In this document: positions 1 to 54,754 of the stretch, in pieces
Layout: every line of letters begins with the position of its first letter
How positions within the stretch are numbered: the stretch's first letter is position 1
Assembly: GCA_016177205.1 (NCBI GenBank)
Contig: JACOVS010000039.1
Span: 1 to 54,754 of the forward strand
DNA length: 54,754 bases
DNA from: Candidatus Aenigmatarchaeota archaeon
Lineage (GTDB): Archaea > Aenigmatarchaeota > Aenigmatarchaeia > JACPZZ01
Reading direction: 5' to 3'
Notes under the pieces: generated by a model
Told to the model about the DNA's origin: nothing
Databases searched by the model: none
Seen by the model: the letters and a program-made list of their open reading frames with translations, nothing else
Position numbers and translations under genes: made by a program

Positions 1-12
1 GCAGGGGAATTT

Positions 13-519
13 TTGTCAAAGGAAAGGATTTTTGTATTCCCATCCTTTGTTGAACCGCCGACATACAACGTTAGCACTTACGCCTCCATGATATACGCGA
101 TAATGAAGGAAAACGTCGGTGATATAAAAGACGGGATAAAAGGCCTGGAAACGCCGGATCTTAGAAGGTACAAGTTCATTTTTTTCGTTGCAGAGGACAA
201 ATATGAACTGCCCGGAATAATGTCCGCAAGGAAAGTCGGCGAGTCGTTGGCCGGTTTAGGGTCCGCAGGCGAAGGAATATCAACCGCCCGGCACGGAATG
301 CTTGTGCATGAGAACAACGACCGCCTGGATTTCTGCATGAACTGCGATACGGGCACGAAAAACACCTACAAACTCGGAATAGACTCGTTTCTTGGCCTGA
401 TAATGTGCGCGTATTACGTCATAGGAAAGAACCAGACTGCGTCAGACATGGAAAATATAATGAAAAATTACGCTTCAACCGCGCAAAAACTGGGCTGGAA
501 ATTTAACAAGGTGTGGTGA
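13..519 (+). CDS. hypothetical protein (TTG start in track; may be 5' truncated by the window edge)
   Basis: 168-aa ORF with no motif I recognise. It is the longest ORF here; the antisense ORF 78..365 is shorter. Confidence 0.45.
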   Translation: MSKERIFVFPSFVEPPTYNVSTYASMIYAIMKENVGDIKDGIKGLETPDLRRYKFIFFVAEDKYELPGIMSARKVGESLAGLGSAGEGISTARHGMLVHENNDRLDFCMNCDTGTKNTYKLGIDSFLGLIMCAYYVIGKNQTASDMENIMKNYASTAQKLGWKFNKVW

Positions 520-540
520 GCCGGCTGAAACAGATTTATG

Positions 541-1314
541 TTAAATAAAATCTGTTTCTAGTTTCCTCGCGTAACAAAACAAATACTGGTTCGCATAACC
601 CGCGTATTTTCCCCAGCGCTCCTGCGCAAAGCCCTGTATTTTTTTGTCGCTTGTTTTTTTCCCGTCGAAATAATTTTCAACCATTATTTTCCTTATCCAC
701 GTGACAATAGGAAACGACTCTAAAAACCCGTAACCGAACAATAAAATGCAATTCGCGACCTTATCCCCGATTCCATGCAGCCTTGTCAAATGTTCAACAG
801 CCTCTTCATACCTCATTTTATTAACCCCGCTTATCGAATGCCCGCCGATAATCATCTCTGCGGTCTTTTTAAGGAATTTTTGCCGGAAGCCCAGCCTCGC
901 AAAACTTATGTCCGTGTTTAAAATTTCTTCCGGCGTCATCACTCTTCCGTCAACCATTAACGACTGAACATTCTTCCTTATCCTTTTTATGTTGTTGTTT
1001 ATAGAGCAAATGAATGACAACGTTGTTTCCCAAGGATCGCTTTTCGTTATCCTCAACCCCCGATAATTTTTAATCGCTTCGCCCATCAGATCGTCTGTAT
1101 TTATCCTCTTGTAAATTCTCTCAAGGTCGTCGTCTTTTCTCAAAAGCTCCATGACGCGGCTTTCAAACCCTTGTGTGAACCTAAGCTTGCCATCGTGCCA
1201 CAGCTCACATAAACGCCCGCCGACCAGACGGGAATATTTTCCGTTATTTTCGCTCCATATGAACTCCGGCGTCTGGCCGCTTTTCATCGTCAAATCAAGG
1301 TTCAACAGCACCAT
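541..1314 (-). CDS. ogg: 8-oxoguanine DNA glycosylase / AP lyase, OGG1-type (HhH-GPD superfamily)
   Basis: HhH-GPD motif LHGIGDKVANCILLFG, with its Lys aligned to the OGG1 catalytic Lys. C-terminal WGKYAGYANQYLF resembles OGG1 WGPYAGWAQAVLF. Confidence 0.8.
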   Translation of the reverse strand: MVLLNLDLTMKSGQTPEFIWSENNGKYSRLVGGRLCELWHDGKLRFTQGFESRVMELLRKDDDLERIYKRINTDDLMGEAIKNYRGLRITKSDPWETTLSFICSINNNIKRIRKNVQSLMVDGRVMTPEEILNTDISFARLGFRQKFLKKTAEMIIGGHSISGVNKMRYEEAVEHLTRLHGIGDKVANCILLFGYGFLESFPIVTWIRKIMVENYFDGKKTSDKKIQGFAQERWGKYAGYANQYLFCYARKLETDFI

Positions 1315-1346
1315 ATTATTTCAACCAGAAAGTTTAATAACAGTGC

Positions 1347-2528
1347 ATGGCCGTCGAAAAAACCCTTCTCATAATCTGCGACGGCATGCCCGATTCCGAA
1401 GACGAGGACGGAAATACACCTTTATCGACGGCCTACCACCCGGGTTTGGATTTTCTCGCGAAAAACGGCTTGGTCGGGCGTCTGGATTTGAAATACGAAA
1501 AATCCGCGGACACGGACCAGGGCGTATTAAAAATTCTCGGCTGTTACGACGATTCTTATCCCGGCCGCGGCTACATAGAGGCGTTGAGCACAGATTTAGA
1601 GGCACGAAAAGGCGATGTCTGTTTTCGGGCGAATTTCGCAACACTGAACGGTGACGGAATGCTAATTGACCGCCGTGCCGGACGCGACGAGACGGGACTG
1701 GAAGAACTTGCAAAAAAACTGGATGGCATCGAAATTAACAACATACGCTTCTCCGTACGACGGGCAGTCGGCCACCGCCTGGTTATCGTTATGCGTCGTT
1801 TAGACGGCAAACCATTGTCATGGAACATCGAAGGCAACGACCCGAAAAAAACAGGCGTTGCCGTGAAACAGGTCGCAGCCAAAACCCGGAACGGCAGGAT
1901 AACCGCAAGCGCGCTCAACAAATTTTTGAGAAGAGTTAACAAGATACTGGAAGAACATCCGGTAAACAAAAAAAGGAAAATCCCCGCAAACACAGTTCTG
2001 ATACGCAATATTGGCCATCCCACAAAAACGGAAAGTTTCGAAAGCCGCTACAACAAAAAGGCCTGCGTGATAGGCTATCACAGCACTATAGAAGGCGTCG
2101 CGAAATTCCTGGGCATGGACTTCGTAAAGCCTTCAGGCGCAACAGGCCAGGAGGACACGGATTTGCATGAAAAAGCGAACGCAGCGCTCGAAACCCTGCA
2201 AAAATACGACTTCGTCCTGTTGCATGTCAACGCCTTCGACATGTTGTCGCATGACAAAAAGCGCGACGAGAAAACCGCGTTCATAGAGCGCTTTGACCAG
2301 CTGGTCGTTAGGAAGATATTGGACAACATAAACCTTAACAAAATCGTCATCGCGGTCACCAGCGACCATTACTCAAACTCTTTAACAAAAGATTACGCTC
2401 ATTCAACGGAACCCGTGCCTTTCGTTGTTTGCGGCGCCGGGATAAAAAGTTCCGGCTGCGAAAAATACGACGAGAAAAACGCGGTGAAATTCGGAACTTG
2501 TAAGAATTTAATTGAATTTTTAGTTTGA
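1347..2528 (+). CDS. apgM: 2,3-bisphosphoglycerate-independent phosphoglycerate mutase, archaeal type
   Basis: 393 aa. N-terminal LLIICDGMPD, central LIDRRAGR and C-terminal AVTSDH motifs are typical of the ApgM / alkaline-phosphatase-like metalloenzyme fold. Confidence 0.8.
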   Translation: MAVEKTLLIICDGMPDSEDEDGNTPLSTAYHPGLDFLAKNGLVGRLDLKYEKSADTDQGVLKILGCYDDSYPGRGYIEALSTDLEARKGDVCFRANFATLNGDGMLIDRRAGRDETGLEELAKKLDGIEINNIRFSVRRAVGHRLVIVMRRLDGKPLSWNIEGNDPKKTGVAVKQVAAKTRNGRITASALNKFLRRVNKILEEHPVNKKRKIPANTVLIRNIGHPTKTESFESRYNKKACVIGYHSTIEGVAKFLGMDFVKPSGATGQEDTDLHEKANAALETLQKYDFVLLHVNAFDMLSHDKKRDEKTAFIERFDQLVVRKILDNINLNKIVIAVTSDHYSNSLTKDYAHSTEPVPFVVCGAGIKSSGCEKYDEKNAVKFGTCKNLIEFLV

Positions 2529-2542
2529 ACGGCCGGTTTAAT

Positions 2543-3856
2543 TTACTTTGCGCTCGTCCTTATCTCGATTTGTGCCATGGCGGCATACTCGTATTCGCCG
2601 AAATCGTAGTTCAAAACCTTCACGTAATAGGTGTTTCCTTTGGCAAGGTCAAAGAAACAGCTTTCCGCTGCCGGGCCCGAGGCGCCTCTGTAACAGATTG
2701 CCGAAGCTTGCACCCCGCCGTCAGAACCGCACACATCACGGCTGCCCGCCGCCGCGCTGTAAACGGTGAAATCCATGTCGGCGTAATAATTGGCGCCGCC
2801 CACCGGCTTTTTGGCCGGGCCCACAGTAACATTCGCACGCAACGCCTCGCTCCCGGAATAACTAAAGTTGTAATAACCCGCCTCGCCCCTTGCTAGGCTG
2901 CAACTGTCCGACAAGACCGCACCCGCGGACGCAGAACCCATATAAAACGCGTTGTCGCATCTTGTGTAGCAAGTCTTGGATGTGGTCGATGTGGCCGCTG
3001 TGGTGGTTGTTGTAGTCGTTGTTGTAGCCCTGACATTGGTGGTTGTGGTTGCTCCGACATTGGTGGTTGTGGTAGATCTTCCCGATGTCGTTGTTGTTAT
3101 TGATCCTGTGCCGGCTGAACCGCCTGTTGTGGTCGTTGTGGTTGATGGTGTAGTGCCGATAACGCTGCCGAAGACTTGTCCGCCGCTAAATTCTATGTCA
3201 CAGCGCTCACTGACATAAACATAGTAGCCGACGCCGCTGCTAAACCGGTCTATCGCAGGCCGGCCTTTGTGCGAGAATGTGGATTGCCAGCTGTCACTAG
3301 GATCTTGGTATGTTGAATTCCAGTGCCACGGCGGGACTGTGTTGTAATTCACCTTGCTGCCACAGGTTTTTTGCAGGTCGCTCATGCCGAATTCGCGGTC
3401 GGACGCGATAAACGATCCGCTAATAGGATTGCTTATCATATTCCAGCCCGGCCACAAGGTCAGCCGCCCTGAATTGGATCTCTGCTCCCCTGTTTGCGTA
3501 ACCGTGCATGTGTCGTCCGCCCACACCCAATAACCCTTGCCCGGTTCAAGGCTGGTAAAATCTCCGGCCCTGTCGCTCTGCCATTGCTGCGTGAAACCAT
3601 TAAAGTGCCAGACCGGTTTTGCCGAGTTCCTTTTACAATTGGAATAAATAGAACCCGGCTCGCTCGCGGATCCGATCGGGATTGGTGTGCCCGTGGGCGA
3701 AGAAATCATGTTCCAGCCTGTTCTAAGTGTTAGATGCACCGTAGGTTCCGGTCCAGGAGGGGTCGGCTGGGCCAATGCCGTTACGGACGCAAAAAGAAAT
3801 GTTAAGAGGTAACAGAACAAAAACAGGTGCGATTTTATGAAAGGCCTGTTTTTCAT
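2543..3856 (-). CDS. secreted protein: Sec-type signal peptide, two GWNMIS-containing repeats, Thr-rich linker, C-terminal pre-peptidase (PPC)-like domain
   Basis: N-terminal hydrophobic signal ending ALAQP. Repeated LRTGWNMISSP / LWPGWNMISNP and GKGYWVW-type motifs. About 60-aa poly-Thr tract. C-terminal YYNFSY...DMDFTVY...YYVKV pattern. Confidence 0.7.
   Translation of the reverse strand: MKNRPFIKSHLFLFCYLLTFLFASVTALAQPTPPGPEPTVHLTLRTGWNMISSPTGTPIPIGSASEPGSIYSNCKRNSAKPVWHFNGFTQQWQSDRAGDFTSLEPGKGYWVWADDTCTVTQTGEQRSNSGRLTLWPGWNMISNPISGSFIASDREFGMSDLQKTCGSKVNYNTVPPWHWNSTYQDPSDSWQSTFSHKGRPAIDRFSSGVGYYVYVSERCDIEFSGGQVFGSVIGTTPSTTTTTTGGSAGTGSITTTTSGRSTTTTNVGATTTTNVRATTTTTTTTTAATSTTSKTCYTRCDNAFYMGSASAGAVLSDSCSLARGEAGYYNFSYSGSEALRANVTVGPAKKPVGGANYYADMDFTVYSAAAGSRDVCGSDGGVQASAICYRGASGPAAESCFFDLAKGNTYYVKVLNYDFGEYEYAAMAQIEIRTSAK
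2976..3165 (-). repeat. low-complexity Thr-codon tract with a 24-nt tandem duplication (gacattggtggttgtggt at 3032..3049 and 3056..3073)
   Basis: Direct reading of the sequence. It encodes TTTTNVGATTTTNVRA inside the poly-Thr linker of the 437-aa protein. Confidence 0.8.
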
Positions 3857-3889
3857 CGTTTGGCAATTCTCCTTTGATTATTATCCGTA

Positions 3890-4285
3890 TCAGGTGATTC
3901 CAGGCGGCGGACTAGGCGGCCCGCCCGGTGGTGAAGTCGTCGTAGTCGCTGCCGAAGCAACTCCGGGACAACCGCACCCGATTTTGACTTTTAACTTCTC
4001 GTCAGCGTCACCGCACGGCGTCGCATCGCCCGCATCAAGAACTATTCCCTTTGCCGCAGCACAAAGGCTTGAAGACGGGTCTCCGCTACAGCCTGTGTTG
4101 ACTAAAACCTGGCATTGTTTGTTAAATTCCGCCCTGGCCGCCTGGTTCGTCGCAAATGGGTTCCAGACGCCCATAAATACAGCAACGACAGCGATCAGAA
4201 TAATCACCGCGATCGCTAGAATAACAAGCATGTCAATGGGGAGCGAAACGCCTTTTTTGGTTGAGCTTTTTCCTAAAAAGGTCAT
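3890..4285 (-). CDS. type IV pilin-like protein (class III signal peptide), Cys-rich, Thr/Pro-rich tail
   Basis: N-terminus KKG|VSLPIDMLVILAIAVIILIAVVAVF. 6 Cys in the ectodomain. GCGCPG motif followed by TTTTSPPGGPPSPPPG. Confidence 0.75.
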   Translation of the reverse strand: MTFLGKSSTKKGVSLPIDMLVILAIAVIILIAVVAVFMGVWNPFATNQAARAEFNKQCQVLVNTGCSGDPSSSLCAAAKGIVLDAGDATPCGDADEKLKVKIGCGCPGVASAATTTTSPPGGPPSPPPGIT

Positions 4286-4289
4286 ATTA

Positions 4290-4586
4290 TCATCCCGGGC
4301 AGCCGCAGCCCTTCTTCACGGCAAGCCTGTCCGCGTCTGTGTCGCACGTCGCCTTGTTAAGAACAAGGCCGTTTGCCGCTGCACACAAAGCTGTCGAAGG
4401 GTTTCCCGCGCAACCCGTGTTGACCAAAACCTGGCACTCCTTGTTGAAATTGGCCCGCGCCTGCTGGTTCGTAGCGAACGGGTTCCAGACGCCCATGAAC
4501 ACGGCAACAACCGCTATCAGAATAATTACGGCTATCGCCAGGATTACAAGCATGTCGATTGGAAGTGAAACGCCTTTTCTCTTCAT
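4290..4586 (-). CDS. type IV pilin-like protein (class III signal peptide); candidate major pilin
   Basis: MKRKG|VSLPIDMLVILAIAVIILIAVVAVF. 98 aa, 6 Cys, ends GCGCPG. It has its own TATA-like box and an AAGGT upstream. Confidence 0.8.
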   Translation of the reverse strand: MKRKGVSLPIDMLVILAIAVIILIAVVAVFMGVWNPFATNQQARANFNKECQVLVNTGCAGNPSTALCAAANGLVLNKATCDTDADRLAVKKGCGCPG

Positions 4587-4618
4587 TTTGACCTTATTAT
4601 CTATTTTCTCCGAAATGG

Positions 4619-4626
4619 TTTAAATA
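4619..4626 (-). promoter_or_regulatory. candidate archaeal TATA box (TATTTAAA on the coding strand) for the 98-aa pilin gene
   Basis: TTTAAATA lies 33-40 nt upstream of the ATG at 4586, with an AAGGT Shine-Dalgarno-like motif in between. Confidence 0.4.
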
Positions 4627-4632
4627 GGTGTT

Positions 4633-5961
4633 TCAGACAGGCTGCAAACCAGCAGGCAGGGAACAGGCGGCTGCATTGTTCTTCAATTCTGTGGAAACGA
4701 CCTGGCCGTTCTTTATTATTGTGCAGCTGTGCGTCATATAATTGAATTTTAACGTCTCGTAAGGAAACGGCTTGGCAACGCTAGGTATGTTGTTAATAGT
4801 CTTCGACGGGACAAAGCCGCCCGGGTCTTCGGACGAGTATTTCCCGTACACGTCGGCCAGGAATGTAAACGTTATTGATTTTGTCTTTGTGGTGCCGGAA
4901 CAGGTTTGGGTTTTTGTATCTTCTCCGGGCACGCACACGCAGTTCTCAACCACTTCCCCGTCAGCGTCGGTTATTGTGGTGCAGCTTTCCGTCTTGCACG
5001 GGTTTGTGAAATTGTAGTTGCAGCTGAACGAACAGGAGCCCGTGGCCAGGGTCGCGTCGCTTAACGCGTACCCGGCCCCGTTGGTCAAAGAACCGTGCTT
5101 TTCAAACTTCGCATTAAACGCTGCAAATGGGACGCCCGGTATAGGCCCGGAAATAGGAACGCTGTCCAATGCGGAATAGTCTGTCATTGCCAAAACCTCG
5201 GACGCCGTCGGCTCGGACGCCTCCGAAAGCGGGCAGGCGCTGCTAAAGGGGTCTGCAGAATTGCAGAATGAAACAGGCTCTGTGCATTTTGGCGCGAGTT
5301 TTGTTTTTGTACCTCCGGTGTTGATAGAAGCGAATGCTTCATTTATCCTGTCAACCGGTTCGCCGCTGTCCAGAAATTGTTTCGCAGCATTGTACAGCGC
5401 GAAATATTTTAATTTCACTTCCTGGTCTATGTAGCCTTTCACGTCCGTAACTATAGTTATTGCCTGTGTTTGCAGGGCCTTTGAAATTTTTACCTCCTTG
5501 TCGCCTTTAACGTAAAACTTTTCAGATTTTGAAAAGTCGCTGTTGTCCGGGACGACTTGGATGTTCGTATCCCCGTAATCGATTGCCAGGAATTTTCCAG
5601 CTATGGAATGTTGCTGTAAACTGGCGATTTCGTTATCGATGTAACGTTTCAGCGTATCCTTTATAGTATCTTCGCTCGGCGGTGTTTTCCATATAGCTGT
5701 TCCGTCCTTCTGCGGTGCCAAATTGTCCAGACCGCCGGCTGAACCGGCTCTCATGGGTCCTGTCTGGGAATAAATTAAAACCGCCTCTTCCAGCGTTTTC
5801 CGTGCCAGTTCAGCGTAGTTTATGGTTGAAAAGCTCTCCTTGTGCCTTTCGGAAACGATAAAAGCCTCTGATGGTATGACCGACCTAAACCACCAAATTA
5901 TTCCGACGCCGATCATTACCATTATGATGCTTCCCATGAACGTGTTGACGCTTCCTTTCAT
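4633..5961 (-). CDS. pilus-associated protein with prepilin-like N-terminus and a large Cys-rich ectodomain
   Basis: MKG|SVNTFMGSIIMVMIGVGIIWWF. 442 aa, about 12 Cys clustered in the C-terminal half. The start lies 1 nt after the stop of the upstream gene. Confidence 0.7.
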   Translation of the reverse strand: MKGSVNTFMGSIIMVMIGVGIIWWFRSVIPSEAFIVSERHKESFSTINYAELARKTLEEAVLIYSQTGPMRAGSAGGLDNLAPQKDGTAIWKTPPSEDTIKDTLKRYIDNEIASLQQHSIAGKFLAIDYGDTNIQVVPDNSDFSKSEKFYVKGDKEVKISKALQTQAITIVTDVKGYIDQEVKLKYFALYNAAKQFLDSGEPVDRINEAFASINTGGTKTKLAPKCTEPVSFCNSADPFSSACPLSEASEPTASEVLAMTDYSALDSVPISGPIPGVPFAAFNAKFEKHGSLTNGAGYALSDATLATGSCSFSCNYNFTNPCKTESCTTITDADGEVVENCVCVPGEDTKTQTCSGTTKTKSITFTFLADVYGKYSSEDPGGFVPSKTINNIPSVAKPFPYETLKFNYMTHSCTIIKNGQVVSTELKNNAAACSLPAGLQPV

Positions 5962-5962
5962 G

Positions 5963-6544
5963 TTATTTCACCGTCGAATACAGCCTGTAAATCGCGATCT
6001 TGCAGCCCGCGCACGTCTCGTAAGGCAGGTAAAACTCAACTTCCGCCGTCTCCGGATCGTTTACGATTTTTTCGTCGTTCCTTTTTGCTATTACCAGCCT
6101 TTTCGTTATCACGTTTCCCGCGACGTCAAACTGCTTCCTTAGCTCGAATATGTACGGGCCCTGGACCAATTTGTCAAAAACATTCTGCGCCTCCTGGTAC
6201 ACGTTCCGCAGGCTGCCGTCTGCTAAAACTTCCCCGTCCCAGTTCGGACTTCCGTCCCACTGGAACGCGGCGTTCGATAATATTCTCCTGCTCTGCGGTT
6301 CATTGGCGCTTAATCTGATCTCAGTCCCTGAAACAAGGGCGTTTTCCGTGTTCAGCGAAAAATCCAAAAACGTGGCGTGCACGGTAAAATCTATCAAATT
6401 GCCGACGATCAGCCGCGCAATGCTCATCGAGAACAGCATTATCATGGTCACAAAAAATATCGTTATCAGGAAAAAGAACGTTGATACGTACCAGACGTCG
6501 CCCTTCATCATTCTCTTTTGGTTGAGCTTTTTGGAAAAGGTCAT
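5963..6544 (-). CDS. pilus-associated protein with prepilin-like N-terminus
   Basis: KRMMKG|DVWYVSTFFFLITIFFVTMIMLF. 193 aa. Tightly packed in the operon. Confidence 0.65.
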   Translation of the reverse strand: MTFSKKLNQKRMMKGDVWYVSTFFFLITIFFVTMIMLFSMSIARLIVGNLIDFTVHATFLDFSLNTENALVSGTEIRLSANEPQSRRILSNAAFQWDGSPNWDGEVLADGSLRNVYQEAQNVFDKLVQGPYIFELRKQFDVAGNVITKRLVIAKRNDEKIVNDPETAEVEFYLPYETCAGCKIAIYRLYSTVK

Positions 6545-6545
6545 A

Positions 6546-6986
6546 TCAACCGACCTTCGGGACGTAAACTTTCATCGTGCCGGGTATTATCGTATCCGTC
6601 ATTTTTACCGCAACCGGATGCTCCCAAACCCTGTTTTTTTCCTTCAGTATCGAGTCGTCGCCGAAAACCCAGCCCTGTGAGTCTGTGGTTATGACCACAA
6701 GGTATTTTGTTATGTCAGCGAAGCCGAATTTTTCCGAGAATGAATCGTTGTTTAAGTTGTTTAGCTTGTCCGTATCAAGCACGCCTTTTCTGTAGTCGGG
6801 CTCTGTTTGTGTTAAAAAGGGCGCGCCTGCCATGTACTGCGAAAATATCAAGTATTCTCGGTCGATCTGTTTTCCGTGTATTTGCAGGCTGAACGATTGA
6901 AACTGCACAAGCGTCGCTAAAATGCCGAGTATGCTCACCACAAGGGCGACAATCTTGATAAAATTTTCGGCAATGAATGTGGACAT
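6546..6986 (-). CDS. N-terminally anchored pilus-locus protein
   Basis: 146 aa with a single N-terminal hydrophobic helix IKIVALVVSILGILATLV. Abuts its neighbours with 0-1 nt gaps. Confidence 0.6.
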   Translation of the reverse strand: MSTFIAENFIKIVALVVSILGILATLVQFQSFSLQIHGKQIDREYLIFSQYMAGAPFLTQTEPDYRKGVLDTDKLNNLNNDSFSEKFGFADITKYLVVITTDSQGWVFGDDSILKEKNRVWEHPVAVKMTDTIIPGTMKVYVPKVG

Positions 6987-7493
6987 CTATTTCACCTGTT
7001 GCTCAACCAAGGTTGTTATTTCGGCGCCTGTTTTTTCCACTCCAGCCTTCCAGTTGTGCTTTTCATCCATTTTCGCGTCAAGGACGTTTATTTCGTTGTC
7101 CGTGGAATGTACCAGGAAAAGTTTTCTGGGAGGTTGTATCTTTACGACCGCCGTGTTCGCCAGGTTAAATATCTCGCGGGTCGAGTCTATGAACATGAAA
7201 TAATTTTCGCCGTCCTTGTCAATTTTTATCCTGTAGGGGTTGGGCGGCATTACAAAGCTTGCCGCGAAATTGTTTCCGGTCATGGCCGCGGCTGCGTGGA
7301 AACCGAACAACGTCTCCGACGCCAGCCGCGCATCGAAATTAAAAACAAACTCCCCCATTGCCGCGCCGGCGGTTACTATGAAAAGGATGCTCATCAGAAG
7401 TATGCCCAATTCTCCCAGGAATATGATAAAATCGCGGACTATGATAATCCCTTTAACCTTTTTAGAAAAAAGCTTAACCAAAAAACCATTCAT
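6987..7493 (-). CDS. pilus-associated protein with prepilin-like N-terminus (start moved to the internal ATG)
   Basis: The ATG at 7493 overlaps the TGA of the upstream 899-aa gene (ATGA). N-terminus is MNGFLVKLFSKKVKG|IIIVRDFIIFLGELGILLMSILFIV. Confidence 0.6.
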   Translation of the reverse strand: MNGFLVKLFSKKVKGIIIVRDFIIFLGELGILLMSILFIVTAGAAMGEFVFNFDARLASETLFGFHAAAAMTGNNFAASFVMPPNPYRIKIDKDGENYFMFIDSTREIFNLANTAVVKIQPPRKLFLVHSTDNEINVLDAKMDEKHNWKAGVEKTGAEITTLVEQQVK

Positions 7494-10192
7494 CAGCTGC
7501 ACCCGCACACGGTTTTGTAATCTTCTCCCGCCGCTTTCGCCAGCTGCCCAAGCGTGCATTTGTTCGCGCCGCAGATCAGCGCGTTCTTTTCAGCGTAATC
7601 AACGCCCGAGCACACGAAATCGCCTGTGCATTGCGCTATGCCGCAGCAGGCCCGCATTGCCAGTTTTGCCGCGTCCTTAGGATTTTTTTCTATGTTACAC
7701 TGCAATATGTTCATGTCAATGTTTTTCAGCGGCTCGAAAGGCCGGAAGGGCCATGTCGTGTCGTACTCGGTCCACATTTCTATGGAGTTGCACGCAGGTT
7801 GCAAGAGCCAGCCGTACACGGCGAGCTTTCCAACGTCCGCTATCACAGAGCACGCCAGCGAGCCGTAAAATCCCGCTGCCATTTCGTTGAACTTGCCCTC
7901 GTCAAAGTAGCAGTAGTTTGAACGCCCTGGTGTTGGGCATTTATCGACGTCTGCGATGACTACAGGCTCGCCGTTCTTGGATCCGTCCTCGTAAAAGCTG
8001 ATTTGCGCCAGGCACGGAGAAACGAGGTGGAACCTTGGATTTTTCTCAAAAGAAAACGCGCCCAACCCAGCCCCGAGGGGCGACGTGAAACCGTCGCGTT
8101 TTAGCTTCAAGTCAACGGCTTTTGAGACAACGTAAACCGTTTCATAATCCTTTATCCGTTCTTCCGCGACGTCCGATTTTCTCTGCTCGACCCCCTTCTG
8201 GTTCAAACACACCGTATTGGATTCGCAGCCCGCGTTTGGCGATTTAAGGTAGCTATACTTCAACTCGTCCTCGACGTCGCTCGCGGCGTAGCCCATGACG
8301 TTCATTTTTATGAATTTGCTTGTCCCCTTTGGGCTCCACCCGTCCAGGCTGTCGTAAATTGCGTACGGCAAAAATTCGTACTCGTCCTTTGCCATCAGCG
8401 CCAGCATTTCCGGCTCCCGTTTCCAGGAAGCGGAAAATTTCGCGATTTCCAGCGCGTCGTCCGCGTCGCCTGTTATGCTGTTGGCCAGTTTCAGCTCGCT
8501 TTCGTAATCGCGCAACAGTCTTTTTCCGTAATTCGGCACGTCGAATTTTTTGTTCACGGATTCTATTACGTCGTCGCCAACACCCGCAGCTTTTAATTCA
8601 GTTATATAACTGCTTCTCAATTTTGACGCGATCGACGCTACGTCTCCGTCAGTTGCTGTTCCGGACAGGAATCTTCCGTAAGCGCCCGACGTAACCCCGG
8701 TTCCTGCGCCGTCCGTGGCTGTTTTCAGAGACGATTCCAAAAACGAGAATATCGCCGTATCCGTCTCCGCGCCCGCGATTATGGCCTTGTCGCTTGCGAA
8801 GAATTTTCCTGTAATAGCGGCCATGCTGTCCGGGTCTGTGATTTGTGTCTCAAGTTTCAGGCCCGCAAACCTCTTTTGTATGTTCTCCGAAATTTCCGGC
8901 AGCAGGTTTCCTTGGTCGTCGAAGAATCTCATGGAGCGGAAAACCGGTATCGCGTCAACGCTCTTGGAAAATCTTTTTATGCCGGTTTGTTCAAAAAATG
9001 AAGTTATCGGCCTGGACGGATAAAGACCGTATCTTGCCGCCATCTTCCGCGAGTTTGCGTCAAAAGATTCTTTCGCCTTTTTCATCGCGCCGTTCATCAG
9101 CCCGTAAAACCCTTTGTCGGCTGTTTCCGAATCCTGGACAATTTTTCTGAAAGTGATTTTTGACAGGTCCGTTATCTCGTTCTGCAGCGCAACATCGGCC
9201 GCTTTGTACGCGAAAAAGCTGTCAAGGTTCCTGCCCATCTGTTTTTCTTCTTCCACTGCGCTACTGCCCAGTTTGTTTATCAAATTTTGCAACTCCGCCC
9301 TTTTCCCGGCAGGAACAACAGCCTTTTGCACCAGCTCCCCGGTTGCCGTATCCTCTGCGTTTACCATCTTCACGGCAAACTGGTCGCCAAGTTCCTCCGC
9401 CAAATCGTCCTGTATCTTTATCACCTCTATCAGCCCGTTGTCGTCCATTGTTTTCAGGAAACCGAGCCCCACGGTTCTACCGAAAATATTCGGCGCGGTT
9501 TTTGCGGTTATCCATTTTTTCGCGGACAGAACAATTTTGTCAACCCCTGTTACCTCGAAAATGAATTTCATCGAGTTTGTGAGCCCTTTTGTAGCGAGCC
9601 CGCCAAGATACTCCACACCCTTTAGCGGAAGGGTTATCGGCGTTGCGATTATCTTTGCGCCTTTTGCAAAATACTCCGCAACCTCGCCCGCCCGGGTCTT
9701 TGAAACTTTGCTGGCTATCTGGCCGCCTATCCCTGAGGCTTTCAGCGACGACAGGGTCCCGCTGAAAAGCGACAGCCCCATGTTTATGCCGATTATCTGG
9801 GCCATGTTTTTCGTGAAAGGATAGCTCTCGTCGAATTTGTACAGCCCTTGCGCCAGGTTTTCCGGCGATTCCGGGAAGTGCTCCCAGTATATCATGTACT
9901 CGGGTGTGGAGAGGGCTCTATAATCTACAGGGTTCAATGTCAGCGGGCTTCCGACCTTGTTCTGGCACAGCATCGCGTACGTCGTATAGGGGCTGTCTTT
10001 TGTGTAAGTGCCTGTAGTCGCAACGGTATCGACGGCGACTTTTATGTTGTTCGCGGTTTTTTTCGCCAGGTCGTCGCAGTAAGGCCCGCCTATCAGCGTG
10101 TAGATGACATAGGCCGTAATGAACAGTATTAGAATTCCGGCAAGAAGGAAGACCTGGTCCTGGCCGAACCCCTTTTTGTGACTTAGCATCAA
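7493..10192 (-). CDS. giant (899 aa) pilin-like / putative adhesin protein with class III-type signal and a Cys-rich C-terminus
   Basis: MMLSHKKG|FGQDQVFLLAGILILFITAYVIYTLI. About 18 Cys, mostly in the last ~250 aa. Ends KTVCGCS. Confidence 0.75.
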   Translation of the reverse strand: MMLSHKKGFGQDQVFLLAGILILFITAYVIYTLIGGPYCDDLAKKTANNIKVAVDTVATTGTYTKDSPYTTYAMLCQNKVGSPLTLNPVDYRALSTPEYMIYWEHFPESPENLAQGLYKFDESYPFTKNMAQIIGINMGLSLFSGTLSSLKASGIGGQIASKVSKTRAGEVAEYFAKGAKIIATPITLPLKGVEYLGGLATKGLTNSMKFIFEVTGVDKIVLSAKKWITAKTAPNIFGRTVGLGFLKTMDDNGLIEVIKIQDDLAEELGDQFAVKMVNAEDTATGELVQKAVVPAGKRAELQNLINKLGSSAVEEEKQMGRNLDSFFAYKAADVALQNEITDLSKITFRKIVQDSETADKGFYGLMNGAMKKAKESFDANSRKMAARYGLYPSRPITSFFEQTGIKRFSKSVDAIPVFRSMRFFDDQGNLLPEISENIQKRFAGLKLETQITDPDSMAAITGKFFASDKAIIAGAETDTAIFSFLESSLKTATDGAGTGVTSGAYGRFLSGTATDGDVASIASKLRSSYITELKAAGVGDDVIESVNKKFDVPNYGKRLLRDYESELKLANSITGDADDALEIAKFSASWKREPEMLALMAKDEYEFLPYAIYDSLDGWSPKGTSKFIKMNVMGYAASDVEDELKYSYLKSPNAGCESNTVCLNQKGVEQRKSDVAEERIKDYETVYVVSKAVDLKLKRDGFTSPLGAGLGAFSFEKNPRFHLVSPCLAQISFYEDGSKNGEPVVIADVDKCPTPGRSNYCYFDEGKFNEMAAGFYGSLACSVIADVGKLAVYGWLLQPACNSIEMWTEYDTTWPFRPFEPLKNIDMNILQCNIEKNPKDAAKLAMRACCGIAQCTGDFVCSGVDYAEKNALICGANKCTLGQLAKAAGEDYKTVCGCS

Positions 10193-10202
10193 ATAATAAT
10201 CT

Positions 10203-10296
10203 GCTTTCTTTCCCTTAAGGCTATCCCAAGGTTGTTTTCTCTTATCTTAAGGCTTTTCCAAATCTTTTCTTTTTACCTTAAGGGTTTTTCTTTTTT
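10203..10296 (-). repeat. three ~31-nt tandem direct repeats, each centred on CTTAAGG (10214, 10246, 10277)
   Basis: Read directly: tttctttcccttaaggctatccc / tttctcttatcttaaggcttttcc / tttctttttaccttaagggtttttc. Confidence 0.75.
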
Positions 10297-10312
10297 AAAA
10301 GAAAAAGCTTAT
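10265..10312 (-). promoter_or_regulatory. conserved ~48-nt intergenic module, copy 1 (stop codon, TAAGC, T-rich/A-rich palindrome, CCTTAAGG, purine run)
   Basis: Near-identical to 13218..13266 and similar to 48113..48162. Lies between the 107-aa pilin gene and the 899-aa gene. Confidence 0.6.
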
Positions 10313-10635
10313 CAGCAACCGCAGAACGTTTTTACTTTGTCGGGCGAGATCCCTATCTTGTCCGCCGCCGACCCAAGGGATATCTGGTTTTTTAAGTCCC
10401 CGGAACCGAAAGCGGACCTTAAATTTTCCGGCACAGTGCACCAGACCTGGTCCGGGTTGATACATGTCAACGGCATGTTCAACTGGCAGCATGATCGGAC
10501 GAATGTCTGCTTGCCCAGGTCGCTCGTCGGCTGCTGGCCGCCGAAAATTATGACACCGACCAGGACGGCCAACACAACAATAGCAAGAACTATAATGACC
10601 ATTAACTCAACGGCCATCATGCCCTTTTTTCGCAT
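10312..10635 (-). CDS. type IV pilin-like protein (class III signal peptide)
   Basis: MRKKG|MMAVELMVIIVLAIVVLAVLVGVII. 107 aa, 6 Cys, ends KTFCGC. Confidence 0.8.
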   Translation of the reverse strand: MRKKGMMAVELMVIIVLAIVVLAVLVGVIIFGGQQPTSDLGKQTFVRSCCQLNMPLTCINPDQVWCTVPENLRSAFGSGDLKNQISLGSAADKIGISPDKVKTFCGC

Positions 10636-10668
10636 AATATCACACGCCTTCCATCGTATTTTCGTTGA

Positions 10669-11097
10669 TCACGCCTTGACGCATTTTTTCGCCGAGTCGT
10701 CGCATTTTAACCCGGTCGCGCACTTCACAGTGTAACTGCCGCACGCGCTGTCAACCCCGACAGCAAGCACGCCGCAGCATCTTATCTGGCAGTTTTTCGG
10801 GTCTGTTATTCCGGCTTTGTTGCACTGCTCCCACAGGTTTATCTTTTCGCCTTTCAAAGTTATTTCCGAGTCGTCCAGAACTTTTTTGCACGCGGTCTCT
10901 TCGTAATTCACGCCGCACGCGCTGTTCGCGCACCCCACGCCGCCTTGGTAGGTTGCGCACGCAAACTCCAGATTGCCGCCCTGTTTCGCGCTGTTCAGGT
11001 TGGGAATCACGAAAACGAAAACTATTCCCAGTATGACCGCCAAAAGGACCACGCCTATGACAACAACCGTCGCAAGGTTTATTTCTCTCTCAGGCAT
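10669..11097 (-). CDS. N-terminally anchored Cys-rich pilus-locus protein
   Basis: 142 aa. N-terminal helix LATVVVIGVVLLAVILGIVFVFVI. About 12 Cys. Confidence 0.7.
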   Translation of the reverse strand: MPEREINLATVVVIGVVLLAVILGIVFVFVIPNLNSAKQGGNLEFACATYQGGVGCANSACGVNYEETACKKVLDDSEITLKGEKINLWEQCNKAGITDPKNCQIRCCGVLAVGVDSACGSYTVKCATGLKCDDSAKKCVKA

Positions 11098-11102
11098 CTA
11101 AA

Positions 11103-11297
11103 TCAGCACTGTATCCTTAAACCCTTCATCAGCTGGCACAACGCGTCGCCTATCAACGGGACAGCGTTTAATCCTGCCGGTTTCCCTATCACAGCGACGA
11201 GCAAAACGCCCGCACCCAGGATTATTACCAGGCCGGCGACAACCAGCGCAAGCAGCAGGGGCTTGTCGCCTATCTGTCCCTTACTGGCATTTGCCAT
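11103..11297 (-). CDS. mini pilin-like protein (64 aa)
   Basis: MANASKG|QIGDKPLLLALVVAGLVIILGAGVLLVAVI. 2 Cys. Overlaps the 3' end of the upstream gene by 17 nt. Confidence 0.5.
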   Translation of the reverse strand: MANASKGQIGDKPLLLALVVAGLVIILGAGVLLVAVIGKPAGLNAVPLIGDALCQLMKGLRIQC

Positions 11298-11607
11298 AAT
11301 TCGTACCCCTTATTTCAGACACGCATTTTTTCCCGGCCGCGCAATCCTCGTTGTTGTCTATTCCCTTCCACGCCCTGCACCCGCACTCATTCTTGCCTTC
11401 AACGGTGTGCACGCACGCTTTGTTGTCGGTATTTCCGCAGAAATCCTGTTTTGCCAGGCACCCTGCCGCGGATATTATCTCGTTCCTGTCCCTTTCAACG
11501 TTCTCGCCGCTGCTTTTTATCCAGCCAAGGTAGAGTGCCAGCAATACCAGCGCAATGACCAGCGCCATCATCAACGCGAAATTGTATTCTGACATGCCTT
11601 TCCGCAT
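11281..11607 (-). CDS. type IV pilin-like protein (class III signal peptide)
   Basis: MRKG|MSEYNFALMMALVIALVLLALYLG. 108 aa, 8 Cys. Confidence 0.75.
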   Translation of the reverse strand: MRKGMSEYNFALMMALVIALVLLALYLGWIKSSGENVERDRNEIISAAGCLAKQDFCGNTDNKACVHTVEGKNECGCRAWKGIDNNEDCAAGKKCVSEIRGTNYGKCQ

Positions 11608-11642
11608 AGGATTATTTTGTTTTTGCCGACTTTATTATCCAT

Positions 11643-13193
11643 CTATGGGTTGTTTATGTTGGGGGGCATTACTTTTGTCAGCGAAATATCCTTGAACCCG
11701 TTCCTTCCTTTATCGTCCGCTCTCTCATCAAAGGCGGGAGGCGGGAATTCCTTGCCGTTCGGGTAAAACCATCTAACTGTTCCTGTTCCGTCCGTTACCC
11801 GTATGTTGTCGTAATACGAAACCACTTGCTGGTTGTTGCCGGCGTCGTATCCTATCACAACATCAACGATGTCCACAGCCTTGCCCCATACGCCGGGCGG
11901 CGCGGGTAAAATTCTGTGGTACCATTTTCCGCACGCAAACTCTGTAAGGTCCATACCCGAAGCGTCTGAAACGTCTGGTTTCGCTCTAACCCATTCGTTG
12001 TTTAACCAGTCATACGACCATCTCCAGTACGGAAGGTTGTTCCATTCATTGTACGGGTCAGCCTTGGCCCTTAGTTCTATCCCCCCGACCTCCTTTTCGC
12101 ACGTGCGGAGGAATACGTCATACTCGATAATGTCGCCGGGTCTTATTGTGTACGGCGAATCTATTTCATACGCTTTCAAATACAGCAACTTACCTTCGCC
12201 GGTTGCTGCCAGTTTGAGTATCTCGTCTGAGTGCGCCCCTATATCGCTTTGCGGGCTCGCCTGAGTCGGAGGTACGTACACTACCGGTATGACCATCGCA
12301 CTGGTTTTATCTTGATCGTACCTGCAAGTTCCCCCGCACCCCTCCTTTTCAAGGAGAGCCGAACTTTCTTCGAAAAAGACGTGTTTGTCGCCGTTCGTAG
12401 ATTTTATCACTATGTTATCGTAAAGCGCTGCATAAACAACGCCGCCCTTGGTGTCTTTAGTTTCGTAAGTTTCACCGCCCATTACCAGTGATATCTTCTC
12501 AAGCGTCTTGCCCCCCTTTGGTATAGGCAATACCCTGTGGTACCATTTCCTGTAGGCATAAGGTGTCATATCGCTGTCTTTGGCCGCTTTCGTCGGGTCT
12601 TTATCGCAGTTTTTAAGTGTTCCAACAAGACCCACGCCATCCTTCCAGCTATCATCGTCGTCCATCTTGCCTCCTGTTGTTTCAATGGTTATCCCGCCTG
12701 TACAGGGTGTTTTCAAAGGCAGGTAAACATCATACTCCAGCACATCCCCGTTTTTTATAAGGTACTGGGTTGATCCTCCTATCGGCACGCCTGCTGAAAT
12801 TTTCAGTCGTATTTTATTGCCGCCAGAAGCGCTGGTCGGCGCAATAAAGTGCAACACGTTCCCGCTCGGCCGGCCTACGTAATTAAGCAGTGCCTTGCAC
12901 GCGTCACTTGGTTCGCATTTGTTGTTCTTGCACGTTTCTTCCGTCGAACACAACCTGCCCGACGAGGTTGGCGTAGCTTCGCATAGGGCGCCGCACTGGG
13001 CCGGTGTCGTCGTACCGTCGCCCGAAGAGCCGCTGCTGTCAGGAATTATCTTATTCAGCCACGGAACTTTATTCAAGAAATCCTTGAAAGCGCCGGATGT
13101 ATTCAAACCAACTATAACACCCAGAACAACAAGAAGGACAATAACGCCCAGCGCTAACCCCAAAACGTGCGCGTCCATCCCTTTTCTTGTCAT
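11643..13193 (-). CDS. large pilin-like protein with a Cys-rich stalk and two tandem beta-sandwich-like repeats
   Basis: MTRKG|MDAHVLGLALGVIVLLVVLGVIVG. Internal duplication marked by GDVLEYDVYL/GDIIEYDVFL, KWYHRVLPIP/KWYHRILPAP and LYDNIVI/YYDNIRV. Confidence 0.75.
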   Translation of the reverse strand: MTRKGMDAHVLGLALGVIVLLVVLGVIVGLNTSGAFKDFLNKVPWLNKIIPDSSGSSGDGTTTPAQCGALCEATPTSSGRLCSTEETCKNNKCEPSDACKALLNYVGRPSGNVLHFIAPTSASGGNKIRLKISAGVPIGGSTQYLIKNGDVLEYDVYLPLKTPCTGGITIETTGGKMDDDDSWKDGVGLVGTLKNCDKDPTKAAKDSDMTPYAYRKWYHRVLPIPKGGKTLEKISLVMGGETYETKDTKGGVVYAALYDNIVIKSTNGDKHVFFEESSALLEKEGCGGTCRYDQDKTSAMVIPVVYVPPTQASPQSDIGAHSDEILKLAATGEGKLLYLKAYEIDSPYTIRPGDIIEYDVFLRTCEKEVGGIELRAKADPYNEWNNLPYWRWSYDWLNNEWVRAKPDVSDASGMDLTEFACGKWYHRILPAPPGVWGKAVDIVDVVIGYDAGNNQQVVSYYDNIRVTDGTGTVRWFYPNGKEFPPPAFDERADDKGRNGFKDISLTKVMPPNINNP

Positions 13194-13217
13194 TTTTGAC
13201 CTCTTGATTATCTATTA

Positions 13218-13266
13218 TTTTCTTTTTACCTTAAGGGTTTTTCTTTTTTAAAAGAAAAAAGCTTAT
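13218..13266 (-). promoter_or_regulatory. conserved ~48-nt intergenic module, copy 2
   Basis: ttttctttttaccttaagggtttttcttttttaaaagaaaaaagcttat matches copy 1 except for one extra A. Lies between the 67-aa and 516-aa genes. Confidence 0.6.
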
Positions 13267-13466
13267 ATATTACAAATGGCCGACCCGAACCCGCCCATGG
13301 ATGTCGCTAAAAACCCGCATATCCCTTTTCCAACAGTCATCGCAAGCCCGCCCGAACCCGCCTCTTCATTTGCGAACGCTATCACAACAACCAGGACAAC
13401 TATGGCCACGACAACCGCGCCGATGAAAACAAGCATGGCGCTCGTTATGCCTTTTTTATCAGTCAC
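13263..13466 (-). CDS. mini pilin-like protein (67 aa, GTG start)
   Basis: TDKKG|ITSAMLVFIGAVVVAIVVLVVVIAF. 2 Cys. The start overlaps the upstream stop (GTGA). Confidence 0.6.
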   Translation of the reverse strand: MTDKKGITSAMLVFIGAVVVAIVVLVVVIAFANEEAGSGGLAMTVGKGICGFLATSMGGFGSAICNI

Positions 13467-13708
13467 TTAACCACTCCCACCGTGTGCGCATAAAGCCACG
13501 TCGACGCCCTTAGCGGGAAGCAAACGGTTTTATCAACCAGTCCGCCGCCCACGTCGCACGCGTTCGGTATGTTCGCGCCGGATGAAATGCCCTGTAACGC
13601 TATTATAACCGCTATTATCACGGCTAACGCCACTATAGCCAGTATCGCAAGGAAAAAAGTCTTTCCCGCCTCCGCCTCTATCTGCCCCTTCACCATTGCC
13701 GTTTTCAT
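13463..13708 (-). CDS. pilin-like protein (start moved to the ATG at 13708)
   Basis: MKTAMVKG|QIEAEAGKTFFLAILAIVALAVIIAVIIAL. GAAAGGAAAC lies upstream of the ATG. 2 Cys. Confidence 0.6.
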   Translation of the reverse strand: MKTAMVKGQIEAEAGKTFFLAILAIVALAVIIAVIIALQGISSGANIPNACDVGGGLVDKTVCFPLRASTWLYAHTVGVVK

Positions 13709-13753
13709 TTTAATAGTTTCCTTTCCACCAAAGCCCAAGATTTTTCTTTTCCC

Positions 13754-14182
13754 TTATCGCCTGTCCACATCCACTTCTATCAGCGACGCCCCGCCGGTTA
13801 ATGATATTTTGACGTCGTAAACCTTTTTATCAGCGTTTATCGTATCGCCCGTGTATTTCCACGCTAGGTTTTCACAGTCCGTATCCGCGAGCTTGGCCGC
13901 TATTTCCGCAGCTCCGAGAGAACCGGACGTGGATTTGTATTGCGACGTGCTGTCAAAGCCTTTTGCAAAACTGCTTCTCGACTGCCAGAGGCTGCACATG
14001 CCGTACGCTATCCTCGTCGCAAGCACGTCTGCGTTGTCCACGTACAAGTCGCCCGTTTCTGGTAGCTGGTTGAACCTTATCAGCCTTGGCAGTATCAATG
14101 ACGCTACCCCGTATAGCAGGGACGCTACAATGAACGCCGCAACTAGCCAGAACAAAAACCTTGGCTGGTCGGCGGCTGCCAT
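13754..14182 (-). CDS. N-terminally anchored pilus-locus protein
   Basis: 142 aa. N-terminal helix FLFWLVAAFIVASLLYGVASLIL. The ATG overlaps the platform gene stop by 1 nt. Confidence 0.6.
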   Translation of the reverse strand: MAAADQPRFLFWLVAAFIVASLLYGVASLILPRLIRFNQLPETGDLYVDNADVLATRIAYGMCSLWQSRSSFAKGFDSTSQYKSTSGSLGAAEIAAKLADTDCENLAWKYTGDTINADKKVYDVKISLTGGASLIEVDVDRR

Positions 14183-16254
14183 TATAATCCTCCGATTATG
14201 CTGTCTTTTATCTGCGACCCCAGCGTCGAATAAACAACAGTTATCGCCAGCACGTAAACGACCAGCGAAATGAACATGTTAATAGATAGCGTGTGGTAAA
14301 GATTTATCCTGTCCTCGCCCGTTTCAATCTTGCTGACAAAGTACGACAACAATCCGGCGACCTCGATCATGTAGATTCCTACGACCAATTGGAACACCTC
14401 TGCCGTTACCCCGCCCTTGTCAAGCCCGACTGTCAAAAATAACGGCAAACTGGAGCCGACGCCCTGCGCGGTCAGGTCCGCTAATTTTTCTCCGAGAACT
14501 TTGATTATGTCCAGCATTATCAGCGCCATCGTCACCGTCACGCCGGCGACCATCGGTGCAAGGATCGCGCCCAAAAATTTCATGCTTGTCGTGCTCTCGC
14601 CCAGGATATCGCGCAGCTCCTCTTCGATGGCGTGAACGTCTTTAAGGTAACGGGAAATGGACAGCATGGATTGGGATGCGTTGTAAACGCCCTTCCTGAC
14701 CGCTTCCACGACAACCTTCATCACCGAGATTATGAGGCTGGACGGGTAATACCAAACGGCTCCGTAGTTTTTGTCGAATATAGCCTGCTCAAAGGTCATG
14801 CCCAGCCTCTTTATATTTTGAACGATGCGGCCGAAGAAATCGGATATTCCAAGGTCGCGGATTTTTTCCTGGTTCTTATCTATTGCGTTTTCTATCGGCG
14901 TCCCTGACGATAACTGGTTGCCTAAATGGAAAATCGCTTCCGCAAACTCGTTCTCGACGCTTATTACTTTCCTGCGTACGCTTGTTCTCTGGAAACTTTC
15001 CAGGAACGCATAAAGTGACATTGGCAGCGAGATTGATGCGATGATTACAGTCGAGTACATCACGCGCGCAAAAGACGTTGCCGCGCTGTTCGTCATGCCG
15101 CTGTAGCCGATGAAGAAAAGCGCGGCGAAAAGCAGGGCCGGCAGTATGTATGTCCTGATTTCGATTTTTTTGCCCGACAAATGCGCCCGGAAATAGCCTT
15201 CCTTGGGCGTGTCCGGGTGCTCTGAAACGTCCGGTTTCGACAGCGTCGGCGGTTTCGTCGCCAATATGTTTGACGTGTACCAGTACAGCCCTAGGAACAA
15301 GAATACGTCGTACCCGAGGAAAAGCATGTACGGTTGCACTATGTTAGAAAGGAATAACACCAGCACAGGGAACATCACGAGCCCCATTATCGGCAGCAAA
15401 ATCCCCATTGCGTGAATGATCAGCAGCGGCATACGCAAGTTTTGCGCGTAGTGGCCCATCCTCTCCCTTGTTCCTTTCAGTATCACGTCAACGGCCTCGT
15501 CCAGCATTACAAGGCGCTTTTTCTCGGGCTGGTCCACCGAATTCCGTATCAGCGTCAGCGCCGAAGAGAACTCCTCGTTTTCGTTTTTCCACCGCGAACT
15601 GATGTATTTGTCAAGGGCCCTGTCTATGCTGTCCTCCTTTCTCATGTATATGTCCCACAGCAGCTTCCGGAAATCCAAAGCGAGCGGTCCCGTAAGGTTC
15701 GTCGCAACGAATTTGACAGCGTTCTCCAGGTTGGGGGATATTCTCATGGAGATAACCATGTAAACGACCGATAACACGATCTCTTCCGACGCCTTTACGC
15801 GGAAATCGCGCGCTTTTTTTGCCGGATAGCCGTGGATATAAACTCCCGACAGTATGGAAAAAACCAGCATGGTAACGCCGATGAATATCGGCACGGCCCC
15901 AATTGCGGCCGCGGCAACTGAAACCAGGACGAGAAATATCGGCAGAAGGAACGCTGCCGATGTTATACCCGCGGGCGTGCACTGCAAACCGGTGAAGTCT
16001 ATCTCTTTGCGCAACTGCTCTGCGGAGCTCTTCGAAGGCTCGACCTTGAGTATTTTTTCGGAAATGGAACAAAGTTTTTCGTAGATATTCAGTTTCTTCT
16101 TGGCCCCCCTCTCTTCGGTCTTGAAGGTTTTGTAGTCAAGGGACAGGAATTGTTCCTCGCTCCTTTCATCGTCTCCGCTGTCCTCGAAAATCCTGGGTTC
16201 GTAATCGCGCGCTATCCTGTTTAGTTCGTCCTCGTCTATTCGTCTCTCTCCCAT
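14182..16254 (-). CDS. polytopic membrane platform protein (FlaJ/TadC/PilC-like, T2SS F-type)
   Basis: 690 aa. Cytoplasmic N-terminus followed by two blocks of hydrophobic helices separated by a soluble domain. Lies 4 nt downstream of the secretion ATPase. Confidence 0.75.
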   Translation of the reverse strand: MGERRIDEDELNRIARDYEPRIFEDSGDDERSEEQFLSLDYKTFKTEERGAKKKLNIYEKLCSISEKILKVEPSKSSAEQLRKEIDFTGLQCTPAGITSAAFLLPIFLVLVSVAAAAIGAVPIFIGVTMLVFSILSGVYIHGYPAKKARDFRVKASEEIVLSVVYMVISMRISPNLENAVKFVATNLTGPLALDFRKLLWDIYMRKEDSIDRALDKYISSRWKNENEEFSSALTLIRNSVDQPEKKRLVMLDEAVDVILKGTRERMGHYAQNLRMPLLIIHAMGILLPIMGLVMFPVLVLFLSNIVQPYMLFLGYDVFLFLGLYWYTSNILATKPPTLSKPDVSEHPDTPKEGYFRAHLSGKKIEIRTYILPALLFAALFFIGYSGMTNSAATSFARVMYSTVIIASISLPMSLYAFLESFQRTSVRRKVISVENEFAEAIFHLGNQLSSGTPIENAIDKNQEKIRDLGISDFFGRIVQNIKRLGMTFEQAIFDKNYGAVWYYPSSLIISVMKVVVEAVRKGVYNASQSMLSISRYLKDVHAIEEELRDILGESTTSMKFLGAILAPMVAGVTVTMALIMLDIIKVLGEKLADLTAQGVGSSLPLFLTVGLDKGGVTAEVFQLVVGIYMIEVAGLLSYFVSKIETGEDRINLYHTLSINMFISLVVYVLAITVVYSTLGSQIKDSIIGGL

Positions 16255-16258
16255 CGTA

Positions 16259-18529
16259 TCACATGGCCCTAGCCGTTAATCGCACGCGTTCCCTGGCCCT
16301 TGAAGAAAACCACTTGTCCCACCTGGAAAATATTTCCTTCGGGTCCAAATAACCCGTTTCTTCCTTCAGCCTGGACGAGATTATGTGGAACTGTTCATTG
16401 GATTGCATCACCCACGGCGCTTCCATCAATTCGGGCTGGTTAAGTTTTATGGAATAATCCACCATCGCCTTTTTGATGTTGGCGCGCAGCTGTATGTTTT
16501 CCCACACGTCTTCCCAGCGTCCTTCCCACTCCCTTGTTAACGACGCGATGCGGTTTATTATTTCAGATTCTCCTGTTGAAAGTATTTCCGTTGGCTTCAA
16601 TGAATCAGAAGCCGCAGAATATTCCATCAGGTTTACAAACCCTTTCTCTTCGTACGGGTCGGATTTCCAGTGTTTCCTGACCTCTGTTAACTCGGTCACT
16701 CGTCTAAAACGATGCAAACCGTCCGCAGAGCGCAGCATCTTTGATATTACGATTATATCCGTCGCTTTGAAACTTGTTGACGGAACTCCGAGATCATTTA
16801 CGACGCGGTCGTAAACGCCGTAAGGCGACTCGCCGTGTATCGTCCCTGCGACGACGTTGGATAACGCGCCAATACGCATCGCCTCATAGAGTGCGCGGGC
16901 TTCCGTGCTTCGCACTTCTCCCACGATCAAAGAAGAGTCGCCCAACCGCAACGCAGTTCGCAGCGCCTCGTCCGCTGCCATCTCTGTTTCAACGTGTGTT
17001 ATCACGGAACGCGATTTCAACCGTTCAATGTTGTATCCTATTCTTCTCATGTAATCGACGGCAAGTTCAATGGTATCTTCAACGGTTAGGATTCGCTTGT
17101 TCGGTGAGATTTCCAGCATCAGGGCATTTAAAAGTGAAGTTTTGCCGCTGCCTCTTCCGCCTGCAACAAGCATGCTTGACGACCCGTCCACCAAAAAACT
17201 CATCACACCCGCGAACAGGGGGTCTATCATCCCGGATTTTATGAACAACGGAAGCGTCCAGGGTTTATCCCTGTGTCTTCGGAAAGCGAATGCCAAACCC
17301 TCGGGCGACAGTGTTTTTGTGATCGCCGCAACTCTCGCCCTGCCGCCGGGAACGGTTATGTCCGTGTCTAAAACAGGGTTCGCTTCGTCTAAAGGTCTTC
17401 CAGACGCGATTCGGAACCGCGTCGCCCATGACTCGGCGTCGCCCTTTGTCGGTATCAGGTTTGTCGAGCATTCGTTGTAATCTGAATGGTTTATGTAAAT
17501 AGGATTTTGTCCTATCGGCGAGTTGATGTAAATGTCCTGTATCTTCTCGTCGGCCAGTAGGATTTCTAACACGCCGAACCCGGCCGTGTACCTTGTCAGG
17601 ATTTTTGTCATGTTTTCAATCTCCGCAGGGTTCAGAAAAATTCCCATGCTCGTCGACAAGTCCCGTATCATGTCGCGCCCTATGTTGGCGAATATTTCCC
17701 TGGCGCTTTCCGGGTCTGAGAACTCGGTCTCAACAGGCTTGTGCTCTGCCATATAACGCCTCGCAGCGTCCAACAGCATGTACTTGTCCTCTGTTAACTG
17801 GAATTCTGGCGGCACAACATGGTAGACCAGTTCGGATTTCGTCGGTATGCGGTAAACCTCAACTTCGATGTCGCCCACCTTGTACCTATCTATGGCCTGC
17901 CCGTCCTTTGGCGTCGCCGACATGAACCTCGTTAGCATGAAGTTCGGCCTTATGGTAGGATGGAAAATTTCCCGGTAAAGCGTGCGGTCCCCGATGTGGT
18001 AACCGGCAATGTTGTCCTTCACAAGCTGGATTAACGCGGTCGATTCAAGGATCCGCTGTATGGGGGCGAGCGCGTTGTTGACGTAATGGGCGTAGCATTG
18101 TATGTGGTAGGGGTTTTTTTTCGCGTCCATCTTTACTTTCCGTATCTCGCGCAGTACCTCTGCGTACGCCCCTATGGGGTCGCGCCGCATCAGGTCAACA
18201 ACAATCCGCTGCGCGTTGTGGCTTCGTTCCTGTGTGTGGCGGTCGCATTCCGGTATTGTTAAATTCGTCACAGTCAGCAGGCGGCGCCCGCGCACGATCT
18301 CGTCCAACGCGTTCGCGATCTCGGCCAGGAGCCTGGTCTGCTCCCAGTCGTATTCATACTCCCTGGTCTCTGCAAGAATAATGCGGGAGACCTTTTTCAC
18401 CTCGATTATTTTGTCTATGGCCGCGGCCATTATCGCCTCGAAGTCTTCGAGGCTAGACCCGTATAGCGTTCCCAGCGTGTTCAGGCGTATGGAATTGTCC
18501 TCCGGGCTGTAGTCAAACTTGAGAGCCAT
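16259..18529 (-). CDS. type II/IV secretion-family ATPase (FlaI/PilB/VirB11-like)
   Basis: Walker A GGRGSGKTSLLNAL, Walker B-like DSSLIVGEVRSTEA and His-box-like GTIHGESP. 756 aa with a long N-terminal domain. Confidence 0.9.
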   Translation of the reverse strand: MALKFDYSPEDNSIRLNTLGTLYGSSLEDFEAIMAAAIDKIIEVKKVSRIILAETREYEYDWEQTRLLAEIANALDEIVRGRRLLTVTNLTIPECDRHTQERSHNAQRIVVDLMRRDPIGAYAEVLREIRKVKMDAKKNPYHIQCYAHYVNNALAPIQRILESTALIQLVKDNIAGYHIGDRTLYREIFHPTIRPNFMLTRFMSATPKDGQAIDRYKVGDIEVEVYRIPTKSELVYHVVPPEFQLTEDKYMLLDAARRYMAEHKPVETEFSDPESAREIFANIGRDMIRDLSTSMGIFLNPAEIENMTKILTRYTAGFGVLEILLADEKIQDIYINSPIGQNPIYINHSDYNECSTNLIPTKGDAESWATRFRIASGRPLDEANPVLDTDITVPGGRARVAAITKTLSPEGLAFAFRRHRDKPWTLPLFIKSGMIDPLFAGVMSFLVDGSSSMLVAGGRGSGKTSLLNALMLEISPNKRILTVEDTIELAVDYMRRIGYNIERLKSRSVITHVETEMAADEALRTALRLGDSSLIVGEVRSTEARALYEAMRIGALSNVVAGTIHGESPYGVYDRVVNDLGVPSTSFKATDIIVISKMLRSADGLHRFRRVTELTEVRKHWKSDPYEEKGFVNLMEYSAASDSLKPTEILSTGESEIINRIASLTREWEGRWEDVWENIQLRANIKKAMVDYSIKLNQPELMEAPWVMQSNEQFHIISSRLKEETGYLDPKEIFSRWDKWFSSRARERVRLTARAM

Positions 18530-18569
18530 ATATTATATTACCCCTTAAACTAAATTGTATTTGGGTAAT

Positions 18570-18989
18570 ATGGCCGTTTTCGATAAAAAGCCGGCCAACG
18601 TGCAGGCTGTAATCGCAGAGTTGATAAGGCGCTTAAACGACAATTCAAAAAGGCTTCGTCTGGTGGAGCAGAAAATTCTAAGCCTTGAATCCGCAATCTC
18701 CGGCATAGACCAGAACGCTGTCGAGCAATTCAAGCAGGCCAAGGTGTCTTCGGATAAATTAAACGCGGAAATAAGCGAGCTCGGAAACCGCATGGGGAGG
18801 ATAGAAGACGAAACGAGAAGGCTTGCAAAGCAGATGGAGCGCGCCGCGACTAAGACGGAACTCCGTGAAATACAGGGTTTCATTGATTTGATAAACCCGA
18901 TAAAATCAAACTTTGTGACAATACAGGAAGTCAGGAAAATGATCGAGGAACTGAAAAAGCAGCAACCCTCTCAATTGCCAGCCGGATAA
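18570..18989 (+). CDS. coiled-coil protein, divergent from the pilus ATPase
   Basis: 139 aa from the first ATG. Heptad-like charged sequence (RLRLVEQKILSLESAISGIDQ...). Confidence 0.55.
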   Translation: MAVFDKKPANVQAVIAELIRRLNDNSKRLRLVEQKILSLESAISGIDQNAVEQFKQAKVSSDKLNAEISELGNRMGRIEDETRRLAKQMERAATKTELREIQGFIDLINPIKSNFVTIQEVRKMIEELKKQQPSQLPAG

Positions 18990-19032
18990 TAAGCATTTAT
19001 TAAGAGTCGGGTAAAATTAATTGGGTATCTCA

Positions 19033-19692
19033 ATGTGGCTGTTTAAGAAGAAAGCTCAGGAGGAAAAGGCAATGCCTGTAAACATGCCCAGACCGGCTGC
19101 GCAGGACCCTGGTTTTTCCGCGTCAATGGACAGCCAGCCGACGCAGCAGGTCATGACCGCTGTTAAAGAGGCTGTGATCCAGCCCCGCCAGCCGGTGCAG
19201 CAGGAAATGCAACCTATGGGCTTCGCCGTTCCTGAGCCTCCACAAACGCAGCAAAACGATTACGAATTTCCCGTTGAACAACCGCAACCACAGCCTTCGG
19301 CGGAGTGGGAGCCGGCTGTTCCTGAAATGGCGGAAGTTCCTGTCGCGTTAAGTTCTACCCCAACGGCAACAGAGATTGAGGAGGTCGTCGAAGCCGTTGT
19401 CGAGGAAAAATGGAGGCAGCTTGAATTCCGCATAGATGCGATGGAAAAGCGGTTTGACTCTGTTAACGAACGATTACACGACATCGACCTTCAGATGCGC
19501 ACCATAAAGGAATCCGGCACAGCAGCTTCGGGCGGGATCGAAGGAAAACTTGACCAGTATCACGAAAACCTTGACCAGATCGACGCGCGAATCGGATCAA
19601 TTGAAAAGGCCTTTAAAGAAACCCTGCCGTCAATGATAGAATCCGTGCGGGCTGTCAATGATTCTTTGCAGAAGATGGGGAATAAGCAGTAA
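19033..19692 (+). CDS. Gln/Pro-rich protein with a C-terminal coiled coil
   Basis: About 110-aa Q/P-rich low-complexity N-terminal half, then a helical region (FRIDAMEKRFDSVNERLHDIDLQMR...). Confidence 0.55.
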   Translation: MWLFKKKAQEEKAMPVNMPRPAAQDPGFSASMDSQPTQQVMTAVKEAVIQPRQPVQQEMQPMGFAVPEPPQTQQNDYEFPVEQPQPQPSAEWEPAVPEMAEVPVALSSTPTATEIEEVVEAVVEEKWRQLEFRIDAMEKRFDSVNERLHDIDLQMRTIKESGTAASGGIEGKLDQYHENLDQIDARIGSIEKAFKETLPSMIESVRAVNDSLQKMGNKQ

Positions 19693-19714
19693 AAAGCCAT
19701 TCTATATCATATGA

Positions 19715-20206
19715 TTATAATATCTGAGGCCTTCCCATATTGGGAACTCTGAGCCCAAACAATCGCCTCGCACTCTCGAAACTTCCCAATGAAAATTCGA
19801 TGTCCATTTTCTCCAACTCGCCCAATATCAGGTCAACAGTTAATTCGGAATCAAAGCAATAGGCGCCTTGGCCCGGTTTACACGATTCTGCATCAACCTT
19901 GCTTGACGCCAATCCAGAAGACGACAGGTCATAAACCCAGTAATCATTCCAGCACGTATGAGAACGACCCTGCTCGTCTCTCGCCCTGACTGCACGGCCG
20001 CGATATCCTCTATTATCAAAACCTTCGCTCCAAACAGTGCCTCTGAAAAGGTACGGTTCTGCTTCATAAACTGTGTTCCCGCCCGGGTTAATTTTACCTG
20101 CGTTAGTTTCCAGTAAAGGCCTGTCTCTTAAACATCTTTCTATAGCCTGGCAGGAAAACGCAACCGACAAATTCTTGAAAGTCGCAGACCGGGAATAATT
20201 AGCCAT
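19715..20206 (-). CDS. hypothetical protein (orphan; start set at the first ATG)
   Basis: 163-aa ORF with no motif I recognise and no hydrophobic segments. Confidence 0.4.
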   Translation of the reverse strand: MANYSRSATFKNLSVAFSCQAIERCLRDRPLLETNAGKINPGGNTVYEAEPYLFRGTVWSEGFDNRGYRGRAVRARDEQGRSHTCWNDYWVYDLSSSGLASSKVDAESCKPGQGAYCFDSELTVDLILGELEKMDIEFSLGSFESARRLFGLRVPNMGRPQIL

Positions 20207-20261
20207 ACCGGATTGATAAAAGAAAAGAGATATAAACACCAAGCGCTTAAATACCCGCTCA

Positions 20262-20834
20262 CTATTTTTTGGGCTTGCCTGTAGCAGGATCTATTTCTTC
20301 CCCGGTACTCGTCTTCCCCTCATGTACCACAAACCATATTACGGCGCCGATTATGCCGAAAAACACCAGCATCGTCAGTAGCTCGCTCGGATTAAAGTCT
20401 GCCCCGCCGAACGAAAAGGCGCCCGAATTGGCATTAATGAAAAGCCCTGCAGCGAGTATCAGCGCAATGACAATAACCGCGTATTTGAAACTGCCTGTCG
20501 TAAATTCGCTTGATTTCAGCCCGAAGATCCCCACAAACATCAGCAGGACCAGAACGCCCGAGAGCACAATTATTGAACTGCCGAACAACTTGCTGAAAAA
20601 CGACGACAAGAAGCCCGAGTAAGGCGTGAAAAACGTGAGATAAAACGCAACTGTCAGCGATATTACCGCGTCGACCGATGTGTTGGGCTTGTCCTCTTTT
20701 CCTTTCTTGAACACATTAACAGTCTGCAATATGCCAAAAACGATCGAAAACGCCAACAACCAGGGCAGGACAAAATCGTAAAATCCCATCGCCTTTAGCG
20801 TGTTCTGCAACGCGATAAAATCAAGTGCTGCCAT
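20262..20834 (-). CDS. multi-pass membrane protein, tandem paralog family member 1
   Basis: Shares GFYDFVLPWLLAFSIVFGIL...ISLTVAFYL...VLSGVLVLLMFVGIFGLK with the next two genes. Confidence 0.7.
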   Translation of the reverse strand: MAALDFIALQNTLKAMGFYDFVLPWLLAFSIVFGILQTVNVFKKGKEDKPNTSVDAVISLTVAFYLTFFTPYSGFLSSFFSKLFGSSIIVLSGVLVLLMFVGIFGLKSSEFTTGSFKYAVIVIALILAAGLFINANSGAFSFGGADFNPSELLTMLVFFGIIGAVIWFVVHEGKTSTGEEIDPATGKPKK

Positions 20835-20903
20835 TATCTACGATACTCCTCGCAACTATTTAATATCATCTTTTGCTTAGTAAGCTTTTCTTTTCCGTTG
20901 AGG

Positions 20904-20946
20904 CTTTTCTTCTTTTGATCAAACTTTCTAAAAGTTTGAAGAAAAG
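20904..20946 (-). repeat. nested inverted repeat directly after the stop of paralog 2 (possible terminator or regulatory hairpin)
   Basis: tcaaacttt-cta-aaagtttga (9-bp stem) flanked by cttttct / agaaaag. Confidence 0.5.
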
Positions 20947-20948
20947 GG

Positions 20949-21434
20949 TCATTTCGCTATATACGCCAGCGCCACGACTATGAATATCATCACGGCTATT
21001 ATCGACAGCTGGTCGCCGGTGATCTTTATCCCGCCGACCGTGAATAACAGGAATATTATAAATGCTATCAAAAGTATGATCGCCAGCCCGCCGCCCTTGA
21101 TGTTCTCGGCCTTGAATATGTCCTCGCCCTTCAAACCCACCAAACCCATCAGCAGCAAAACAACGAAAATCCCTGTGAGTATCAGGATGCCGACGCCGAA
21201 CACCTGCGTGAAGAACGAGTCGAGCGCAAACCCGGCTGGCGTGTAGTTCACAACGAAAAACGCAGCGACAAGCGCGATCACGCCGATCAGCGATTTCTGC
21301 TTCTCATCGAACAGCTTGGTCTTCAAAAGCACGCCGTACACAATGGCCAGCGTGAACAGGAATGGAAGGACAAACTTGTAAAAGCCTATCTGGTTTAAGT
21401 TCCCCAGGAGGGGCGTGAAAATGTTTTCGACCAT
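20949..21434 (-). CDS. multi-pass membrane protein, tandem paralog family member 2
   Basis: GFYKFVLPFLFTLAIVYGVLL...IALVAAFFV...ILTGIFVVLLLMGLVGLK. Confidence 0.7.
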   Translation of the reverse strand: MVENIFTPLLGNLNQIGFYKFVLPFLFTLAIVYGVLLKTKLFDEKQKSLIGVIALVAAFFVVNYTPAGFALDSFFTQVFGVGILILTGIFVVLLLMGLVGLKGEDIFKAENIKGGGLAIILLIAFIIFLLFTVGGIKITGDQLSIIAVMIFIVVALAYIAK

Positions 21435-21467
21435 AATATTACCTCTTCCCGCGAGCTTTTATTATTA

Positions 21468-22061
21468 CTAATAACCTTCATCAGGGTGCGGCGGGAACCA
21501 GTTGTTCCACAAGCGCCTAGTCGGCCCAGGGCTTACGACTATCGCCACCAGTGCGGTGACGATCAGCACGATTATCATCAGCGCCGTTGTGTCCGGGTCC
21601 AGTTTTATCCCTATATTCTCAAACCAGCCCGTGCCCAGCAGGAATATGAAAACAATAACCACTATAAGGCCGGCCACCGACCCACCGGATACGCCAAAAA
21701 GCCTGCCGAATATGCCCACGCCAGGCCTGTGCGCCCCTCCAAGGCTCAGCGCGCCCAGGATTATCATGAACATGACCAAACCCACTATCGCAACCGCTCC
21801 GGTGCCGTACAGGTTGGTCAGGAACTGCCCCATAGCTCCGTAAGGCCCGTAAAATATGGCGAAAAACGATATCGCCAGGGCTATTACCACGTTGATGCTG
21901 TTCTTCCTGAATATGTGTATGGTGTCAAGAACGCCGAAAGCTATCACAAACGTTAGCAGGAACGGAACAATCAGCTCCTGCGCCTGGTATTTTTCCAGGA
22001 AGTTGAAAATTGCCGAAGCCGCGGAGGAGGGCGGAGCTTGAAACGCGACCGAAAACGCCAT
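21468..22061 (-). CDS. multi-pass membrane protein, tandem paralog family member 3 (start at the first ATG)
   Basis: LIVPFLLTFVIAFGVLD...IALAISFFAIFY...AIVGLVMFMIILGALSLG. Confidence 0.65.
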   Translation of the reverse strand: MAFSVAFQAPPSSAASAIFNFLEKYQAQELIVPFLLTFVIAFGVLDTIHIFRKNSINVVIALAISFFAIFYGPYGAMGQFLTNLYGTGAVAIVGLVMFMIILGALSLGGAHRPGVGIFGRLFGVSGGSVAGLIVVIVFIFLLGTGWFENIGIKLDPDTTALMIIVLIVTALVAIVVSPGPTRRLWNNWFPPHPDEGY

Positions 22062-22100
22062 AGTATTAGTTCTCCGCGCCAAATCTTAAATACTGATAAA

Positions 22101-22901
22101 TCATGTTGCGCTTAATTCCAGCGCGGTTTCCCTCGCTTTAAGCCGTTCAAGCCTCTGGTTTATTCTTGCCATCTCATCCTCGATCGCGGTTTTTTCTGCG
22201 TCGCCGGTTGCCTTAACCAGCCTTTGGTTCAAATCCTTCAGTGCCTGCTCAAGTATTTTTTCCTGGTCGCGCATAAGGTCCTCCTGCCCCATAACGTTTT
22301 TCAGCACGCCTGTCTTCCTTCCCTTCTTGTCCCACCAGATAAGGAAAATGCCCAGCCCTGCGCCCACGGAAAAAAGTATGTAAACCAGCGGGCCAACAAT
22401 CCCCCTGCTGATAATAAACCCGATGCCACCGAAAAAGACGCCCACGCCCACCGCGTCCAGCAGATAGGCAAGCGCGCCGCTGAAAATTCCGGAATAGCCG
22501 AAAGATGTGATCCTGGACCTGAGCTTGCCCGTTACCTGCAGCGCAAGGAACGACAAAACCAGGGCCGGGATCATTTGAAGGTTTGAGGCAAACAATCCCA
22601 CGTAGTCCCAAAAACCGTTTCGCAGCATCAGAAACACCAGAAGCAACGGGATCCAGAAGTTGGCAGCGCCTGAATGGAATATGCCGAGCTCTTTCCATAT
22701 TTCATACGCAAAGAACAGCGCGATAACGACAGGAGCCACGGCAAAGGTAAGGACGCTGGGCCACGAAATCAGGTATTCCGCAGGCACGCCAAACCAATTT
22801 TTCCAGAAATTTATCGTCCCCTCGGACAGCGCGGGCTGCGCAGCCGCGAACGGCAACAGGGCCGAAAATGCCAGGAAAACATGTAAAAAAAGTTTTTTCA
22901 T
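22101..22901 (-). CDS. membrane protein with signal peptide and C-terminal coiled coil, distant member of the same family
   Basis: Signal MKKLFLHVFLAFSALLPFAAA, several TM helices, charged helical tail (RLVKATGDAEKTAIEDEMARINQRLERLKARE). Confidence 0.6.
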   Translation of the reverse strand: MKKLFLHVFLAFSALLPFAAAQPALSEGTINFWKNWFGVPAEYLISWPSVLTFAVAPVVIALFFAYEIWKELGIFHSGAANFWIPLLLVFLMLRNGFWDYVGLFASNLQMIPALVLSFLALQVTGKLRSRITSFGYSGIFSGALAYLLDAVGVGVFFGGIGFIISRGIVGPLVYILFSVGAGLGIFLIWWDKKGRKTGVLKNVMGQEDLMRDQEKILEQALKDLNQRLVKATGDAEKTAIEDEMARINQRLERLKARETALELSAT

Positions 22902-22932
22902 AAAAGAATATGGTAACTCGTGCTTAATGTGT

Positions 22933-23811
22933 TTACACTTTTATTCTTCTCGCCAACTCTTTCAGTTCGTTTCCGGTGCGCGCCCTTAACCACGCAGGCG
23001 TCCAGCCCCTGTCTTGGCCTCCGGAATCGATTATCGCCTGTACCGCAGCGTTTTGAATAGCTGGGGTATAGCCGGCCAAAAGGGCTGGCGTGGCAGCCTC
23101 TTTGATAGTCGCAAGGTCGGTGAGCGCCTTGACCAAAGGCGCAACCTCTTCCTTGGCCGCGCGTATTTCCTGCTCCAAAACCCTGTTCTCGCTTCCTAGC
23201 TGTTTGCTGAGCGGCGCATGCCTTCCCAGCCAGCCCCGGAACATTACCAGCAGCGGCACGCCAATGGTCATGACCCACCTGAGCCATGAATAGCCTTTCA
23301 AAATCCCGTTCGTGCCTGTAAGGAACCCGAAAACAAAATACATCATTAGGCCGTAAGTCGCTGCGCTCAGAATCTCCAGAACAGCGGTTGGCAGCCCTGT
23401 CCTGGGTCCGAAGATGTCCAGGAATCTGGGAAGTATGGATATCCCGACAATGACAACAAGTGTTGTCAGCCCGCCCCCGTATATCCCGATAATGACCTGG
23501 CCCAGAACGTTTGTCGGAATCATCAGTATTGTCGCAAGGAAGGCGATTGCAAAGTTTATGCCGCCTTTCCTGAACAGCCTTATTTCGTCAAGTATGCCGT
23601 AAACTATGATCAGCATCAGCGCCCACGGAATAAATATAAAAAAGATGAGGTTTGAGCCGGTTGCGGATTCCTCCGGAATGTTAAGCAGCGCTGCCATGGA
23701 TTTTGCCAAACTTCCAGAAGTCGCCTGCGCCGCTGCCATAAAAGGCAGCAACAGCACAGTTGATAAAACCGCGTAAAGAACCAGATTTTGTTTGTCGCCG
23801 TTTATGTGCAT
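22933..23811 (-). CDS. membrane protein with signal peptide and soluble C-terminal domain, member of the same family
   Basis: Core FFIFIPWALMLIIVYGILDEIRLFRKGGINFAIAFLATIL matches the family motif. Confidence 0.65.
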   Translation of the reverse strand: MHINGDKQNLVLYAVLSTVLLLPFMAAAQATSGSLAKSMAALLNIPEESATGSNLIFFIFIPWALMLIIVYGILDEIRLFRKGGINFAIAFLATILMIPTNVLGQVIIGIYGGGLTTLVVIVGISILPRFLDIFGPRTGLPTAVLEILSAATYGLMMYFVFGFLTGTNGILKGYSWLRWVMTIGVPLLVMFRGWLGRHAPLSKQLGSENRVLEQEIRAAKEEVAPLVKALTDLATIKEAATPALLAGYTPAIQNAAVQAIIDSGGQDRGWTPAWLRARTGNELKELARRIKV

Positions 23812-23857
23812 TGGATCTTCCTTTTCAATTATTTGCTTAGTACGTATTTAAAGCGTT

Positions 23858-24544
23858 CTATCTGCGCGCCCTGAGCGCTGCCAGGTCCCTTGAAAGGGCG
23901 GACACCCTGACTTTTCTTTTCAGGTCTCTCCGGTTTGTTCTCGACACCCTTTCTCCGGCTTTCTGTTTTCTGTATTCCGTCTCGCGTTTGGCATACTCCT
24001 TTGCATATCCCTGGTGTCTGCCTATTTCCGCTACCACGGTATCCGTCGCCGTGTCCATGTTCCTTGCAAGTGCTTTTTGGTAGGCGGCGTCGTCCGCCTG
24101 CCTGAGTCCCAGATCATCAAGTCTATTTCCTATCTCGTTAATGTAATTCACGGCTTCTCCCACGGAAGCTGCCAGTTTGTCGATTCTTCCGGGTATCCTA
24201 CGATCCGGTTTTCTTATCCTTCCCGAATGTTTAACTCTTCCGGCCTCAGATTCGACAGCGGATTTTACAACGCCGACTTGGTATTTGACGATGTCAGCCG
24301 ACTTCTGCATAACGCCTCTTGCGTAACCCCGGATTTCTTTTTCCAGGTCGCGTATCATGCCCCGCGCCAGTGAATATCTGTGGTGTTCCAGCGTTCCGGG
24401 CGTCGGTGCGGCGGGCAGCGCATCCTGTGCGTCTTTCAGGTATTCCGCAGCCCTTCCGATAACCCGTATCGGGTCCCTGCCTTTTTCCAGTGTGCTGCGC
24501 GCATTGTTGATCGCGGCCGAAATACTGTCGTACTGGTCTGCCAT
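23858..24544 (-). CDS. helical basic protein, paralog family (EIRGYAR motif)
   Basis: 228 aa. Shares N-terminal Y..I.AAIN and LEKEIRGYARGV with 26969..27646. Arg/Lys-rich tail. Confidence 0.6.
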   Translation of the reverse strand: MADQYDSISAAINNARSTLEKGRDPIRVIGRAAEYLKDAQDALPAAPTPGTLEHHRYSLARGMIRDLEKEIRGYARGVMQKSADIVKYQVGVVKSAVESEAGRVKHSGRIRKPDRRIPGRIDKLAASVGEAVNYINEIGNRLDDLGLRQADDAAYQKALARNMDTATDTVVAEIGRHQGYAKEYAKRETEYRKQKAGERVSRTNRRDLKRKVRVSALSRDLAALRARR

Positions 24545-24619
24545 AACTGAATAATATTCTGCTCGCCACGGATAAAAGCTTTAATTTTCTTATTAATCGG
24601 CTCTGCGGAATACTATAAT

Positions 24620-25699
24620 ATGAAATACGAGCCTGTCGATGCCATCAAAGACTCGTGCTCCAGGATACTCTCGCGCTACGGCAGCAGGATAAAGGCCATA
24701 TGGATCTACGGGTCTTTTGCGCGGGGCGACGCCAAGCGGACGTCGGACATTGACGTAATGACCCTGGTCGACGACGCGACGTCGGATATTTCAGGCTCAA
24801 CGCTTGCTGAGATTACCGACGCTATTTCCGCAATAAACAGGGACGTCAAGGAGAAGACAAAAATAAACATCCACTTCCAGCCTGCGAAAAGATTAACGGA
24901 CTGGTGGGACCTGCTGCGCTCCGGCGAACCGTGGGTCTTCACTTCGATGCGCGACGCCTTGCCCGTTTATGACCCGTCAGGATACGTCGAGCCGTTAAGC
25001 CGGCTGCTGAAGGAAGGGCGTTTAACAGGAACATCAGAACGCTCCCAGCTGCTGATCCAGCGCGCGCCGTCGCGTTTGGAGGATGTACGCAAAATATTTT
25101 TGGAGGACATAACGTCGGACCTGCTGTTTGCCATGGTCGAAGCGGGGCAGGCGGTTTTAATGTTCTACGGCATCGCGCCTCCGTCTGCGAAAAATCTCGG
25201 AAACGCCCTGCGTAAAAATTTTGTATCTAAAAAAATCCTTGAAAATTACTATACGACAATCGTGGACGATTTCTACGAGTTGACGAGAAAGATCGATCAT
25301 AGCGAGCTCACAAAGCTAAAGGCCGTGGAAATTTATTCGTGGGTTTCGAAGGCCCGCGATTTCATTTACAGGATGGAGGACATTTTCTCTAAGTTGGAGA
25401 GCGAAAAGAAAAAGGAGATGATCGAAGAGTCGAATGAAGTGGCGTTCACGGCCTGCAGGAACATACTGAAACGGAAGGGCGTAAAGGTTAACGAGGAAAA
25501 CATCCTGCATTTCGTGGAAAAGGAGCTGGTGAAAACGGGTTTGGTGTCTAAAGGCTACCTGGAAATTTTGAAAAAAATAAAATCCATGAAAGAGGCGTCC
25601 GACAAAAACAGGCTGCATGAAATAACGGAGAAGGACGTGTACACGTCCCGCCTTTACGCAAAAAACCTTGAAACCCTTCTTAAAGAGGTCAGGAAATGA
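24620..25699 (+). CDS. nucleotidyltransferase-domain protein (Pol-beta/MNT-type) with a helical HEPN/KNTase_C-like C-terminal region, long form
   Basis: IWIYGSFARGDAKRTSDIDVMTLVDD (GS...DxD). Downstream conserved PVYDPSGY...LLKEGRLTGT. Confidence 0.75.
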   Translation: MKYEPVDAIKDSCSRILSRYGSRIKAIWIYGSFARGDAKRTSDIDVMTLVDDATSDISGSTLAEITDAISAINRDVKEKTKINIHFQPAKRLTDWWDLLRSGEPWVFTSMRDALPVYDPSGYVEPLSRLLKEGRLTGTSERSQLLIQRAPSRLEDVRKIFLEDITSDLLFAMVEAGQAVLMFYGIAPPSAKNLGNALRKNFVSKKILENYYTTIVDDFYELTRKIDHSELTKLKAVEIYSWVSKARDFIYRMEDIFSKLESEKKKEMIEESNEVAFTACRNILKRKGVKVNEENILHFVEKELVKTGLVSKGYLEILKKIKSMKEASDKNRLHEITEKDVYTSRLYAKNLETLLKEVRK

Positions 25700-26445
25700 A
25701 CGGGAAAAAAACAAAGTCTTTGATAAACAGGATGACAAAAAAATATCCGGCTGTTGTCAAATCCATCTGGATGACCCCCTCTTCTGAAAAGGGCGAGGGC
25801 GACACGGTTATATTCCTTCTCGATGACACTAACCAGGTGGATTCCATAACAACTAACGAAATAAAGCTGGAGGCGCAAAAAATATCAAAAGCACTCAAGC
25901 TTCGCGGCAGGACTGGCCTGGTATTTTACAAGTTATCCGATTACTGGGAACTGGTCCGGCACGGCTCGCCCGTGACGTTCACGGAGATACGCGAGGGCAT
26001 TCCGTTATACGACCCGTCAGGCTTCTTTCTGCCGCTAAAAAAACTTTTGGTGGACGGGCGCGTGCCCGGCACAAAAGAGGCCATGAAATCGCTGATACAA
26101 CAATCCCCTCTGCGGCTGCTGCGTATAGAGCGCACGCACATGGTTTCAATAATGGACGCGCTGTCGTCCGCCGTCGTCGACGCAGCGCAAGCTCCTTTGA
26201 TGTCCGTTGGTGTGTCGCCGCCGGCGCCGAAAAAAGTGCCGGAACAATTGCGCATACATTTTGTCCGGAAAAGAAAATTGCCCCCCGAGTATGTGAAATA
26301 TTACGAGGACGTGATAAAAACCTGGAAGCTGCTGGAACACGGAGAATTGAAAGTCGTCGCGCCGGAAAAAATTGACGAGCTGGTTGAAAAGGCGACGCGT
26401 TTTGTCATTAAAATGGAAGAGCTTATGCAGAAGATAGGAAAATAA
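25696..26445 (+). CDS. nucleotidyltransferase-like protein with a degenerate active site, short form
   Basis: Homologous to the upstream gene (PLYDPSGFFLPLKKLLVDGRVPGT), but the GS/DxD region reads IWMTPSSEKGEGDTVIFLLDD. The start overlaps the upstream stop (ATGA). Confidence 0.65.
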   Translation: MNGKKTKSLINRMTKKYPAVVKSIWMTPSSEKGEGDTVIFLLDDTNQVDSITTNEIKLEAQKISKALKLRGRTGLVFYKLSDYWELVRHGSPVTFTEIREGIPLYDPSGFFLPLKKLLVDGRVPGTKEAMKSLIQQSPLRLLRIERTHMVSIMDALSSAVVDAAQAPLMSVGVSPPAPKKVPEQLRIHFVRKRKLPPEYVKYYEDVIKTWKLLEHGELKVVAPEKIDELVEKATRFVIKMEELMQKIGK

Positions 26446-26446
26446 T

Positions 26447-26932
26447 CTATTTGGCGTTCCAGTCAACAGTTTTTCCCTTTGATTTTGCAAGGGCTTCCAA
26501 TTCTTTTTTAAGGTCTTCAACCCGTTCTTTGTGGTGCCCAAACTCTTCTGCTATGTCCGTGGGCATGCCTGGCCCGGTGAAATACCCCACCTGACCCTCT
26601 ATGTCCTTTATCGCTCTTCTTGCTGCCGGGCTGGCTTTTCCTCCGCGGGAAATTCTTTCCATCTCATCGTTTACCTTTTGGTATCCGTCGCTTATTTCCC
26701 TCTGCGCGTCGCCTAAGATTGTTTTGGTAAGAATGTCCATCTTTGTTTTGGCGCCTTCGTAAAAACTTTCCATAGCGGTGCCCGCGTAATCCTCTTCTTT
26801 AGGTATCATGCTTTTTGCGTGCTTCATTTCATTGAAAGCTGATGCGTACCTGCCTTGGGCCGCACTGCTTTGTGCTGCGGAAAGGGCTCTATTTATGGCT
26901 TCCAGTTTACGCTCGTAATTTTCCTTAACCAT
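26447..26932 (-). CDS. helical protein, distant relative of the EIRGYAR family
   Basis: 161 aa, N-terminal LEAINRALSAAQ, predicted all-helical. Confidence 0.5.
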   Translation of the reverse strand: MVKENYERKLEAINRALSAAQSSAAQGRYASAFNEMKHAKSMIPKEEDYAGTAMESFYEGAKTKMDILTKTILGDAQREISDGYQKVNDEMERISRGGKASPAARRAIKDIEGQVGYFTGPGMPTDIAEEFGHHKERVEDLKKELEALAKSKGKTVDWNAK

Positions 26933-26968
26933 GATTAAAAAAAGCTTTACAAGGTTAAATTAGTTAGC

Positions 26969-27646
26969 TCAGTAGAATTTCCTTTTCTTTATCGCCTTGG
27001 TGTGTTTTTTCTGTTCCCTCTCCCACTCCTTGTTGGTTTTCCTGATGTCGGCGTTGTCCACGTTTTGCCTGTGTCTGGCTTCCTCTACGTCTATGTGCGA
27101 GCTGGCGGTATCGAACGAGTCTCTTGCCTCGATGAAAAAGCTATCGTCTGCGGCACGGTCGTACAGGCCCTGGTTCCTAAGTTCATCTCTGATTCTTGCC
27201 ACATACCTTGTTTGGTCCGCGACCGTCTGCCTGGCGTTATCCATGTCTTTTTTGACTGCAGTTGCGGAAACCCTTGGCATCATTCCGAACCTTGCCTCGT
27301 ACCTGGTCCGCTCTTTGTTTATGGTCGCCTTCAATGAGCCTACCCTCGAATCCACGTCTTTCACAACGCCTTCGACCACCTTTCTTGCATAACCCCTGAT
27401 CTCCTGTTTCAGGTTTTTGACAGCGTCCTCAAGCCTTGCATACCTCGCAGCCTCGACGGGTTCGGCTGATACGGCTTTTCTGTAAGAATCGAAAGTTGTC
27501 TCGGCCCGCCTGAATTGGTCTGCTGCAGCTGTTAAAACCCGGACTGGTTCAACCCGCTTTCCGTCAACTTTACCTGTGCTGATGATGGCCCTGCCGGATT
27601 CTATCGCATTGATAGCCGCTTGGTAATCGTTGGCGCCCGCAACCAT
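26969..27646 (-). CDS. helical basic protein, paralog family (EIRGYAR motif)
   Basis: 225 aa. YQAAINAIESGR and LKQEIRGYARKV. Lys-rich tail KKHTKAIKKRKFY. Confidence 0.6.
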   Translation of the reverse strand: MVAGANDYQAAINAIESGRAIISTGKVDGKRVEPVRVLTAAADQFRRAETTFDSYRKAVSAEPVEAARYARLEDAVKNLKQEIRGYARKVVEGVVKDVDSRVGSLKATINKERTRYEARFGMMPRVSATAVKKDMDNARQTVADQTRYVARIRDELRNQGLYDRAADDSFFIEARDSFDTASSHIDVEEARHRQNVDNADIRKTNKEWEREQKKHTKAIKKRKFY

Positions 27647-27661
27647 GGTATCTAAAATTAA

Positions 27662-28420
27662 TTAGGCGCGCACGTATTTAAACAATTCCAGAAACTCTTC
27701 TTCGGCAAAATGCAGGTTTCCGGGAATTATCAAAACCGCGGGCAGTCCGTAACCGTCTTTTAGCAGCTCTTCAATTTTGCCGTAAACGATTCTAGATTTC
27801 CCGGAACCCAGAAGGCTCATCACAACTATTTTACGCCCCCTGAGCAGGTTTTCCGTGTCCAGTTTTTCCAATATTTGTAAAGCCTCTTCAGCCAGCAGGT
27901 TTTTGTTGTTTTCAACGTCAATGTCCAGGAGCAGCAGCGTGTGCAAGCCCAGCGACAAGTTTCCTTTTATCGCGCCATAAACCGATTCCGGCAACACGCC
28001 GCCTGTTTTTTCAGGCAGCGGTATTGTTACAGTCTTGCCGAACTTGTAAATCTGCAGCCCGCATTCCGCGACAGCTGTGAAAATGGACGATGCGTGAATT
28101 ACGCGCGTTTCAACGCCCGCTTTTGCCGACTGCGTTAAAAGGTCCGGGTGTGTCGTCGCAGCTAGCGGGTCGCCCTGGATTAAAAAACAAACCCTCTTTG
28201 ACCGGGCTTCGTCTATGATCCTGCCCGAGCGTTCTTCAACATCCCTTCTTTTCAAAATAACAACATCCTTCCCTGACAGTTCTTCAAGCCTTTCCACGCT
28301 GCCGTTCCAGAGTCCGGTATACAGCTCTGCGTAGACAACGTCCGCCCGTTTGACCTCCTCAATCCCCTTTAGCGATATATCCGTCTCGTCCCACAAGCCC
28401 AAGCCTACCAGGGTTAACAC
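27662..28420 (-). CDS. dph5: diphthine synthase
   Basis: MLTLVGLGLWDETDISLKGIEEVKRADVVYAELYT and GDPLAATTH tetrapyrrole-methylase-fold motifs. 252 aa. Confidence 0.9.
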   Translation of the reverse strand: MLTLVGLGLWDETDISLKGIEEVKRADVVYAELYTGLWNGSVERLEELSGKDVVILKRRDVEERSGRIIDEARSKRVCFLIQGDPLAATTHPDLLTQSAKAGVETRVIHASSIFTAVAECGLQIYKFGKTVTIPLPEKTGGVLPESVYGAIKGNLSLGLHTLLLLDIDVENNKNLLAEEALQILEKLDTENLLRGRKIVVMSLLGSGKSRIVYGKIEELLKDGYGLPAVLIIPGNLHFAEEEFLELFKYVRA

Positions 28421-28472
28421 AGCTATCAGTTGTCCGACAAACCTTAAATGGGGTAAGAATTGTATATTAAAT

Positions 28473-28931
28473 ATGGAATGGCTCCGCGCCGCGCACAGGC
28501 TGCTTCACCGGGAACACCTAGTGTGGACAATGACGCCCAAAGCCAATGTCGCAATAGCGCTGCTTGCCGCCCTGTTTTTCCTGAAATCCACAACCTTGTA
28601 CCCGCAGGCTGGCACCCTGATCTACGCCGGTTTTTTGCTCGGTGTGTCCGTGGGCTTCTTTTTTGGAGCCTACTGGCACCACGCGTTTTCAACGCATTGG
28701 AATTTTTACCGCAGGTTCTACAACGCCGGGACAAAAGCCAAGGACAGGCTGAAAATGCTGGCCGAAAAGATAGACTATGAAATTCCCGGTTACATAGCCG
28801 CCGTAATCTTCGGTTTTGTGCTTGTCTACGTGTCGTTAAGCGGGTTTGTCTGGCTGTCGTCCGGCATGTTCTTCGGTTTTATTTTCGGCGGGTCGATCGC
28901 GTTGGCAATCGTTTTAAAGTATCTGGAATGA
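28473..28931 (+). CDS. small membrane protein (start at the first ATG)
   Basis: About 4 hydrophobic helices. The upstream part of the track ORF overlaps dph5 and is unlikely to be coding. Confidence 0.5.
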   Translation: MEWLRAAHRLLHREHLVWTMTPKANVAIALLAALFFLKSTTLYPQAGTLIYAGFLLGVSVGFFFGAYWHHAFSTHWNFYRRFYNAGTKAKDRLKMLAEKIDYEIPGYIAAVIFGFVLVYVSLSGFVWLSSGMFFGFIFGGSIALAIVLKYLE

Positions 28932-28956
28932 GTTTGTTGCTCTCCCGCCAAGAAAA

Positions 28957-29331
28957 TCATTTCACAAATTCCACGTTGTCCATCCCCTTGAATGCTTTAT
29001 CCCCTGTCAGGAATTTCATCTCTTCCTCCTTTGCCATAGCGTAGCCTAATGCATCGGCATAGGATAGATTAAGCCTCAAGTTTTCAAGCCTGAATTTAGA
29101 CGCATTAAATATGTGGCCATCGCTTATTTGAATAGCAAACTGCCTAAAACGCTTAAAGCAATTTTTTGCGAAATCCTCGCCGTTGGTTTTCAATAGGTTA
29201 TAGTAAAGTTCGTACAGGTTTTGCAATGATGTGGAAAGATCGCAGTTAATGTATTTCTCATACCTGGGGTTTCCATTAATTATTTCAAACATGGCAAATG
29301 TGTCCAAAAAAAACCTTACCATCTGCTCCAC
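28957..29331 (-). CDS. vapC: PIN-domain toxin (VapC-like)
   Basis: FLDT...E near the N-terminus, SYADALGYAMA, FLTGD. Overlaps the upstream antitoxin gene. Confidence 0.75.
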   Translation of the reverse strand: MEQMVRFFLDTFAMFEIINGNPRYEKYINCDLSTSLQNLYELYYNLLKTNGEDFAKNCFKRFRQFAIQISDGHIFNASKFRLENLRLNLSYADALGYAMAKEEEMKFLTGDKAFKGMDNVEFVK

Positions 29332-29537
29332 TCCCTTCTAAGGTCGTTTTTGATTTTTTGGGAGTCCAGCTTATTGTGCTTCAGCGACCCGAAAATCTCC
29401 CTGATAGTGTTCCTTTTACTTATTTCCAACACAACCGTGTCCCCTTCGCGCAGCCCTTTCTGTTTCACAACCTCGCTGGGTATCACAACGCCTAACGAAG
29501 AACCCCACCTCTTCACCGTCGATTGCGTTTCGCCCAT
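29316..29537 (-). CDS. vapB: AbrB/SpoVT-type antitoxin (VapB-like)
   Basis: RWGSSLGVVIPSEVVKQKGLREGDTVVLEI swapped-hairpin motif. 73 aa. Confidence 0.75.
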   Translation of the reverse strand: MGETQSTVKRWGSSLGVVIPSEVVKQKGLREGDTVVLEISKRNTIREIFGSLKHNKLDSQKIKNDLRREWSRW

Positions 29538-29607
29538 AACACCACTAGTTAGATTATATATTAGATATAACTATTTAAGCGTTTGCGTTGTGACGTTCCG
29601 ATAAAAA

Positions 29608-29847
29608 TTATATTATCTCGCCTAGGTTTTCCGCAGTCTCCACAATCGCCCACGAATACACGCACGCCTCGAACGCCAGGAACAAATTTCCTTCTTTTAA
29701 CCAATGCCTGCAATCGTCGCGGTACGCCTCGGCGTTGCGCAGCGCGTCGGAGCCGCCCTTGCTTTTAGCCTCGACAGAGTTCAGCTTTTTATCCAATCGC
29801 TCTAACCACTTGACAACCTCGGCCTTTGGTATGCGGTCGTTGACCAT
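29608..29847 (-). CDS. small conserved archaeal protein (DUF357-like)
   Basis: 79 aa. LRNAEAYRDDCRHWLKEGNLFLAFEACVYSWAIVE resembles the DUF357 pattern as I remember it. Confidence 0.5.
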   Translation of the reverse strand: MVNDRIPKAEVVKWLERLDKKLNSVEAKSKGGSDALRNAEAYRDDCRHWLKEGNLFLAFEACVYSWAIVETAENLGEII

Positions 29848-29976
29848 TCAAATCCTTCCCAGAAACTTTAACACCAGAAACACGCCAGCCAGGAACATTA
29901 ACAGCCAGTAAACAAAGATAAGCTTATTCCGTCCGTTTTTCAGGAAATTTTTTACCGAGTCTGTGGTTATCTCCAT
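29848..29976 (-). CDS. possible 42-aa single-pass membrane miniprotein (below the ORF-track cutoff)
   Basis: My translation is MEITTDSVKNFLKNGRNKLIFVYWLLMFLAGVFLVLKFLGRI. Its stop abuts the start of the DUF357-like gene. Confidence 0.3.
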   Translation of the reverse strand: MEITTDSVKNFLKNGRNKLIFVYWLLMFLAGVFLVLKFLGRI

Positions 29977-30073
29977 CAAACTAATTCTGCCAACAAGCTA
30001 AAAAATAAGTAACGTGCTCTGCAAGCGCTTCATCGCACTATATTCTCCGGTGTACGAGTATCTCTTCCGGTGT

Positions 30074-31198
30074 TCAAGCAATCGTGTCTATCCCAAGCTC
30101 GCTTATCCCCAGGGTCGGCGTTGCCGTCCTGGTGACCTGGCCAAGTATATACGGGCTGCTTACCCCTGTTATTATCGTTATTACCTGGACCTTGCCATGG
30201 AAATCCGGTTGGACCCTTGCGCCCCATATTACCTGCGCCGAAGAATCCAAGTGCGAGGATACGATCGCGCCGATCTGGTTTACTTCGGACAATTTGAGGT
30301 CAGGCCCCCCGGTTATGTGTATTAATGCCCCAGACGCGCCCTGGTAGTCAACTTCCAGCAGGGGATTCTGCAACGCCTTTGTTACAGCGTCGCGCGCCCT
30401 GTCTGAACTGTTCGAGAAGCCGAGCCCGATTGCGGCAACGCCGCCCGAGTGCATTATCGCCTTGACGTCGGCGTAGTCCAGATTGACTAACGACGGCAGC
30501 GTTATGGTTTCGGTTATGCCCTTCACCATTCCCGCGATCAGCTCGTCCGCAACAGCGAAAGCCTGTTGTATTGGCAGGTCGCCCGCAAATTCGAGCAGCT
30601 TGTCATTTTCAATGACAATAACCGTGTCGCACGCCTCGCGCAATTTGCCTAATCCGTTTTCGGCTTTCACAATGCGCGCGCCTTCTATTTTAAACGGCAT
30701 GGTCACAACGCCGATAACGATCGCGCCCATCTCCTTGGCTATTTCAGAAACGACCGGCGCAGAGCCTGTTCCTGTTCCGCCGCCCATGCCTGCTGTTAAG
30801 AAGACCAGGTCAGCTCCGGTCAAGGACTCTTTCAGCTGTGTGCGGCTTTCCTCCGCAGCCTTCTTTCCGATCTCCGGATAACCGCCCGCTCCCAAACCTC
30901 TTGTCAGCTCCTTGCCGATCAAAATCTTCTTGTCGGCCTTTATGACCGCTAAATGCTTCGCGTCGGTGTTAAGCGCAACAGTAGACGCGCCCTCAACGCC
31001 CATTTCCGCAAGCCTGTTGATGGAGTTCGTGCCTCCACCTCCGCATCCCACCACAACAATTCTGGCGCGTTTCATGCTAAAACCGAACTCTTGCTCGGTT
31101 ATCTTCTCGTAATCAAAGTTTTTCATGGTAACTCCGGATTCCGCAGAACCATGGCCCGACGCCGTTCCCCGGCTCAGAACCGACTCCAATATTGACAT
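30074..31198 (-). CDS. ftsZ: cell division protein FtsZ
   Basis: [48 protein letters not shown]. The start is set at the ATG preceded by GGAGGGG. Confidence 0.9.
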
Positions 31199-31384
31199 AC
31201 AATTCCCCTCCTTACATTCCCCAAACAATGGTAGACCAGCCTAAGCTTGTTAAGCCAGTCAATACAGGAAACAAAAGTTTCCCTGCATAGGCTGATAGAC
31301 AGCCTATACGTGCAAAAAATTATCCAGTTTGCCGTTCCTGCCGCACAAACGGGATAGGTTACCGCATCCCGTATTAGTGCAAAC

Positions 31385-31409
31385 AAAAAAACCGGCGTAG
31401 CCGAACGCC
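31385..31409 (-). terminator. hairpin GGCGT-N6-ACGCC followed by a T7 run (coding-strand sense) inside the ftsZ upstream region
   Basis: Read directly. Oligo-T tracts act as archaeal terminators. Confidence 0.35.
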
Positions 31410-31460
31410 ATTTACACAAGGAGCTAATTCTCCCTAATTGATAATAATTAGTGAAACTGT

Positions 31461-31468
31461 TATATAAA
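31461..31468 (-). promoter_or_regulatory. canonical archaeal TATA box TTTATATA (minus strand)
   Basis: Exact TTTATATA about 55 nt downstream of the thrS stop and about 265 nt upstream of the ftsZ ATG. Confidence 0.45.
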
Positions 31469-31522
31469 CTTTTTCCGCCGTAGCCCTTGGTTTTCGCGGG
31501 ATTGCGCGCATTTCACGATTTT

Positions 31523-33187
31523 CTACGACCTGCGCAAAATCGCAAACTGTGTTTCTTTTACGAACTCCTCAAGGTTCACGTCGTAGTTTGTTTTCCCATC
31601 CCTGCTGCGGATGGCAATGGTTTTCTTTTCCTCCTCCTTGTCGCCGATCACGACAGCATAAAAAACTTTTTGCAAAGAAGCGCTGCGAATCTTATACTCC
31701 AATGTATGGTTTTCATAATCGCCTTCCACCCTGATTCCAGCCGCGGCCAGCGCGGCAACAGCCTTTTTTGCGTATCCTACGTTGTTGTCGGTTATCGGCA
31801 AAACTTTGACCTGCACCGGAGATAGCCACAACGGGAACGACCCGTTGTAATGCTCGGTTAATATCCCTAAAAATCTCTCTACGCTTCCGTATATCGCGCG
31901 GTGTATCATTATCGGCGTGGCGTCCTTGCCGCTGGCGTCGGCGTACGCAACGGAAAACCTTTGCGGCATAAAAAAATCAACCTGTATAGTACCGCACTGC
32001 CACGTTCTCCCGAGCGAGTCCTTGATATGGAAATCTATCTTCGGCCCGTAGAACGCCCCGTCACCCGGGTTGGTCTTGTAATTCAGGTTTCGCTTCTTCA
32101 GCACGTCCTCCAGGGCTTTTTCGGCCTTGCTCCAAAACTCGTCCGACCCTATCGAATTCTCCGGCCTTGTTGAAAGCTCGACGCGGAAATCAAAGCCGAA
32201 CTGGTTGTAAAACTCTTCGACCAGGCCCACGACCTTTGTTAGCTCTTCTTCCAGCTGGTCAGGCCGTACGAACAGGTGCGCGTCGTCCTGCGTAAACTCG
32301 CGCACGCGGAACAGCCCTCCCAGCACACCGCTTAACTCGTTCCTGTGTATGATGCCGAACTCTGATACCCGCAACGGCAGTTCGCGGTAGCTTCGCCTGC
32401 TGTTTTTAAAAAATAATATCGCGCCCGGACAATTCATCGGCTTCATTGCGTACTGGGCGTCCTCGGTTTCGGTGAAAAACATGCCGTCCTTGTAGTGATC
32501 CCAGTGCCCGCTCTGCTCCCACAGGCTCTTCTTCATGATTATCGGTGTCATTATTTCCACGTAACCCGCGGCGGCCTGCTTCTCCCGTGAGAACTTTATC
32601 AGCTCATTCCTCAAAACCATGCCGCCCGGGTGGTACAGCGTCATGCCTGGCGCCTCTGGTTGGAAACTGAACAAATCAAGTTTTTGGCCTAAAACCCTGT
32701 GGTCGTTGTCCGGTAACTCAACAGGCTGTTCCCCGACTTTCTTAATCTCAACCTTGGCAGCCTCTTTTACAGCAGGCTTGCCTGTGAAAGAGCGGGACAT
32801 CTCAGCCATCGGATGGCCTTTAACGCTGATAGTTAAGCGCTTGTTCCAGCCAAACGGCGCGTGGTTAACGTCCAAACCAAGCTCCTTGGCGCGCTTCTCC
32901 ATCTCAAGTATCAGATCCATCGCGTCAAACGGCGCTGCCAGGTTTGAACTTAGGTGCGCATACGGGTAGATCAACAGCCTGCCCACTTTCAGCCGCCCCA
33001 TGAACTTGTGGACGTCTTCAACCGCCCATCTGGCCGTCTCTTTCGTGTCGCCCTTCTCAACCGCTGTCAAGACAGCCAGGACATCATTGAAAGAGTATTT
33101 CTTCAGCTCAACCTCTTCAGCCTGCTTTATCTCTTTTTTAACAGGCTCGTACTCGATGTTGTCGCAATGCAACTGCAGTATTTTCAT
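31523..33187 (-). CDS. thrS: threonyl-tRNA synthetase, archaeal type with N-terminal editing domain
   Basis: N-terminal MKILQLHCDNIEYEPV...LIYPYAHLS (archaeal editing domain). Class II motifs HRNELSGVLGGLFRVREFTQDDAHLF. Confidence 0.9.
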   Translation of the reverse strand: MKILQLHCDNIEYEPVKKEIKQAEEVELKKYSFNDVLAVLTAVEKGDTKETARWAVEDVHKFMGRLKVGRLLIYPYAHLSSNLAAPFDAMDLILEMEKRAKELGLDVNHAPFGWNKRLTISVKGHPMAEMSRSFTGKPAVKEAAKVEIKKVGEQPVELPDNDHRVLGQKLDLFSFQPEAPGMTLYHPGGMVLRNELIKFSREKQAAAGYVEIMTPIIMKKSLWEQSGHWDHYKDGMFFTETEDAQYAMKPMNCPGAILFFKNSRRSYRELPLRVSEFGIIHRNELSGVLGGLFRVREFTQDDAHLFVRPDQLEEELTKVVGLVEEFYNQFGFDFRVELSTRPENSIGSDEFWSKAEKALEDVLKKRNLNYKTNPGDGAFYGPKIDFHIKDSLGRTWQCGTIQVDFFMPQRFSVAYADASGKDATPIMIHRAIYGSVERFLGILTEHYNGSFPLWLSPVQVKVLPITDNNVGYAKKAVAALAAAGIRVEGDYENHTLEYKIRSASLQKVFYAVVIGDKEEEKKTIAIRSRDGKTNYDVNLEEFVKETQFAILRRS

Positions 33188-33227
33188 GGCTAACCCTAGT
33201 GTATTAGGTGGGAAGTTTTATTATTCT

Positions 33228-34676
33228 TTAACTTCCAGCAGAATTAATATTAAACTGGCTGGTCAGTTCTTTTGCCGCGGCACGGATTTCTTCAACAGTC
33301 CTCTTCTCAGTTATCGCCCGGCCTACTATCCCATGCCAGTTGTCGCCAGCGACTTTTACCGCGTCTGATATCCTGCCGCCCTGCTCGACCAGCCCGGGAG
33401 ACGCAAACACAGGCTCAATGCCGGTCCCTTCGATAAGTTCACGGTAATGCGCTATCCTGTCGACCTTGTTTCCAGGCACAATAAAATGGTTAACGCCCTG
33501 CCTGGCAGCCATCAAAAACATTTCATCCAGGGCTTCGTCCGATATGTAACCGCCCTCGCTCCTCTTAAACCTCGGGTGCGTCATCTCCGCGCCCACAAAA
33601 ACCGTCAATCCCTGCTGCAACGCCTCACCTGTCCACGCAACCTGCGTTCGCGGGCCTGAAAGCGGGAATAATATTACCGCATCGAGCCCGGCCGCCTTCA
33701 GGTCTTTCATAAACTGTTTGGCTGTATTGGGAATGTCTGTACCCCCTTTCTGGTGGTCGTATATCAGGGGTTTTTTGGTGTGTTTTCTCGCAGCCTCAAC
33801 CCAGCGCTCCCAGCCCTTTCTTCCGGCGTGCGCGGGTATCTTGTAACCGCCTATGCGCGGGATGTCCGCAGTCGCTTCCACCAGCGGTTCGAAAGCCTCG
33901 TAAGGTACGTCACACGCTGGTAAGACGGTCCGACCCTCTATCAGTTTGTCGCCGCCAAGCCCGTATTTCTTTCTCACTTCCGCAGTTCCCCACGCGCGGA
34001 AATACAGCTTAAACGCCGCCTCGTCGGCCGGTGACAGCTTGTTGTTTTCTTTTAGCCAGTCAAATATCTCGCTGGCCGTCACGATCGGCTTGTAACGTGT
34101 GCCTTTTTCGCTGGCGAACTGTTCTATCGCAACCTCGCCGTCTTCGTTGATTTCCTGCCTGTCCACGGCTATGATGCCATAAGGCATTTTGACGCCGTTT
34201 GTTATCCTGCGCATGATTTCGTCCGCCTCGCGCTTAGTCTCGCTTGTCGTAATAACATCATCCACGGGAAGAATCACCGAACCGTCCGGAACAAGGCTCC
34301 CGACAAGCGTCTCCCTTTGCATTTGTTCCTTTGTCACGCCGGAGCCCGTGGCCTCGCCGTACGTCTTTGCGTCCTTTCTGTAAAACGCCCATCCCTTGTT
34401 TATGCCCATCTCCGCCAGGGCCGCGGATGTCGCTACGACCAAGGGTATGCCTTTGTTCGGTATTCCAAGAAGGACATCAAACTTATCCCCGACCGCGCTT
34501 TTGATGGCTTCCGCGTAATACCTCCCGGCTTTGCTGATCTTTTCGCCGTTATCGAAAGCCCCCACGTTCAGAAAGTACGGGGAATCCCTGCCGCTCTTTG
34601 TCCTGAAAGGCCCGCCGATTTTCAGGGCTTCCGTGTCGAGAAGAAACTGGATAAACTGCGCTTTGTACGGCTCCAT
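33228..34676 (-). CDS. pyrEF: fused orotate phosphoribosyltransferase / orotidine-5'-phosphate decarboxylase-like protein
   Basis: N-terminal half: ALKIGGPFRTKSGRDSPYFLN and PRPP loop LPVDDVITTSETK. C-terminal half: YDHQKGGTDIPNT and FIVPG, ODCase-like. Confidence 0.7.
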   Translation of the reverse strand: MEPYKAQFIQFLLDTEALKIGGPFRTKSGRDSPYFLNVGAFDNGEKISKAGRYYAEAIKSAVGDKFDVLLGIPNKGIPLVVATSAALAEMGINKGWAFYRKDAKTYGEATGSGVTKEQMQRETLVGSLVPDGSVILPVDDVITTSETKREADEIMRRITNGVKMPYGIIAVDRQEINEDGEVAIEQFASEKGTRYKPIVTASEIFDWLKENNKLSPADEAAFKLYFRAWGTAEVRKKYGLGGDKLIEGRTVLPACDVPYEAFEPLVEATADIPRIGGYKIPAHAGRKGWERWVEAARKHTKKPLIYDHQKGGTDIPNTAKQFMKDLKAAGLDAVILFPLSGPRTQVAWTGEALQQGLTVFVGAEMTHPRFKRSEGGYISDEALDEMFLMAARQGVNHFIVPGNKVDRIAHYRELIEGTGIEPVFASPGLVEQGGRISDAVKVAGDNWHGIVGRAITEKRTVEEIRAAAKELTSQFNINSAGS

Positions 34677-34790
34677 TTAGATCTTAGTTTAATAACAATG
34701 TCAGATATTTATGCTCTTTTTGCCTTCCTTTTTAATCGCTTAGGTCAATTAATCAAACAGGCAAATTGGAAGCATACCATACGATAACTA

Positions 34791-34822
34791 GAAGCGTATC
34801 CTATACCAATTGGGTATGTTTC
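34791..34822 (+). repeat. hairpin repeat Ha (11-bp stem including three G-U pairs on the plus-strand RNA, 10-nt loop)
   Basis: GAAGCGTATCC-TATACCAATT-GGGTATGTTTC. Confidence 0.6.
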
Positions 34823-34837
34823 AGTTCGCAGCGCTAG

Positions 34838-34898
34838 AAATATGTGCATCGGAAACTGACGCATACATAGTATGCGTCCGGTTGAAAAGCACATATTT
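34838..34898 (+). other. structured 61-nt element in the tRNA-Gln 5' flank, homologous to the core of the anticodon-loop intron
   Basis: Outer stem AAATATGTGC/GCACATATTT, shared TGTGCATCGGAAACTGA, inner hairpin GACGCATAC-ATA-GTATGCGTC. Confidence 0.6.
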
Positions 34899-34907
34899 CA
34901 GTCGAAT

Positions 34908-35103
34908 AGCCCCGTAGTGCAGCGGCCAAGCACGGCGGGCTTTGGGTAGTCACAAATTGAAGCTTGTGCATCGGAAACTGAAGCATACCTATGGTATGCT
35001 TCTAGCTGCAAAGCGCAAGCTTAAGCTAGAAGTTACCCGTAAACGGCGGAAGTGCTGAAGTGTAAAAATTTCGCACTGCCGATTTCGAATCCGCCCGGGG
35101 CTA
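34908..35103 (+). tRNA. tRNA-Gln(UUG) with two introns (about 34946..35034 at 37/38; about 35050..35083 at 53/54)
   Basis: Hand-folded cloverleaf. Acceptor AGCCCCG/CGGGGCT (A1-U72), U8, D-stem GTGC/GCAC with a GG loop. Anticodon stem GCGGG/CCCGT, loop CT-TTG-G|intron|A. T-stem GGCGG|intron|TTCGAAT-CCGCC. Discriminator A. Confidence 0.75.
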
Positions 35104-35111
35104 ATCAGCTA

Positions 35112-35143
35112 GAGGCATACCGTATACTGTATCGGTATGCCTC
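35112..35143 (+). repeat. hairpin repeat Hd (11-bp stem, 10-nt loop) 9 nt after the tRNA 3' end
   Basis: GAGGCATACCG-TATACTGTAT-CGGTATGCCTC. A half copy CGGCATGCTTC follows at 35153..35164. Confidence 0.7.
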
Positions 35144-35215
35144 GGCCTGAATATCGGCATGCTTCAGTCTAAAAACAAACACGGAAGTGTTTGTCAATTA
35201 GTCGTAGGTGTTTTA

Positions 35216-35734
35216 ATGCAAGTCTCCGTATTGCGCATCGGCCATCGCATTTTCCGCGACCAGCGGATAACAACGCATTGCGCTCTCGCTTCGCGGGCGT
35301 TCGGAGCGGACGAGATAATTATCGTCGGGGATAAGGATGAAAAACTAAAAAAGAACGTGGAAAAAATCTCTTCGGAATGGGGTGGGAATTTTAAAATCTC
35401 TTTCTCGGCAACATGGAAAGATATTATTAAAAAGTTTTTGGCGGAAGGCTGCAAAACCGTGCATCTTACCATGTACGGTCGGCCTGTGCAGGACGTTGAA
35501 AAGGAGATACGAAAAGAGAATAAAATATTGCTCATCGCCGGCGGCGAGAAAGTTCCCGCTGAAGTTTATCAAATGGCCGATTACAACGTTTCCGTCACGA
35601 CGCAGCCGCACTCCGAAGTCAGCAGCATCGCGGTTTTCCTGGACAGGGTTTTCGGGGGCGAAGAATTGAACAAAGAGTTCAAAAACGCCAGAAGGAAAAT
35701 AATACCCTCTGCCAAAGGAAAAAGGTTTGCTTAG
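35216..35734 (+). CDS. trm56: tRNA (cytidine56-2'-O)-methyltransferase (aTrm56, SPOUT)
   Basis: VLRIGHRIFRDQRITTHCALASRAFGA, WGGNF, VHLTMYG. The start is set at the ATG at 35216. Confidence 0.8.
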   Translation: MQVSVLRIGHRIFRDQRITTHCALASRAFGADEIIIVGDKDEKLKKNVEKISSEWGGNFKISFSATWKDIIKKFLAEGCKTVHLTMYGRPVQDVEKEIRKENKILLIAGGEKVPAEVYQMADYNVSVTTQPHSEVSSIAVFLDRVFGGEELNKEFKNARRKIIPSAKGKRFA

Positions 35735-35739
35735 TTTTT

Positions 35740-36660
35740 CTACATTTTCACGCGCATGAAATCCTTTGCCGTTATCGTATCCGGGAATATTTTTTTAGCC
35801 GACGTTTCAAAGTCCTTCAGCGAATGGTAGCGCCTGGAGAAATGGGTCAATATCAATTTTTTAACGCCGGCCTTCTTTGCGATTTCCGCGACTTCGTCAA
35901 CGCTTGAGTGCGATTTCCTTCTCTTCTCTTCGGACACAACGTCCTCAAGAAAGGTTGAATCGTGTATCAGTATGTCCGCATTTTCGGAGATTTTTATCAT
36001 GTTGCCGCACGGGGTCGTGTCCCCGGAATAAACTATCTTCCTGCCTAAGCGCGTTGTCGACACGTCCTCAAGTTTTATTTTAGTTCCTCTGTGGACAACA
36101 CTTCCTTCTTCCTTTAATTTCCCTATGACCGGCCCCTGCTTTAATCCATAAACGGAAGCTTTTTTCAAATCCACATTGATCCTGTCGTTTTCCTTGAAAC
36201 AATAAGCAACCGCAGGCACGGTGTGGGCTACAGGTATGGAAAAGACTGAAAAATCCTCGTACCTGGCAACTGTTTCTATGTCATTTCCCTGGAAATCCAA
36301 AGACTTGCCTTTAACCGGGAAACCGACTCCCCAGTGTCCGAGTTCCAATATGTCCGAAACGAACAATTCCGCCTCCGGCCCGTAGATTGTCAAGGGTTTA
36401 TTCCGGTCCTCCAAGTTCATAGACTGTATCAGTCCTATAAGGCCGGCGAAATGGTCCGCGTGCCAATGAGTAATGAAAATGTCGTCGATCTTCATCGGGC
36501 TTTCGCCCGCAATTGCCATCTGCCTCTGCGTTCCCTCGCCGCAATCCCACAAAAGCTGCCGGCCTTCGTACTTTAATAGTATGGCCGGGTGGTTCCGCTC
36601 GCGCGAGGGAATTCCGGATCCTGTGCCAAGAAAAACTATCTCCATAATATCATCCGCCAA
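35740..36660 (-). CDS. rnz: ribonuclease Z (tRNA 3' endonuclease)
   Basis: FLGTGSGIPSRERNHPAILL and the metallo-beta-lactamase motif ITHWHADHFAGL. Confidence 0.85.
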   Translation of the reverse strand: MADDIMEIVFLGTGSGIPSRERNHPAILLKYEGRQLLWDCGEGTQRQMAIAGESPMKIDDIFITHWHADHFAGLIGLIQSMNLEDRNKPLTIYGPEAELFVSDILELGHWGVGFPVKGKSLDFQGNDIETVARYEDFSVFSIPVAHTVPAVAYCFKENDRINVDLKKASVYGLKQGPVIGKLKEEGSVVHRGTKIKLEDVSTTRLGRKIVYSGDTTPCGNMIKISENADILIHDSTFLEDVVSEEKRRKSHSSVDEVAEIAKKAGVKKLILTHFSRRYHSLKDFETSAKKIFPDTITAKDFMRVKM

Positions 36661-38023
36661 AGAATTTCCTGAGGAAAATTTTCGCGCCGGGCGCCCGGGC
36701 CGATTTGTATATCTTTTCGTCCTCGGCTATTTTGAAGCCCCTTGAAACCGACGCCGCTATGTAACTCGGTATTCCAGTTTCTTCCAGGTTCTTTTGGCCG
36801 GCTTTTAAAAGTTCCGACAGATAAGCGGCCGCTTCCGTGTGTTTTCTTTCCGTTTCAGCGACCCAGTTAATTCCCTCGATATAAGGCCTTCGCACAGAGT
36901 TTTTCATATAATGCGCTACGAAGTTGCGCGCGTTCGAATGGGCGAATATAGGCGGCCCGACCCTTTTTTTCACGTTGGGTAGTTTGTGCACCGCCATCTC
37001 AAACAGGATGATGCCCGTGGATTTTCCGTCCGACCACACGTCCCTGTTCATGGACGCAAAATCGTTCTCCCTGAGCATGTGGTCTATCCTCTCCGCCGCC
37101 CTTCTCAATTGCGGCCAGAGTATGTCCGCCACAACTTTCGGCGGCTTGAAAACAATTGCGATCAGTTTGGCGTCTCTTGATCTCCGCAATTTTGCGAATT
37201 CCGCCCTTCCCAAAGGCTTCTCTTCGGGCGGAAAAAAGAATTTTTCCGAAGGTTTTTTGCAGAAATCGTCAGCTCTGGAGACCAGAGCTTCAAAACTTTT
37301 GGCGGAAACGGCTGCGGCGACATTGCGGTTCGGGTCGACAGGGTCAATCAACGCCATTGGCGAAGAGAACTTCTGACGGACCGGCCTGCTGTCAAGCGTT
37401 ATTATGGTTCCGGCCTTCCAGCCCGCTATCGAATTTATCGCATTCTCAAAAGACCCGTATTTTATTATGAGCAGGTCGCATATGTAGCCGGAAAACCCTT
37501 CTGTCTTCAGGTCCGCGCCGTAGACGCCGGCCGCCTTGCAAAATTGTTTTAACAGCCTTACGTCATTGGCCTGTTCAGGCCTCATATTCTTTTCTATGTA
37601 TTTCACGTGGAACGGCGTCCTGTCAACTGCGGATTTGATCTTATCGGCCGAGGATAACTTGTAGCACGGCACAATATCCACCTGGTATTTTCCCACAAAG
37701 CCTCTCACGTAAGGGTGTTGCGCGTAGGATACGGTGTGCCTGCCGCCAACCGACTTTATCGCGGCCCTGCCGATTGACAGGCCTATATTACCCAACTCGT
37801 CTTCTTTCACGCTTTCCGGAAACGCAACAAAGATATCTATTTCCTTTTTCTCTTTCATCCATGTGTTCCTCGTTATCGACCCCGCAAGTATGGTCTCGGC
37901 GCCGTACTTGTCCGCGAATTTTCCCACCTCTATCAGGAGCCTCCGGGATATTTTCTTTATTTCTTCCCCGTCCTTCCTGCCTGGTAGTATTCTTTTCAAG
38001 GCCTTTCTAAGAACGCCCTTCAT
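36650..38023 (-). CDS. cca: CCA-adding enzyme (class I archaeal tRNA nucleotidyltransferase)
   Basis: ILAGSITRNTWMKEKKEIDIFVAF nucleotidyltransferase motif. 457 aa. Overlaps rnz by 11 nt. Confidence 0.85.
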   Translation of the reverse strand: MKGVLRKALKRILPGRKDGEEIKKISRRLLIEVGKFADKYGAETILAGSITRNTWMKEKKEIDIFVAFPESVKEDELGNIGLSIGRAAIKSVGGRHTVSYAQHPYVRGFVGKYQVDIVPCYKLSSADKIKSAVDRTPFHVKYIEKNMRPEQANDVRLLKQFCKAAGVYGADLKTEGFSGYICDLLIIKYGSFENAINSIAGWKAGTIITLDSRPVRQKFSSPMALIDPVDPNRNVAAAVSAKSFEALVSRADDFCKKPSEKFFFPPEEKPLGRAEFAKLRRSRDAKLIAIVFKPPKVVADILWPQLRRAAERIDHMLRENDFASMNRDVWSDGKSTGIILFEMAVHKLPNVKKRVGPPIFAHSNARNFVAHYMKNSVRRPYIEGINWVAETERKHTEAAAYLSELLKAGQKNLEETGIPSYIAASVSRGFKIAEDEKIYKSARAPGAKIFLRKFFGG

Positions 38024-38048
38024 AATTAGTTTTTAATCGAACCGATAT

Positions 38049-38681
38049 TTAACGTGGTTTTTTCGCCAGCTTTGCCGCCAAGTAGCCAAAGGCGAAACCG
38101 CCTATGTGCGCCCAAAATGCAACATTGCTGCCGCCGTACCCGGCGAGCGTCGCGACCCCGAAGAAAAGCTGAATTAAAAACCAGAAGCCTATCACCAGCC
38201 ATGCCGGAGTCTGGCCCACCCAATACCCGGCGGACGTGGTTATTCTAGCTTGAGGAAACAAAACCATGTAAAATCCCAGTATGCCCGAAACCGCGCCGGA
38301 AGCGCCTATCGAGGGGGTTGTCGAGGAGGGATCGGTCGCATATTGAACAAGGGCTGCGGCCGCGCCGGATACAACGTAAAGGAAAAGGAACCTAAGCCTT
38401 CCGAGCCTGTCCTCCACATTGTCGCCGAATATCCACAGGTACCACATGTTTCCGAAAATGTGGTCAAAGCCTGCGTGCAGGAACATAGAGGTGAATACGG
38501 TGATTACCGCGTACAATGACGGGAAGTAGTACGGGGTAAAGCCAAGCGTATAAATGATATTTTCGAAGTCTGAAAGGCTGGCCAAGAACACAAGAACGTT
38601 TATCAGAATAAGCGAAACCGTAACAATCGGAAAGTCTCTGGTTTTAATCGAGTCCCCGTACGGGAAGAACTGGCCTTTCAT
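38049..38681 (-). CDS. rhomboid-family intramembrane serine protease
   Basis: HAGFDHIFGNMWYLWIFG, GASGAVSGILG, AHIGGFAFG. Confidence 0.85.
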   Translation of the reverse strand: MKGQFFPYGDSIKTRDFPIVTVSLILINVLVFLASLSDFENIIYTLGFTPYYFPSLYAVITVFTSMFLHAGFDHIFGNMWYLWIFGDNVEDRLGRLRFLFLYVVSGAAAALVQYATDPSSTTPSIGASGAVSGILGFYMVLFPQARITTSAGYWVGQTPAWLVIGFWFLIQLFFGVATLAGYGGSNVAFWAHIGGFAFGYLAAKLAKKPR

Positions 38682-38714
38682 GATTAGTTTTAGCCGGGCT
38701 TTTCTAAAAGCTTA

Positions 38715-39224
38715 TTAAAAGCAGAGTTCGTCTACCTGCCTGATTTTCAGCATCGAAGGGTCCACTGGAACAAGTTCTATGTTCGCCTCCTTCAGGAAGC
38801 GGACCGCATGCTCTCCGGGATAGTTCCCTGCGAAAATTATTTTCTTTATTCCGGCGTTGATAAGGTTTTTTGCACAGGCCACACACGGCGGGCCTGCGGT
38901 AACGTATAATGTTGAATCTTCCGTACTAACGCCGTGCTTGGCGGCGTGCAATATGGCATTCTCCTCGGCATGGACGGTTCTTATACAATGCTCCTTTGTA
39001 GAGCCGTCTTCGTCTTCACGCTTTACCACAAGGCATCCCACTTCCGTGCAATGTTTGCCGCCCGAAGGCGAGCCATTATAACCTGTGGATAATATTCTGT
39101 TGCCTTTTACAAGGACTGCTCCAACGTGCCTGCGCAAACATGTCGCGCGCGACGCAACTTCGATCGCTATGCGCATAAAATACTCGTCGAAATCGGGCCG
39201 CTTCCACTCTGCCAAAAATATCAC
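38715..39224 (-). CDS. dCMP (deoxycytidylate) deaminase
   Basis: VHAEENAI and PCVACAKNLINAGIKKIIF zinc-binding motifs. 169 aa. Confidence 0.85.
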   Translation of the reverse strand: MIFLAEWKRPDFDEYFMRIAIEVASRATCLRRHVGAVLVKGNRILSTGYNGSPSGGKHCTEVGCLVVKREDEDGSTKEHCIRTVHAEENAILHAAKHGVSTEDSTLYVTAGPPCVACAKNLINAGIKKIIFAGNYPGEHAVRFLKEANIELVPVDPSMLKIRQVDELCF

Positions 39225-39277
39225 TGATTATCAGATCTGGCCTGCGATTTAAATATCCCGATCAATATCGGAATTAC

Positions 39278-40153
39278 ATGTCCGGCCTTTTATATCCTAT
39301 GGGCCTGAATGCGCCCGGTTACACGCCCGACCCGGAAAAATGCAAAGTCTGGTATTTCGGCGTGCCTTTCGACGCCACAGTATGTTATTTGGCCGGTTGC
39401 AGGTTCGGGCCGAAGGTTTTTCGTGAAGCCTTTTTGCAGAACGAAGTTTATGACATCAGGACAGGAACAAATCTCCTGGACATAGGTTTTTTTGATTTAG
39501 GCGACATGGAACCTGTCAGGGAAAGCGCGGAAAAAACTTTGCAGCGTGTTAAGGCGCAGACAGCGCACATATTGGAAAAGGGGAAATTCCCGCTGATGAT
39601 AGGCGGCGAACATACCTTGACCGCCGGGGCTGTGTGGGCCTGCGCCGAAAAATTCAAGGACGTTAAGGTCGTTCAGTTCGATGCGCATGACGATTTGCGC
39701 ACGGACTTCGAGGGAAGCCGCTTCGACCACGCCTGCGCGATGAACTTATGCGTTGAAAAAATAGGCATGAAAAATCTTATGGGAATAGGGATAAGGGCGT
39801 CGCCGCAATCAAGCTCAAAGTTCAAGGACCGGACAATTTACCGTTACCAGTTGCGCGACAACTTTGAAGCTGCTAGGAAGGAACTCCTGGATTTTGTTAA
39901 AGATGCAAACGTTTACATAACGGTGGACATGGACTGTTTTGATCCGGGCATAGCACCGGGCGTCGGCACGCCTGAGCCTGATGGAATGCTGTACCACGAA
40001 GTATTGGGGCTGATAAAAGTTTTGAAAAACGCAAAGAAAATCGTAGGCATGGACATCGTTGAATTGCGTCCGCTGCCGGATAACAACGTAACCGAAATGA
40101 CCGCCTCAAAACTTTTCATGGAAACGGTGGCGCAGCTAAAAGACAAAATTTAA
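39278..40153 (+). CDS. speB: agmatinase (ureohydrolase family)
   Basis: GGEHTLT, FDAHDDLR, VDMDCFDPGIAPGVGTPEPDG. Confidence 0.85.
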   Translation: MSGLLYPMGLNAPGYTPDPEKCKVWYFGVPFDATVCYLAGCRFGPKVFREAFLQNEVYDIRTGTNLLDIGFFDLGDMEPVRESAEKTLQRVKAQTAHILEKGKFPLMIGGEHTLTAGAVWACAEKFKDVKVVQFDAHDDLRTDFEGSRFDHACAMNLCVEKIGMKNLMGIGIRASPQSSSKFKDRTIYRYQLRDNFEAARKELLDFVKDANVYITVDMDCFDPGIAPGVGTPEPDGMLYHEVLGLIKVLKNAKKIVGMDIVELRPLPDNNVTEMTASKLFMETVAQLKDKI

Positions 40154-40166
40154 CCGGTAAATCGGG

Positions 40167-40562
40167 TCAGCCCTTGGCTTCCCGCAGTATCTTCTTGCCG
40201 ATGACTTCCCAGTACATTACTTCGCCGCCTTCTTTTATTTCGGATTTAATTTCCTCGGGTATCTCCGCTTCAAACTGCGAATAGTCCTGCATGTCCATCA
40301 ACTGCGCCGTGCTGCCGCTTATCGCAAGGACCTGGGCCATCTTTTTAAGAATGATGGGAACTTCTATTTCGGAATCTCCGGGCTTGACGACAGATCTTCT
40401 TCGCCCGTCAAAAATCCCGTTCGCTTCCACCCTAGCTTTCGCGGAGCCGTGCTTGCCGGACTTGGAAATATCAATGCTCGCAACCTTGCACACTTCGCCG
40501 TCGATAAGAACGAATTGGCCGGGTTTGAGGTGTTTTACCGAAGTGGTCGTAGTGTCAGCCAT
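40167..40562 (-). CDS. eif5a: translation initiation factor 5A
   Basis: LKPGQFVLIDGEVCKV and the hypusine loop SKSGKHGSAKARV. Confidence 0.9.
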   Translation of the reverse strand: MADTTTTSVKHLKPGQFVLIDGEVCKVASIDISKSGKHGSAKARVEANGIFDGRRRSVVKPGDSEIEVPIILKKMAQVLAISGSTAQLMDMQDYSQFEAEIPEEIKSEIKEGGEVMYWEVIGKKILREAKG

Positions 40563-40696
40563 TCCATCATCTTTTGGTTAAACTTTTTTGAACAACGAAA
40601 AGCAAAGCTTTTCCTGCGAAGTTTAAATCAATAAACAATATGACAATTGCACGCTTAAATTCTTTTGAAATTTATCAAAAATTCGTGGGGCGCATT

Positions 40697-40903
40697 CTAT
40701 CTTGACGCCAGCTTTATGTCTTCGCGTTTAACCGTAACGCGGCCCGCATGGTTTGCAGCCGCAATGGCCTCCCGTGCGATCTGTTCCGCGATCTCGGTCA
40801 GAACTTCGTTCAACGCGTTAACCGCTGACAGGGAAACGCGCTCTGCTCCGGCCTTTCTCGCTATGCGTTCCAGCGGTGCGGAGGGGAAAGATCCTGCCAA
40901 CAT
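40697..40903 (-). CDS. archaeal histone (HMf-like histone fold)
   Basis: PSAPLERIARKAGAERVS...AREAIAAANHAGRVTVKREDIKLA. The start is set at the ATG at 40903. Confidence 0.85.
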   Translation of the reverse strand: MLAGSFPSAPLERIARKAGAERVSLSAVNALNEVLTEIAEQIAREAIAAANHAGRVTVKREDIKLASR

Positions 40904-40946
40904 TTTCACGTCCTTAACTTGATCCTAAAAGCTTATGAGAAACATG

Positions 40947-40954
40947 ATTTATAT
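40947..40954 (-). promoter_or_regulatory. TATA box (TTTATATA on plus / TATATAAA on minus) in the histone-tfb divergent intergenic region
   Basis: Exact TTTATATA octamer 44 nt from the histone ATG. Which gene it serves is uncertain. Confidence 0.4.
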
Positions 40955-41090
40955 ACATTGGCGGGTTTTCCGTCCGATTATCGCATTTCTCTGGCCTGGC
41001 CGCACGTCGCCTTATAAGTACCGATAGCTTTAAATGCTTGACTGCGAGAACTATTTAGCTGGCGTTTCCAGCGCTAAATTGGTGATTTTG

Positions 41091-42035
41091 ATGGTAAAAA
41101 AGGAAGAAAAAAAGAAAGATTTTGTCTGCCCGGAATGCGGTTCCAAACGCTTGTCAGAGGACGCTAGCCGAGCGGAACTTGTTTGCATGAAGTGCGGCTT
41201 GGTTATCAAAGAGTCTATGATAGACATGACGCAGGAATGGCGCGCTTTCGACGAGGAACAAAGATCGAAACGCGCGCGAACCGGAGCTCCGCTTACGCAC
41301 ACAAAACACGACAAGGGCATGACAACCGAGATCGGCAAGGGCCCCGGGGAATTGTTTAAAGTTTCTACGAAAAAGCGTGCCCAGTATTACCGCCTTCAGA
41401 AATGGCACAAAAGGCTGATAGAAAGCAAGGACCGCAATTTGTCCTATGCGCTGTCTGAATTGCAGCGCCTGGTTTCTTATCTTGGCCTGTCAAAGAGCGT
41501 GCACGAGCAGGTCGCACAGCTGTACGAGCAGGCCGTCGACAAGGGCCTGGTGCGCGGCCGCTCGATGGAATCCGTAATCGCTGCTTTAATGTACGCGATG
41601 TGCCGCGAGTATAACACGCCCAGAACGCTGGACGAAATCGCCGAAGCGTCGGGTGTTGAGAAGCGCGAGATAGGAAAAACTTACCGCTACGTTTCGCGCG
41701 AGATAGGTATTAGAATTCTACCGGCAAAACCGCAGGACTACATTCCGCGTTTTGCCTCTATGCTTAACTTAAACGACAAGGTACAGGCCAAGGCTGTCGA
41801 GGTGCTGGAAAAGGCCGGTAAATTCGACGTAACGTCAGGCAAAGGCCCTACCGGTGTTGCTGCCGCTGCTTTGTATATCGCTGCGGTTTTGTGCGGCGAA
41901 CGTCGCACGCAGCGCGAGGTTGCGGACGTTGTGGGCGTCACGGAAGTGACCATAAGAAACAGGTACAAAGAAATCGTCAACAAGCTCGGCATTGAGGAAG
42001 AAGTAGAAAAGAACATTGAAACCATGGGCGCTTAG
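41091..42035 (+). CDS. tfb: transcription initiation factor IIB (TFB)
   Basis: Zn ribbon CPECGS...CMKCG, followed by two cyclin-like repeats. The start is set at the ATG at 41091. Confidence 0.9.
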   Translation: MVKKEEKKKDFVCPECGSKRLSEDASRAELVCMKCGLVIKESMIDMTQEWRAFDEEQRSKRARTGAPLTHTKHDKGMTTEIGKGPGELFKVSTKKRAQYYRLQKWHKRLIESKDRNLSYALSELQRLVSYLGLSKSVHEQVAQLYEQAVDKGLVRGRSMESVIAALMYAMCREYNTPRTLDEIAEASGVEKREIGKTYRYVSREIGIRILPAKPQDYIPRFASMLNLNDKVQAKAVEVLEKAGKFDVTSGKGPTGVAAAALYIAAVLCGERRTQREVADVVGVTEVTIRNRYKEIVNKLGIEEEVEKNIETMGA

Positions 42036-42171
42036 AATAGATTTTTGTTCTTATCCGCGATTTTCAAACACAGTATGCCCGGTTTTCCATTGGTCAAAGT
42101 TCCGATATAATCGGACAGTAAAGGTTTAAAAGGCGGATTTTACAAATAATGTTTAGTATCGGAGGAAACGT

Positions 42172-42372
42172 ATGTTTGGGATATTTAAGAAGAGCGCGAA
42201 AAAGGCCGCTAAAAAATCGGGCGGCAAAAAAGCCTTCGGCGGGTTTTCAATAAACTTCAACGGCAGGAAGGAAACGTTGGAGCAGGTTTTCGGTTCCAAG
42301 CCCATAGGTCCGAGCGAAATGACCAAAAGGCTGTGGAAATTCGTCAAGGGCAAAAGGCTGGGCTCTCGATAA
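42172..42372 (+). CDS. small basic protein with a SWIB/MDM2-like half-domain
   Basis: GGAGGAAACGT precedes the ATG. Lys-rich N-terminus. LEQVFGSKPIGPSEMTKRLWKFVKGKRL resembles the first SWIB helices. Confidence 0.5.
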   Translation: MFGIFKKSAKKAAKKSGGKKAFGGFSINFNGRKETLEQVFGSKPIGPSEMTKRLWKFVKGKRLGSR

Positions 42373-42442
42373 GACCGTTTGTCTAAACCTTTTGTGAAGG
42401 CCTATTTTTATTGCTCGTTTACTTATTCTTGTCAAGGTCAAA

Positions 42443-42994
42443 ATGAGAAAAGGGGTTGCCAGCGTTGTCGTATTGGTAATGCTTCTGCTGGGGGCGGTAG
42501 CCCTCATCGGGGTGGCTTATCAGTGGCTTTCCGGAAACCTGAGCGCGGCCTTCGGAGGCCTGTACCCGCAGGACACGTTCTGCACAACCATGTGCATAGT
42601 TGACGGCGGCGAGGTTTCGCGTGTTTTGGTCCCTCTGGATGGCGACACGGTCATAAAGGCACGCGTTATCAATGACGGCGCAGTCCCGAAGAGCTATGTA
42701 ATAAAGTATTATCCAAACTTCACGCCCGAATTGTCGCTCATTGCAGCCCAGCCAGTGATAACCGTGCCCGCATCAGGATCGGCATTCGCGGAAATTGCCG
42801 TAAAGGGCCTGATAGTAAGGAACAGCGACATTGATTTCAATATTACCGCAATCAACATTAACGACAACAAGGACAACGTCTCTTTCGGCATACTCACCTC
42901 GGTCAGCACCGCGAACGTTCCTGACGCGGGCCCTGCCTGGTTCCTGCTCATACTGGCCGTTTCCTCGGCCCTTGTTTATCTAAAAGCTGGATGA
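42443..42994 (+). CDS. surface protein with class III signal-like N-terminus and a C-terminal hydrophobic anchor
   Basis: MRKG|VASVVVLVMLLLGAVALIGV. C-terminal PDAGPAWFLLILAVSSALVYLKAG. Confidence 0.6.
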   Translation: MRKGVASVVVLVMLLLGAVALIGVAYQWLSGNLSAAFGGLYPQDTFCTTMCIVDGGEVSRVLVPLDGDTVIKARVINDGAVPKSYVIKYYPNFTPELSLIAAQPVITVPASGSAFAEIAVKGLIVRNSDIDFNITAININDNKDNVSFGILTSVSTANVPDAGPAWFLLILAVSSALVYLKAG

Positions 42995-44063
42995 TTTTTT
43001 CTATCCGGGCTATGCCCGCGTCCGTCTTTACCGATGTGCCGGAGAACTGGGTGCGTGTTGCGCTGAAATTAAGTTTTTTCAGCCTACTTATAACTTCGGG
43101 CATGGGTGGCGTGTTTTTGAAAATTCGCTTCGATATCCTGTGTATGTCATGGTAAAACGGCGTGTCATCCTCGTCGATCATGGACATGATTATCCTTCTG
43201 GCTTCTTTTGGTTTGTTAAAATTTCCATCGCCCAGTTTGCCCAGGATTTCAAAGCATATTTTTTTGTCGCGCAGCCGCCCGGCCCACACCGGGCCCATTT
43301 CTCTCGGAACCGCGCCACATATATCGCAAAGTGTTTTCCCGCGCGTCTGGTCAAACGTACACATCCCGCACCCTCTGCAATAATAGAATTTTTTTACGTA
43401 ATCCCCGCCGCCCTCGGCCACTTGTAAAAATACCCTGAAATAGTGTGCTGTGGCATGCGACAACAGAGGCCGGACAGATAAGCTCTGGCTCCCAAAATGC
43501 GTTGCGACAACGCCTATCAGGTTGCGGACGCCAACTTCCTTAAAGCATTCTGTGCGTTCCAGTTTGACGCCGTACCTTTCTTCGCACGTCTTGGAAAAAA
43601 TTCCGGCAAGGGCGCCGCAGTCCGTTGCCGTAATTGCCAGGTAAGAATCGCGCTTGGCGTTCTCCGCCACTTTATCCAGAAAATAAACAGGGGAGCCGAA
43701 CGGGTCTATGTCTATGAAGTCAAATTTCTTCGGGTTGTCTTCCAGAAAAGCGTTCGCGCCTTTGCACGACACGATGACCTTGTCCGATACGCCGTTAACG
43801 GCCGCGTTTTCTTTGATGTATTTTACCGCGCTTTCGCTGGCATCGTTCGCAACTACCGATGCTGCGCCAGTTTCCTTAGCGTATCTCACAGCACGCGCGC
43901 CCGCCGCTGACAGCAAATCGCACAAAACCGCATCCTTGATCCCGACCGCCTGCAAAAACGCAACGGAAATGTCCCTGGACAATTCCATGCCCGGGTTATA
44001 GAACGCCTCCTTACTGCTGTCCGGTAAATGAAGCGAAACGAGCCCTTCTTTAACGGTTTTCAT
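42948..44063 (-). CDS. trm1: tRNA (guanine26-N2)-dimethyltransferase
   Basis: AFYNPGMELSRDISV, DIDPFGSP and a C-terminal Cys cluster CRGCGMC...CDICG. Confidence 0.85.
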   Translation of the reverse strand: MKTVKEGLVSLHLPDSSKEAFYNPGMELSRDISVAFLQAVGIKDAVLCDLLSAAGARAVRYAKETGAASVVANDASESAVKYIKENAAVNGVSDKVIVSCKGANAFLEDNPKKFDFIDIDPFGSPVYFLDKVAENAKRDSYLAITATDCGALAGIFSKTCEERYGVKLERTECFKEVGVRNLIGVVATHFGSQSLSVRPLLSHATAHYFRVFLQVAEGGGDYVKKFYYCRGCGMCTFDQTRGKTLCDICGAVPREMGPVWAGRLRDKKICFEILGKLGDGNFNKPKEARRIIMSMIDEDDTPFYHDIHRISKRIFKNTPPMPEVISRLKKLNFSATRTQFSGTSVKTDAGIARIEKIIQLLDKQGPRKRPV

Positions 44064-44103
44064 ATAACCCTTTTAGAAAGGGTTAACAAAATATAAATTA
44101 CCG

Positions 44104-45228
44104 CTACACTTCCTCGTCCTTGACTATCTTGCCTATGTGGTGTATGAACTTCCTCACATATTCGCGGTGTGAATAAATCTCCTTGTCCGGTATCTCCGTT
44201 ACCTTGCCTTCACGGACTTTCTTCCTCATCTCTTCAAGACGGTTGAATATGTCCACGTAATGCCGCTCCACAAGCCCTTCATCGACAAGGTATTTTTTGA
44301 ACGCGCTCTGTATCTCATCCTTGTTGTCGGGAAGCTTCTTAACGGATTTTAACGCCGCTACAACAGCCTTTGTCATAACGTCGTAGCTTTTTTCCACTAT
44401 CCTCTCCTTCTTTTTCAGTTCCAGCGCATCCGCGACCTGCAGCATCCTGTTTACGAATTCATCGGCCTTTTTCAGCCACTCATCAAGATCCTGGCCCTTA
44501 ATGTCGTTTATTTTTTTGTGTTCCACCTCTTTTCTGAACTGGTTTATTTCGTCCAGCCAATCCGCATATTTTCCTTCTATTATCTTGGTATCTACAAGGT
44601 GCTTGCGAAATTCTTCTGCGGCCCGTCCGGGCGACGGCGGCGAGAAACCCAGCGACATCAAAACCGCTTGCGTCATGTCTATCATCGCATAATAGCAGTC
44701 CTCCGCAACCATGTATAATTTGACTTCATTGACCCTCCGCAGCCTCTTTGGAGCCTTGTCCAACAACGCATCGGCCGCTTCTTTTGTTGCGGGTATGCGG
44801 CCCAGTTCAAGCAGCCTTTTGACCGGCATGAAAAATCCCGTATCGAAAACGGGTATGCCGTCGCGAACGAAGTTGTAAATCAGCGGATGCGACGTCCGTA
44901 CCATGTCCCAGAATTCCGTCAGGGTGTACGCCGGCTGTACGATTATGTCCTTGTTTATCTCCTGCGCCATTATGTCGATCTCGACGTCGATTCTTCTTTT
45001 CTCCTCTGGCGTGAAATTTACCTTCGTGTCGTCGATTACAAGAAACATGTCTATATCCGAATTGCTGCGGAACTCGTCCCTCGCCACGGACCCGACTAAA
45101 ACAACGCACTTCACGTATTTGCCGAACTTGTCGAGTATCTTCTGTGTCAACGCCTTGACCATGTCGGCCCTGCGCTTGCGCGCTATGTCCTTGATGGATT
45201 TTCTCTTGGGTATTGATTTTATCCTCAT
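44104..45228 (-). CDS. nucleotidyltransferase-domain protein with a helical C-terminal region, long form
   Basis: VVLVGSVARDEFRSNSDIDMFLVIDD. GIPVFDTGFFMPVKRLLELGRIPAT matches 24620..25699. Confidence 0.75.
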   Translation of the reverse strand: MRIKSIPKRKSIKDIARKRRADMVKALTQKILDKFGKYVKCVVLVGSVARDEFRSNSDIDMFLVIDDTKVNFTPEEKRRIDVEIDIMAQEINKDIIVQPAYTLTEFWDMVRTSHPLIYNFVRDGIPVFDTGFFMPVKRLLELGRIPATKEAADALLDKAPKRLRRVNEVKLYMVAEDCYYAMIDMTQAVLMSLGFSPPSPGRAAEEFRKHLVDTKIIEGKYADWLDEINQFRKEVEHKKINDIKGQDLDEWLKKADEFVNRMLQVADALELKKKERIVEKSYDVMTKAVVAALKSVKKLPDNKDEIQSAFKKYLVDEGLVERHYVDIFNRLEEMRKKVREGKVTEIPDKEIYSHREYVRKFIHHIGKIVKDEEV

Positions 45229-45230
45229 TT

Positions 45231-46094
45231 TTATTCCTCTGCGTACCCTTTCAGGAATTTATTCATCGCCTCTACGAATTCGCCGGTTTCGCGCCGCTGC
45301 TTCTCCAAAACATCCCCGGGTATGTTTTTTATTTCCTTGTGGTCTATTTTTTTCCACAACTGGAATGTGTGCACGTAATAATCCACGTACTTCTGGTCAA
45401 GTTTTCCCTCCTTAACCATCCTCTCCAGCACCGACGGAATTTCGCGCGGCTCCGGCTGGTGCTTGTACGCAAGCATGGAAACGGCCTGCGCGGAGGCCGT
45501 CATCGCGTCATAGTACCGTATGATCGCCGCCCGTATGTAATTTTCCGCCTTTTCCATGTTCTTCGGCGCTATTTTGGAGTAAAGCCTTATCGCCTCCTGG
45601 GACGGCGTTATCCTGCCCGCTTCCAGGAGCCTTTGCGTCGGCTTCAAAAAGCCCGCGTCATAAATCGGGTAACCGTAGCGCAAAAAATTGAACAGTATTG
45701 GGTCGCCGTGCCGTATCCAGTCCCAGAAGTCGGTTATCGTATGGACCTGCGGGTGCAGATCGCCGATGCGGTCCGCAATAAGCCTGATATTCTCGTCGGC
45801 CCTGTCTATCTGCTCGGGAAATATTTTGGGATCCGTGTCGTCCAGGATAATCAGCACATCAACGTCGCCCGCCTTTTTCGCGCCTTTCGCCGCAGACCCG
45901 AACAACAGCACGCCTTTGACAAGGTCCGGAAATTGTTCCCGCACTATCTTTGCAAATTTCATGGCCTTTGAAACGCGCGCCTTAGGCTCATAGTCCTTCC
46001 CTTCCGCTCTCTTATCAGCTTCCACAAGAACCCTTCCGCTTTTTATTGCGAGCCCTGAAATATAAGCTTCTACCTTAATTCTTCCTTCTTCCAC
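45231..46094 (-). CDS. nucleotidyltransferase-domain protein, short form (start uncertain: 46094 or the ATG at 45962)
   Basis: VLLFGSAAKGAKKAGDVDVLIILDD. GYPIYDAGFLKPTQRLLEAGRITPS. Confidence 0.7.
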   Translation of the reverse strand: MEEGRIKVEAYISGLAIKSGRVLVEADKRAEGKDYEPKARVSKAMKFAKIVREQFPDLVKGVLLFGSAAKGAKKAGDVDVLIILDDTDPKIFPEQIDRADENIRLIADRIGDLHPQVHTITDFWDWIRHGDPILFNFLRYGYPIYDAGFLKPTQRLLEAGRITPSQEAIRLYSKIAPKNMEKAENYIRAAIIRYYDAMTASAQAVSMLAYKHQPEPREIPSVLERMVKEGKLDQKYVDYYVHTFQLWKKIDHKEIKNIPGDVLEKQRRETGEFVEAMNKFLKGYAEE

Positions 46095-48094
46095 TTCTCT
46101 GGAAGCAGTCCAGGCCTTTCCGTGGCAACGCGCCCGAGGTACGTGTGCTCTTCTTCCGGGACTGCCAGCGTGCCGGCCAGCGGCGCGAAGAAATGGTTTT
46201 GTATCACTGTCATTTGCCTTTGCTCCGAGAATTCCGATTCAGGCGAAACGCCGTAGAATTCCGGCGGCAGTTTGTCGGGATCCATCTCTTTTTCCAGGTA
46301 TTCTACGATGAGCCTCATGGCATAAACGCTGGAGCGCATCCATTCCAGCGGGCTCTGCCCTCCACCCCTTTCAAAAATAACCCAGCCGTCCCTGAAGCCT
46401 TTTTTTCTCAATTCGTACAGGTAACGGTAAATAAGCTCCTGCGCCTCCGAGCCCACGTAAACCGGCGCGTGCGCGGGGTGTATCGGTTTTGGCTGCCCCA
46501 CATGAATGGCTTTGCAAAACGCGCCGCCGTCCGGCGGTAATTCCTTGATCTCAAGGTCGATGTTTAAGTTATGGGTTAACATGTGCTCGAAATCGAGCGC
46601 AATGAAAACCAGGTCCGACAGGTAATTGGCGTTGCCGTTGAACTCCCTGATTTTTTTTACTAATTGGTAAATGTGCTCGGAGCGCACGATTCTCAGCAGG
46701 CCTTCCTGTTTTTCCGTGATTTGAGGCGTCTCAAACATAGCTACGATTTTGTTTTCTTTTATGTACTCCTTCATTGTCAGTTCCTTTCCGCCTTTGTTTT
46801 TTTCTATTGTGAACTTTCCAGTAAAAGGGTCGCGGTACTGCATTTTAGAGGAGAAATGCCCGTTCACGTACTCCATCGCAACGACTGTCGAGACTAAAGC
46901 TTGCACGCGGCGGTCGTGGCTTCTTAGAAGGTTATCGACTGTTATATCTTCGTCGCCTTTGAACGCCTTGCCCTCTGCCCGGAACTGCGCGCTTAATTGG
47001 CTTTTAACATATTCCGTATGGCAGATTGTTTTCCATTGCGGCGATCCCTGCAGCAGCCTTCCTACGATTTCATACGCCAGCCGCTCGTCGTAACCGAAAA
47101 ACGGGACGTATTTGTTGGACATTTCATCCTTGATGAATTTTTCCGCGTAATCGTGCAGCTTGTCCCTGACATTGTTTCTCATCCTGGCAAAGTACGCGTC
47201 CAGCTCCGCGCCCCGCCGGTTCAGATTGTTGAATATTATCGTTACGTAATTGTCTATCGAACCCTGCCCCCGGTTTATCGCCTCGGTCTGTTGCGTGATG
47301 AAATCCTCGGTCGGGACCGGCGCCAGCACGCTCCGGCGGTTTTCGTCCAGCATTGGAACCTGGACAATGTTTCCGTGCGCCCTCAATTCCTTCTCAAGGT
47401 CCTGCTTCATGTCCCGCCACATCATCTTGCTTATGTTTTCCCGCACCTCGCCTATGGCTATGCCAGCAATAGGCGACAGGTATTCGTTGGCAGTGTCCTG
47501 GAATTCCCTGTGCCTCGGATCCGTAGCTTCCGGTCCGCCGCCGACTATGTAGTTTTCAAGTATTATCCTCCTTATCGTGACGATCTGTTCGTTTGTAAGG
47601 TGGGGGTATTCCTTTGACCTGAATTTGCGGTTTTCCCCATCCCCCGAGGGCTGGAAATACAGCAGGACATAGTACAGTGTGTTTCCGTCCGGCGCGACTA
47701 GTCGTTGGAAGCGATAACCTAACATCGAAGACCCGATTGTGGGCGGCGGTTCTGAAGAAGCGTGAAATAGCATGTACGACGTTTTCGTCCTTACCGCGCC
47801 TTTTATGTGGTCGGTTAGCCTCTCGTGGAAAATGTCCCAGATGTCTTTTACCGCGTGCTCTAGTTTCATGTCGAACTCTCCGTGTATGCCATAATTTAAT
47901 CCCAAATCTTCGCGGGCTATGGTCAGTTGCTGCTCCAAAAGGGGTTCCATGAATTCCGACGGCGATTCGATGTCCAGTTGAACAAAGGTGACTCCGTACG
48001 TCGCCGCGGACATGGCCTTAAACCCGAGCCCCAGCAGATCCGGCGTCTTGGCTATCCCCCACCACCCGCTTGATACGCCTATTGTGTACACCAT
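46070..48094 (-). CDS. large uncharacterised protein (674 aa), possibly a split xylose-isomerase-like TIM barrel
   Basis: Long uninterrupted ORF. N-terminal VQLDIESP...YGIHGE...MLFHAS and C-terminal ALDFEHM...AIHVGQP...HAP...VIFERGGG resemble AP-endonuclease-2/XylA-like barrel strands. Weak inference. Confidence 0.6.
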   Translation of the reverse strand: MVYTIGVSSGWWGIAKTPDLLGLGFKAMSAATYGVTFVQLDIESPSEFMEPLLEQQLTIAREDLGLNYGIHGEFDMKLEHAVKDIWDIFHERLTDHIKGAVRTKTSYMLFHASSEPPPTIGSSMLGYRFQRLVAPDGNTLYYVLLYFQPSGDGENRKFRSKEYPHLTNEQIVTIRRIILENYIVGGGPEATDPRHREFQDTANEYLSPIAGIAIGEVRENISKMMWRDMKQDLEKELRAHGNIVQVPMLDENRRSVLAPVPTEDFITQQTEAINRGQGSIDNYVTIIFNNLNRRGAELDAYFARMRNNVRDKLHDYAEKFIKDEMSNKYVPFFGYDERLAYEIVGRLLQGSPQWKTICHTEYVKSQLSAQFRAEGKAFKGDEDITVDNLLRSHDRRVQALVSTVVAMEYVNGHFSSKMQYRDPFTGKFTIEKNKGGKELTMKEYIKENKIVAMFETPQITEKQEGLLRIVRSEHIYQLVKKIREFNGNANYLSDLVFIALDFEHMLTHNLNIDLEIKELPPDGGAFCKAIHVGQPKPIHPAHAPVYVGSEAQELIYRYLYELRKKGFRDGWVIFERGGGQSPLEWMRSSVYAMRLIVEYLEKEMDPDKLPPEFYGVSPESEFSEQRQMTVIQNHFFAPLAGTLAVPEEEHTYLGRVATERPGLLPEKWKKEELR

Positions 48095-48112
48095 TTTATT
48101 TCACCGCGCATG

Positions 48113-48162
48113 TTTTTTCTTTCCCTTAAGGATTTCTTTTTTCTTAAAAAAGAAAGGCTTAT
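48113..48162 (-). promoter_or_regulatory. conserved intergenic module, copy 3 (diverged)
   Basis: ttttttctttcccttaaggatttcttttttcttaaaaaagaaaggcttat lies between the 633-aa and 674-aa genes. Same element order as copies 1 and 2. Confidence 0.5.
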
Positions 48163-50064
48163 TTAATCGCCTATTCTCGCCGCGCCCTCAAACCAGCTGA
48201 TAAACTCATCACGGTACGTGTCAGCGAAGGCTTTCGAAAATTGCCGCGTTATGCGGTCCCTCAGGTTTGTTTCGTACGGGCCTTTTTTGAAAAACTGGAA
48301 CCTGTTGCCCGAACCGATAAAGATTTCCAGGAAGTTTTGCATTTCGTTCAGCCTGTGATCCACGGATTTCACAATGTCGAATTCCTCCTTTTTCCCGTCG
48401 TCCTTTTTTTCAGCAGCGTAAAGTTCCGGGAATTTCTTTTTCGCCACGTCCTCCATGTTGCCCGTTATCCCCGCGTCTATTTTTTCATTCTCGTCTATCG
48501 CTGTTAATCCCAGGACCTCTTCCACGTCCCGGTCAAATCTCTGCTCGCTCGCCCACCTTTCCACAAGCTTGACAAGAAGCACGTTCTGGCTGATGAAAGC
48601 GATTTTTATGAAAACGAAGCCGTCGTCCGCAGTCCCCTGTGGAAGGTTTATTATAGCGCGGGCAAATGTCAGGTCCCATAGTACATAGTATATATAGTCC
48701 GGGTGCAGCTGCAGTGTATTTTGGTACGTTTTCGGCTGGGATGTAGACTCCTTCAGCAGCCAGACAACCTGCGCTTCCATTTCCTTTGGCTTTATCCAGG
48801 GGTGTTCTTCAATCAGCGAGGGGCCGTCCACGCGGCCTCTCTTGCTGCCGTGCTTATCGCCGTACAAAGCGACCTTTGCAACCACATCGTAGGGATTTAA
48901 CCAAAACGTGGTCGTGGTTTTGCCTCCTTCCACATCCCTGTAGCTTAACCCGAACCTTTTCAGTATGGCCTCATCTTCTGCCCTTTCCTCCTTCTTTTTT
49001 CCCAGGTATTCCAGTTCGACGTCTATTTCCTTTCTTTGAACGCTCGCCCTGTACATGTCGCCCGGGGCAAAGGGTTTCCATGCGTAAGTAGCTATGTCGT
49101 GAAACGACATCGCGTGCGCGCCGACGTGTAATCTGTGAGTCATCGCTCGCCCCCCCGTTTTGGCCGCGACCCCATCGGCTCCGGCCGATGCCCCGGAAGG
49201 ATCCGACGCCTTTTCGTGACTCTCCTGAAGCAGTTCGTGCTGTATAACATAAGGCCGCAGCCATTTTTTGTATTGTTCTATGCTCTTTCGCCTTGCGTTC
49301 ATCAGGCTCAGTATGTTCAGGTACCTCTGTTTTACAGCGCCCTTAAAAAGGTCTTTCCATTTCAGGAAAAGCTTGTTTTTCGTTGCCAGGACAACAGCCT
49401 CTGCCGTTGTTATTTTTGGTACGAAATCCTTTACAATGTCCTCGGACGCGGTCATGCTGTCCTGCAACTTCATGAAATCCACTATGATGTTCGGCCACCG
49501 GCTGACTATTAATTTCAGCGCGACGCCCTCGCCCGTGTGGACGTCAACCTGGTCTATGAAAATCGCCTTTAACGAGGTGTTCGATTCCAGTATGTCCCTC
49601 TCAGCCTTTTTTTTCGCCTCTTCGTTGTTTTCCTTCTTCGCCTTTGCAAGGTCTTTGGCGCCCTTTTCGTACCTGTTCAAATAGTCCAGGTAGTCCTGGT
49701 ATTTCCTGTGGTCGTGGGCCAGCAGCTCGTAATCGCTTATCGCCCGCGATGCGGATTCAAGGCCGGCCTTGATTTTCGTTTCCAGGTCCTGCTTCTGCGC
49801 GATCGTAGACGCGTAATATTCCCTGTATGTGGGATTTATCTCAAACCTGTCCGCGTATTTGAAAACGCCGTACCCGAATTTGGGAAGCTGCAACATCGTC
49901 TTGACGTAAAGGAGCGAGATAAATCCCAGCGGCCCGGTCGGGTTTATCAGAATGCCGGGGAAGTTGTAGGCATCGATTCCGAAGCTGTCCTGTACGCCGT
50001 TCTGGTCCGGCGGGTATGTTATAAGGAACTCCCCGTTCATTCTGTTAACCACGAATCTTACCAT
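48163..50064 (-). CDS. large uncharacterised protein (633 aa) with a central coiled-coil segment
   Basis: Long ORF with no NTP-binding or other motif recognised. Charged helical stretch at about aa 95-170. Confidence 0.6.
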   Translation of the reverse strand: MVRFVVNRMNGEFLITYPPDQNGVQDSFGIDAYNFPGILINPTGPLGFISLLYVKTMLQLPKFGYGVFKYADRFEINPTYREYYASTIAQKQDLETKIKAGLESASRAISDYELLAHDHRKYQDYLDYLNRYEKGAKDLAKAKKENNEEAKKKAERDILESNTSLKAIFIDQVDVHTGEGVALKLIVSRWPNIIVDFMKLQDSMTASEDIVKDFVPKITTAEAVVLATKNKLFLKWKDLFKGAVKQRYLNILSLMNARRKSIEQYKKWLRPYVIQHELLQESHEKASDPSGASAGADGVAAKTGGRAMTHRLHVGAHAMSFHDIATYAWKPFAPGDMYRASVQRKEIDVELEYLGKKKEERAEDEAILKRFGLSYRDVEGGKTTTTFWLNPYDVVAKVALYGDKHGSKRGRVDGPSLIEEHPWIKPKEMEAQVVWLLKESTSQPKTYQNTLQLHPDYIYYVLWDLTFARAIINLPQGTADDGFVFIKIAFISQNVLLVKLVERWASEQRFDRDVEEVLGLTAIDENEKIDAGITGNMEDVAKKKFPELYAAEKKDDGKKEEFDIVKSVDHRLNEMQNFLEIFIGSGNRFQFFKKGPYETNLRDRITRQFSKAFADTYRDEFISWFEGAARIGD

Positions 50065-50068
50065 TGGT

Positions 50069-50299
50069 TCACCCCAGCAAAAGCCTTATGCCTATGATCA
50101 GCAGGAACAGGCCCGCGAATATCGCAACCAGAGTGAAGGGCCCGAACTCCAAGTCTTCCGTGTCAGGGAAGTATATTATTAAAAAAAGGCCAGCGCCTAT
50201 AAGCATCAACCCCCCAATTTGTTCGAAAACCACGCAGATCAATATAATATTGTACTCGGCCGGTAAAAAAGTTATTCTGCAGGCTGAAGCATACCGCAT
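50069..50299 (-). CDS. 2-TM miniprotein (true start probably internal, e.g. a TTG near 50239)
   Basis: LMLIGAGLFLIIYFPDTEDLEFGPFTLVAIFAGLFLLIIGI. The first ~5 codons of the track ORF (50299 down to 50286) overlap hairpin repeat He. Confidence 0.4.
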   Translation of the reverse strand: MRYASACRITFLPAEYNIILICVVFEQIGGLMLIGAGLFLIIYFPDTEDLEFGPFTLVAIFAGLFLLIIGIRLLLG

Positions 50300-50317
50300 A
50301 CTGTATCGGTATGCTTC
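50286..50317 (+). repeat. hairpin repeat He (11-bp stem, 10-nt loop), near-identical to Hd with compensatory arm changes
   Basis: GAAGCATACCG-CATACTGTAT-CGGTATGCTTC. Confidence 0.7.
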
Positions 50318-50319
50318 AT

Positions 50320-50502
50320 TCAGACGCTCCAGAGGTAAAGTCCGATGATTATCAGCGTGCCCGGCACAAGCACGCCGATAAACCTGAACTTCGGCTCGTA
50401 ATCGCGCGACGGAAAGAACGCCCCCATGAAAAAGCCCAGGATGATCAGTACGGTTCCCAGCACCTTCAGGAAAACCATGTCAAAGCTGGTAAATTCAACC
50501 AT
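50320..50502 (-). CDS. 2-TM miniprotein, paralog of 50069..50299
   Basis: VLGTVLIILGFFMGAFFPSRDYEPKFRFIGVLVPGTLIIIGLYL. Same TM-FP-acidic-loop-TM layout. Confidence 0.5.
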   Translation of the reverse strand: MVEFTSFDMVFLKVLGTVLIILGFFMGAFFPSRDYEPKFRFIGVLVPGTLIIIGLYLWSV

Positions 50503-50511
50503 CGCAATCGC

Positions 50512-51396
50512 CTAGAACAATACTAAGTATAGCCCGGCAAGGGTTAAAATGGTTCCGAGCAGAAGGCCAGAGCCTGTTATGCCCGGTATCTCCCTTTCGC
50601 TGATCCTAAGGAAAAACGCTATGACAATAAGGCCGGCAGCCATTATGAACAACGCCGTCCCCCGGAGAAGTCCCGGGAACAACCCTTGTACCGAGGCCAG
50701 GAAAAACACTGCCAGTATCGCCGAGGCTGTCCCGATCCACGATATTACCCCGTGCCCGGACGTCGAATCCGGGAACATCCTGGCTGCCGCGTAAGCAAAC
50801 AGGGCCAGGACAGCAAATATAAAAGTTGGCAAAAACCCTGAAAGCACAAAAATGAACCCGCCCAGAACCGCAACCGCTGCCAGCAGGAAGAACATCCAAC
50901 CACTCTCCTCTGAGAACTTGGAAAATGCGAAGACCATTACGCCGAACATTGTTATCAGTAACATCAACCCTGTTGCTGTTAAGCTCATCCCGGTCGGCAG
51001 CGCGCCGCCCCCAAGGAATATTATGATGGCCGCGGCTACCGTGAGTACAAGGATGTGGCTGTCAGGCTTGTTGTTCCCGGCAAGGCCGTAGACAAACACC
51101 AGTATTGCGCTGAAAACCAAAAGAAACGTGGCCACGCTCGTAAATCCCGAGGTCGAGCTTGCCAGGAACCCGCCCACGATAAGTACGGACGCCACCGCAA
51201 TCGCCGCGCCAGGCCTTTCAGCCCCCGCACTCAAAAAGCCGAAAAGGGCCAGGAGTATGAACAGTCCCGTGGTTATGCTTAACGTGGAAAAGGCCTCCAA
51301 AACGCCCCGTGGCCCACTTACAAGGACAAAGAGCAGAAGAACAGTTAGCGTGACCAGCAAAACTCCGGCCTTCAATATGGCCGATTCGGACGCCAT
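50512..51396 (-). CDS. polytopic membrane protein (about 9-10 TM), uncharacterised
   Basis: 294 aa, almost entirely Gly/Ala/Leu-rich hydrophobic helices. Confidence 0.7.
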   Translation of the reverse strand: MASESAILKAGVLLVTLTVLLLFVLVSGPRGVLEAFSTLSITTGLFILLALFGFLSAGAERPGAAIAVASVLIVGGFLASSTSGFTSVATFLLVFSAILVFVYGLAGNNKPDSHILVLTVAAAIIIFLGGGALPTGMSLTATGLMLLITMFGVMVFAFSKFSEESGWMFFLLAAVAVLGGFIFVLSGFLPTFIFAVLALFAYAAARMFPDSTSGHGVISWIGTASAILAVFFLASVQGLFPGLLRGTALFIMAAGLIVIAFFLRISEREIPGITGSGLLLGTILTLAGLYLVLF

Positions 51397-51454
51397 AAAA
51401 CCATCTGTATTAGATTTTAAGGGGGAAGATTAAATAATAAAGTGAGGTTCTGAC

Positions 51455-51967
51455 ATGGTCATTGCAAGGACAAAACTAGTAATCGAGGACCCTTTCATAA
51501 GGTTCGACCCGTACTACATCGTCATGAATTATCGCGGGCCCAAGCCCGAGCGATTTTACACCCGTTTGTCCGAGCTGATACCCCTGATCTTCGGCGTCGA
51601 CCGCGGGCAGGTCCAGGAGCGTACGTTCAAATGGGACAACGTGGGCGACGCGCAAAAATTCGATGTTTTCTGGGAAATTTCAAAGCCGCTGGACAGGTTT
51701 ACGTACTTCCGCATGTCCGTAGAACTGACCGGCCAGAGCACAAAAGGCGAGGGCGTTGCCCGCGTGCGCCTATTCGGGACGCTGCGCACAGAGTACCCGC
51801 AGGATACGCTCTGGCAGAGAAGCATATTCTACGAGCTTATCAGAATGTTCTGGCACACCATTTTTTACAAGACACAAAGGTTGAAATACCTGCACGAGGG
51901 CCGCGCGCTGATAAGGAACATGGAAATAGAGATCAAAAAGGCTTTTGAAGAATTCAGGACGGCTTGA
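51455..51967 (+). CDS. uncharacterised alpha+beta protein, paralog A
   Basis: 170 aa. Aligns with 52027..52521 (GP.P, E+.F+WD, G.ARV/G.VRM, L.TEY/L.TDF, FYK, C-terminal amphipathic helix). Confidence 0.6.
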   Translation: MVIARTKLVIEDPFIRFDPYYIVMNYRGPKPERFYTRLSELIPLIFGVDRGQVQERTFKWDNVGDAQKFDVFWEISKPLDRFTYFRMSVELTGQSTKGEGVARVRLFGTLRTEYPQDTLWQRSIFYELIRMFWHTIFYKTQRLKYLHEGRALIRNMEIEIKKAFEEFRTA

Positions 51968-52026
51968 CCCGCCCTGATTTTCAATCAATAACAAAGTGGA
52001 CAATTATACAAACCGGGATGGTTTAG

Positions 52027-52521
52027 ATGGGAAAATGGCGCATTGCTGACGACCTCTTCGCACCTCATAAGGAAATCGACATGGTATACACCGGGCCGGA
52101 GCCATGGAAAATGGTCAACCAAGCCAACTCTCTGATACGCCAGTATTTCGAAATCAGCGGCACGCGCTGGACCCAGAAGGACGTGAGATGGGACATCACC
52201 GATGTTGTCCGGACATTTTTCACTGAGGTGGATTTCAAGAGGGAGGAAGACGGTTTCACAAACCTGCTGATCAACGTGCGTTACCAGGGAAAACAGCACG
52301 CTGAGACAAAACAAGGCACGGTGCGCATGATAATGTACGCGCAACTGCAAACGGATTTCGAATACGGCAACCCTCTGGTAAAGCTTGCCATTTTGATTTA
52401 CCTGAATTATTTTTACAAGGCCCGCAGGATCGCGATGCTGAAACGCAACGAAGAAAGGATGAACATGACGCTCAACGACCTTCGCACAGCGTTCAATTTG
52501 CCGGAGAAGATTAGCAGATGA
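52027..52521 (+). CDS. uncharacterised alpha+beta protein, paralog B
   Basis: 164 aa, paralogous to 51455..51967. Confidence 0.6.
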   Translation: MGKWRIADDLFAPHKEIDMVYTGPEPWKMVNQANSLIRQYFEISGTRWTQKDVRWDITDVVRTFFTEVDFKREEDGFTNLLINVRYQGKQHAETKQGTVRMIMYAQLQTDFEYGNPLVKLAILIYLNYFYKARRIAMLKRNEERMNMTLNDLRTAFNLPEKISR

Positions 52522-52883
52522 GCCTCCTGGACAGTGTGCTGGGCGCTGTAAGGAAGTTCTCCCCGAAAAAACCGGGCCTTGGAGAAGTGAAGCAAAGCAT
52601 GGAACCGCCAAGCGTGCGGCTTCCGTCCGAGGATGTTTTGAAATCGTACGAATCCCGCTACGAGGATAAAACGCCGCGCACGCCCATGGATGTTTTGCGT
52701 GAACCGCAACTGCCTGTGACGCAGCAGTATCCCGGCGCGCCAACGTACCCGGCGCAACCGAGCCCGGGCGGCGGCCCGAAGATAGACCTGATACTCGCGG
52801 AGATAGAGACCGTGAAGGCTCAGTTGAAGGTGTTGGGCGAAAAACTTGATATATTGGAAAGCCACTACAGGAAACCCTACTGA
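52518..52883 (+). CDS. Pro-rich protein with a C-terminal coiled coil
   Basis: ATGA overlap with the upstream gene. C-terminal IDLILAEIETVKAQLKVLGEKLDILES. Confidence 0.5.
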   Translation: MSLLDSVLGAVRKFSPKKPGLGEVKQSMEPPSVRLPSEDVLKSYESRYEDKTPRTPMDVLREPQLPVTQQYPGAPTYPAQPSPGGGPKIDLILAEIETVKAQLKVLGEKLDILESHYRKPY

Positions 52884-53377
52884 ACGCTCAACTCGGTTTT
52901 CATGTTTGTTATTTCCGTTATCGCTGTCAGAAGGTCCTCTTGCTTTGCGGGCAGGCTTTTCAACTGGCTCTTCTGCATTGTTATCTTAATGCTTTCCATC
53001 CCGTTCGAATAAAGTTTCCCGATACTGACTCTTGCCGGGAACATAAGGCTTGATATCATACCTTTGTAATCTTCCCTTCCAACAATCTTGACCTGTTTGC
53101 CAAAATTTTTTCTCAACTCTTTGGTTATTCTTCCCTCCCTGCCAACCATGTTCGCTACGTCTGTTTTCTGGCAAAGTATCAGTATCAGGCTGTCCAGGTC
53201 CACGACCTTTTCTATGACAACATTGTCCAGGGATCTGGTGGTCTTCGACAGGGCGTACAGGTTTTTTATCACCTTGGCGCCTAGGCCGCTTATCCTTCCG
53301 GTTTCAACATTTTTTCTGCATCTGGCGCAAAGTATGTCAGACTGGAGGCAAATGGAGCATATCGGGGTCTTCATCAA
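52877..53377 (-). CDS. NusA-like KH-domain protein with an N-terminal zinc ribbon
   Basis: CSICLQSDILCARC, then the KH-like NMVGREGRITKELRKNFGKQVKIV. Confidence 0.65.
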   Translation of the reverse strand: MMKTPICSICLQSDILCARCRKNVETGRISGLGAKVIKNLYALSKTTRSLDNVVIEKVVDLDSLILILCQKTDVANMVGREGRITKELRKNFGKQVKIVGREDYKGMISSLMFPARVSIGKLYSNGMESIKITMQKSQLKSLPAKQEDLLTAITEITNMKTELSVQ

Positions 53378-53399
53378 ACCGCCCCAAGGACATCCACAC

Positions 53400-54754
53400 C
53401 ATTCACGGGTGGAAGGAATTGAAATATTCTATCGGAACTCCGTACACTGAGCTGTTTAAGCGCGCCTTCGAAGATGATGATATTATGTTGGGCAGAGCGA
53501 CGGTCAATATTAAGATTCCACACGATGACGCTATCTCGAAAACCATAGGAATTTATCGCAAAGCATTGCAATTCTGTGTTGATGTTGCTTGGGAAAAACG
53601 AATAAGGAACAACGTAAGATTGCACCCCTTCGTCTACAAAGAAATCAGGGGTTTCGGATTGCCGAGTCAACTCGCAATCGCTTGCATCAAGCAGGCCTGC
53701 GGAACCGTCAAACGGGCCAAATCCAGACCTATGATCAAAGGGCATTCCATGCGTTTCAACAACCCACGAAGTTTCTCCTACAGGCATGGAGTTCTCAGCC
53801 TTTCCACAATCGAAGGCCGCAAGAAGTTCAATGTCGCGCTTCCCAGATACGCCGAGAAATACATTGATTGGAAAATCAATGAAAGCGTCCTTTGGGTAGA
53901 CAGAAAAAACAGGATGTTCTTCGGTATCTGTTTTTCCAAAGACATTGACATTCCAATACGCTCCGCTCAACACAGGCAAGTTCTCGGTGTAGACGTCGGA
54001 ATAAAACACCTTGCCGTCACTTCCGACCGTAAATTCTACGGGAGCGTCATCCCTAAGATGCGCAGGCATCAGGAACATACTGCTTCCCTGCAAAGCAAAG
54101 GAACGAAATCCGCCAGAAGGCACCTCAAAAAGATTTCTGGCAGATGGACACGTTTTATGCGGTGGAAGAACCACAACATCAGCAGGGAAATCGTAAACAG
54201 TTTGGGAGAAGGCAACATCGTTGCATTGGAAGGAATAACAAACATCCGTTCCAACAGGGGAAAGAGGTTCAACAAGCAGCTGCATTCGTGGGCTTTCAGT
54301 CAATTGCAAAGCTACATCGAATACAAGGCTGTCCAGAGAGGTTGTCTGGTCGCTTATATCAACCCGCAATACACAAGCCAGACCTGCCGGATGTGCAATG
54401 AAATCGGGACAAGAAACAAAGGCTTCTTCTCCTGCGGGCATTGCGGTTATTCCTGCAACGCCGATCTGAACGCCTCTTTCAACATCAGAAACAGGGTCAA
54501 GCCACTGGCTATGACCTTCGGGCTGCCTGTAAACCAGCCTATTGTAGCAAGCAATGACGGACTTCTTAATGTCGAACATTTTGAATCTCCTGATCTTAGT
54601 TACAATGCCCACAGACTTTAGCCGTGGGTAAGTTTATGCGAGGTCACGCTTATAACGACCACAAATCATCTTTATTTTATGGCCGTGAAGATTTTTAGCA
54701 GTGAGAAACATAAGAATATTGGGCCTTACATCGATAAATTGCTGGGAAATTCCC
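53400..54754 (+). mobile_element. stand-alone tnpB element (IS1341/IS605-derivative type); ends not defined, the right end may lie beyond the window
   Basis: tnpB has no adjacent tnpA. About 130 nt of non-coding sequence follows the stop before the window ends. Confidence 0.5.
53419..54621 (+). CDS. tnpB: TnpB (IS200/IS605 OrfB-type RuvC nuclease); alternative ATG start at 53485
   Basis: RuvC-I LGVDVGIKHLAV, RuvC-II IVALEGITNIR, Zn finger CRMCN...CGHCG, RuvC-III CNADLNASFNIRNR. Confidence 0.85.
   Translation: MKYSIGTPYTELFKRAFEDDDIMLGRATVNIKIPHDDAISKTIGIYRKALQFCVDVAWEKRIRNNVRLHPFVYKEIRGFGLPSQLAIACIKQACGTVKRAKSRPMIKGHSMRFNNPRSFSYRHGVLSLSTIEGRKKFNVALPRYAEKYIDWKINESVLWVDRKNRMFFGICFSKDIDIPIRSAQHRQVLGVDVGIKHLAVTSDRKFYGSVIPKMRRHQEHTASLQSKGTKSARRHLKKISGRWTRFMRWKNHNISREIVNSLGEGNIVALEGITNIRSNRGKRFNKQLHSWAFSQLQSYIEYKAVQRGCLVAYINPQYTSQTCRMCNEIGTRNKGFFSCGHCGYSCNADLNASFNIRNRVKPLAMTFGLPVNQPIVASNDGLLNVEHFESPDLSYNAHRL

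Follow-up and report, generated by a model that had tools for sequence, protein, structure and literature searches.

Several described type IV pilus (T4P) systems resemble the locus reported here. In the euryarchaeal clade 2 / System 2 pili, represented by PilB/PilC and PilA of Haloferax volcanii, an ATPase with a long N-terminal extension is combined with a single platform gene and a peptidase encoded elsewhere, and the loci hold several pilins, some without a class III motif, together with large adhesin-like proteins (PMC4858521; bioRxiv 10.64898/2026.04.22.720090). The Epd locus of Methanococcus maripaludis ('System 1') comprises 11 genes (bioRxiv 10.64898/2026.04.22.720090; PMC4858521). 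Epd has two platform genes; its major pilin is very short and is accompanied by several minor pilins and by class III-signal proteins with adhesin or lectin-like domains, and its dedicated 9-TM class III peptidase (arCOG02300) lies in or near the locus. The Aap and Ups pili of the Sulfolobales are non-archaellar T4P that each rely on a single ATPase and a single platform and lack a retraction ATPase; their peptidase, PibD, is unlinked, and each locus has two pilin genes as well as AapX or UpsX. Of the same kind as the present locus are the 'dark matter' T4P islands of DPANN archaea, in which an ATPase and TadC are recognisable beside many signal-bearing proteins unlike known pilins (Makarova, Wolf & Koonin 2019, PMC6393860, Fig. 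2A).

The locus comes from a contig of a metagenome-assembled genome (MAG) of Candidatus Aenigmarchaeota, an uncultured DPANN archaeon, and occupies positions 2543-18529 of the analysed 54.7-kb stretch, referred to below as the window. It probably encodes a non-archaellar type IV pilus-like machine of DPANN Aenigmatarchaeota, likely adhesive; the best interpretation is a lineage variant, itself unnamed, of an established type of adhesion pilus machine. The general pilus reading agrees with previous analyses (PMC6393860; PMC4858521).

Organization of the locus

Eighteen co-directional genes (g1 to g18) on the minus strand encode an ATPase, a polytopic protein of 690 aa and, downstream of these, 16 proteins of 142, 91, 67, 516, 108, 64, 142, 107, 899, 190, 146, 193, 442, 98, 131 and 437 aa (g3 to g18), and all 18 ORFs called in the first-pass annotation were found in place. 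The raw intergenic gaps from g1 to g18 are 4, -1, 15, -4, 69, 35, -17, 5, 33, 119, -67, 0, 1, 1, 46, 4 and 33 nt. The -67 value is an artefact of an over-long ORF call for g12 (190 aa), as the g12 orthologs begin at an internal Met (MRVLMKG↓IVIVRDF; arrows mark predicted cleavage sites), which places the start at 7493 and the overlap at -1. With this correction the spacing of -17 to +119 nt given earlier holds, and coupling along the operon is tight, neighbouring genes overlapping by 1 to 17 nt or lying 0 to 119 nt apart. GC content is even along the whole locus (0.49-0.52) and housekeeping genes lie on its flanks, indicating a chromosomal locus that is not an obvious island.

Motor ATPase, platform and adjacent genes

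The g1 protein (16259..18529, minus strand, 756 aa) is a secretion-superfamily ATPase whose core (~285-625) is flanked by extensions of ~285 aa at the N-terminus and ~130 aa at the C-terminus. It matches Pfam T2SSE (7.8e-20) and NCBIfam TadA (3.3e-42, its best NCBIfam match) and FlaI (2.2e-40), the latter two under their curated cut-offs, and its PDB matches are afGspE (2OAP, 3.3e-29), CpaF (1.5e-26) and Sulfolobus acidocaldarius FlaI (2e-17). Walker A (GGRGSGKTS, 457-465), the Asp box (480-489), Walker B (533-540) and the His box (562-568) are all intact. The family matches bear out the earlier call of a FlaI/PilB-type ATPase, and g1 belongs to the T2SSE/TadA/FlaI family. Divergent from g1, and beyond the coordinates first assigned to the locus, are two soluble coiled-coil proteins of 144 and 223 aa (18555..19692, plus strand), the larger with a faint DUF7310 match. 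The pair adjoins the ATPase in 29 of 32 relatives that have the ATPase and enough flanking sequence, and its members are probably cytoplasmic accessory or regulatory components.

The platform protein g2 (14182..16254, minus strand, 690 aa) is T2SSF/TadC/FlaJ-like, with ~9 hydrophobic segments. By itself it matches no Pfam family (T2SSF absent at E <= 0.1) and no NCBIfam family; PF00482 (T2SSF) is matched by 12 of 20 full-length g2 orthologs (34-86% identity), with a best value of 6.6e-10. The AlphaFold2 (AF2) model of g2 has a mean pLDDT of 75.8, and Foldseek ranked the PilC chain of 3JC8 first among its PDB matches (E 0.035, probability 0.96). This structural match is weak, with a low TM score, and together with the missing Pfam match of g2 itself it counts against the pilus reading. 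The g2 family belongs to T2SSF, an assignment that was upheld through the orthologs and the PilC match and that g2 alone fails in Pfam. Overlapping the platform stop by 1 nt, g3 (13754..14182, minus strand, 142 aa) has an N-terminal TM anchor with no K/R-G motif. Its N-terminus (DQPRFLFW...LPRLIRFNQLPE) is conserved in 9 close relatives, and g3 is possibly a machine accessory.

Class III-type N-termini downstream of the platform

N-termini were scored as class III-like when [KR][GA] in the first 45 residues was followed by a 16-residue window with a mean Kyte-Doolittle value >= 2. This rule was matched by 12 of the 16 downstream proteins, as compared to 3 of 242 other ORFs of the window (>= 60 aa, six frames; Fisher p = 5.6e-15). 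The initial count of 12 proteins with [KR]G and a hydrophobic N-terminus was thus reproduced exactly; K/R-G is kept in orthologs, and leader length varies. Pilin-type N-termini were also confirmed for the 442-, 516- and 899-aa proteins (g15, g6 and g11). The count of 'about 15 pilin-like or anchored' proteins was right that such proteins are present, but merged four classes: 12 canonical proteins, two leaderless pilin-like proteins (g9 and g13), one plain TM-anchored protein (g3) and one Sec-signal secreted protein (g18). The Cys count is even in 13 of 13 Cys-containing ectodomain proteins (p ~ 1e-4), which fits disulfide-bonded extracellular domains. Two results count against a pilus: family models for pilins were matched only below threshold (g16 with Pilin_N, 18.0 bits against a cut-off of 25.2), and PDB pilin matches were not significant and restricted to the hydrophobic helix.

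Small, cysteine-rich pilins of a single superfamily are encoded by five minus-strand genes (g7, g9, g10, g16 and g17), and the homology of g7, g9, g10 and g16 extends beyond the TM helix in hhalign comparisons. Aligned with the g16 family, g10 (10312..10635, 107 aa, MRKKG↓MMAVEL..., C-terminus CGC) scored a probability of 98.3 (E 1.2e-14), g7 (11281..11607, 108 aa, MRKG↓MSEYN..., 8 Cys) 94.1 (E 1.3e-7) and g9 (10669..11097, 142 aa) 83.4 (E 8.5e-6). The g9 protein has no K/R-G leader (MPEREINLATVVV...), and a distant homolog carries MKG↓I. The best candidate for the major pilin is g16 (4290..4586, 98 aa, KRKG↓VSLPIDMLVILAIAVIIL..., C-terminus GCGCPG), which matches Pfam Pilin_N weakly (0.0055) and has homologs in the loci of 16 relatives with conserved KG, [VI]SLPI[DN] and Cys pattern. 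Its tandem paralog g17 (3890..4285, 131 aa) has a T/P-rich tail and 79% amino-acid identity to g16; the underlying DNA repeat (4037-4256 and 4359-4578) is 77% identical.

The g11-g15 genes, also on the minus strand, are a conserved five-gene block whose architecture recurs in distant relatives. It opens with g11 (7493..10192, 899 aa, 18 Cys), which has a class III N-terminus (HKKG↓FGQDQ...) and a CGCS C-terminus. In g11 the N-terminus (~1-127) and a Cys-rich region towards the C-terminus (~700-825) are conserved and the centre is variable, as expected for a specificity determinant. A search of 1.84e9 proteins with g11 gave no more than 93 representative clusters at E <= 1e-3. Its AF2 model has a mean pLDDT of 54.5 with a helical centre (230-610, pLDDT 70-88) and no fold match in the PDB, so an adhesin or tip role for g11 is a guess. 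Next come the pilin-like g12 (6987..7493, KVKG↓IIIVRDF..., 168 aa from its probable start at 7493), the leaderless pilin-like g13 (6546..6986, 146 aa), whose distant homologs carry MKG↓Q, and the pilin-like g14 (5963..6544, 193 aa, MMKG↓DVWYVS...). The block closes with g15 (4633..5961, 442 aa, 12 Cys, MKG↓SVNTF...), a candidate adhesin. A further adhesin candidate, g6 (11643..13193, minus strand, 516 aa, TRKG↓MDAHVLG...), consists of two homologous ~170-aa domains in tandem (30% identity, E 3e-15), each ending in a YDNI motif, and its sequence has no match in Pfam or the PDB.

The remaining minus-strand genes include three small pilin-like proteins: g4 (13463..13738, 91 aa, VKG↓QIEAEAG..., KLKG↓QIE in orthologs), g5 (13263..13466, 67 aa, DKKG↓ITSAMLV...) and g8 (11103..11297, 64 aa, ASKG↓QIGDK...). 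The last gene, g18 (2543..3856, 437 aa), encodes a protein that a Sec-type signal (..ALA↓QP) marks as secreted; two ~100-aa domains in tandem (repeat E 8e-8) are joined in it by a Thr-rich linker and a further domain at the C-terminus. Among the relatives g18 was found in a single locus (L004); it is peripheral and at most a tentative member of the pilus system.

Conservation in the phylum

When a genome collection with one genome per species was searched with the ATPase-platform core, 353 matching stretches were returned and 79 loci were kept, nearly all labelled Aenigmatarchaeota. The same arrangement was seen in relatives with platform identities of 37-86%; in these, the platform is followed by 8-15 genes in the same direction, of which 3-11 are class III-like, and the relatives together hold 148 class III-like ORFs downstream of the platform, 123 with KG. 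The 'expansion' is therefore typical of the phylum. The description of the locus as unusually expanded holds against Ups and Aap but not against Aenigmatarchaeota relatives, Epd, System 2 / clade 2 loci or DPANN islands, the last of which had been mentioned in general terms as rich in unrecognisable pilins (PMC6393860). The pilin set is evolving fast. Counted against the pilus reading, the ATPase was undetected beside the platform in 14 of 46 relatives with >= 8 kb of upstream sequence, and three such loci inspected in detail (L033, L054 and L063) were also without adjacent pilin genes.

No ORF of the window combined >= 3 TM segments with a G.[GH]D motif, 13 Aenigmatarchaeota A24 peptidases gave no match to the window by tblastn or HMM (best E 0.07 and 0.45), and a Pfam scan of every window ORF judged a likely gene (46 in all) yielded no Peptidase_A24 match. 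Such peptidases, with an invariant Asp21 and GDGD, are widespread in Aenigmatarchaeota (498 matches), and in 13 of 79 relatives a peptidase gene lies <= 10 kb from that of the platform. This MAG's locus-tag prefix is absent from the best 120 A24 matches, a further point against the pilus reading. The gene for archaeal PibD/FlaK is usually located elsewhere, and a missing nearby peptidase is ordinary for archaea. The reported lack of a prepilin peptidase in 54.7 kb was accurate for the window and is unremarkable.

Comparison with known systems

[quoted passage not shown] It differs in that neither arCOG02911, the signature minor pilin, nor the PilA family could be recognised, in its small, disulfide-rich pilin heads ending in CGC with no recognisable beta-sandwich, and in its lineage-specific accessories (the coiled-coil pair, the g11 family and the g12-g15 block). 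The Epd pilus is similar in its multi-gene operon with a very short major and several minor pilins, its class III-signal adhesin-type proteins and some KG↓Q-type leaders (g4 and g8 here), whereas the locus has one platform gene and no peptidase of its own in the window. Small pilins and the TadA and CpaF matches of the ATPase recall the bacterial Tad/Flp pilus, as do the JGI labels 'TadB' for platform homologs and 'CpaA' for the phylum's A24 peptidases; unlike Tad/Flp with its TadB/TadC platform, the locus has one fused 690-aa platform, an archaeal host and archaeal-type leaders, and no secretin, outer-membrane parts, TadZ or TadG homologs. It shares the non-archaellar layout of Aap/Ups, but has ~14 pilin-like genes where these have two, and neither an Fe-S protein nor an Ig-rich UpsX-like protein was detected. 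The locus is the same phenomenon as the DPANN islands, which were already noted in general terms (PMC6393860), while the conserved modules of this lineage, their phylum-wide distribution and the peptidase linkage were not described there. Overall, the observation made at first pass was confirmed, and its interpretation was supported in part.

Alternative readings and proposed mechanism

A bindosome- or pseudopilus-like assembly, in which the ATPase and platform would load diverse class III-signal proteins with large ectodomains (g6, g11 and g15) into a short surface-anchored display of binding proteins instead of building a long adhesive fibre, is unlikely. It would account for the unusual diversity of the pilin-like proteins, some of them large, and for the lack of a single clearly dominant major pilin; the ATPase has a weak NCBIfam BasE match (3.3e-18, far under cut-off), and functionalised TFF machines have been proposed as widespread in archaea (bioRxiv 10.64898/2026.04.22.720090). 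The large proteins, however, match no substrate-binding-protein family, no ABC transporter lies nearby, and the fibre-suited small-pilin superfamily of g16/g17 and relatives is conserved and duplicated. DPANN archaea have reduced biosynthetic capacity, and bacterial T4P serve DNA uptake, ultrasmall CPR bacteria included. Both points speak for a competence-like pilus that would bind and retract extracellular or host DNA or other macromolecules, and T4P have been described in CPR episymbiosis (PMC9894109). We nevertheless regard DNA or nutrient uptake as quite improbable: neither a ComEC-like channel nor a nuclease or DNA-binding domain turned up in or around the locus, and its single ATPase has no dedicated retraction partner.

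Most Aenigmarchaeota MAGs were earlier annotated with 'FlaI, FlaJ and adjacent archaellum homologs' (PMC8407114), and both the FlaI matches of g1 and the FlaJ-like platform homologs would suit a reduced archaellum serving motility. This is very improbable, as g1 reaches 138.9 bits with the FlaI equivalog model, whose cut-off is 550, afGspE and CpaF outscore FlaI in the PDB, and archaellin (PF01917), an ArlH/KaiC-like ATPase, ArlF/G and ArlCDE/X gave no match among the 16 downstream proteins or the other scanned ORFs of the window. Equally hard to credit is a chance neighbourhood of unrelated anchored or Sec-secreted surface proteins beside an ATPase/platform pair. Most downstream proteins are without a family match, 4 of 16 lack K/R-G and the platform stands alone in some relatives, but the motif enrichment is extreme, the motif is conserved in orthologs, translational coupling runs throughout the cluster, and the arrangement recurs down to 37% platform identity.

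In the favored reading of an adhesion pilus machine, the hexameric secretion ATPase g1 would drive the polytopic platform g2, which would pull pilin-like proteins out of the membrane and polymerise them via their N-terminal hydrophobic helices. Before extraction, the short basic leader would be cut after K/R-G by an A24 (class III) signal peptidase whose gene would lie elsewhere in the genome, and the upstream coiled-coil pair would likely serve as cytoplasmic accessory partners of the ATPase. The filament subunits are likely the disulfide-rich pilins of the g16 superfamily, namely g16/g17 and perhaps g10 and g7. The tightly coupled g11-g15 block and g6 would supply low-abundance pilin-like subunits with large variable ectodomains, which may prime or tip the filament and provide binding specificity. 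Such a pilus would most likely serve adhesion, attaching the archaeon to surfaces or a host cell.

Organization of the locus

Eighteen consecutive genes run on the minus strand from 18529 down to 2543, and an ORF listing confirmed both their number and the sizes given in the first-pass annotation: an ATPase (g1, 756 aa), a platform protein (g2, 690 aa) and 16 downstream genes (g3 to g18). From g1 to g18 the genes are separated by 4, -1, 15, -4, 69, 35, -17, 5, 33, 119, -67, 0, 1, 1, 46, 4 and 33 nt, and GC content is flat along the locus. The lone spacing of -67 reflects an over-long ORF call of g12 (190 aa); because its orthologs begin at an internal Met (MRVLMKG↓IVIVRDF, where the arrow marks the predicted cleavage site), the g12 start was moved to 7493, giving a 1-nt overlap with the 899-aa gene g11. 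The exact g2 sequence is recorded as HYS53_02570 in a 'Candidatus Aenigmarchaeota archaeon' MAG and g11 as HYS53_02525, a tag spacing that also fits the annotation of nine intervening genes; the host is thus an uncultured DPANN archaeon.

Class III leaders were called by a rule under which [KR][GA] must occur among residues 1-45 and be followed by a 16-residue stretch, no more than 8 residues away, whose Kyte-Doolittle hydropathy averages >= 2. Of the downstream proteins, exactly 12 out of 16 satisfy the rule, the number originally proposed, as compared to 3 of 242 other ORFs (>= 60 aa, six frames of the window; Fisher's exact p = 5.6e-15). This enrichment led us to reject a chance clustering of transmembrane proteins. 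A mobile or viral island was likewise rejected, given the even GC and the housekeeping flanks. Outside the locus, Pfam matches include TFIIB, a threonyl-tRNA synthetase with the archaea-specific editing domain, the archaeal CCA-adding enzyme, FtsZ, aTrm56 and aIF5A; a tRNA scan and an Rfam scan returned no matches. Three minimal-nucleotidyltransferase (MNT) proteins, one of them HEPN-fused, also lie in housekeeping context at 44104-45228 (-), 45231-46094 (-) and 24620-25699 (+), and match the DPANN-typical MNT-HEPN family singled out previously (PMC6393860). Two adjacent large soluble proteins of 674 and 633 aa, at 46070-48094 (-) and 48163-50064 (-), have no Pfam match at E <= 0.001.

The ATPase and platform proteins

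g1 matches Pfam T2SSE (PF00437) at 7.8e-20, above the gathering score, and the NCBIfam models TadA (3.3e-42) and FlaI (2.2e-40), both far below the equivalog cut-offs. Its Walker A, Asp box, Walker B and His box all fall within residues 457-568, with the Walker A sequence GGRGSGKTS read in the first pass present at residues 457-465. Against solved structures the matches are to A. fulgidus GspE (3.3e-29), CpaF (1.5e-26) and FlaI (2e-17), and since they are confined to residues ~285-625, g1 carries long N- and C-terminal extensions, the N-terminal one of ~285 aa. By these comparisons g1 is a secretion-superfamily ATPase of the T2SSE/VirB11 family.

The platform protein g2 has about nine hydrophobic segments and itself yields no Pfam or NCBIfam match (E <= 0.1), an outcome that the first-pass annotation had named as counting against a pilus-like locus. 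However, hundreds of full-length g2 orthologs exist at 37-86% identity, and among 20 that were aligned (34-86% identity), 12 match PF00482 (T2SSF), the best at 6.6e-10; several g2 orthologs are labelled 'TadB' by JGI. An AlphaFold2 model of g2 built from the alignment of 20 orthologs (mean pLDDT 75.8) was compared with the PDB by Foldseek, and its top match is the PilC chain of 3JC8, a model of the T4aP machine of Myxococcus (E 0.035, probability 0.96) with a low TM-score. When the 20 orthologs were turned into a profile and searched against PDB sequences, a spurious GPCR match was the only result. The Pfam failure of g2 itself is thus a matter of sensitivity, and we accept g2 as a T2SSF member on transitive evidence.

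Pilin-like proteins and their signals

Canonical class III leaders are found in g4, g5, g6, g7, g8, g10, g11, g12, g14, g15, g16 and g17, with examples such as KRKG↓VSLPIDMLVIL..., MRKKG↓MMAVEL... and HKKG↓FGQDQ.... Among orthologs the K/R-G is retained and the leader varies in length and sequence, as predicted for a peptidase recognition site. These downstream genes therefore look like class III substrates, with cleavage itself predicted; in g16 and g17 the mature proteins would begin at V6 and V13, respectively (VSLPID...), directly behind the KG. Direct Pfam and NCBIfam searches left 14 of the 16 downstream proteins without assignment. Two proteins, g9 (MPEREINLATVVV...) and g13 (MSTFIAENFIK...), have no leader in their own clade and are nonetheless pilin-like: hhalign aligns g9 with the family of g16 (probability 83.4, E 8.5e-6), and distant g13 homologs start MKG↓Q. 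Archaeal System 2 loci also include pilin-like proteins without the class III (SPIII) motif (bioRxiv 10.64898/2026.04.22.720090). g3 has a plain N-terminal anchor, and its reading frame overlaps the stop codon of g2. In g18, a Sec-type signal is combined with two tandem ~100-aa domains (E 8e-8) and a Thr-rich linker; g18 is considered peripheral because it is conserved in one close relative only. g6 is built of two tandem homologous domains of ~170 aa (30% identity, E 3e-15). Neither g6 nor g18 has a meaningful match in the PDB.

The sole obvious paralogs are g16 and g17 (79% amino-acid identity), which also form a DNA repeat. Profile comparison additionally unites g7, g9, g10 and g16/g17 into one superfamily of small cysteine-rich pilins, and the g10 to g16 alignment (hhalign probability 98.3, E 1.2e-14) spans columns 1-63, extending past the helix. 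A proposal that g3, g12, g13 and g14 are recent paralogs was dropped, as hhalign finds no relationship among them. The g16 family is the most widely conserved pilin, occurring in 16 relatives' loci; its members share KG↓[VIML]SLPI[DN] and a constant arrangement of cysteines, and they carry CGC(P) at the C-terminus. Neither g16 (18.0 bits, E 0.0055) nor g17 (14.6 bits) reaches the Pilin_N (PF07790) gathering threshold of 25.2 bits, only 3 of 14 g16-family members match this model at E <= 0.1, and the g16 match covers the helix only. Likewise, the g16-family profile matches archaeal pilins in the PDB over the helix alone and without significance (E 0.5-7.5). A 'CGCP' match of the same profile to a three-finger toxin (PDB, E 0.11) was put down to chance rather than homology.

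Cysteine counts are even in all 13 Cys-containing proteins of g3 to g17 (2, 2, 2, 12, 8, 2, 12, 6, 18, 2, 12, 6 and 6; sign test p ~ 1e-4), which points to disulfide-bonded ectodomains. C-G-C endings occur in g10, g11 and g16 (terminal) and g17 (internal) and are also kept in distant g16-family members. Even counts and C-G-C endings together suggest disulfide-knotted pilin heads. Far from the locus, a lone 183-aa ORF at 42443-42994 (+) has a class-III-like start, MRKG↓VASVVVLVML..., and is also anchored by a hydrophobic segment at its C-terminus (...PAWFLLILAVSSALVYLKAG); neither a Pfam match nor a homolog in the fetched loci was found for it.

The large subunit g11

The 899-aa g11 is the hallmark large subunit of the locus. 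A word-seeded search found 15 homologs, and when 1.84 billion representatives were searched exhaustively with a profile, 93 clusters were recovered (E <= 1e-3), mostly of 650-1100 aa. The clusters align at the N-terminal ~127 residues and at the C-terminal Cys-rich region (~700-825), and the centre is unmatched. An AlphaFold2 model from the 15 homologs is poor (mean pLDDT 54.5), its centre being mostly helical at 70-88, and Foldseek returned no PDB match at E <= 0.001, so that no fold was assigned. All we can say is that g11 belongs to a phylum-restricted, pilin-anchored family, largely helical as modeled, in which the ends are conserved and the middle varies. P0251, a partial 703-aa protein 54% identical to g11 and labelled 'Candidatus Uhrbacteria bacterium', lies on a 2,144-bp contig and is probably a mis-binned Aenigmatarchaeota fragment and not a bacterial homolog.

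The prepilin peptidase

The first-pass annotation had reported that no prepilin peptidase is encoded in the window, and this held in every search: an A24-family gene was found neither by motif scan nor by Pfam scans of 46 ORFs (every ORF judged a likely gene), and 13 Aenigmatarchaeota A24 proteins gave best E values of only 0.07 by tblastn and 0.45 by HMM against the window. The Pfam scans of window ORFs detected a single intramembrane protease, of the rhomboid family, at 38049-38681 (-) (PF01694, 2.2e-37); it is not A24, and a role for it in pilin processing is unsupported. In relatives, 13 of 79 loci have a ~280-aa protein with 6-7 transmembrane segments <=10 kb from the platform gene, sometimes directly adjacent, and the four that were tested match Peptidase_A24 (PF01478) above the gathering score (1e-6 to 1e-8). 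Asp21 and GDGD are both invariant in this Aenigmatarchaeota A24 family, which has 498 homologs at E <= 1e-5; many of those with source labels are annotated as Aenigmatarchaeota prepilin peptidase, and none of the 120 listed among the 498 bears the HYS53_ locus tag of this MAG. The phylum thus has the A24 enzyme, which in this lineage appears to be simply unlinked, and an unlinked PibD/FlaK is the norm in archaea (PMC4858521).

Conservation among Aenigmatarchaeota

When the platform profile was run once against a collection of species-representative genomes, 353 stretches were confirmed, from which 79 loci were kept. Nearly all of these are labelled Aenigmatarchaeota, and among the 79 are the original Ca. 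Aenigmarchaeum subterraneum SAG as well as two complete chromosomes. Gene order is the same in close relatives (loci L001, L004-L008 and L010; 74-86% platform identity). In L001, an IS605 TnpB gene lies within the pilin cluster, between the g9 and g10 homologs (15893-17041), and a related TnpB/OrfB_IS605 (Cas12f1-like TNB) gene occupies the contig end of the window at 53419-54621 (+). Distant relatives (37-45% platform identity) have the ATPase and platform together, then a co-directional run of 8-15 genes that includes 3-11 with class-III-like starts. Among 148 class-III-like ORFs downstream of the platform in relatives, the site is KG in 123, KA in 16 and RG in 8. Two architectures recur, one being a block of [~700-900 aa][~150][~150][~170-190][~450-780] that corresponds to g11-g15 (L015, L016, L042 and L079). 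Sequence conservation of individual pilins decays fast among relatives, as is typical of pilins (PMC4858521).

An ATPase next to the platform was undetected in 14 of the 46 relatives with enough upstream sequence, and in three that were inspected (L033, L054 and L063) the platform stands alone, with neither the ATPase nor pilin genes beside it. The components thus need not be clustered, and these loci represent a different genomic organization of the same components. The stand-alone platforms lie next to or near an A24 gene (L054, 8942-9778 (-); L063, 8563-9303 (-); L033, 19257-20093 (-)).

Upstream of the ATPase in the window, divergent from it and outside the coordinates of the first-pass annotation, is a pair of soluble coiled-coil proteins at 18555-18989 (+) and 19021-19692 (+); the N-terminus of the second is P/Q-rich, and this protein matches DUF7310 faintly. 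The pair adjoins the ATPase in 29 of 32 ATPase-bearing relatives and probably belongs to the system as a cytoplasmic accessory component; a coiled-coil cytoplasmic component has also been noted in halobacterial subclade 4F (PMC4858521). Five paralogous small polytopic membrane proteins (190, 161, 204, 266 and 292 aa) follow at 20262-23811 (-), sharing the N-terminal motif F[YL]xF[VI][LI]P[WF]L..F.I[VA][FY]G[IV]L and having a weak TgpA_N match only. Related proteins are encoded upstream of the ATPase in 24 of the 32 ATPase-bearing Aenigmatarchaeota loci, and the family may simply be a conserved neighbour.

Comparison with named pilus systems

Most Aenigmarchaeota MAGs have been listed as encoding 'FlaG, FlaI, FlaJ and adjacent archaellum homologs' (PMC8407114). 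In the locus described here, however, none of the 16 downstream proteins matches archaellin (PF01917) at E <= 0.1, Pfam matches to ArlH (KaiC-like), ArlF/G and ArlCDE/X are absent throughout the window, and g1 scores 138.9 bits against the FlaI equivalog cut-off of 550. An archaellum was rejected on these grounds. [quoted passage not shown] The Aap and Ups loci of Sulfolobales combine AapX (an Fe-S protein) or UpsX (an Ig-fold protein) with two dedicated pilins; here there are no Fe-S or Ig-domain Pfam matches, nothing resembling AapX or UpsX is present, and the pilin-like genes number ~14, so that Aap and Ups too were rejected. The earlier description of the locus as unusually expanded stands against Aap and Ups, but not against its own relatives, whose downstream gene counts it resembles. 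The first-pass annotation led with the expansion and the missing peptidase, and these are the weakest parts of the finding.

Descriptively, the best fit is System 2, the clade 2 euryarchaeal type IV pili, whose ATPase has an extended N-terminus and whose loci have one platform gene, several pilins (some pilin-like proteins lacking the SPIII motif) and large adhesin-like proteins. The present locus shows each of these, with a ~285-aa ATPase N-terminal extension, a single platform gene, 12 SPIII proteins plus two leaderless pilin-like ones, and adhesin-like proteins of 442-899 aa; these features are not exclusive to System 2. Clade 2 itself is defined by ATPase phylogeny together with the signature minor pilin arCOG02911 and a major pilin of the PilA family, and the only hint in that direction is that A. 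fulgidus GspE (3e-29) outscores FlaI (2e-17) for g1. DPANN type IV pilus islands full of unrecognisable pilins have been described in general terms (PMC6393860). The literature searched has no description of the modules conserved in this lineage, of the giant g11 family, of the CGC pilins rich in disulfides or of how widely the system occurs across the phylum. Systems of this kind are well known, and the locus itself is unnamed.

Proposed mechanism and significance

Taken together, the locus probably encodes a non-archaellar type IV pilus-like machine. In the mechanism we propose, an unlinked A24 peptidase would cut the leaders after K/R-G, and g1 and g2 would build a fibre, most likely of mini-pilins of the g16 superfamily. 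The translationally coupled g11-g15 block and g6 would supply priming, tip or adhesin subunits, and the coiled-coil pair would act on the cytoplasmic side. From the large, variable ectodomains and the DPANN lifestyle we infer that the function is most likely adhesion to a surface or host. The same components could instead form a bindosome-like display assembly, which we consider unlikely, and a pilus for DNA or nutrient uptake seems less likely still.

To our knowledge, no host of any member of the Aenigmatarchaeota is known, and DPANN host recognition and attachment are largely unresolved. Building on the pilus-like machine, a more speculative reading, which we put forward tentatively and hold to be rather doubtful, is that the cluster is a phylum-wide host-contact apparatus of Aenigmatarchaeota and a distinct TFF subtype. 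Such an apparatus would combine a fibre of small disulfide-knotted pilins (the g16 superfamily with its C-terminal CGC), a lineage-specific priming or tip complex formed by g11-g15, and two dedicated coiled-coil proteins that couple to the ATPase in the cytoplasm; no named archaeal pilus system would have any of these parts. The ~900-aa g11, a largely helical fold-orphan with conserved ends, would through its hypervariable centre set which host cell is bound.

Overall, the finding is a refinement within a class of machine that was already known, and it reveals no new principle. It corrects earlier partial-archaellum annotations of these genes, and the 'missing peptidase' becomes a question of gene location, not of the enzyme's absence from the phylum. 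It also defines a conserved core of ATPase, platform and coiled-coil pair, plus a fast-evolving pilin/adhesin set, part of which is a giant pilin-like family that is restricted to the phylum and varies at its centre. Core and fast-evolving set together offer concrete targets and a possible marker for host specificity.

Follow-up and report, generated by a model that had tools for sequence, protein, structure and literature searches.

Cysteine-rich pilins marked by a conserved CGC motif and the even cysteine counts of exported proteins in an Aenigmatarchaeota archaeon

Why should every secreted protein of an archaeal pilus locus contain an even number of cysteines or none at all, and what is the short K-x-x-C-G-C motif that several of these proteins share? 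Both questions arise from the window analysed here, i.e., the whole stretch of 54,754 nucleotides from Candidatus Aenigmatarchaeota archaeon, in which the locus is composed of the following genes:

16259..18529, minus strand: type IV filament assembly ATPase, 756 aa (Pfam T2SSE PF00437, E 7.8e-20)
14182..16254, minus strand: polytopic membrane protein, 690 aa, 2 Cys (open reading frame adjoining the ATPase gene)
13754..14182, minus strand: N-anchored protein, 142 aa, 2 Cys (C63, C103; from open reading frame and Cys count)
13463..13738, minus strand: pilin-like protein, 81/91 aa, 2 Cys (C61, C73) as a C-terminal C-x11-C loop
13263..13466, minus strand: pilin-like protein, 67 aa, 2 Cys (C50, C65) as a C-terminal C-x14-C loop
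11643..13193, minus strand: 516-aa protein with class III-like signal, 12 Cys
11281..11607, minus strand: pilin-like protein, 108 aa, 8 Cys, internal KNECGC (nt 11377-11394) and then a three-Cys tail
11103..11297, minus strand: pilin-like protein, 64 aa, 2 Cys (C54, C64) as a C-terminal C-x9-C loop
10669..11097, minus strand: pilin, 142 aa, 12 Cys (family profile E 4e-7 over residues 6-107)
10312..10635, minus strand: pilin, 107 aa, 6 Cys, family member of the "CC" subtype
7493..10192, minus strand: pilin-like giant, 899 aa, 18 Cys, ending in KTVCGCS (nt 7499-7516)
6987..7493, minus strand: pilin-like protein, 168 aa (190 aa from an upstream ATG), no Cys
6546..6986, minus strand: N-anchored protein, 146 aa, no Cys
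5963..6544, minus strand: pilin-like protein, 193 aa, 2 Cys as CAGC (C178, C181)
4633..5961, minus strand: pilin-like protein, 442 aa, 12 Cys including CVC at residues 341-343
4290..4586, minus strand: pilin, 98 aa, 6 Cys, family member, KKGCGC at nt 4299-4316
3890..4285, minus strand: pilin, 131 aa, 6 Cys, KIGCGC at nt 3968-3985 and then a 25-aa Thr/Pro-rich tail
2543..3856, minus strand: secreted protein, 437 aa, with Sec-type signal peptide and poly-Thr linker

The ATPase is cytoplasmic and has three cysteines, an odd count as expected for a cytoplasmic protein, and the 690-aa polytopic protein, for which a Pfam search gave no match, occupies the position of a PilC/TadC-like platform. The leaders of the pilins, MKRKG before VSLPIDMLVILAIAVIILIAVVAVF and MRKKG before MMAVELMVIIVLAIVVLAVLVGV, consist of a short basic stretch ending in G and a hydrophobic helix of about 20 residues, and in 73 diverse members of the family described below K4 and G5 hardly vary. 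The same leader, K/R-G and then a hydrophobic helix of about 20 residues, is found in the archaeal class III pilins (Pilin_N PF07790; Haloferax PilA1-6, Methanococcus EpdE); PF07790 itself scores 18.0 and 14.6 bits, below its cut-off of 25.2. As with archaeal type IV pilins, the genes are neighbours of one for an ATPase of the T2SSE family, and the genome encodes a prepilin peptidase (Peptidase_A24 PF01478, E 1e-6, above cut-off, C30:3639-4505), a domain present in 77 of 81 genomes of the class. Judged by leader, ATPase and peptidase, the small proteins of the locus are probably archaeal type IV pilins; it is predicted that this peptidase cleaves their signals and that they assemble into a filament. 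To our knowledge, no conserved core of several disulfides underlies the archaeal pilins characterised so far.

A recount by script of the cysteines in the mature proteins matches every figure that the initial annotation had obtained by eye, the count being even or zero in all 16 secreted proteins of the locus; the 437-aa protein has 11 cysteines, ten of them mature and one at residue 15, in the h-region of the signal peptide. Among the proteins that contain cysteine and are informative, 14/14 are even (P about 6e-5 against a null of 0.5). There is good support for the proposal that all these cysteines are engaged in extracellular disulfides, but the trait does not single out the locus, as the whole exported proteome behaves in the same way, with 37 of 38 exported Cys-containing proteins outside the locus being even (P about 1e-10). 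Genome-wide, even counts are found in 51 of 52 proteins that contain cysteine and have a signal or anchor at the N-terminus, in comparison with 48.6% (189/389) of the cytoplasmic proteins of the same genome (Fisher P 1e-13). This exported set was defined by hydropathy, and in the four settings tried the bias stays at 88-98% even. Near-universal even cysteine numbers in exported proteins are a trait of the organism and not of the pilus locus, which is the genome's densest block of exported, cysteine-rich proteins.

An even-cysteine bias of exported proteins marks Dsb-dependent oxidative folding (Mallick 2002; Dutton/Beckwith 2008), according to the summary given in Daniels et al. (2010; PMC2823432). 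As a bias of this kind is a well-established sign of extracytoplasmic disulfide formation, there is strong reason to infer that the exported cysteines of this archaeon pair as disulfides once they are outside the cytoplasm. The resemblance extends to exported proteins that are strongly even, cytoplasmic proteins that are not, and an exported DsbA-like protein. What differs from the precedent, as summarised there, is the organism, a DPANN archaeon whose genome measures 0.6 Mb, the extremity of the bias (98%), the failure to find DsbB or VKOR, and the occurrence of cysteine-rich pilins also in relatives without recognisable DsbA.

When a secreted thiol-disulfide oxidoreductase was sought in the genome, a DsbA-like protein was found at C18:871-1590 (PF13462, E 3e-34; PF01323, E 4e-19), with a CPFC site and, at the N-terminus, a TM segment. 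Two CcdA/DsbD-like proteins (DsbD_TM), each adjoining an exported AhpC/TSA- or redoxin-type protein, are also encoded, as are a lipoprotein-like thioredoxin with WCPIC and an anchored CTSC thioredoxin-like protein. In this genome, which is 71.5% complete, neither of the membrane proteins that could re-oxidise DsbA was found: DsbB (PF02600) has no match and VKOR no convincing one (best PF07884 match, E 0.27). The membrane-anchored DsbA-like protein with its CPFC site would be the likely oxidase, and its work would be proof-read by membrane electron shuttles of the CcdA/DsbD type in partnership with exported TlpA/redoxin-like proteins. Organisms of the Aenigmatarchaeota type are usually found in anoxic groundwater, which counts against oxidative pairing for want of an obvious oxidant.

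With regard to the motif, the four copies noticed initially, KIGCGC, KKGCGC, KTVCGC and KTFCGC (nt 10315-10332), are all present, but the tally had missed a fifth, the KNECGC of the 108-aa protein. Their supposed position at the extreme C-terminus holds for KTFCGC, which ends the 107-aa protein, but not for the 131-aa protein, in which the motif lies 25 residues from the C-terminus. The tripeptide CGC occurs six times in 668 predicted proteins, five times in the pilus locus and there always with K at -3, and all five genome-wide occurrences of K-x-x-C-G-C are in the locus, where 0.02 were expected. Conservation in orthologues is clear, CGC being invariant in 31 homologues and in 12 homologues and retained in orthologues of the 899-aa protein. 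In many homologues it is followed by Thr/Pro/Gly linkers and additional Cys-rich modules, so that CGC marks the end of a domain and not a terminus, which speaks against the suggested processing site. K-x-x-C-G-C is the conserved end of a pilin head domain of about 55-70 residues that comes after the hydrophobic helix of a class III (prepilin-type) signal.

These CGC pilins form a large, unannotated and previously undescribed family with four invariant cysteines in the arrangement C1-x7-C2 ... C5-x-C6. A search with the family profile gave 723 representative clusters at 50% identity, and every named member is from Aenigmatarchaeota. Over 73 diverse members, no columns are invariant except C51, C59, C94, and C96 of the 98-aa protein, corresponding to C50, C58, C105, and C107 of the 107-aa protein. 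No Pfam family reaches its threshold for CGC pilins, and a Foldseek search with predicted heads gave no match to any PDB chain. The AF2 models of the heads are moderately confident, pLDDT being about 77-82 in the 98-aa head and 76-88 in the 107-aa head, and they are predominantly helical, containing no more than two short strands. Across the phylum, DsbA does not track the family: pilins occur in 33/34 genomes of the taxonomic families f3, f6, f13, f18, and f28 and PF13462 in 0/34, and five genomes that are 91-95% complete lack convincing DSBA, VKOR or DsbD_TM, containing only marginal sub-threshold fragments. The anchored CTSC thioredoxin-like family is anti-correlated with CGC pilins, and in a DsbA-less relative (G033) the exported bias is weaker (17/23 even).

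Within the locus, the 131-aa and 98-aa pilins are paralogues with 79% identity, the latter having the layout C51 -x7- C59 -x8- C68 -x12- C81 -x12- C94-G-C96, and the 107-aa pilin has C49 C50 -x7- C58 -x7- C66 ... C105-G-C107. The 142-aa pilin at 10669..11097 is probably also a member; its head ends in C-x3-CC (CQIRCC, nt 10774-10791) and not in CGC, and is followed by a four-Cys tail. The 108-aa protein matches the profile weakly (E 0.016 with the full profile, 1.8 with the head alone) and resembles the family at the motif level only. In the last 55 or so residues of the 899-aa protein, the pattern CC...C...C...CGC resembles that of the 107-aa head; hhalign aligns the last 19 residues only (probability 5-12%), and this terminal module is a candidate, not an established, homologue of that head.

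How the cysteines might be connected is suggested by the way in which they come and go. Counts after the hydrophobic helix are even in 186/189 family members, four orthologues of the 107-aa protein have gained two loop cysteines jointly, and C-terminal extensions of homologues carry 4, 6 or 8 cysteines; cysteines of the family have been gained in pairs. The pattern in which cysteines are jointly gained or lost suggests C3-C4, C1-C5, and C2-C6 as the pairs, a connectivity deduced from two natural variants, one of which is a single metagenomic sequence, and from the comparison of subtypes. C3 and C4 are jointly absent from minimal four-Cys members (C-7-C-~40-C-1-C), and the partner of C3 shifts with the subtype, from C81 in the 98-aa type to C49 in the 107-aa type. 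One variant (P0099, 70% identical to P0060) has jointly changed C2 and C6 to Y, and another (L031) is without C2 and either C5 or C6. At the terminal pair, CC, CxC and CPAC replace one another, and the motif is placed where a predicted helix ends within the compact head. In cystine-rich mini-proteins, adjacent cysteines normally bond two different partners. We infer with moderate confidence that the CGC cysteines are not bonded to each other but would form the separate intramolecular disulfides C1-C5 and C2-C6, with C3-C4 as a third, movable pair (C68-C81 in the 98-aa and C49-C66 in the 107-aa protein). Such a double staple would fasten the small and predominantly helical head, by its C-terminus, to the top of the stalk helix at the N-terminus. 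We assign a probability of roughly 0.6 to this explanation as a whole, which combines exported disulfides, Dsb-type machinery, and a CGC pilin family with a double intramolecular staple.

That even counts and a shared motif could be an effect of chance or paralogy deserves next to no credence. The 98- and 131-aa proteins, being paralogous, are not independent, but the parity P values inside and outside the locus, the shuffling of locus proteins (mean 0.024 KxxCGC, with 0/20,000 shuffles reaching 5), and a motif invariant over hundreds of diverged sequences led us to reject this origin. It is unlikely, too, that CGC is a vicinal, redox-active C5-C6 disulfide, with C1-C2 closing the small x7 loop, a reactive element that would act as an isomerase-like unit in its own right or undergo thiol-disulfide exchange with host surface proteins or other subunits. 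The redox potentials of CXC motifs such as the CPC of Mia40 and synthetic CGC peptides do resemble that of PDI, lineages without a recognisable Dsb enzyme have the family, one such lineage has the thioredoxin-like CxxC sequence CPAC, and C5-C6 plus C1-C2 pairing would satisfy parity equally well. However, P0099 lost C2 and C6 rather than C5 and C6, L031 lost C2 and one terminal cysteine, the motif is predicted to lie at a helix end within a compact head, and CC replaces CxC in many members, disulfides between adjacent cysteines being strained and rare.

Quite improbable in our estimation is a tetrahedral site for Zn, Fe or Cu formed by C1, C2, C5, and C6 in place of disulfides. Exactly four cysteines are invariant, metallothionein-like sites often contain CxC and CC motifs, some of the lineages with the family are Dsb-less and probably anaerobic, and a four-Cys site would keep the count even as well. 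Yet such a site cannot explain evenness throughout the genome, including the 24 exported proteins with exactly two cysteines; P0099, having lost exactly two of the four core cysteines, retains only the other two; CGC is exchanged for CC or CPAC; no metal-binding Pfam family was matched; and C-x7-C ... C-x(0-2)-C corresponds to no zinc-knuckle spacing that we know of. Very improbable is a cross-linking of the assembled filament by inter-subunit disulfides involving some of the cysteines, CGC included. A homopolymer subunit that donates and accepts one cysteine would also produce even counts, and CGC lies at or near an exposed C-terminus in several members, but the joint loss and movement of partners in one chain fits intramolecular pairs, which can account for all cysteines, and CGC is no less conserved in members where it is buried between head and long C-terminal extension, and is present on the single-copy 899-aa protein. 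Of the functions originally considered for the motif, a metal site, a processing site and an inter-subunit link, each is disfavoured and probably does not apply.

In bacterial type IVa pilins such as Pseudomonas PilA and Neisseria PilE, a C-terminal disulfide loop, the D-region, stabilises the head. CGC heads may resemble them in having a C-terminal cysteine tied back by a disulfide that stabilises the head outside the cell, and the two-Cys pilins of the locus (C-x9-C, C-x11-C, C-x14-C at the C-terminus) look like minimal D-loops. By analogy, the double staple would have the stabilising role of the D-region in a different fold. It differs in being a double staple from a C-x(0-2)-C pair with four and not two core cysteines, and the heads are predicted to be small and mostly helical, whereas the type IVa head is an alpha-beta roll. 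Neither by sequence nor by Foldseek does the family resemble a pilin of solved structure. Identity with the D-region was rejected in view of the missing alpha-beta roll, the four-Cys core and the lack of a PDB match. In type IV pilus loci of Thermoproteales, almost all components have multiple conserved cysteines with predicted disulfides (Makarova et al., 2016; PMC4858521), and DPANN "dark-matter" pilus islands are full of unrecognisable pilins (Makarova et al., 2019; PMC6393860), the latter paper containing no mention of cysteines or disulfides. Neither describes the CGC family, its C1-x7-C2...C5-x-C6 core or the CGC ending.

A very speculative proposal, to which we give low odds, is that the terminal di-cysteine (CGC, CC, CPAC) is, rather than a passive staple, a reactive thiol-disulfide element that serves Dsb-free oxidative folding or forms mixed disulfides with host surface proteins. 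If true, it would explain how the family thrives in lineages without recognisable DsbA, DsbB, VKOR or DsbD; and if mixed disulfides with the host were formed, the episymbiont would gain a grip that is covalent and redox-reversible, with a purpose like that of the thioester adhesins found on Gram-positive pili.

The pilus locus is a type IV pilus-like operon on the minus strand (2543-18529), whose first two genes are as follows:

16259-18529, minus strand: T2SSE-family ATPase, first gene of the operon (PF00437, E = 7.8e-20)
14182-16254, minus strand: polytopic membrane protein of 690 aa, second in the operon

Sixteen genes then follow, each product starting with a hydrophobic N-terminal segment, and most of these proteins carry a K/R-G class III (prepilin-like) leader, the 437-aa protein having an ordinary Sec signal instead. 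No Pfam family is matched above threshold by any of the 16, the best match being Pilin_N at 18 bits versus a cut-off of 25.2. The 437-aa protein (2543-3856) has a Thr-rich region and some flanking sequence in common with an 826-aa protein encoded on another contig of the same genome (C46:11664-14144), a giant exported protein containing 20 Cys and an extended poly-Thr stretch; a second giant exported Cys-rich protein (C23:7285-11205) comprises 1306 aa and 52 Cys. A scripted recount reproduces every figure of the hand count in the initial annotation, the mature parts of the 16 locus proteins holding, in ascending coordinates, 10 (plus one in the signal peptide), 6, 6, 12, 2, 0, 0, 18, 6, 12, 2, 8, 12, 2, 2, and 2 Cys residues. 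The Cys number is even in 14/14 of the proteins that contain Cys (P about 6e-5).

It is a textbook principle that even Cys counts point to disulfides. For a view of the whole assembly (604.8 kb, 50 contigs, 71.5% complete), in which the window is contig C17, genes were called with a codon-usage scorer, giving 668 genes at 88% coding density, and protein classes were assigned by hydropathy. Of the proteins whose only hydrophobic segment is N-terminal and is followed by one or more Cys, 51/52 have an even number, as against 189/389 proteins devoid of a hydrophobic segment (Fisher P 1e-13); the sole odd exported protein is a 76-aa ORF with one Cys, located within or beside the hydrophobic segment. 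Outside the pilus locus, exported proteins are even in 37/38 cases (P 1.4e-10), and under three other hydropathy settings parity ranges from 88 to 96%. Cys is also more frequent in exported than in cytoplasmic proteins (1.63 vs 1.04 per 100 aa), and 24 exported proteins have exactly two. Even-Cys bias is a published mark of extracytoplasmic disulfide bonding, according to the summary of Mallick (2002) and Dutton (2008) in Daniels et al. (2010; PMC2823432), and because the genome-wide parity matches this signature, the pairing of all Cys in extracellular disulfides, as put forward in the initial annotation, is well supported. It does not stand as a trait of the locus, since the whole exported proteome shows it, and parity needs explaining at the level of the organism, not of the locus. 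This 0.6-Mb genome follows the even-Cys rule almost without exception.

Across the 668 predicted proteins there are six CGC tripeptides, five of them in the pilus locus and these always with Lys at position -3; shuffling gives an expectation of 0.024 for K-x-x-CGC, and five copies are reached in 0/20,000 shuffles. The fifth copy, KNECGC, which had gone unlisted, lies inside the 108-aa protein. Placing CGC at the extreme C-terminus, as the initial annotation did, fails for the 131-aa protein, in which 25 further residues come after the motif. Among 31 homologues of the 98- and 131-aa pilins (49-90% identity), C51, C59, C68, C94, G95, and C96 are invariant and C81 nearly so, and in 12 orthologues of the 107-aa pilin C49, C50, C58, C66, C105, G106, and C107 are invariant. 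Orthologues of the 899-aa protein keep the K-x-x-CGC ending within the genus and have CSC in a sister genus. The outcome named beforehand as speaking against the initial reading, a motif that is not conserved in orthologues, is therefore not what is seen, CGC being invariant in relatives of the 98-/131- and 107-aa pilins and retained in 899-aa orthologues within the genus.

A family profile (A3) built from both subfamilies, the 98-/131-aa and the 107-aa type, was run on 1.84 billion representative proteins and matches 723 clusters at E <= 1e-3 and 74 at E <= 1e-10. Among the best 150 of the 723 clusters, 92 have exactly six Cys, 99 have CGC and 131 some CxC; in those lacking CxC, the module mostly ends in CC. 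With leader and helix removed, 186/189 family members have an even Cys number. When 73 diverse members are aligned, the only invariant columns are C51, C59, C94, and C96 (98-aa numbering), K4 and G5 of the cleavage site being nearly invariant, and the core can therefore be written as C1-x7-C2 ... C5-x-C6, where C1 to C6 are the Cys residues of the head domain in order. Wherever homologues carry a source name it is Candidatus Aenigmatarchaeota; the taxonomic breadth of the family rests on these names and on a scan within the phylum, where A3 matches 144/301 sampled genomes and 81/151 genera with 1-9 copies per genome. Its distribution is lineage-structured, reaching 34/34, 12/12, and 15/15 genomes in the taxonomic families f12, f6, and f15 and 0/23 in f9. 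In the window, a head-only HMM matches the 98-, 131-, and 107-aa proteins (E 1e-10 to 1e-13), and the 142-aa protein encoded at 10669-11097 is matched by the full profile (E 4e-7), its module ending in C-x3-CC. The C-terminal module of the 899-aa protein and the 108-aa protein were rejected as homologous members (hhalign probability 5-12%, head-only HMM not significant), and their likeness to the family lies at the motif level only. A Foldseek search of AF2 models of the 98- and 107-aa proteins against PDB gave no match below E = 5.

The two AF2 models have a mean pLDDT of 79.2 (98-aa protein, with helices at 9-56, 65-71, and 84-94) and 79.9 (107-aa protein, head mostly 85-88), and the pairing of the Cys residues was deduced from natural sequence variation. 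Several family members have the four core Cys only, spaced C-7-C-~40-C-1-C, with the middle C3 and C4 both absent; being gained or lost as a unit, these two imply a C3-C4 disulfide. The partner of C3 also moves with the subtype, being C81 in the 98-aa type, C49 (giving 'CC') in the 107-aa type and a Cys beside C2 in the CC-terminal type, while the other five Cys positions remain aligned. The homologue P0099, which is 70% identical to P0060 and shares its first 59 residues exactly, has both C2 and C6 replaced by Tyr and keeps C1 and C5, and a divergent copy within a 583-aa ORF (L031) lacks C2 and one of C5/C6. The terminal pair is CC, CxC, or CPAC, depending on the lineage. It is normal in cystine-rich mini-proteins that adjacent Cys have two different partners. 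The four-Cys members, the moving C3 partner, P0099, L031, and the CC/CxC/CPAC swaps together favor the pairing C1-C5, C2-C6, and C3-C4, to which we assign a probability of roughly 0.5-0.6, the informative variants being few and one of them a single metagenomic read-out. The map would then be C51-C94, C59-C96, and C68-C81 in the 98-aa pilin and C50-C105, C58-C107, and C49-C66 in the 107-aa pilin. The preferred interpretation of CGC is a double-staple terminus on a pilin head family that is new and spans the lineage.

Other roles for the motif had been considered in the initial annotation. A processing site is unlikely, because in many members Thr/Pro/Gly-rich linkers and modules with 4-18 Cys come after CGC, and these extensions have even Cys numbers in all but P0044, an apparent ORF fusion. 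A metal site is disfavored by P0099, by the spacing of the core Cys and by the 24 exported two-Cys proteins, and every Cys can be explained without an inter-subunit cross-link, which is an improbable though possible alternative. C-terminal prenylation of the Rab-like kind, at CXC or CC, was also rejected, as conservation of the motif is just as strong where more than 20 further residues stand after it. P0044 itself (283 aa, metagenomic), one of the three odd-Cys outliers, has a 2x[4Fe-4S] ferredoxin-like region (CIGCGTC...CIGCRAC) fused to it in the annotation, a join that is probably due to gene calling and not a real protein. One add-on module recurs after the CGC head in many homologues, consisting of a Thr/Gly-rich linker and then C-x5-C-x4-C-x14-16-C; P0008, P0011, P0013, P0014, P0016, P0020, and P0023 carry it C-terminally, and the 142-aa protein at 10669-11097 has a comparable 4-Cys tail (C-x6-C-x5-C-x6-C). 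Both Cys residues of the 193-aa pilin-like protein (5963-6544) belong to a CAGC (CxxC) close to its C-terminus, reminiscent of the CPAC with which family members end in lineage f3.

The secreted thiol-disulfide oxidoreductase that the initial annotation had suggested looking for is present in the genome as a DsbA-like protein of 239 aa (C18:871-1590), with an N-terminal TM anchor and a CPFC active site (PF13462, E 3e-34; PF01323, E 4e-19). Two further genes code for CcdA/DsbD_TM proteins:

C30:1849-2565: CcdA/DsbD_TM protein, adjoining an anchored AhpC/TSA- or redoxin-type protein
C28:12178-13032: CcdA/DsbD_TM protein, likewise adjoining an anchored AhpC/TSA- or redoxin-type protein

The sites of these neighbors are CINC and CYPGC. 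Also encoded are a thioredoxin of lipoprotein-like type, whose site is WCPIC, and an anchored, thioredoxin-like CTSC protein that belongs to no Pfam family (C1:15797-16324); neither DsbB nor VKOR was found in this genome, which is 71.5% complete. A 0.6-Mb genome maintains a full extracytoplasmic thiol-redox kit. On contig C30 (1849-4505), two pilin-like genes are closely followed by a head-to-tail run of genes for CcdA/DsbD_TM, a TlpA/redoxin-like protein (anchored, with the CINC site and a Thioredoxin_10 domain) and a prepilin peptidase (PF01478, above cut-off), the peptidase gene coming directly after the CcdA-redoxin pair. A functional link through a conserved operon was rejected, synteny being found in 4/5 relatives of the genus and in none beyond it.

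Across the phylum, PF13462-type DsbA occurs in 139/301 genomes and does not track the pilin family. In the families f3, f6, f13, f18, and f28, pilins are present in 33/34 genomes and DsbA in 0/34, so DsbA was discarded as general catalyst at the phylum level; five genomes from f3, f6, and f13, 91-95% complete, gave no convincing DSBA, VKOR or DsbD_TM match. A search for Erv/ALR sulfhydryl oxidases yielded 0 matches, but the control genomes gave none either. The anchored CTSC protein, found in 57/58 genomes of f11, 28/35 of f17, 2/34 of f12, and 0/12 of f6, was dropped as alternative catalyst because its distribution is, if anything, anti-correlated with that of the pilins. CGC-type pilins, CTSC protein, and PF13462-type DsbA have lineage-structured and partly complementary distributions across the families of Aenigmatarchaeota. 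For G033, a relative without recognisable DsbA, 383 kb were analysed, and N-anchored Cys proteins are even in 17/23 cases vs 118/247 for cytoplasmic ones, all of its recognisable pilin-like proteins being even. Its genome encodes an N-anchored CSAC thioredoxin-/glutaredoxin-like protein of 174 aa without Pfam match (C3:34976-35999, L072-L073), whose gene is divergently paired with that for a 185-aa exported protein with 12 Cys; the pair is a candidate for an unrecognised oxidase and its substrate. These lineages without DsbA have CC or CPAC in place of CGC as their terminal motif. Since pilins occur without recognisable Dsb proteins, there must be an unrecognised oxidase, or uncatalysed oxidation, or a chemistry of the terminal di-Cys itself, the last of which underlies a more novel reading of the motif that we consider very improbable.

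In function, the CGC family comes closest to bacterial type IVa pilins with their D-region disulfide. Fold, Cys number, and sequence all differ between the two, and the family can therefore be said to work like D-region pilins without being a member of them. In Thermoproteales, type IV pilus components with multiple Cys are already on record (PMC4858521), and pilus islands of DPANN archaea, with unrecognisable pilins in abundance, were reported in a paper that does not mention Cys (PMC6393860). Full-text literature searches on DPANN or Aenigmarchaeota in combination with DsbA, disulfide, cysteine, or pili, and on CXC motifs in pilins, turned up no description of the CGC family. The even-Cys argument is already known as an established method (PMC2823432).

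Ultrasmall and for the most part uncultured, DPANN archaea are presumed to live attached to other cells, an attachment for which pili are the prime candidates; to our knowledge, almost nothing is known about the subunits of these pili. A pilin head family that occurs in roughly half of the Aenigmatarchaeota sampled can now be defined by sequence, as a class III signal and, after it, C1-x7-C2 ... C5-x(0-2)-C6, and a disulfide map that is testable is proposed for it. The value of the analysis lies in this definition and in the puzzle of the missing oxidase, not in the even-Cys principle: sister lineages that have no recognisable Dsb enzyme, and that live in presumably anoxic water, possess the same Cys-rich pilins and would somehow have to oxidise them.

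Follow-up and report, generated by a model that had tools for sequence, protein, structure and literature searches.

Copies of a hairpin repeat in the leader and the anticodon-loop intron of an archaeal tRNA-Gln gene

Similar introns bounded by bulge-helix-bulge (BHB) motifs occur in different tRNAs of Thermoproteales, and the review's account of these cases infers that they spread at the DNA level (Fujishima et al. 2010, PMC4090602). The same 2014 review calls the mechanism of archaeal tRNA intron transposition unknown (PMC4090602), and a preprint on Asgard archaea found no general route by which tRNA introns arrive (bioRxiv 10.64898/2026.10.13.758758). The locus described here is a tRNA-Gln gene with one copy of a hairpin repeat in its 5' leader and another in its anticodon-loop intron. 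No description of this repeat family was found in the literature. Probably, the leader element and the intron core both belong, as independent copies, to a lineage-specific, non-autonomous and mobile palindromic DNA repeat of REP/MITE-like type.

As in the review's account of transposed Thermoproteales introns, homologous intron sequence bounded by BHB motifs is present here in different tRNAs and at different positions (PMC4090602). Unlike the introns of that account, the repeat is palindromic, is found also outside tRNA genes (in leaders, trailers and intergenic DNA) and in both orientations, nests in its own loops and belongs to a DPANN host, not a crenarchaeal one. With the bacterial REP, REPIN and BIME sequences it shares the form of short imperfect palindromes in many copies, which are lineage-specific, have either orientation, form clusters or nests and vary in the stem in a compensatory way (PMC3184786). 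The definition of REP/REPIN as short multi-copy extragenic imperfect palindromes in both orientations describes it well, with some of the copies inside tRNA genes. It differs from them in that no cognate RAYT/Y1 transposase flanked by the same palindromes was found, in having no GTAG-type tag, and by its intron copies within tRNA genes and its archaeal host. Prokaryotic MITEs are likewise small and non-autonomous, with inverted-repeat arms, high copy number and filled and empty sites (PMC10969869, PMC11602168), but the present repeat has no definable target-site duplication, no parent IS with matching ends was found for it, and the whole of it is one long hairpin in place of two terminal repeats around a core. 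A census of MITEs reports a high density in some DPANN genomes and no tie to tRNA introns (PMC11602168). Finally, sequence that is homologous to an intron or acts as one lies upstream of a tRNA piece in the split-tRNA leaders of Nanoarchaeum equitans and Caldivirga, and EndA can cut the leader-trailer duplexes of split tRNAs (PMC4090602). In contrast to these, tRNA-Gln is unsplit at its 5' end, and the copy is located upstream of position 1 with no leader-trailer BHB.

The tRNA-Gln gene and its repeat copies

The window, i.e. the whole stretch of DNA analysed, is the 54,754-nt contig C17 of genome G000, an assembly of 0.6 Mb in 50 contigs with 71.5% completeness (relatives are numbered G, contigs of G000 are numbered C and loci of relatives L). 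The 5' neighbour of its tRNA-Gln(UUG) gene is a pyrE-pyrF fusion gene on the minus strand with its end at 34676, and the other neighbour is a tRNA-maturation gene cluster (aTrm56, RNase Z and CCA-adding enzyme). The features referred to below are as follows; R1 is a covariance model of 77 positions and 22 pairs built from five full copies of the repeat.

34768-34828, plus strand: distal leader (nhmmer match 34766-34828; fold; sequence)
34835-34900, plus strand: leader copy of the composite repeat (R1, 73.2 bits, E 1.5e-14; consensus fold)
34908-35103, plus strand: tRNA-Gln(UUG) gene with two BHB introns, at 37/38 and 53/54
34908-34945, plus strand: exon 1, tRNA positions 1-37 (spliced sequence folds as tRNA-Gln)
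34946-35034, plus strand: intron 1, 89 nt, canonical 37/38 site (BHB score 23)
34957-35024, plus strand: intron copy of the composite repeat (R1, 78.7 bits, E 6.5e-16)
35035-35049, plus strand: exon 2, positions 38-53 (ARAGORN call on the spliced product)
35050-35083, plus strand: intron 2, 34 nt, T arm, 53/54 (BHB score 20)
35084-35103, plus strand: exon 3, positions 54-73, without encoded CCA (ARAGORN call on the spliced product)
35102-35145, minus strand: trailer copy, inner-type hairpin (R1, 48.1 bits on the minus strand; nhmmer E 5e-11)
50278-50319, minus strand: further copy, inner-type hairpin (nhmmer E 2.3e-8; alignment of six congeners)
53419-54621, plus strand: TnpB open reading frame, 400 aa, with a Cas12f1-like TNB domain, 133 nt from the contig end

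The unspliced gene is missed by ARAGORN (bacterial and intron modes) and by Rfam (gathering and E-value thresholds). Introns were located with a BHB scanner written for the purpose and run over a 500-nt region, the motif being defined as a 4-bp helix whose two strands are each followed on the 3' side by a bulge of 3 nt, cleavage taking place behind the second base of the bulge; the exon borders were set by hand. Introns 1 and 2 have the highest scores among the candidates compatible with the tRNA fold, the BHB of intron 1 being the best of the whole scan and that of intron 2 among the next best. Intron 1 is bounded by CTTT-GG|G ... GAAG-TT|A (H = CTTT/GAAG; h of 5 bp; h' of 3-4 bp, TAG/CTA) and intron 2 by CGGC-GG|A ... 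GCCG-AT|T (H = CGGC/GCCG; h' = AGTGC/GCACT, 5 bp). When both are removed, the 73-nt product is identified by ARAGORN as tRNA-Gln(ttg). Both introns have what is expected of archaeal BHB tRNA introns: the motif, a canonical tRNA restored by their removal and an endonuclease encoded in the genome. Orthologs of the 37/38 intron are present in all congeners. Intron 2 does not belong to the repeat family and is missing from the G002 ortholog.

Upstream of the gene (34725-34760) a CCTTTTTAA box is followed after ~20 nt by a CAATTAATCAA box; both are conserved in G000, G004 and G002, and only the CAATTAATCAA box is kept in G003. These boxes are probably the tRNA-Gln promoter (TATA box) and start region, and if so, both leader hairpins would lie within a transcribed leader of ~150 nt.

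The leader copy is composed of an outer stem, GAAATATGTGC (34837-34847) with GCACATATTTC (34889-34899), a 5' arm ATCGGAAACT (34848-34857), an inner hairpin GACGCATAC/GTATGCGTC (34858-34878) and a 3' arm (34879-34888). The corresponding parts of the intron copy are the outer stem AAGCTTGTGC (34960-34969) with GCGCAAGCTT (35013-35022), the arms at 34970-34979 and 35003-35012 and the inner hairpin GAAGCATACC/GGTATGCTTC (34980-35002). Both fold into a composite of ~77 nt with an outer stem of ~10-11 bp, a 10x10 internal loop and a GAAGCATACC inner hairpin of 9-10 bp, and the ~10-bp outer stems of the original prediction are thus present in each. That prediction had taken the leader element and the intron core for one module present twice. 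Their global alignment agrees with it, as 47 of 63 bases are identical and the score is 30, compared with -9.1 +/- 4.0 (maximum 6) for shuffled sequences (z ~10). The string described as nearly identical in both copies is an exact 17-mer, TGTGCATCGGAAACTGA, with exactly 2 occurrences in the 0.6-Mb genome (34843 and 34965), and the arms of the inner hairpins, which were said to covary, differ by a compensatory A-U to C-G change. The predicted similarity of the 3' segments holds in part: the strings are there as quoted, but they agree at only 5 of 10 positions. The 3' arm of the leader copy, CGGTTGAAAA, has diverged, and this makes its inner helix longer in the fold. The leader copy ends 8-9 nt before tRNA +1 (34908), where ~9 nt had been predicted, and the 8-nt spacer is AGTCGAAT.

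The short distance of 57 nt between the two copies, their common orientation and the shared 17-mer are what a recent local duplication within the tRNA-Gln locus, with no wider meaning, would leave behind, and the original prediction had itself named such a duplication among the findings that would speak against it. The copies are, however, 0.74 identical to each other, and copies in G004, G003, G006, G002 and contig C29 are 0.80-0.82 identical to one or the other of them. Because each is closer to copies elsewhere than to the other one, the two are independent and do not form a local pair. With at least 15 loci in G000 and hundreds of copies in the family, the duplication is refuted, and we see practically no chance left for it.

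The distal leader contains a half-arm GGAAGCATACC and then a hairpin of the family, GAAGCGTATCC (34791-34801) with GGGTATGTTTC (34812-34822), which has three G.U pairs on the tRNA strand. The trailer copy, GAGGCATACCG (35112-35122) with CGGTATGCCTC (35133-35143), is oriented opposite to the leader and intron copies. The copy at 50278-50319 lies between two small genes with no tRNA near.

Structure and extent of the repeat family

The repeat unit is a hairpin whose stem opens with GAA(A/G)C and closes with G(Y)TTC, and short asymmetric flanks give it polarity. The inner module, which is highly conserved, is formed by a 10-nt arm, a GAAGCATACCG hairpin and a second 10-nt arm; it often stands inside the loop of an outer GAAAC...GTTTC hairpin, resulting in a 77-nt composite. 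The polarity of the composite is seen with R1 as ~80-94 bits on one strand versus 50-65 on the other. Comparison of 26 unique composites from seven genomes shows that the outer stem is paired at 97.6%, versus 83.5 +/- 1.2% when the 3' partners are shuffled, that three of its positions are split ~50:50 between two Watson-Crick pairs, and that the inner hairpin and the two 10-nt arms are nearly invariant. Between genomes the inner module is 90-100% identical and the flanking genes are 70-82% identical. Conservation above that of the flanking genes fits either ongoing copying or purifying selection for function.

No Rfam family was found in the element at E values up to 10, apart from one chance match to a miRNA. 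Several known RNA classes were considered and rejected by inspection together with the lack of Rfam matches. A C/D box sRNA would need RUGAUGA, which is absent, and the internal loops are conserved, not variable; for an H/ACA sRNA there is no ACA after the stem, and the internal-loop sequences are again conserved between copies. A K-turn was rejected as well. As to small self-cleaving ribozymes, CUGA and GAAAC are there, but their arrangement is not that of a hammerhead. A BHB inside the composite, with the two AAA as bulges around TCGG/CTGC, forms 2-3 of its 4 pairs; the pairing is lost in copies with TCGT, and the geometry is wrong in copies of opposite orientation. A reading of the hairpin loops as a promoter (TATA box) was rejected too: it fits tRNA-Ile only, and in the Gln orthologs TATA-like boxes are conserved at places farther upstream than the hairpins.

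A search of G000 (~71% complete) with an nhmmer profile built from six copies gives 15 separate loci, the tRNA-Gln leader composite and the distal hairpin being counted as one. Those linked to tRNAs are the leader, intron and trailer of tRNA-Gln, the leaders of tRNA-Tyr, -Thr, -Ala and -Ile, the trailer of tRNA-Phe, the D-loop intron of tRNA-Ser(GGA) at C4 and the variable-arm region of a 320-nt class II tRNA at C28. The hairpin in the tRNA-Phe leader is below the nhmmer cut-off. The five loci without a recognised adjoining tRNA (the end of C15, the start of C18, C40, C46 and 50278-50319 of the window) are intergenic spacers or contig ends. Thus 10 of the 15 loci lie in tRNA genes or within 200 nt of them, compared with 9.8% of the non-coding DNA (P ~1.6e-7), and about 6 of 17 tRNAs in G000 have a leader copy. 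A search with R1 finds matches in all eight genomes of family f1 (10-49 per genome, both strands counted) and none in 33 genomes from 17 other families of the class. Across family f1 the copies amount to hundreds. The original prediction had proposed to look for further copies with a covariance model and for the same element in other tRNA leaders, and both searches succeeded, the latter for tRNA-Tyr, -Thr, -Ala, -Ile and -Phe. The copy numbers are underestimates, as the repeat breaks the assembly: one contig ends and another begins inside identical copies (C15 22688-22725 and C18 1-41). The genomes of the relatives were sampled around the matches. An ad hoc finder was used for tRNA genes, which makes the counts lower bounds.

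Orientation, nesting and empty sites

The repeat has the same sense as the host tRNA in the leader and intron of tRNA-Gln and in the leaders of tRNA-Tyr and tRNA-Ile, and the opposite sense in the D-loop intron of tRNA-Ser, the variable-arm insert at C28, the leader of tRNA-Thr and the trailer of tRNA-Gln. Copies are also nested: a triple nest of hairpins is located 3' of tRNA-Phe, double nests are found at C15/C18 and in G006, and at C46 the loop of the copy holds other hairpins, as an insert of 170 nt. Hairpins of a third family, TTGAGAAAA...TTTTCTCAA, were observed in the loops of GAAGCATACC hairpins, giving nests of the Russian-doll type (C29 ~4100-4150, C25 ~26285-26310 and C46 4325-4470 of G000; L049 ~1820-1870 of G006).

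Orthologous sites differ in their content among close relatives. The 37/38 intron of tRNA-Gln has a single outer-type hairpin, GAA(A/G)C...G(Y)TTC, in all congeners, with the inner module in its loop only in G000. In the leader of tRNA-Gln the composite is found only in G000; G002 has the inner hairpin alone (10 nt from +1), G003 an "empty" outer hairpin and G004 another hairpin, and there is nothing in G001, G005 and G006. The D loop of tRNA-Ser(GGA) is free of introns in G005 and G001 and has a one-hairpin intron in G004 and G006; in G000 the 60-nt module takes the place of the TTT loop in a hairpin of the G006 type. In the class II tRNA at C28, the loop of the variable arm is GCAA in G003 and G007 and contains the module in G000, G005 and G001; in G006 it holds a double nest, and in G004 the full composite, oriented the opposite way. 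Away from tRNAs, G002 has an empty site at 50278-50319, where five congeners have various inserts; the C40 copy is down to six bases in G002, and in G004 there is no insert at the C46 site. A multi-copy family with empty and filled sites in both orientations behaves as mobile, in agreement with the original prediction.

Homologous intron sequence is found in non-homologous tRNAs, namely at Gln 37/38, in the Ser(GGA) D loop and in the variable arm of the C28 class II tRNA, as well as in the D loop of tRNA-Thr and the variable arm of tRNA-Leu(UAA). Similar introns at different tRNA positions, as known from Thermoproteales (PMC4090602), together with the concentration of insertions in loops of structured RNAs (tRNA and hairpin loops), could suggest spread at the RNA level, in which an excised intron is reinserted by reverse splicing or promiscuous ligation and then copied back to DNA. 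The occurrence of both orientations relative to the host tRNA gene and of copies in intergenic DNA between protein genes makes this route highly improbable.

These observations point instead to a mobile repeat that would spread at the DNA level. It would land in hairpin loops, i.e. those of its other copies, of hairpins in the D-loop and anticodon-loop introns of tRNAs and of the variable arm, and also directly against tRNA 5' ends, and would persist where it is harmless, being tolerated around and inside tRNA genes. The mobile-repeat reading also has points against it. None of the TnpA and TnpB transposase genes of the congeners tested is tied to the repeat. Y1 TnpA (PF01797) is present in 2 of 5 congeners, where the IS ends carry the hairpins CCCCGCAC..GTGCGGGG and GGCGGGCT..GCCCGC, neither of them related to the repeat; all five have TnpB (20 matches in G004), with the reading frame at 53419-54621 of the window among the cases. 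An origin from IS200/IS605 ends was accordingly rejected, since the flanks of TnpA and TnpB have unrelated hairpins or no similarity. Nor could a clean target-site duplication be defined at the empty and filled sites compared, one of which shows only an ATTC/AATC-like microhomology. The conservation of the inner module above that of the flanking genes, and the regular spacing of the leader copies and the variable-arm insert, both considered below, are further points of this kind.

Processing of the copies and their relation to tRNA introns

The original prediction had raised the possibility that the splicing endonuclease removes the leader. In this case EndA, in place of RNase P, would make the tRNA 5' end at a splice-site-like leader or release a circular RNA. 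A weak BHB-like pairing of TCGG-AAA-CUGA (34849-34859) with UCAG-UCGA-AU|A (34898-34908) has its 3' cut exactly at +1. EndA is encoded as a single alpha-type protein of ~200 aa (PF01974 match at C49:11983-12255, E 2.5e-27), and RNase P RNA was not found in the incomplete G000 assembly. However, the pairing, with a score of 15, does not rise above the noise that ~40 candidates of the region make up, and the outer stem of 11 bp competes with it. Over 17 tRNAs there are 5 BHB candidates with a cut at +1, compared with 0-7 at other positions, so that +1 is not enriched. Of the 41 genomes searched (G000 included), 34 have RNase P RNA, as do 5 of 6 congeners, Rpp29 is encoded in G000 and Pop5 in four congeners, and the orthologous tRNA-Gln leaders of three congeners have no module at all. 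We consider leader removal by EndA very unlikely, and no leader-trailer BHB that would excise the whole tRNA was found by hand or in the fold for tRNA-Gln and tRNA-Ile. In view of these components of RNase P, the economical assumption is that ordinary RNase P takes off the leader. Under the mobile-repeat reading, RNase P or RNase Z would remove a leader or trailer together with the copy in it. At C49 11959-12835 (minus strand) tRNA-Phe, the triple-nested hairpin cluster and endA follow in succession, with the cluster ~20 nt from the endA start codon.

In 10 of 12 cases from several genomes, the distance between the end of the leader hairpin and +1 is 8-11 nt, with the spacer TAGCTA(A/C)AAC, which is the module's own 3' arm. 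This spacing may reflect where a short leader tolerates an insertion, a preferred target or a function, and it could point to a role in processing. A functional pre-tRNA RNA element conserved by selection, not by copying, is the rival that this regularity favours. Such an element may be a protein-binding or folding "clamp" hairpin preventing mispairing of the leader or intron with the tRNA body, or may set the distance between a processing enzyme and the acceptor stem. The strong covariation of the outer stem, the near-invariance of the inner hairpin and arms and the enrichment at tRNA genes agree with it, as do G.U pairs on the transcribed strand in some copies (34791-34822 and the outer stem of the Gln intron). 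On the other hand, A.C mismatches occur on the transcribed strand too (leaders of G004 and G002), the count of G.U versus A.C being ~5 versus 2, which are small numbers. The module is found in both orientations relative to the tRNA, only about a third of the tRNAs have it in the leader, and three congeners lack it in the leader of tRNA-Gln and two in the D loop of tRNA-Ser; it also has copies in ordinary intergenic DNA far from tRNAs, at sites which are empty in relatives. On balance, we regard a selected RNA function as unlikely, if more probable than the other alternatives.

Within a tRNA gene, a mobile repeat would ride in an intron removed by EndA at a BHB made of exon and intron-end sequence. 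The Gln 37/38 BHB is indeed made of anticodon-loop and intron-end sequence, and the repeat is cargo inside the intron. The variable-arm insert at C28, which counts against the mobile-repeat reading, has no canonical BHB. The conserved 3' flank RGTCG was considered as the intron-side strand of a BHB; it fits the D-loop introns of tRNA-Thr and tRNA-Ser only and fails at the anticodon introns, where this strand matches the anticodon loop, and it is left as a hint.

Tentatively, the hairpin modules may serve directly as the raw material from which new tRNA introns of archaea arise. An element that moves at the DNA level would then target hairpin loops in single-stranded form, among them the D, anticodon and variable loops of tRNA genes, and would be tolerated immediately, with its stable hairpin supplying the intron-side helix of a (relaxed) BHB. 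In a stronger version, the alpha-type endonuclease of DPANN archaea would take out the variable-arm inserts by a new mode of recognition, or the mature tRNA would retain them. One genus shows the module in all intermediate states: it lies free between genes, directly against tRNA 5' ends, nested within the hairpin loop of an existing intron and inserted in the variable-arm loop of a tRNA. Several of its sites have an empty ortholog in a congener, which makes intron gain by a mobile hairpin directly testable. If the raw-material reading is true, a mobile hairpin repeat would be a concrete source for new archaeal tRNA introns and would explain how they arrive, a point on which the review and the preprint cited at the outset have no mechanism or general route to offer (PMC4090602; bioRxiv 10.64898/2026.10.13.758758).

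Other introns of the genus were observed along with the repeat. ARAGORN finds only three tRNAs in G000, all intron-free, and the Rfam tRNA model has six above the cut-off. Most tRNA genes of this genome have one to several introns at non-canonical sites, as a consequence of which standard annotation gives a badly incomplete tRNA set; the tRNA complements of such DPANN genomes are badly under-called by standard tools. A second intron family, unrelated to the repeat, is shared by the anticodon-loop introns of at least six tRNAs and consists of a short A/T-rich hairpin followed by GA(T/C)CAAAAG (in G000: C1 883-1005, C6 3527-3794 and 3837-3973, C25 7474-7616, C29 6133-6306 and C32 21697-21874). 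The 320-nt class II tRNA gene at C28 8295-8614 (minus strand; anticodon Ser UGA or Leu UAG) has at least four insertions, and two of its introns, with the BHBs CGCC-GG|A..GGCG-AT|A and AAGG-CT|T..CTTT-AA|G, are kept over five genomes. A D-loop mini-intron of 21-27 nt with a clean BHB, GGCC-AA|A..GGTT-AG|G, is present in tRNA-Gln of G004 (L037), G001 (L038), G006 (L039) and G005 (L041) and missing from G000, G002 and G003. As both this mini-intron and the 53/54 intron differ among congeners, intron turnover within this one genus is rapid.

Follow-up and report, generated by a model that had tools for sequence, protein, structure and literature searches.

A conserved gene cluster of the Aenigmatarchaeota encoding a predicted endonuclease IV-like metalloenzyme, nucleotidyltransferase-like proteins and small membrane proteins

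Results

Gene content of the locus

The window analysed here is a DNA stretch of 54,754 nucleotides, whose source lineage is Candidatus Aenigmatarchaeota (DPANN), a phylum of tiny symbiotic archaea. In a preliminary description, the region 46070-52883 was presented as an uncharacterised cluster of nine genes. An ORF check recovers every described ORF at its coordinates, and the count is eight. The minus strand encodes P (294 aa, 50512-51396), the 2-TM hairpin miniproteins m1 (60 aa, 50320-50502) and m2 (54 aa, 50069-50233), C (633 aa, 48163-50064) and T (674 aa, 46070-48094), an endonuclease IV (Endo IV)-like TIM-barrel predicted metalloenzyme. The plus strand encodes a1, a basic alpha+beta protein of 170 aa (51455-51967), its 164-aa paralog a2 (52027-52521) and p, a Pro-rich protein of 121 aa with a C-terminal coiled-coil segment (52518-52883). 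The conserved unit extends downstream by two minus-strand nucleotidyltransferase genes (44104-46094), N1 (287 aa, 45231-46094) and N2 (374 aa, 44104-45228), N2 being the last gene of the minus-strand operon. N1 and N2 fell outside the coordinates of the earlier finding.

In the window, 4 nt separate the m2 stop from the C start, the N1 start lies within the 3' end of T (overlap of 25 nt) and the N2 start follows the N1 end by 2 nt. The ATGA overlap between a2 and p is also present. These gene overlaps suggest translational coupling. The genes P and a1 diverge from a spacer of 58 nt (51397-51454), as previously described, that presumably holds divergent promoters. None of the eight proteins matches a Pfam or NCBIfam model at the curated cut-off or with an E-value better than ~0.002, and a Walker A motif is absent from every protein of the cluster. 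This agrees with the preliminary description, in which no motif was assigned with confidence and no NTPase signature was seen.

Distribution and synteny

Homologs of C were detected in 196 GTDB species genomes, and 80 species-level loci were kept for the synteny counts. Most of these loci are titled Aenigmatarchaeota, the remainder being unnamed archaea and one locus labelled Woesearchaeota. The order common to these loci is a2< a1< on one side and m> C> T> N> on the other side. T comes after C in 67 of 70 loci, an N gene comes after T in 49 of the 61 informative loci (T has no adjoining N in ~20% of them), m precedes C in 67/74 loci and the divergent a-a pair is found in 56/64 loci. C and T are separated by a median of 1 nt, and they overlap by 4 nt in loci L003 and L005. 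This order persists at only ~30% protein identity, with differing flanking genes; Trm1, for example, flanks the cluster only in the close clade of the window and in one further locus. In related genomes, each of the eight families is found again, with the gene order kept. Since the families are syntenic in relatives, the proposal of an uncharacterised syntenic cluster is not refuted: the cluster is genuine and its gene order is conserved.

The T family comprises 198 clusters (50% identity) among 1.84 billion proteins. Of the 242 clusters of C homologs, those with a named source are all Aenigmarchaeota/Aenigmatarchaeota or plain "archaeon", and the organism-labelled clusters among the 326 of the a1 family are all Aenigmatarchaeota. 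The cluster is thus found in ~200 species of one phylum and is absent elsewhere among what was searched. The core families have no match with the PADLOC and PHROG models, the only matches of any family with defence or phage models being generic nucleotidyltransferase matches of N, and no viral contig encoding C was found.

The split TIM barrel of T

T had been tentatively read as a xylose-isomerase/AP-endonuclease-2-type TIM barrel split by an insertion of ~330 aa. The AF2 model (pLDDT 78.6, pTM 0.79), Foldseek and the alignment with Escherichia coli Nfo confirm this reading. The barrel halves correspond to residues ~1-128 and ~446-612. The inserted domain (~129-445) is variable, follows strand 4 and lies on the catalytic face, and the C-terminal tail (613-674) is conserved and modelled with low confidence. 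Foldseek retrieves xylose-isomerase-like TIM barrels (E 2e-5, target-normalised TM 0.6-0.69), the top whole-model matches being D-tagatose and D-psicose 3-epimerases (target-normalised TM ~0.65) and not Endo IV.

Without the insert, the T family profile aligns with Nfo over the full length (E 2.9e-5, in a single pairwise test). The best PDB matches of the profile are AP endonucleases, namely ASFV pE296R (0.0065) and T. maritima Endo IV (0.076). The E-values of T against Endo IV sequences (2.9e-5 pairwise, 0.0065 against the PDB) are modest. The sugar epimerases UlaE (1.4e-3) and YcjR (0.065) both score worse than Nfo. A T ortholog reaches 30.9 bits against PF01261 (cut-off 31.1), and the T protein of the window has no significant match in Pfam.

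Eight of the nine metal ligands of Endo IV are matched in T (T/Nfo numbering): H71/H69, H111/H109, E455/E145, D501/D179, H504/H182, H531/H216, H542/H231 and E575/E261. Among 78 diverse members of the family, five of these residues (H71, H111, E455, D501, E575) never vary, and the other three (H504, H531, H542) are each conserved in at least 90%. No conserved counterpart of the ninth ligand, D229, was found in the T family. H539 is invariant in a closer set of 18 members only, not in the 78-member family. The E-D-H-E metal tetrad is common to T and the ketose 3-epimerases; however, UlaE and YcjR have no His at either of the two Zn1 positions, which T keeps invariant, and at the Zn3 positions UlaE has no His whereas YcjR has only one, aligned to H504.

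T thus has in common with Endo IV (Nfo, PF01261; ASFV pE296R, T. maritima Endo IV) the (beta/alpha)8 barrel and the metal-ligand residues, which occur in the same order from strand 3 to strand 8. In contrast, the insert between strands 4 and 5 and the conserved C-terminal tail of 60 aa distinguish T from Endo IV, and the T gene is located in a membrane-protein operon instead of standing alone. T is acidic (pI 5.9). The insertion may keep duplex DNA away from the catalytic face that it covers.

N1 and N2

N1 matches Pfam NTP_transf_2 (5e-9), and N2 matches Polbeta (1.7e-7), NTP_transf_2 (5.9e-7) and HEPN (6.5e-6), the latter corresponding to a C-terminal HEPN-like helical domain. Both proteins are paralogs (32% identity, E 3e-38), and the closest solved structure of N2 is the kanamycin nucleotidyltransferase (2.6e-5). 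The motif GS...DxD is 98% conserved in 94 members of the N family. By these sequence criteria, N1 and N2 are classified as kanamycin-nucleotidyltransferase-like enzymes. They resemble ANT(4') and the minimal nucleotidyltransferase-HEPN pairs by the NTP_transf_2 fold with GS...DxD, followed likewise by a HEPN-like helical domain. The kanamycin nucleotidyltransferases are dimers, and N1 and N2 could pair with each other. The N proteins match MNT-type families weakly, including the candidate defence families PDC-S09, MntA and HalB, with scores far under the family cut-offs, and the arginine of the HEPN motif Rx4-6H is not conserved. They differ further by the duplicated helical segment of N2 and by their good conservation at a fixed place 3' of T throughout the phylum.

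The C protein

The AF2 model of C is confident (pLDDT 80.2). A small domain stands at the N terminus, two long helices form a hairpin, and the model further contains a third long helix and a globular alpha/beta domain. The long coiled-coil segment announced for this protein corresponds in the model to the long helices 81-145, 148-177 and 220-278. The invariant polar residues H117, D118, R120, Y122, D171, D174 and T177 are grouped in the hairpin. A fold search with the model gave no match in PDB (best E 0.2) or in BFVD (best E 0.066).

Membrane proteins

The hydropathy scan detects ten TM segments in P and two in each miniprotein, as initially described. The ORF of m2 is readable to 50299 (50069-50299, 76 aa), but m2 was taken as 54 aa because the orthologs have this length and a GTG start at 50233 gives the same length. 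The paralogy of the two miniproteins held, but it is weak (E 0.005). The last hairpin of P (248-294) is an m unit matched by the miniprotein HMM (E 7e-8), and this match indicates homology with the 2-TM miniproteins. Only L001, L002 and L007-L013 encode P, one ortholog having just 186 aa, and the second miniprotein is likewise restricted to the close clade of the window. Both are therefore considered as non-core components.

Between m1 and m2, a palindrome of 32 nt (50286-50317, minus strand) is predicted to form an RNA hairpin (-21.9 kcal/mol, z -4.6). L010 and L011 carry the hairpin at the equivalent position with one compensatory pair, and a near-identical copy occurs at 35112-35143.

The a1, a2 and p proteins

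The paralogy of a1 and a2, already noticed, is detected by BLASTP (E 7e-8) and more clearly by profile-profile comparison of the two families with hhalign (E 1e-39, 173 columns); from these alignments they are deep paralogs. In 69 loci their orthology tracks gene position. Conservation within the cluster is highest for a1: the protein (pI 9.55) is 93-94% identical to its orthologs in L002, L008 and L010, where T and C display 70-81% and 66-76%, respectively. No match of a1 was obtained in Pfam or PDB, and no relatives of a known kind were found for a1 and a2. Homologs of p adjoin a2 in 27 loci.

An intergenic module shared with the pilus locus

The region 48113-48162 (minus strand) is an AT-rich module centred on CCTTAAGG and located 19-68 nt 5' of the T start codon. 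It belongs to the repeat family D2, composed of two identical copies of 42 nt (10265 and 13218) and of the copy at 48113 (76%). CCTTAAGG occurs 4 times in the window (0.77 expected), and all copies lie between genes, in three regions that each precede the start of a minus-strand gene. The module is thus common to T and to the genes of two large pilin-like surface proteins in a type IV pilus-like locus. The sharing reported in the preliminary description is real, but the link with the pilus is specific to this genome, since related loci lack CCTTAAGG between C and T. No stable RNA fold was obtained for the module (z -0.4), which probably serves as an internal promoter/operator particular to this genome and possibly includes a terminator.

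Discussion

The reading that we favour, with a probability of about 0.45, is that the cluster encodes a membrane-tethered cytoplasmic complex for phosphodiester and nucleotidyl chemistry, probably at nucleic-acid ends. The product of the minus-strand operon (P)-m-m-C-T-N-N would be a complex tethered at the cytoplasmic face of the membrane, with the m hairpin proteins as anchor and C, whose fold has no detectable relatives, as scaffold or partner. T would act as an endonuclease-IV-type metallo-phosphodiesterase, the substrate being set by the inserted domain at the active-site face, and one or two N enzymes would next move a nucleotide onto a hydroxyl group. The plus-strand operon a1-a2-(p) would supply a basic pair, probably a heterodimer, as accessory or substrate-binding part. 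We infer that the proteins assemble, that C, T and N are tethered to the membrane, and what the substrate and the roles of a1, a2 and p are; the roles given for C, a1, a2, m and p are guesses because these proteins have no informative relatives.

Since kanamycin-nucleotidyltransferase-like enzymes also act on hydroxyl groups of small molecules, a sugar or a lipid head-group could be the substrate instead. In that case T would isomerise or epimerise a sugar or polyol, as a member of the xylose-isomerase-like superfamily, N would transfer a nucleotide to a sugar hydroxyl in the manner of aminoglycoside nucleotidyltransferases, and the product would be coupled through the membrane parts to an envelope glycan or a scavenged lipid. 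This agrees with the best Foldseek matches of T (E 2e-5), with the membrane proteins of the operon and with N, for which aminoglycoside nucleotidyltransferases are the closest relatives that have a solved structure or a name. The E-D-H-E tetrad also agrees, and it is common to the entire superfamily. However, besides the tetrad T has H71, H111, H504 and H542, which match the Zn1 and Zn3 ligands of Endo IV; of these four, the epimerases examined retain one (YcjR) or none (UlaE). The T profile scores better against Nfo than against UlaE and YcjR, AP endonucleases head its PDB sequence matches, and no glycosyltransferase or lipid enzyme lies within or beside the cluster in the loci inspected. We regard this alternative as unlikely. 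The dedicated envelope or cell-surface machine first proposed (a secretion, adhesion or host-contact apparatus) is quite improbable. The 2-TM, ten-TM and large coiled-coil proteins and, in this genome, the promoter-like module of T that recurs at two pilin-like genes would fit it, but the module was not found at the orthologous position in relatives, most of the phylum lacks both the ten-TM protein and the second miniprotein, and the only membrane parts are small 2-TM hairpin units. Moreover, C, T, a1, a2 and p look non-secreted because the hydropathy scan found no N-terminal hydrophobic segment in them, Walker A motifs are absent throughout, and the recognisable enzymes are of cytoplasmic types that point to phosphodiester and nucleotidyl-transfer chemistry.

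It is very improbable that these are housekeeping genes with no common function, adjacent only by the collinearity of small compact genomes. The close clade does share unrelated neighbours (Trm1, TFIIB and a histone gene), and a NusA-like KH gene often adjoins (24 loci). Nevertheless, the core order is kept to ~30% protein identity despite changing flanks, the gene overlaps suggest translational coupling and the phylum-restricted distribution is identical for all families. Least probable, and to our mind remote, is a toxin-antitoxin or anti-virus defence system made of a nucleotidyltransferase-HEPN pair with nuclease and membrane effectors, as the weak MNT-type matches of N, the HEPN domain of N2 and the nuclease-like T might evoke. 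Defence islands typically have a patchy distribution, and that of the cluster is the opposite: near-universal, at a fixed position and vertically conserved phylum-wide, with a1 93-94% identical between species. The lack of PADLOC and PHROG matches for the core families, the lack of a viral contig encoding C and the unconserved HEPN arginine also argue against defence.

The proposed phosphodiester and nucleotidyl chemistry at the membrane recalls, by analogy, the general logic of the bacterial RNA-decay assemblies built on RNase Y or RNase E with poly(A) polymerase, which combine a membrane anchor, a coiled-coil/scaffold, a metal-dependent phosphodiesterase and a nucleotidyltransferase. These assemblies showed no relationship to the cluster in sequence or fold, and according to Pfam and NCBIfam the core proteins have no KH, HD, S1 or RNase domain. 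The best explanation of the cluster is a vertically inherited, Aenigmatarchaeota-specific module of two divergent operons. Its products would cleave or clean phosphodiesters, most probably in nucleic-acid backbones or at 3' ends, and would finally transfer a nucleotide to the hydroxyl so exposed.

Gene content of the cluster

The preliminary description had proposed nine genes between positions 46070 and 52883, encoding an envelope or cell-surface machine. The positions of the ORFs were found as given, but the ORFs number eight. On the minus strand are encoded the membrane protein P (294 aa, 50512-51396), the miniproteins m1 (60 aa, 50320-50502) and m2 (50069-50299), the protein C (633 aa, 48163-50064) and the protein T (674 aa, 46070-48094). 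As read, m2 contains 76 aa; from the GTG codon at 50233 it contains 54 aa, which is the length of its orthologs. The plus strand encodes the proteins a1 (170 aa, 51455-51967), a2 (164 aa, 52027-52521) and p (121 aa, 52518-52883). The divergent spacer of 58 nt and the ATGA overlap in the plus-strand operon are both present. Downstream of T, the minus strand carries two NTP_transf_2 genes, N1 (287 aa, 45231-46094) and N2 (374 aa, 44104-45228). The junctions are tight: m2 and C are separated by 4 nt and N1 and N2 by 2 nt, T and N1 overlap by 25 nt, and C and T overlap by 4 nt in the related loci L003 and L005.

The Pfam and NCBIfam models were searched with all eight proteins and none reached a curated cut-off; the Walker A motif is absent from all cluster proteins. 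In these two points our results agree with the preliminary description, which recognized neither an assignable motif nor an NTPase signature. No gene fusion between the cluster families was detected among 407 collected proteins, the long homologs of T merely having bigger inserts. No domain common to the a1, C and T families was found, and C and T are unrelated, no paralogy being detected between them. There are no tRNA genes.

On the right side, p overlaps by 7 nt with a convergent gene (52877-53377, minus strand); its product is NusA-like, has a zinc ribbon and a KH domain, and scores 118 bits with PRK06418, which is below the cut-off. This gene adjoins the a-a pair in 24 of 86 loci, distant clades among them, and may be loosely linked to the cluster. 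A TnpB/Cas12f-like gene (53419-54621, plus strand) with the domains OrfB_IS605 and Cas12f1-like TNB is located directly right of the cluster; the ORF of 412 aa antisense to it (53374-54612) is probably spurious.

Distribution and gene order in Aenigmatarchaeota

All the named homologs come from metagenome-assembled genomes of Candidatus Aenigmarchaeota/Aenigmatarchaeota. For the T family, a word-indexed search recovered 18 close clusters, and a complete HMMER search of 1.84 billion representatives recovered 198 clusters at 50% identity; the C and a1 families comprise 242 and 326 clusters, respectively. In a scan of one genome per GTDB species, C is encoded in 196 species. The loci of 80 species were kept, mostly titled Aenigmatarchaeota, the rest being titled only as archaea and one being labelled Woesearchaeota. 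No viral contig encoding C was found.

ORFs were called in all 86 fetched loci and searched with iterated HMMs built from each protein of the window, and adjacencies were counted among those of the 80 species loci that have enough flanking DNA. Nearly all loci show the order a2< a1< / m> C> T> N> (N>), even where C is only about 30% identical to that of the window. C is immediately followed by T in 67 of 70 loci, and T by a nucleotidyltransferase gene in 49 of 61; C has an m gene ahead of it in 67 of 74 loci, and the divergent a-a pair is found in 56 of 64. From this recurring synteny, the conserved unit reaches past the limit proposed initially to position 44104 and takes in both NTP_transf_2 genes. 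P and the second miniprotein are confined to the close clade of the window (L001, L002, L007-L013), and the p gene was detected in 27 loci. Exceptions to the order are rare: in L022 and L058, the T gene appears as two adjacent hits (T> T>), by a split gene or a frameshift, and the a-a pair is rearranged relative to C in L047 and L067. The cluster is a vertically inherited, tightly packed module of two operons that is restricted to one phylum.

Protein T and its putative metal site

The preliminary description had taken the two ends of T for halves of a TIM barrel separated by about 330 aa. The AlphaFold2 model, calculated with 18 homologs (pLDDT 78.6, pTM 0.79), and the Foldseek search both agree with this split barrel, the insertion being located between strand 4 (ending at His111) and strand 5 (ending at Glu455). 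The model is confident over most of the two barrel halves and of the insert; its pLDDT falls below 50 in residues 10-15, 120-127 and 615-674, and has a mean of about 46-66 over the first 40 residues. Against the PDB, Foldseek returned only xylose-isomerase-like TIM barrels (E values 2e-5 to 1e-2). The best matches are D-tagatose and D-psicose 3-epimerases (E about 2e-5, TM about 0.6-0.69 when normalised to the target), with alignments spanning about 620 columns of the query; the others include UlaE, YcjR, endonuclease IV (1qtw) and the ASFV AP endonuclease (6ki3).

The alignment of 78 diverse members of the family, down to 20% identity, reveals that Lys26, Glu47, His71, His111, Gly137, Glu455, Asp501 and Glu575 are invariant and that Glu503, His504, His531, His542 and His413 are conserved in at least 90% of sequences. 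Searches of the PDB sequences with the T, C, a1 and a2 profiles gave nothing except marginal matches of T to AP endonucleases, the best being ASFV pE296R (0.0065) and the endonuclease IV of T. maritima (0.076). After removal of the insertion columns, the T family was aligned by hhalign end to end with E. coli Nfo over 257 columns (E 2.9e-5). The residues His71, His111, Glu455, Asp501, His504, His531, His542 and Glu575 of T are paired with His69, His109, Glu145, Asp179, His182, His216, His231 and Glu261 of Nfo, respectively, and two partial alignments agree with this pairing. The trinuclear zinc site of Nfo has nine ligands, namely these eight residues and Asp229; all but one of them thus have an aligned residue in T. 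Asp229 falls in a gap of the alignment and has no conserved counterpart in the T family; His539 of T is conserved solely in the closer set of 18 members, and not across the 78-member family. No Pfam match was obtained with the T of the window, with the insert present or removed, and its ortholog in L006 scores 30.9 bits against PF01261, for a cut-off of 31.1.

We conclude from the aligned residues that T is a putative, highly derived enzyme with an endonuclease IV-type metal site, and it is probably a phosphodiesterase with a multi-metal site of this type. T shares with endonuclease IV the (beta/alpha)8 barrel of the xylose-isomerase-like superfamily. However, endonuclease IV is a compact single domain of about 285 aa with DNA-binding loops on an open catalytic face, whereas T alone has the insert of about 330 aa after strand 4 and a tail of 60 aa. 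The inserted domain would lie on the catalytic (C-terminal) face of the barrel and so should control substrate access, and its nearly invariant His413 may have a role in the site. The C-terminal 60 residues combine strong conservation with a low model confidence, a pattern consistent with folding only in contact with a partner.

The nucleotidyltransferases and the other proteins of the cluster

N1 and N2 are paralogs (32% identity, E 3e-38), both with NTP_transf_2/Polbeta domains scoring above the Pfam cut-offs, and N2 displays a HEPN-like tail. The nearest solved structure is the kanamycin nucleotidyltransferase (2.6e-5). Like the KNTase-like and MNT-HEPN nucleotidyltransferases, N has an NTP_transf_2 domain with the motif G[GS]x9-13Dx[DE], followed by a helical HEPN-like domain. 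In the GS...DxD motif of the family, Gly46, Ser47, Asp58 and Asp60 are each conserved in 98% of sequences.

The AlphaFold2 model of C (pLDDT 80.2, alignment of 69 sequences) contains a small N-terminal domain, the long helices 81-145, 148-177 and 220-278, and an alpha/beta globular domain. Foldseek gave no match better than E about 0.07 in the PDB and BFVD. Because no significant fold match of C was found in these two databases, readings as a protein of viral origin, a PspA/ESCRT-III, BAR or SMC-like protein, or a Tc toxin were abandoned; the hhalign comparison of the C family with E. coli PspA gave E 0.14 over 26 columns, and the helical matches of Foldseek were at noise level. The residues His117, Asp118, Arg120, Tyr122, Asp171, Asp174 and Thr177 are invariant. 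They sit on two antiparallel helices and therefore should face each other, which suggests a pocket for binding or catalysis, and not a coiled coil with a structural role only.

That a1 and a2 are paralogs, as the first reading of the sequence had it, is borne out by BLASTP (E 7e-8) and by the family-to-family hhalign comparison (E 1e-39). Both proteins are basic (pI 9.3-9.6), the orthology to a1 or a2 tracks the gene position in 69 loci, and no relatives were found in Pfam or the PDB. a1 is 93-94% identical to its orthologs where T is 70-81% and C 66-76% identical, and is the most constrained gene of the cluster. The predicted membrane topologies are as first reported, with ten hydrophobic segments in P and two in each miniprotein; the similarity between m1 and m2, first reported as paralogs, is weak (E 0.005). 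Variants of the m family have two transmembrane segments, four, or a longer form. The last hairpin of P (residues 248-294) matches the HMM of the miniproteins (E 7e-8), and P is therefore an expanded m protein and not a separate transporter-like component. For a1/a2 and the miniproteins, gas-vesicle, microcompartment and encapsulin shells were discarded, since these families have sensitive Pfam models and none matched.

Non-coding elements

The cluster had been reported to share an intergenic module with the pilus locus. This AT-rich module is real in the window but absent from the C-T spacer of relatives. It spans 10213-10306, 13218-13259 and 48113-48162, upstream of minus-strand gene starts, and is centred on the palindrome CCTTAAGG; the 42-nt copies at 10265 and 13218 are identical to each other, and the one at 48113 is a 76% copy. 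The four occurrences of this palindrome in 54.7 kb (0.77 expected) are all inside the three module spacers. The copies lie just upstream of two pilin-like surface proteins of 899 aa and 516 aa and of T, both surface-protein genes being part of a type IV pilus-like locus with a T2SSE ATPase. No stable RNA fold of the module was predicted (z -0.4). It is likely a genome-specific promoter or operator, and may co-regulate T-N-N with the two pilin-like genes, in the organism of the window only.

The pilus-like locus extends over 4633-18529. It encodes the T2SSE-family ATPase (16259-18529), a polytopic membrane protein of 690 aa (14182-16254) and six or more proteins that have a hydrophobic helix at the N terminus; among the latter, those of 899, 516 and 442 aa are Cys-rich and have no Pfam match. 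A direct repeat of 220 nt (4037-4256 and 4359-4578; 77% identity, spacing of 322 nt) is inside or beside the ORF 3837-4568, which has no Pfam match and may be an internally duplicated gene.

Between m1 and m2, a palindrome of 32 nt, GAAGCATACCG-N10-CGGTATGCTTC (50286-50317), folds as a strong hairpin (-21.9 kcal/mol, z -4.6). L010 (about 7749) and L011 (about 7750) have it in the corresponding position, with one compensatory pair, and a near-identical copy (35112-35143) is located just upstream of the aTrm56 gene; a further position is 34791-34822. For this palindrome, a role in RNA processing or stability is conceivable, as is that of a shared operator. The spacer between the OPRT/OMP-decarboxylase fusion gene and aTrm56 (34677-35158) is dense in repeats and palindromes (D4, D19, I4). 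No known RNA family was detected in the whole window, and a scan for bacterial-type promoters and terminators, whose bacterial model is not relevant to an archaeon, gave no excess over the shuffled background.

Putative function of the cluster

The cluster combines a putative endonuclease IV-like metal site in T, nucleotidyltransferases and small membrane hairpins. We propose an assembly of the products on the cytoplasmic side of the membrane, where the m proteins would be the anchor and C a scaffold or partner. T would hydrolyse a phosphodiester, N would transfer a nucleotide to the exposed hydroxyl, and a1/a2, with p, would form an accessory heterodimer. To our knowledge, all characterised enzymes with an endonuclease IV-type metal site act on DNA, which makes nucleic-acid ends the most economical substrate; the assignment of nucleic acid as substrate is nevertheless tentative, because T has a lid domain and an acidic pI and the nearest relatives of N act on small molecules, which leaves room for a sugar, a lipid head group or another phosphodiester substrate.

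That the genes constitute one functional module is given a probability of about 0.85. A mere collinearity of the genes is less likely; the flanking genes are not conserved outside the close clade, Trm1 being kept in just 8 loci. A sugar pathway built on T and N, a reading to which the epimerases at the head of the structural matches of T lend themselves, is also less likely: the T profile that was aligned with Nfo gives lower scores with UlaE (1.4e-3) and YcjR (0.065), two sugar epimerases, neither of which has a His at the positions of His71 and His111. The surface machine initially suggested from the mix of membrane, coiled-coil and large soluble components is less likely too, as no cluster protein has the Walker A motif, the soluble proteins have no N-terminal transmembrane segment and a real pilus-like locus exists elsewhere, at about 4.6-18.5 kb. 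The cluster does not fit the type IV pilus and secretion machinery, which is recognized by a secretion ATPase, a polytopic platform and prepilin-type N-terminal signals. As for a defence or toxin-antitoxin module, PADLOC matched the generic NTase domain, but the core families matched neither PADLOC nor PHROGs; the arginine of the HEPN Rx4-6H RNase motif is conserved in less than 70% of N sequences, and the synteny is fixed and phylum-wide rather than patchy or mobile, which makes this explanation less likely than the membrane-tethered complex.

DPANN archaea are known mostly from genomes, with lineage-defining genes that have no assigned function. In Castelle et al. 2021 (PMC8204110), Module 128, a set of protein families specific to Aenigmarchaeota, was described as "completely lacking functional predictions". 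Our literature search found no paper linking Aenigmarchaeota with endonuclease IV and none describing the cluster. T and N are new branches of known folds (endonuclease IV-like and kanamycin-nucleotidyltransferase-like, respectively), no relatives could be detected for C, a1/a2, m and p, and no described system has this combination of genes. The cluster is therefore new as a system, with a putative function and physical assembly.

Over about 200 species, the cluster offers a fixed gene order with a testable catalytic centre (the putative endonuclease IV-type metal site), partner enzymes and membrane anchors. As a minimal result, a well-studied DNA-repair fold gains a new, large-insert branch of the endonuclease IV family, testable with recombinant protein. 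If the proteins form one complex, it would be a machine of a single phylum, for which no counterpart has been described, and a handle on the biochemical peculiarity of the Aenigmatarchaeota lineage. In the boldest and rather improbable version, the cluster would be a membrane-anchored nuclease/nucleotidyltransferase machine defining the phylum, whose substrate, taken from the host or environment, would be nucleic acid, some other phosphodiester-linked polymer or a lipid head group, with C, a1/a2 and m as structural parts of new folds. Such a machine would be central to the way in which these archaea, reduced and dependent on a host, acquire building blocks or reuse them.
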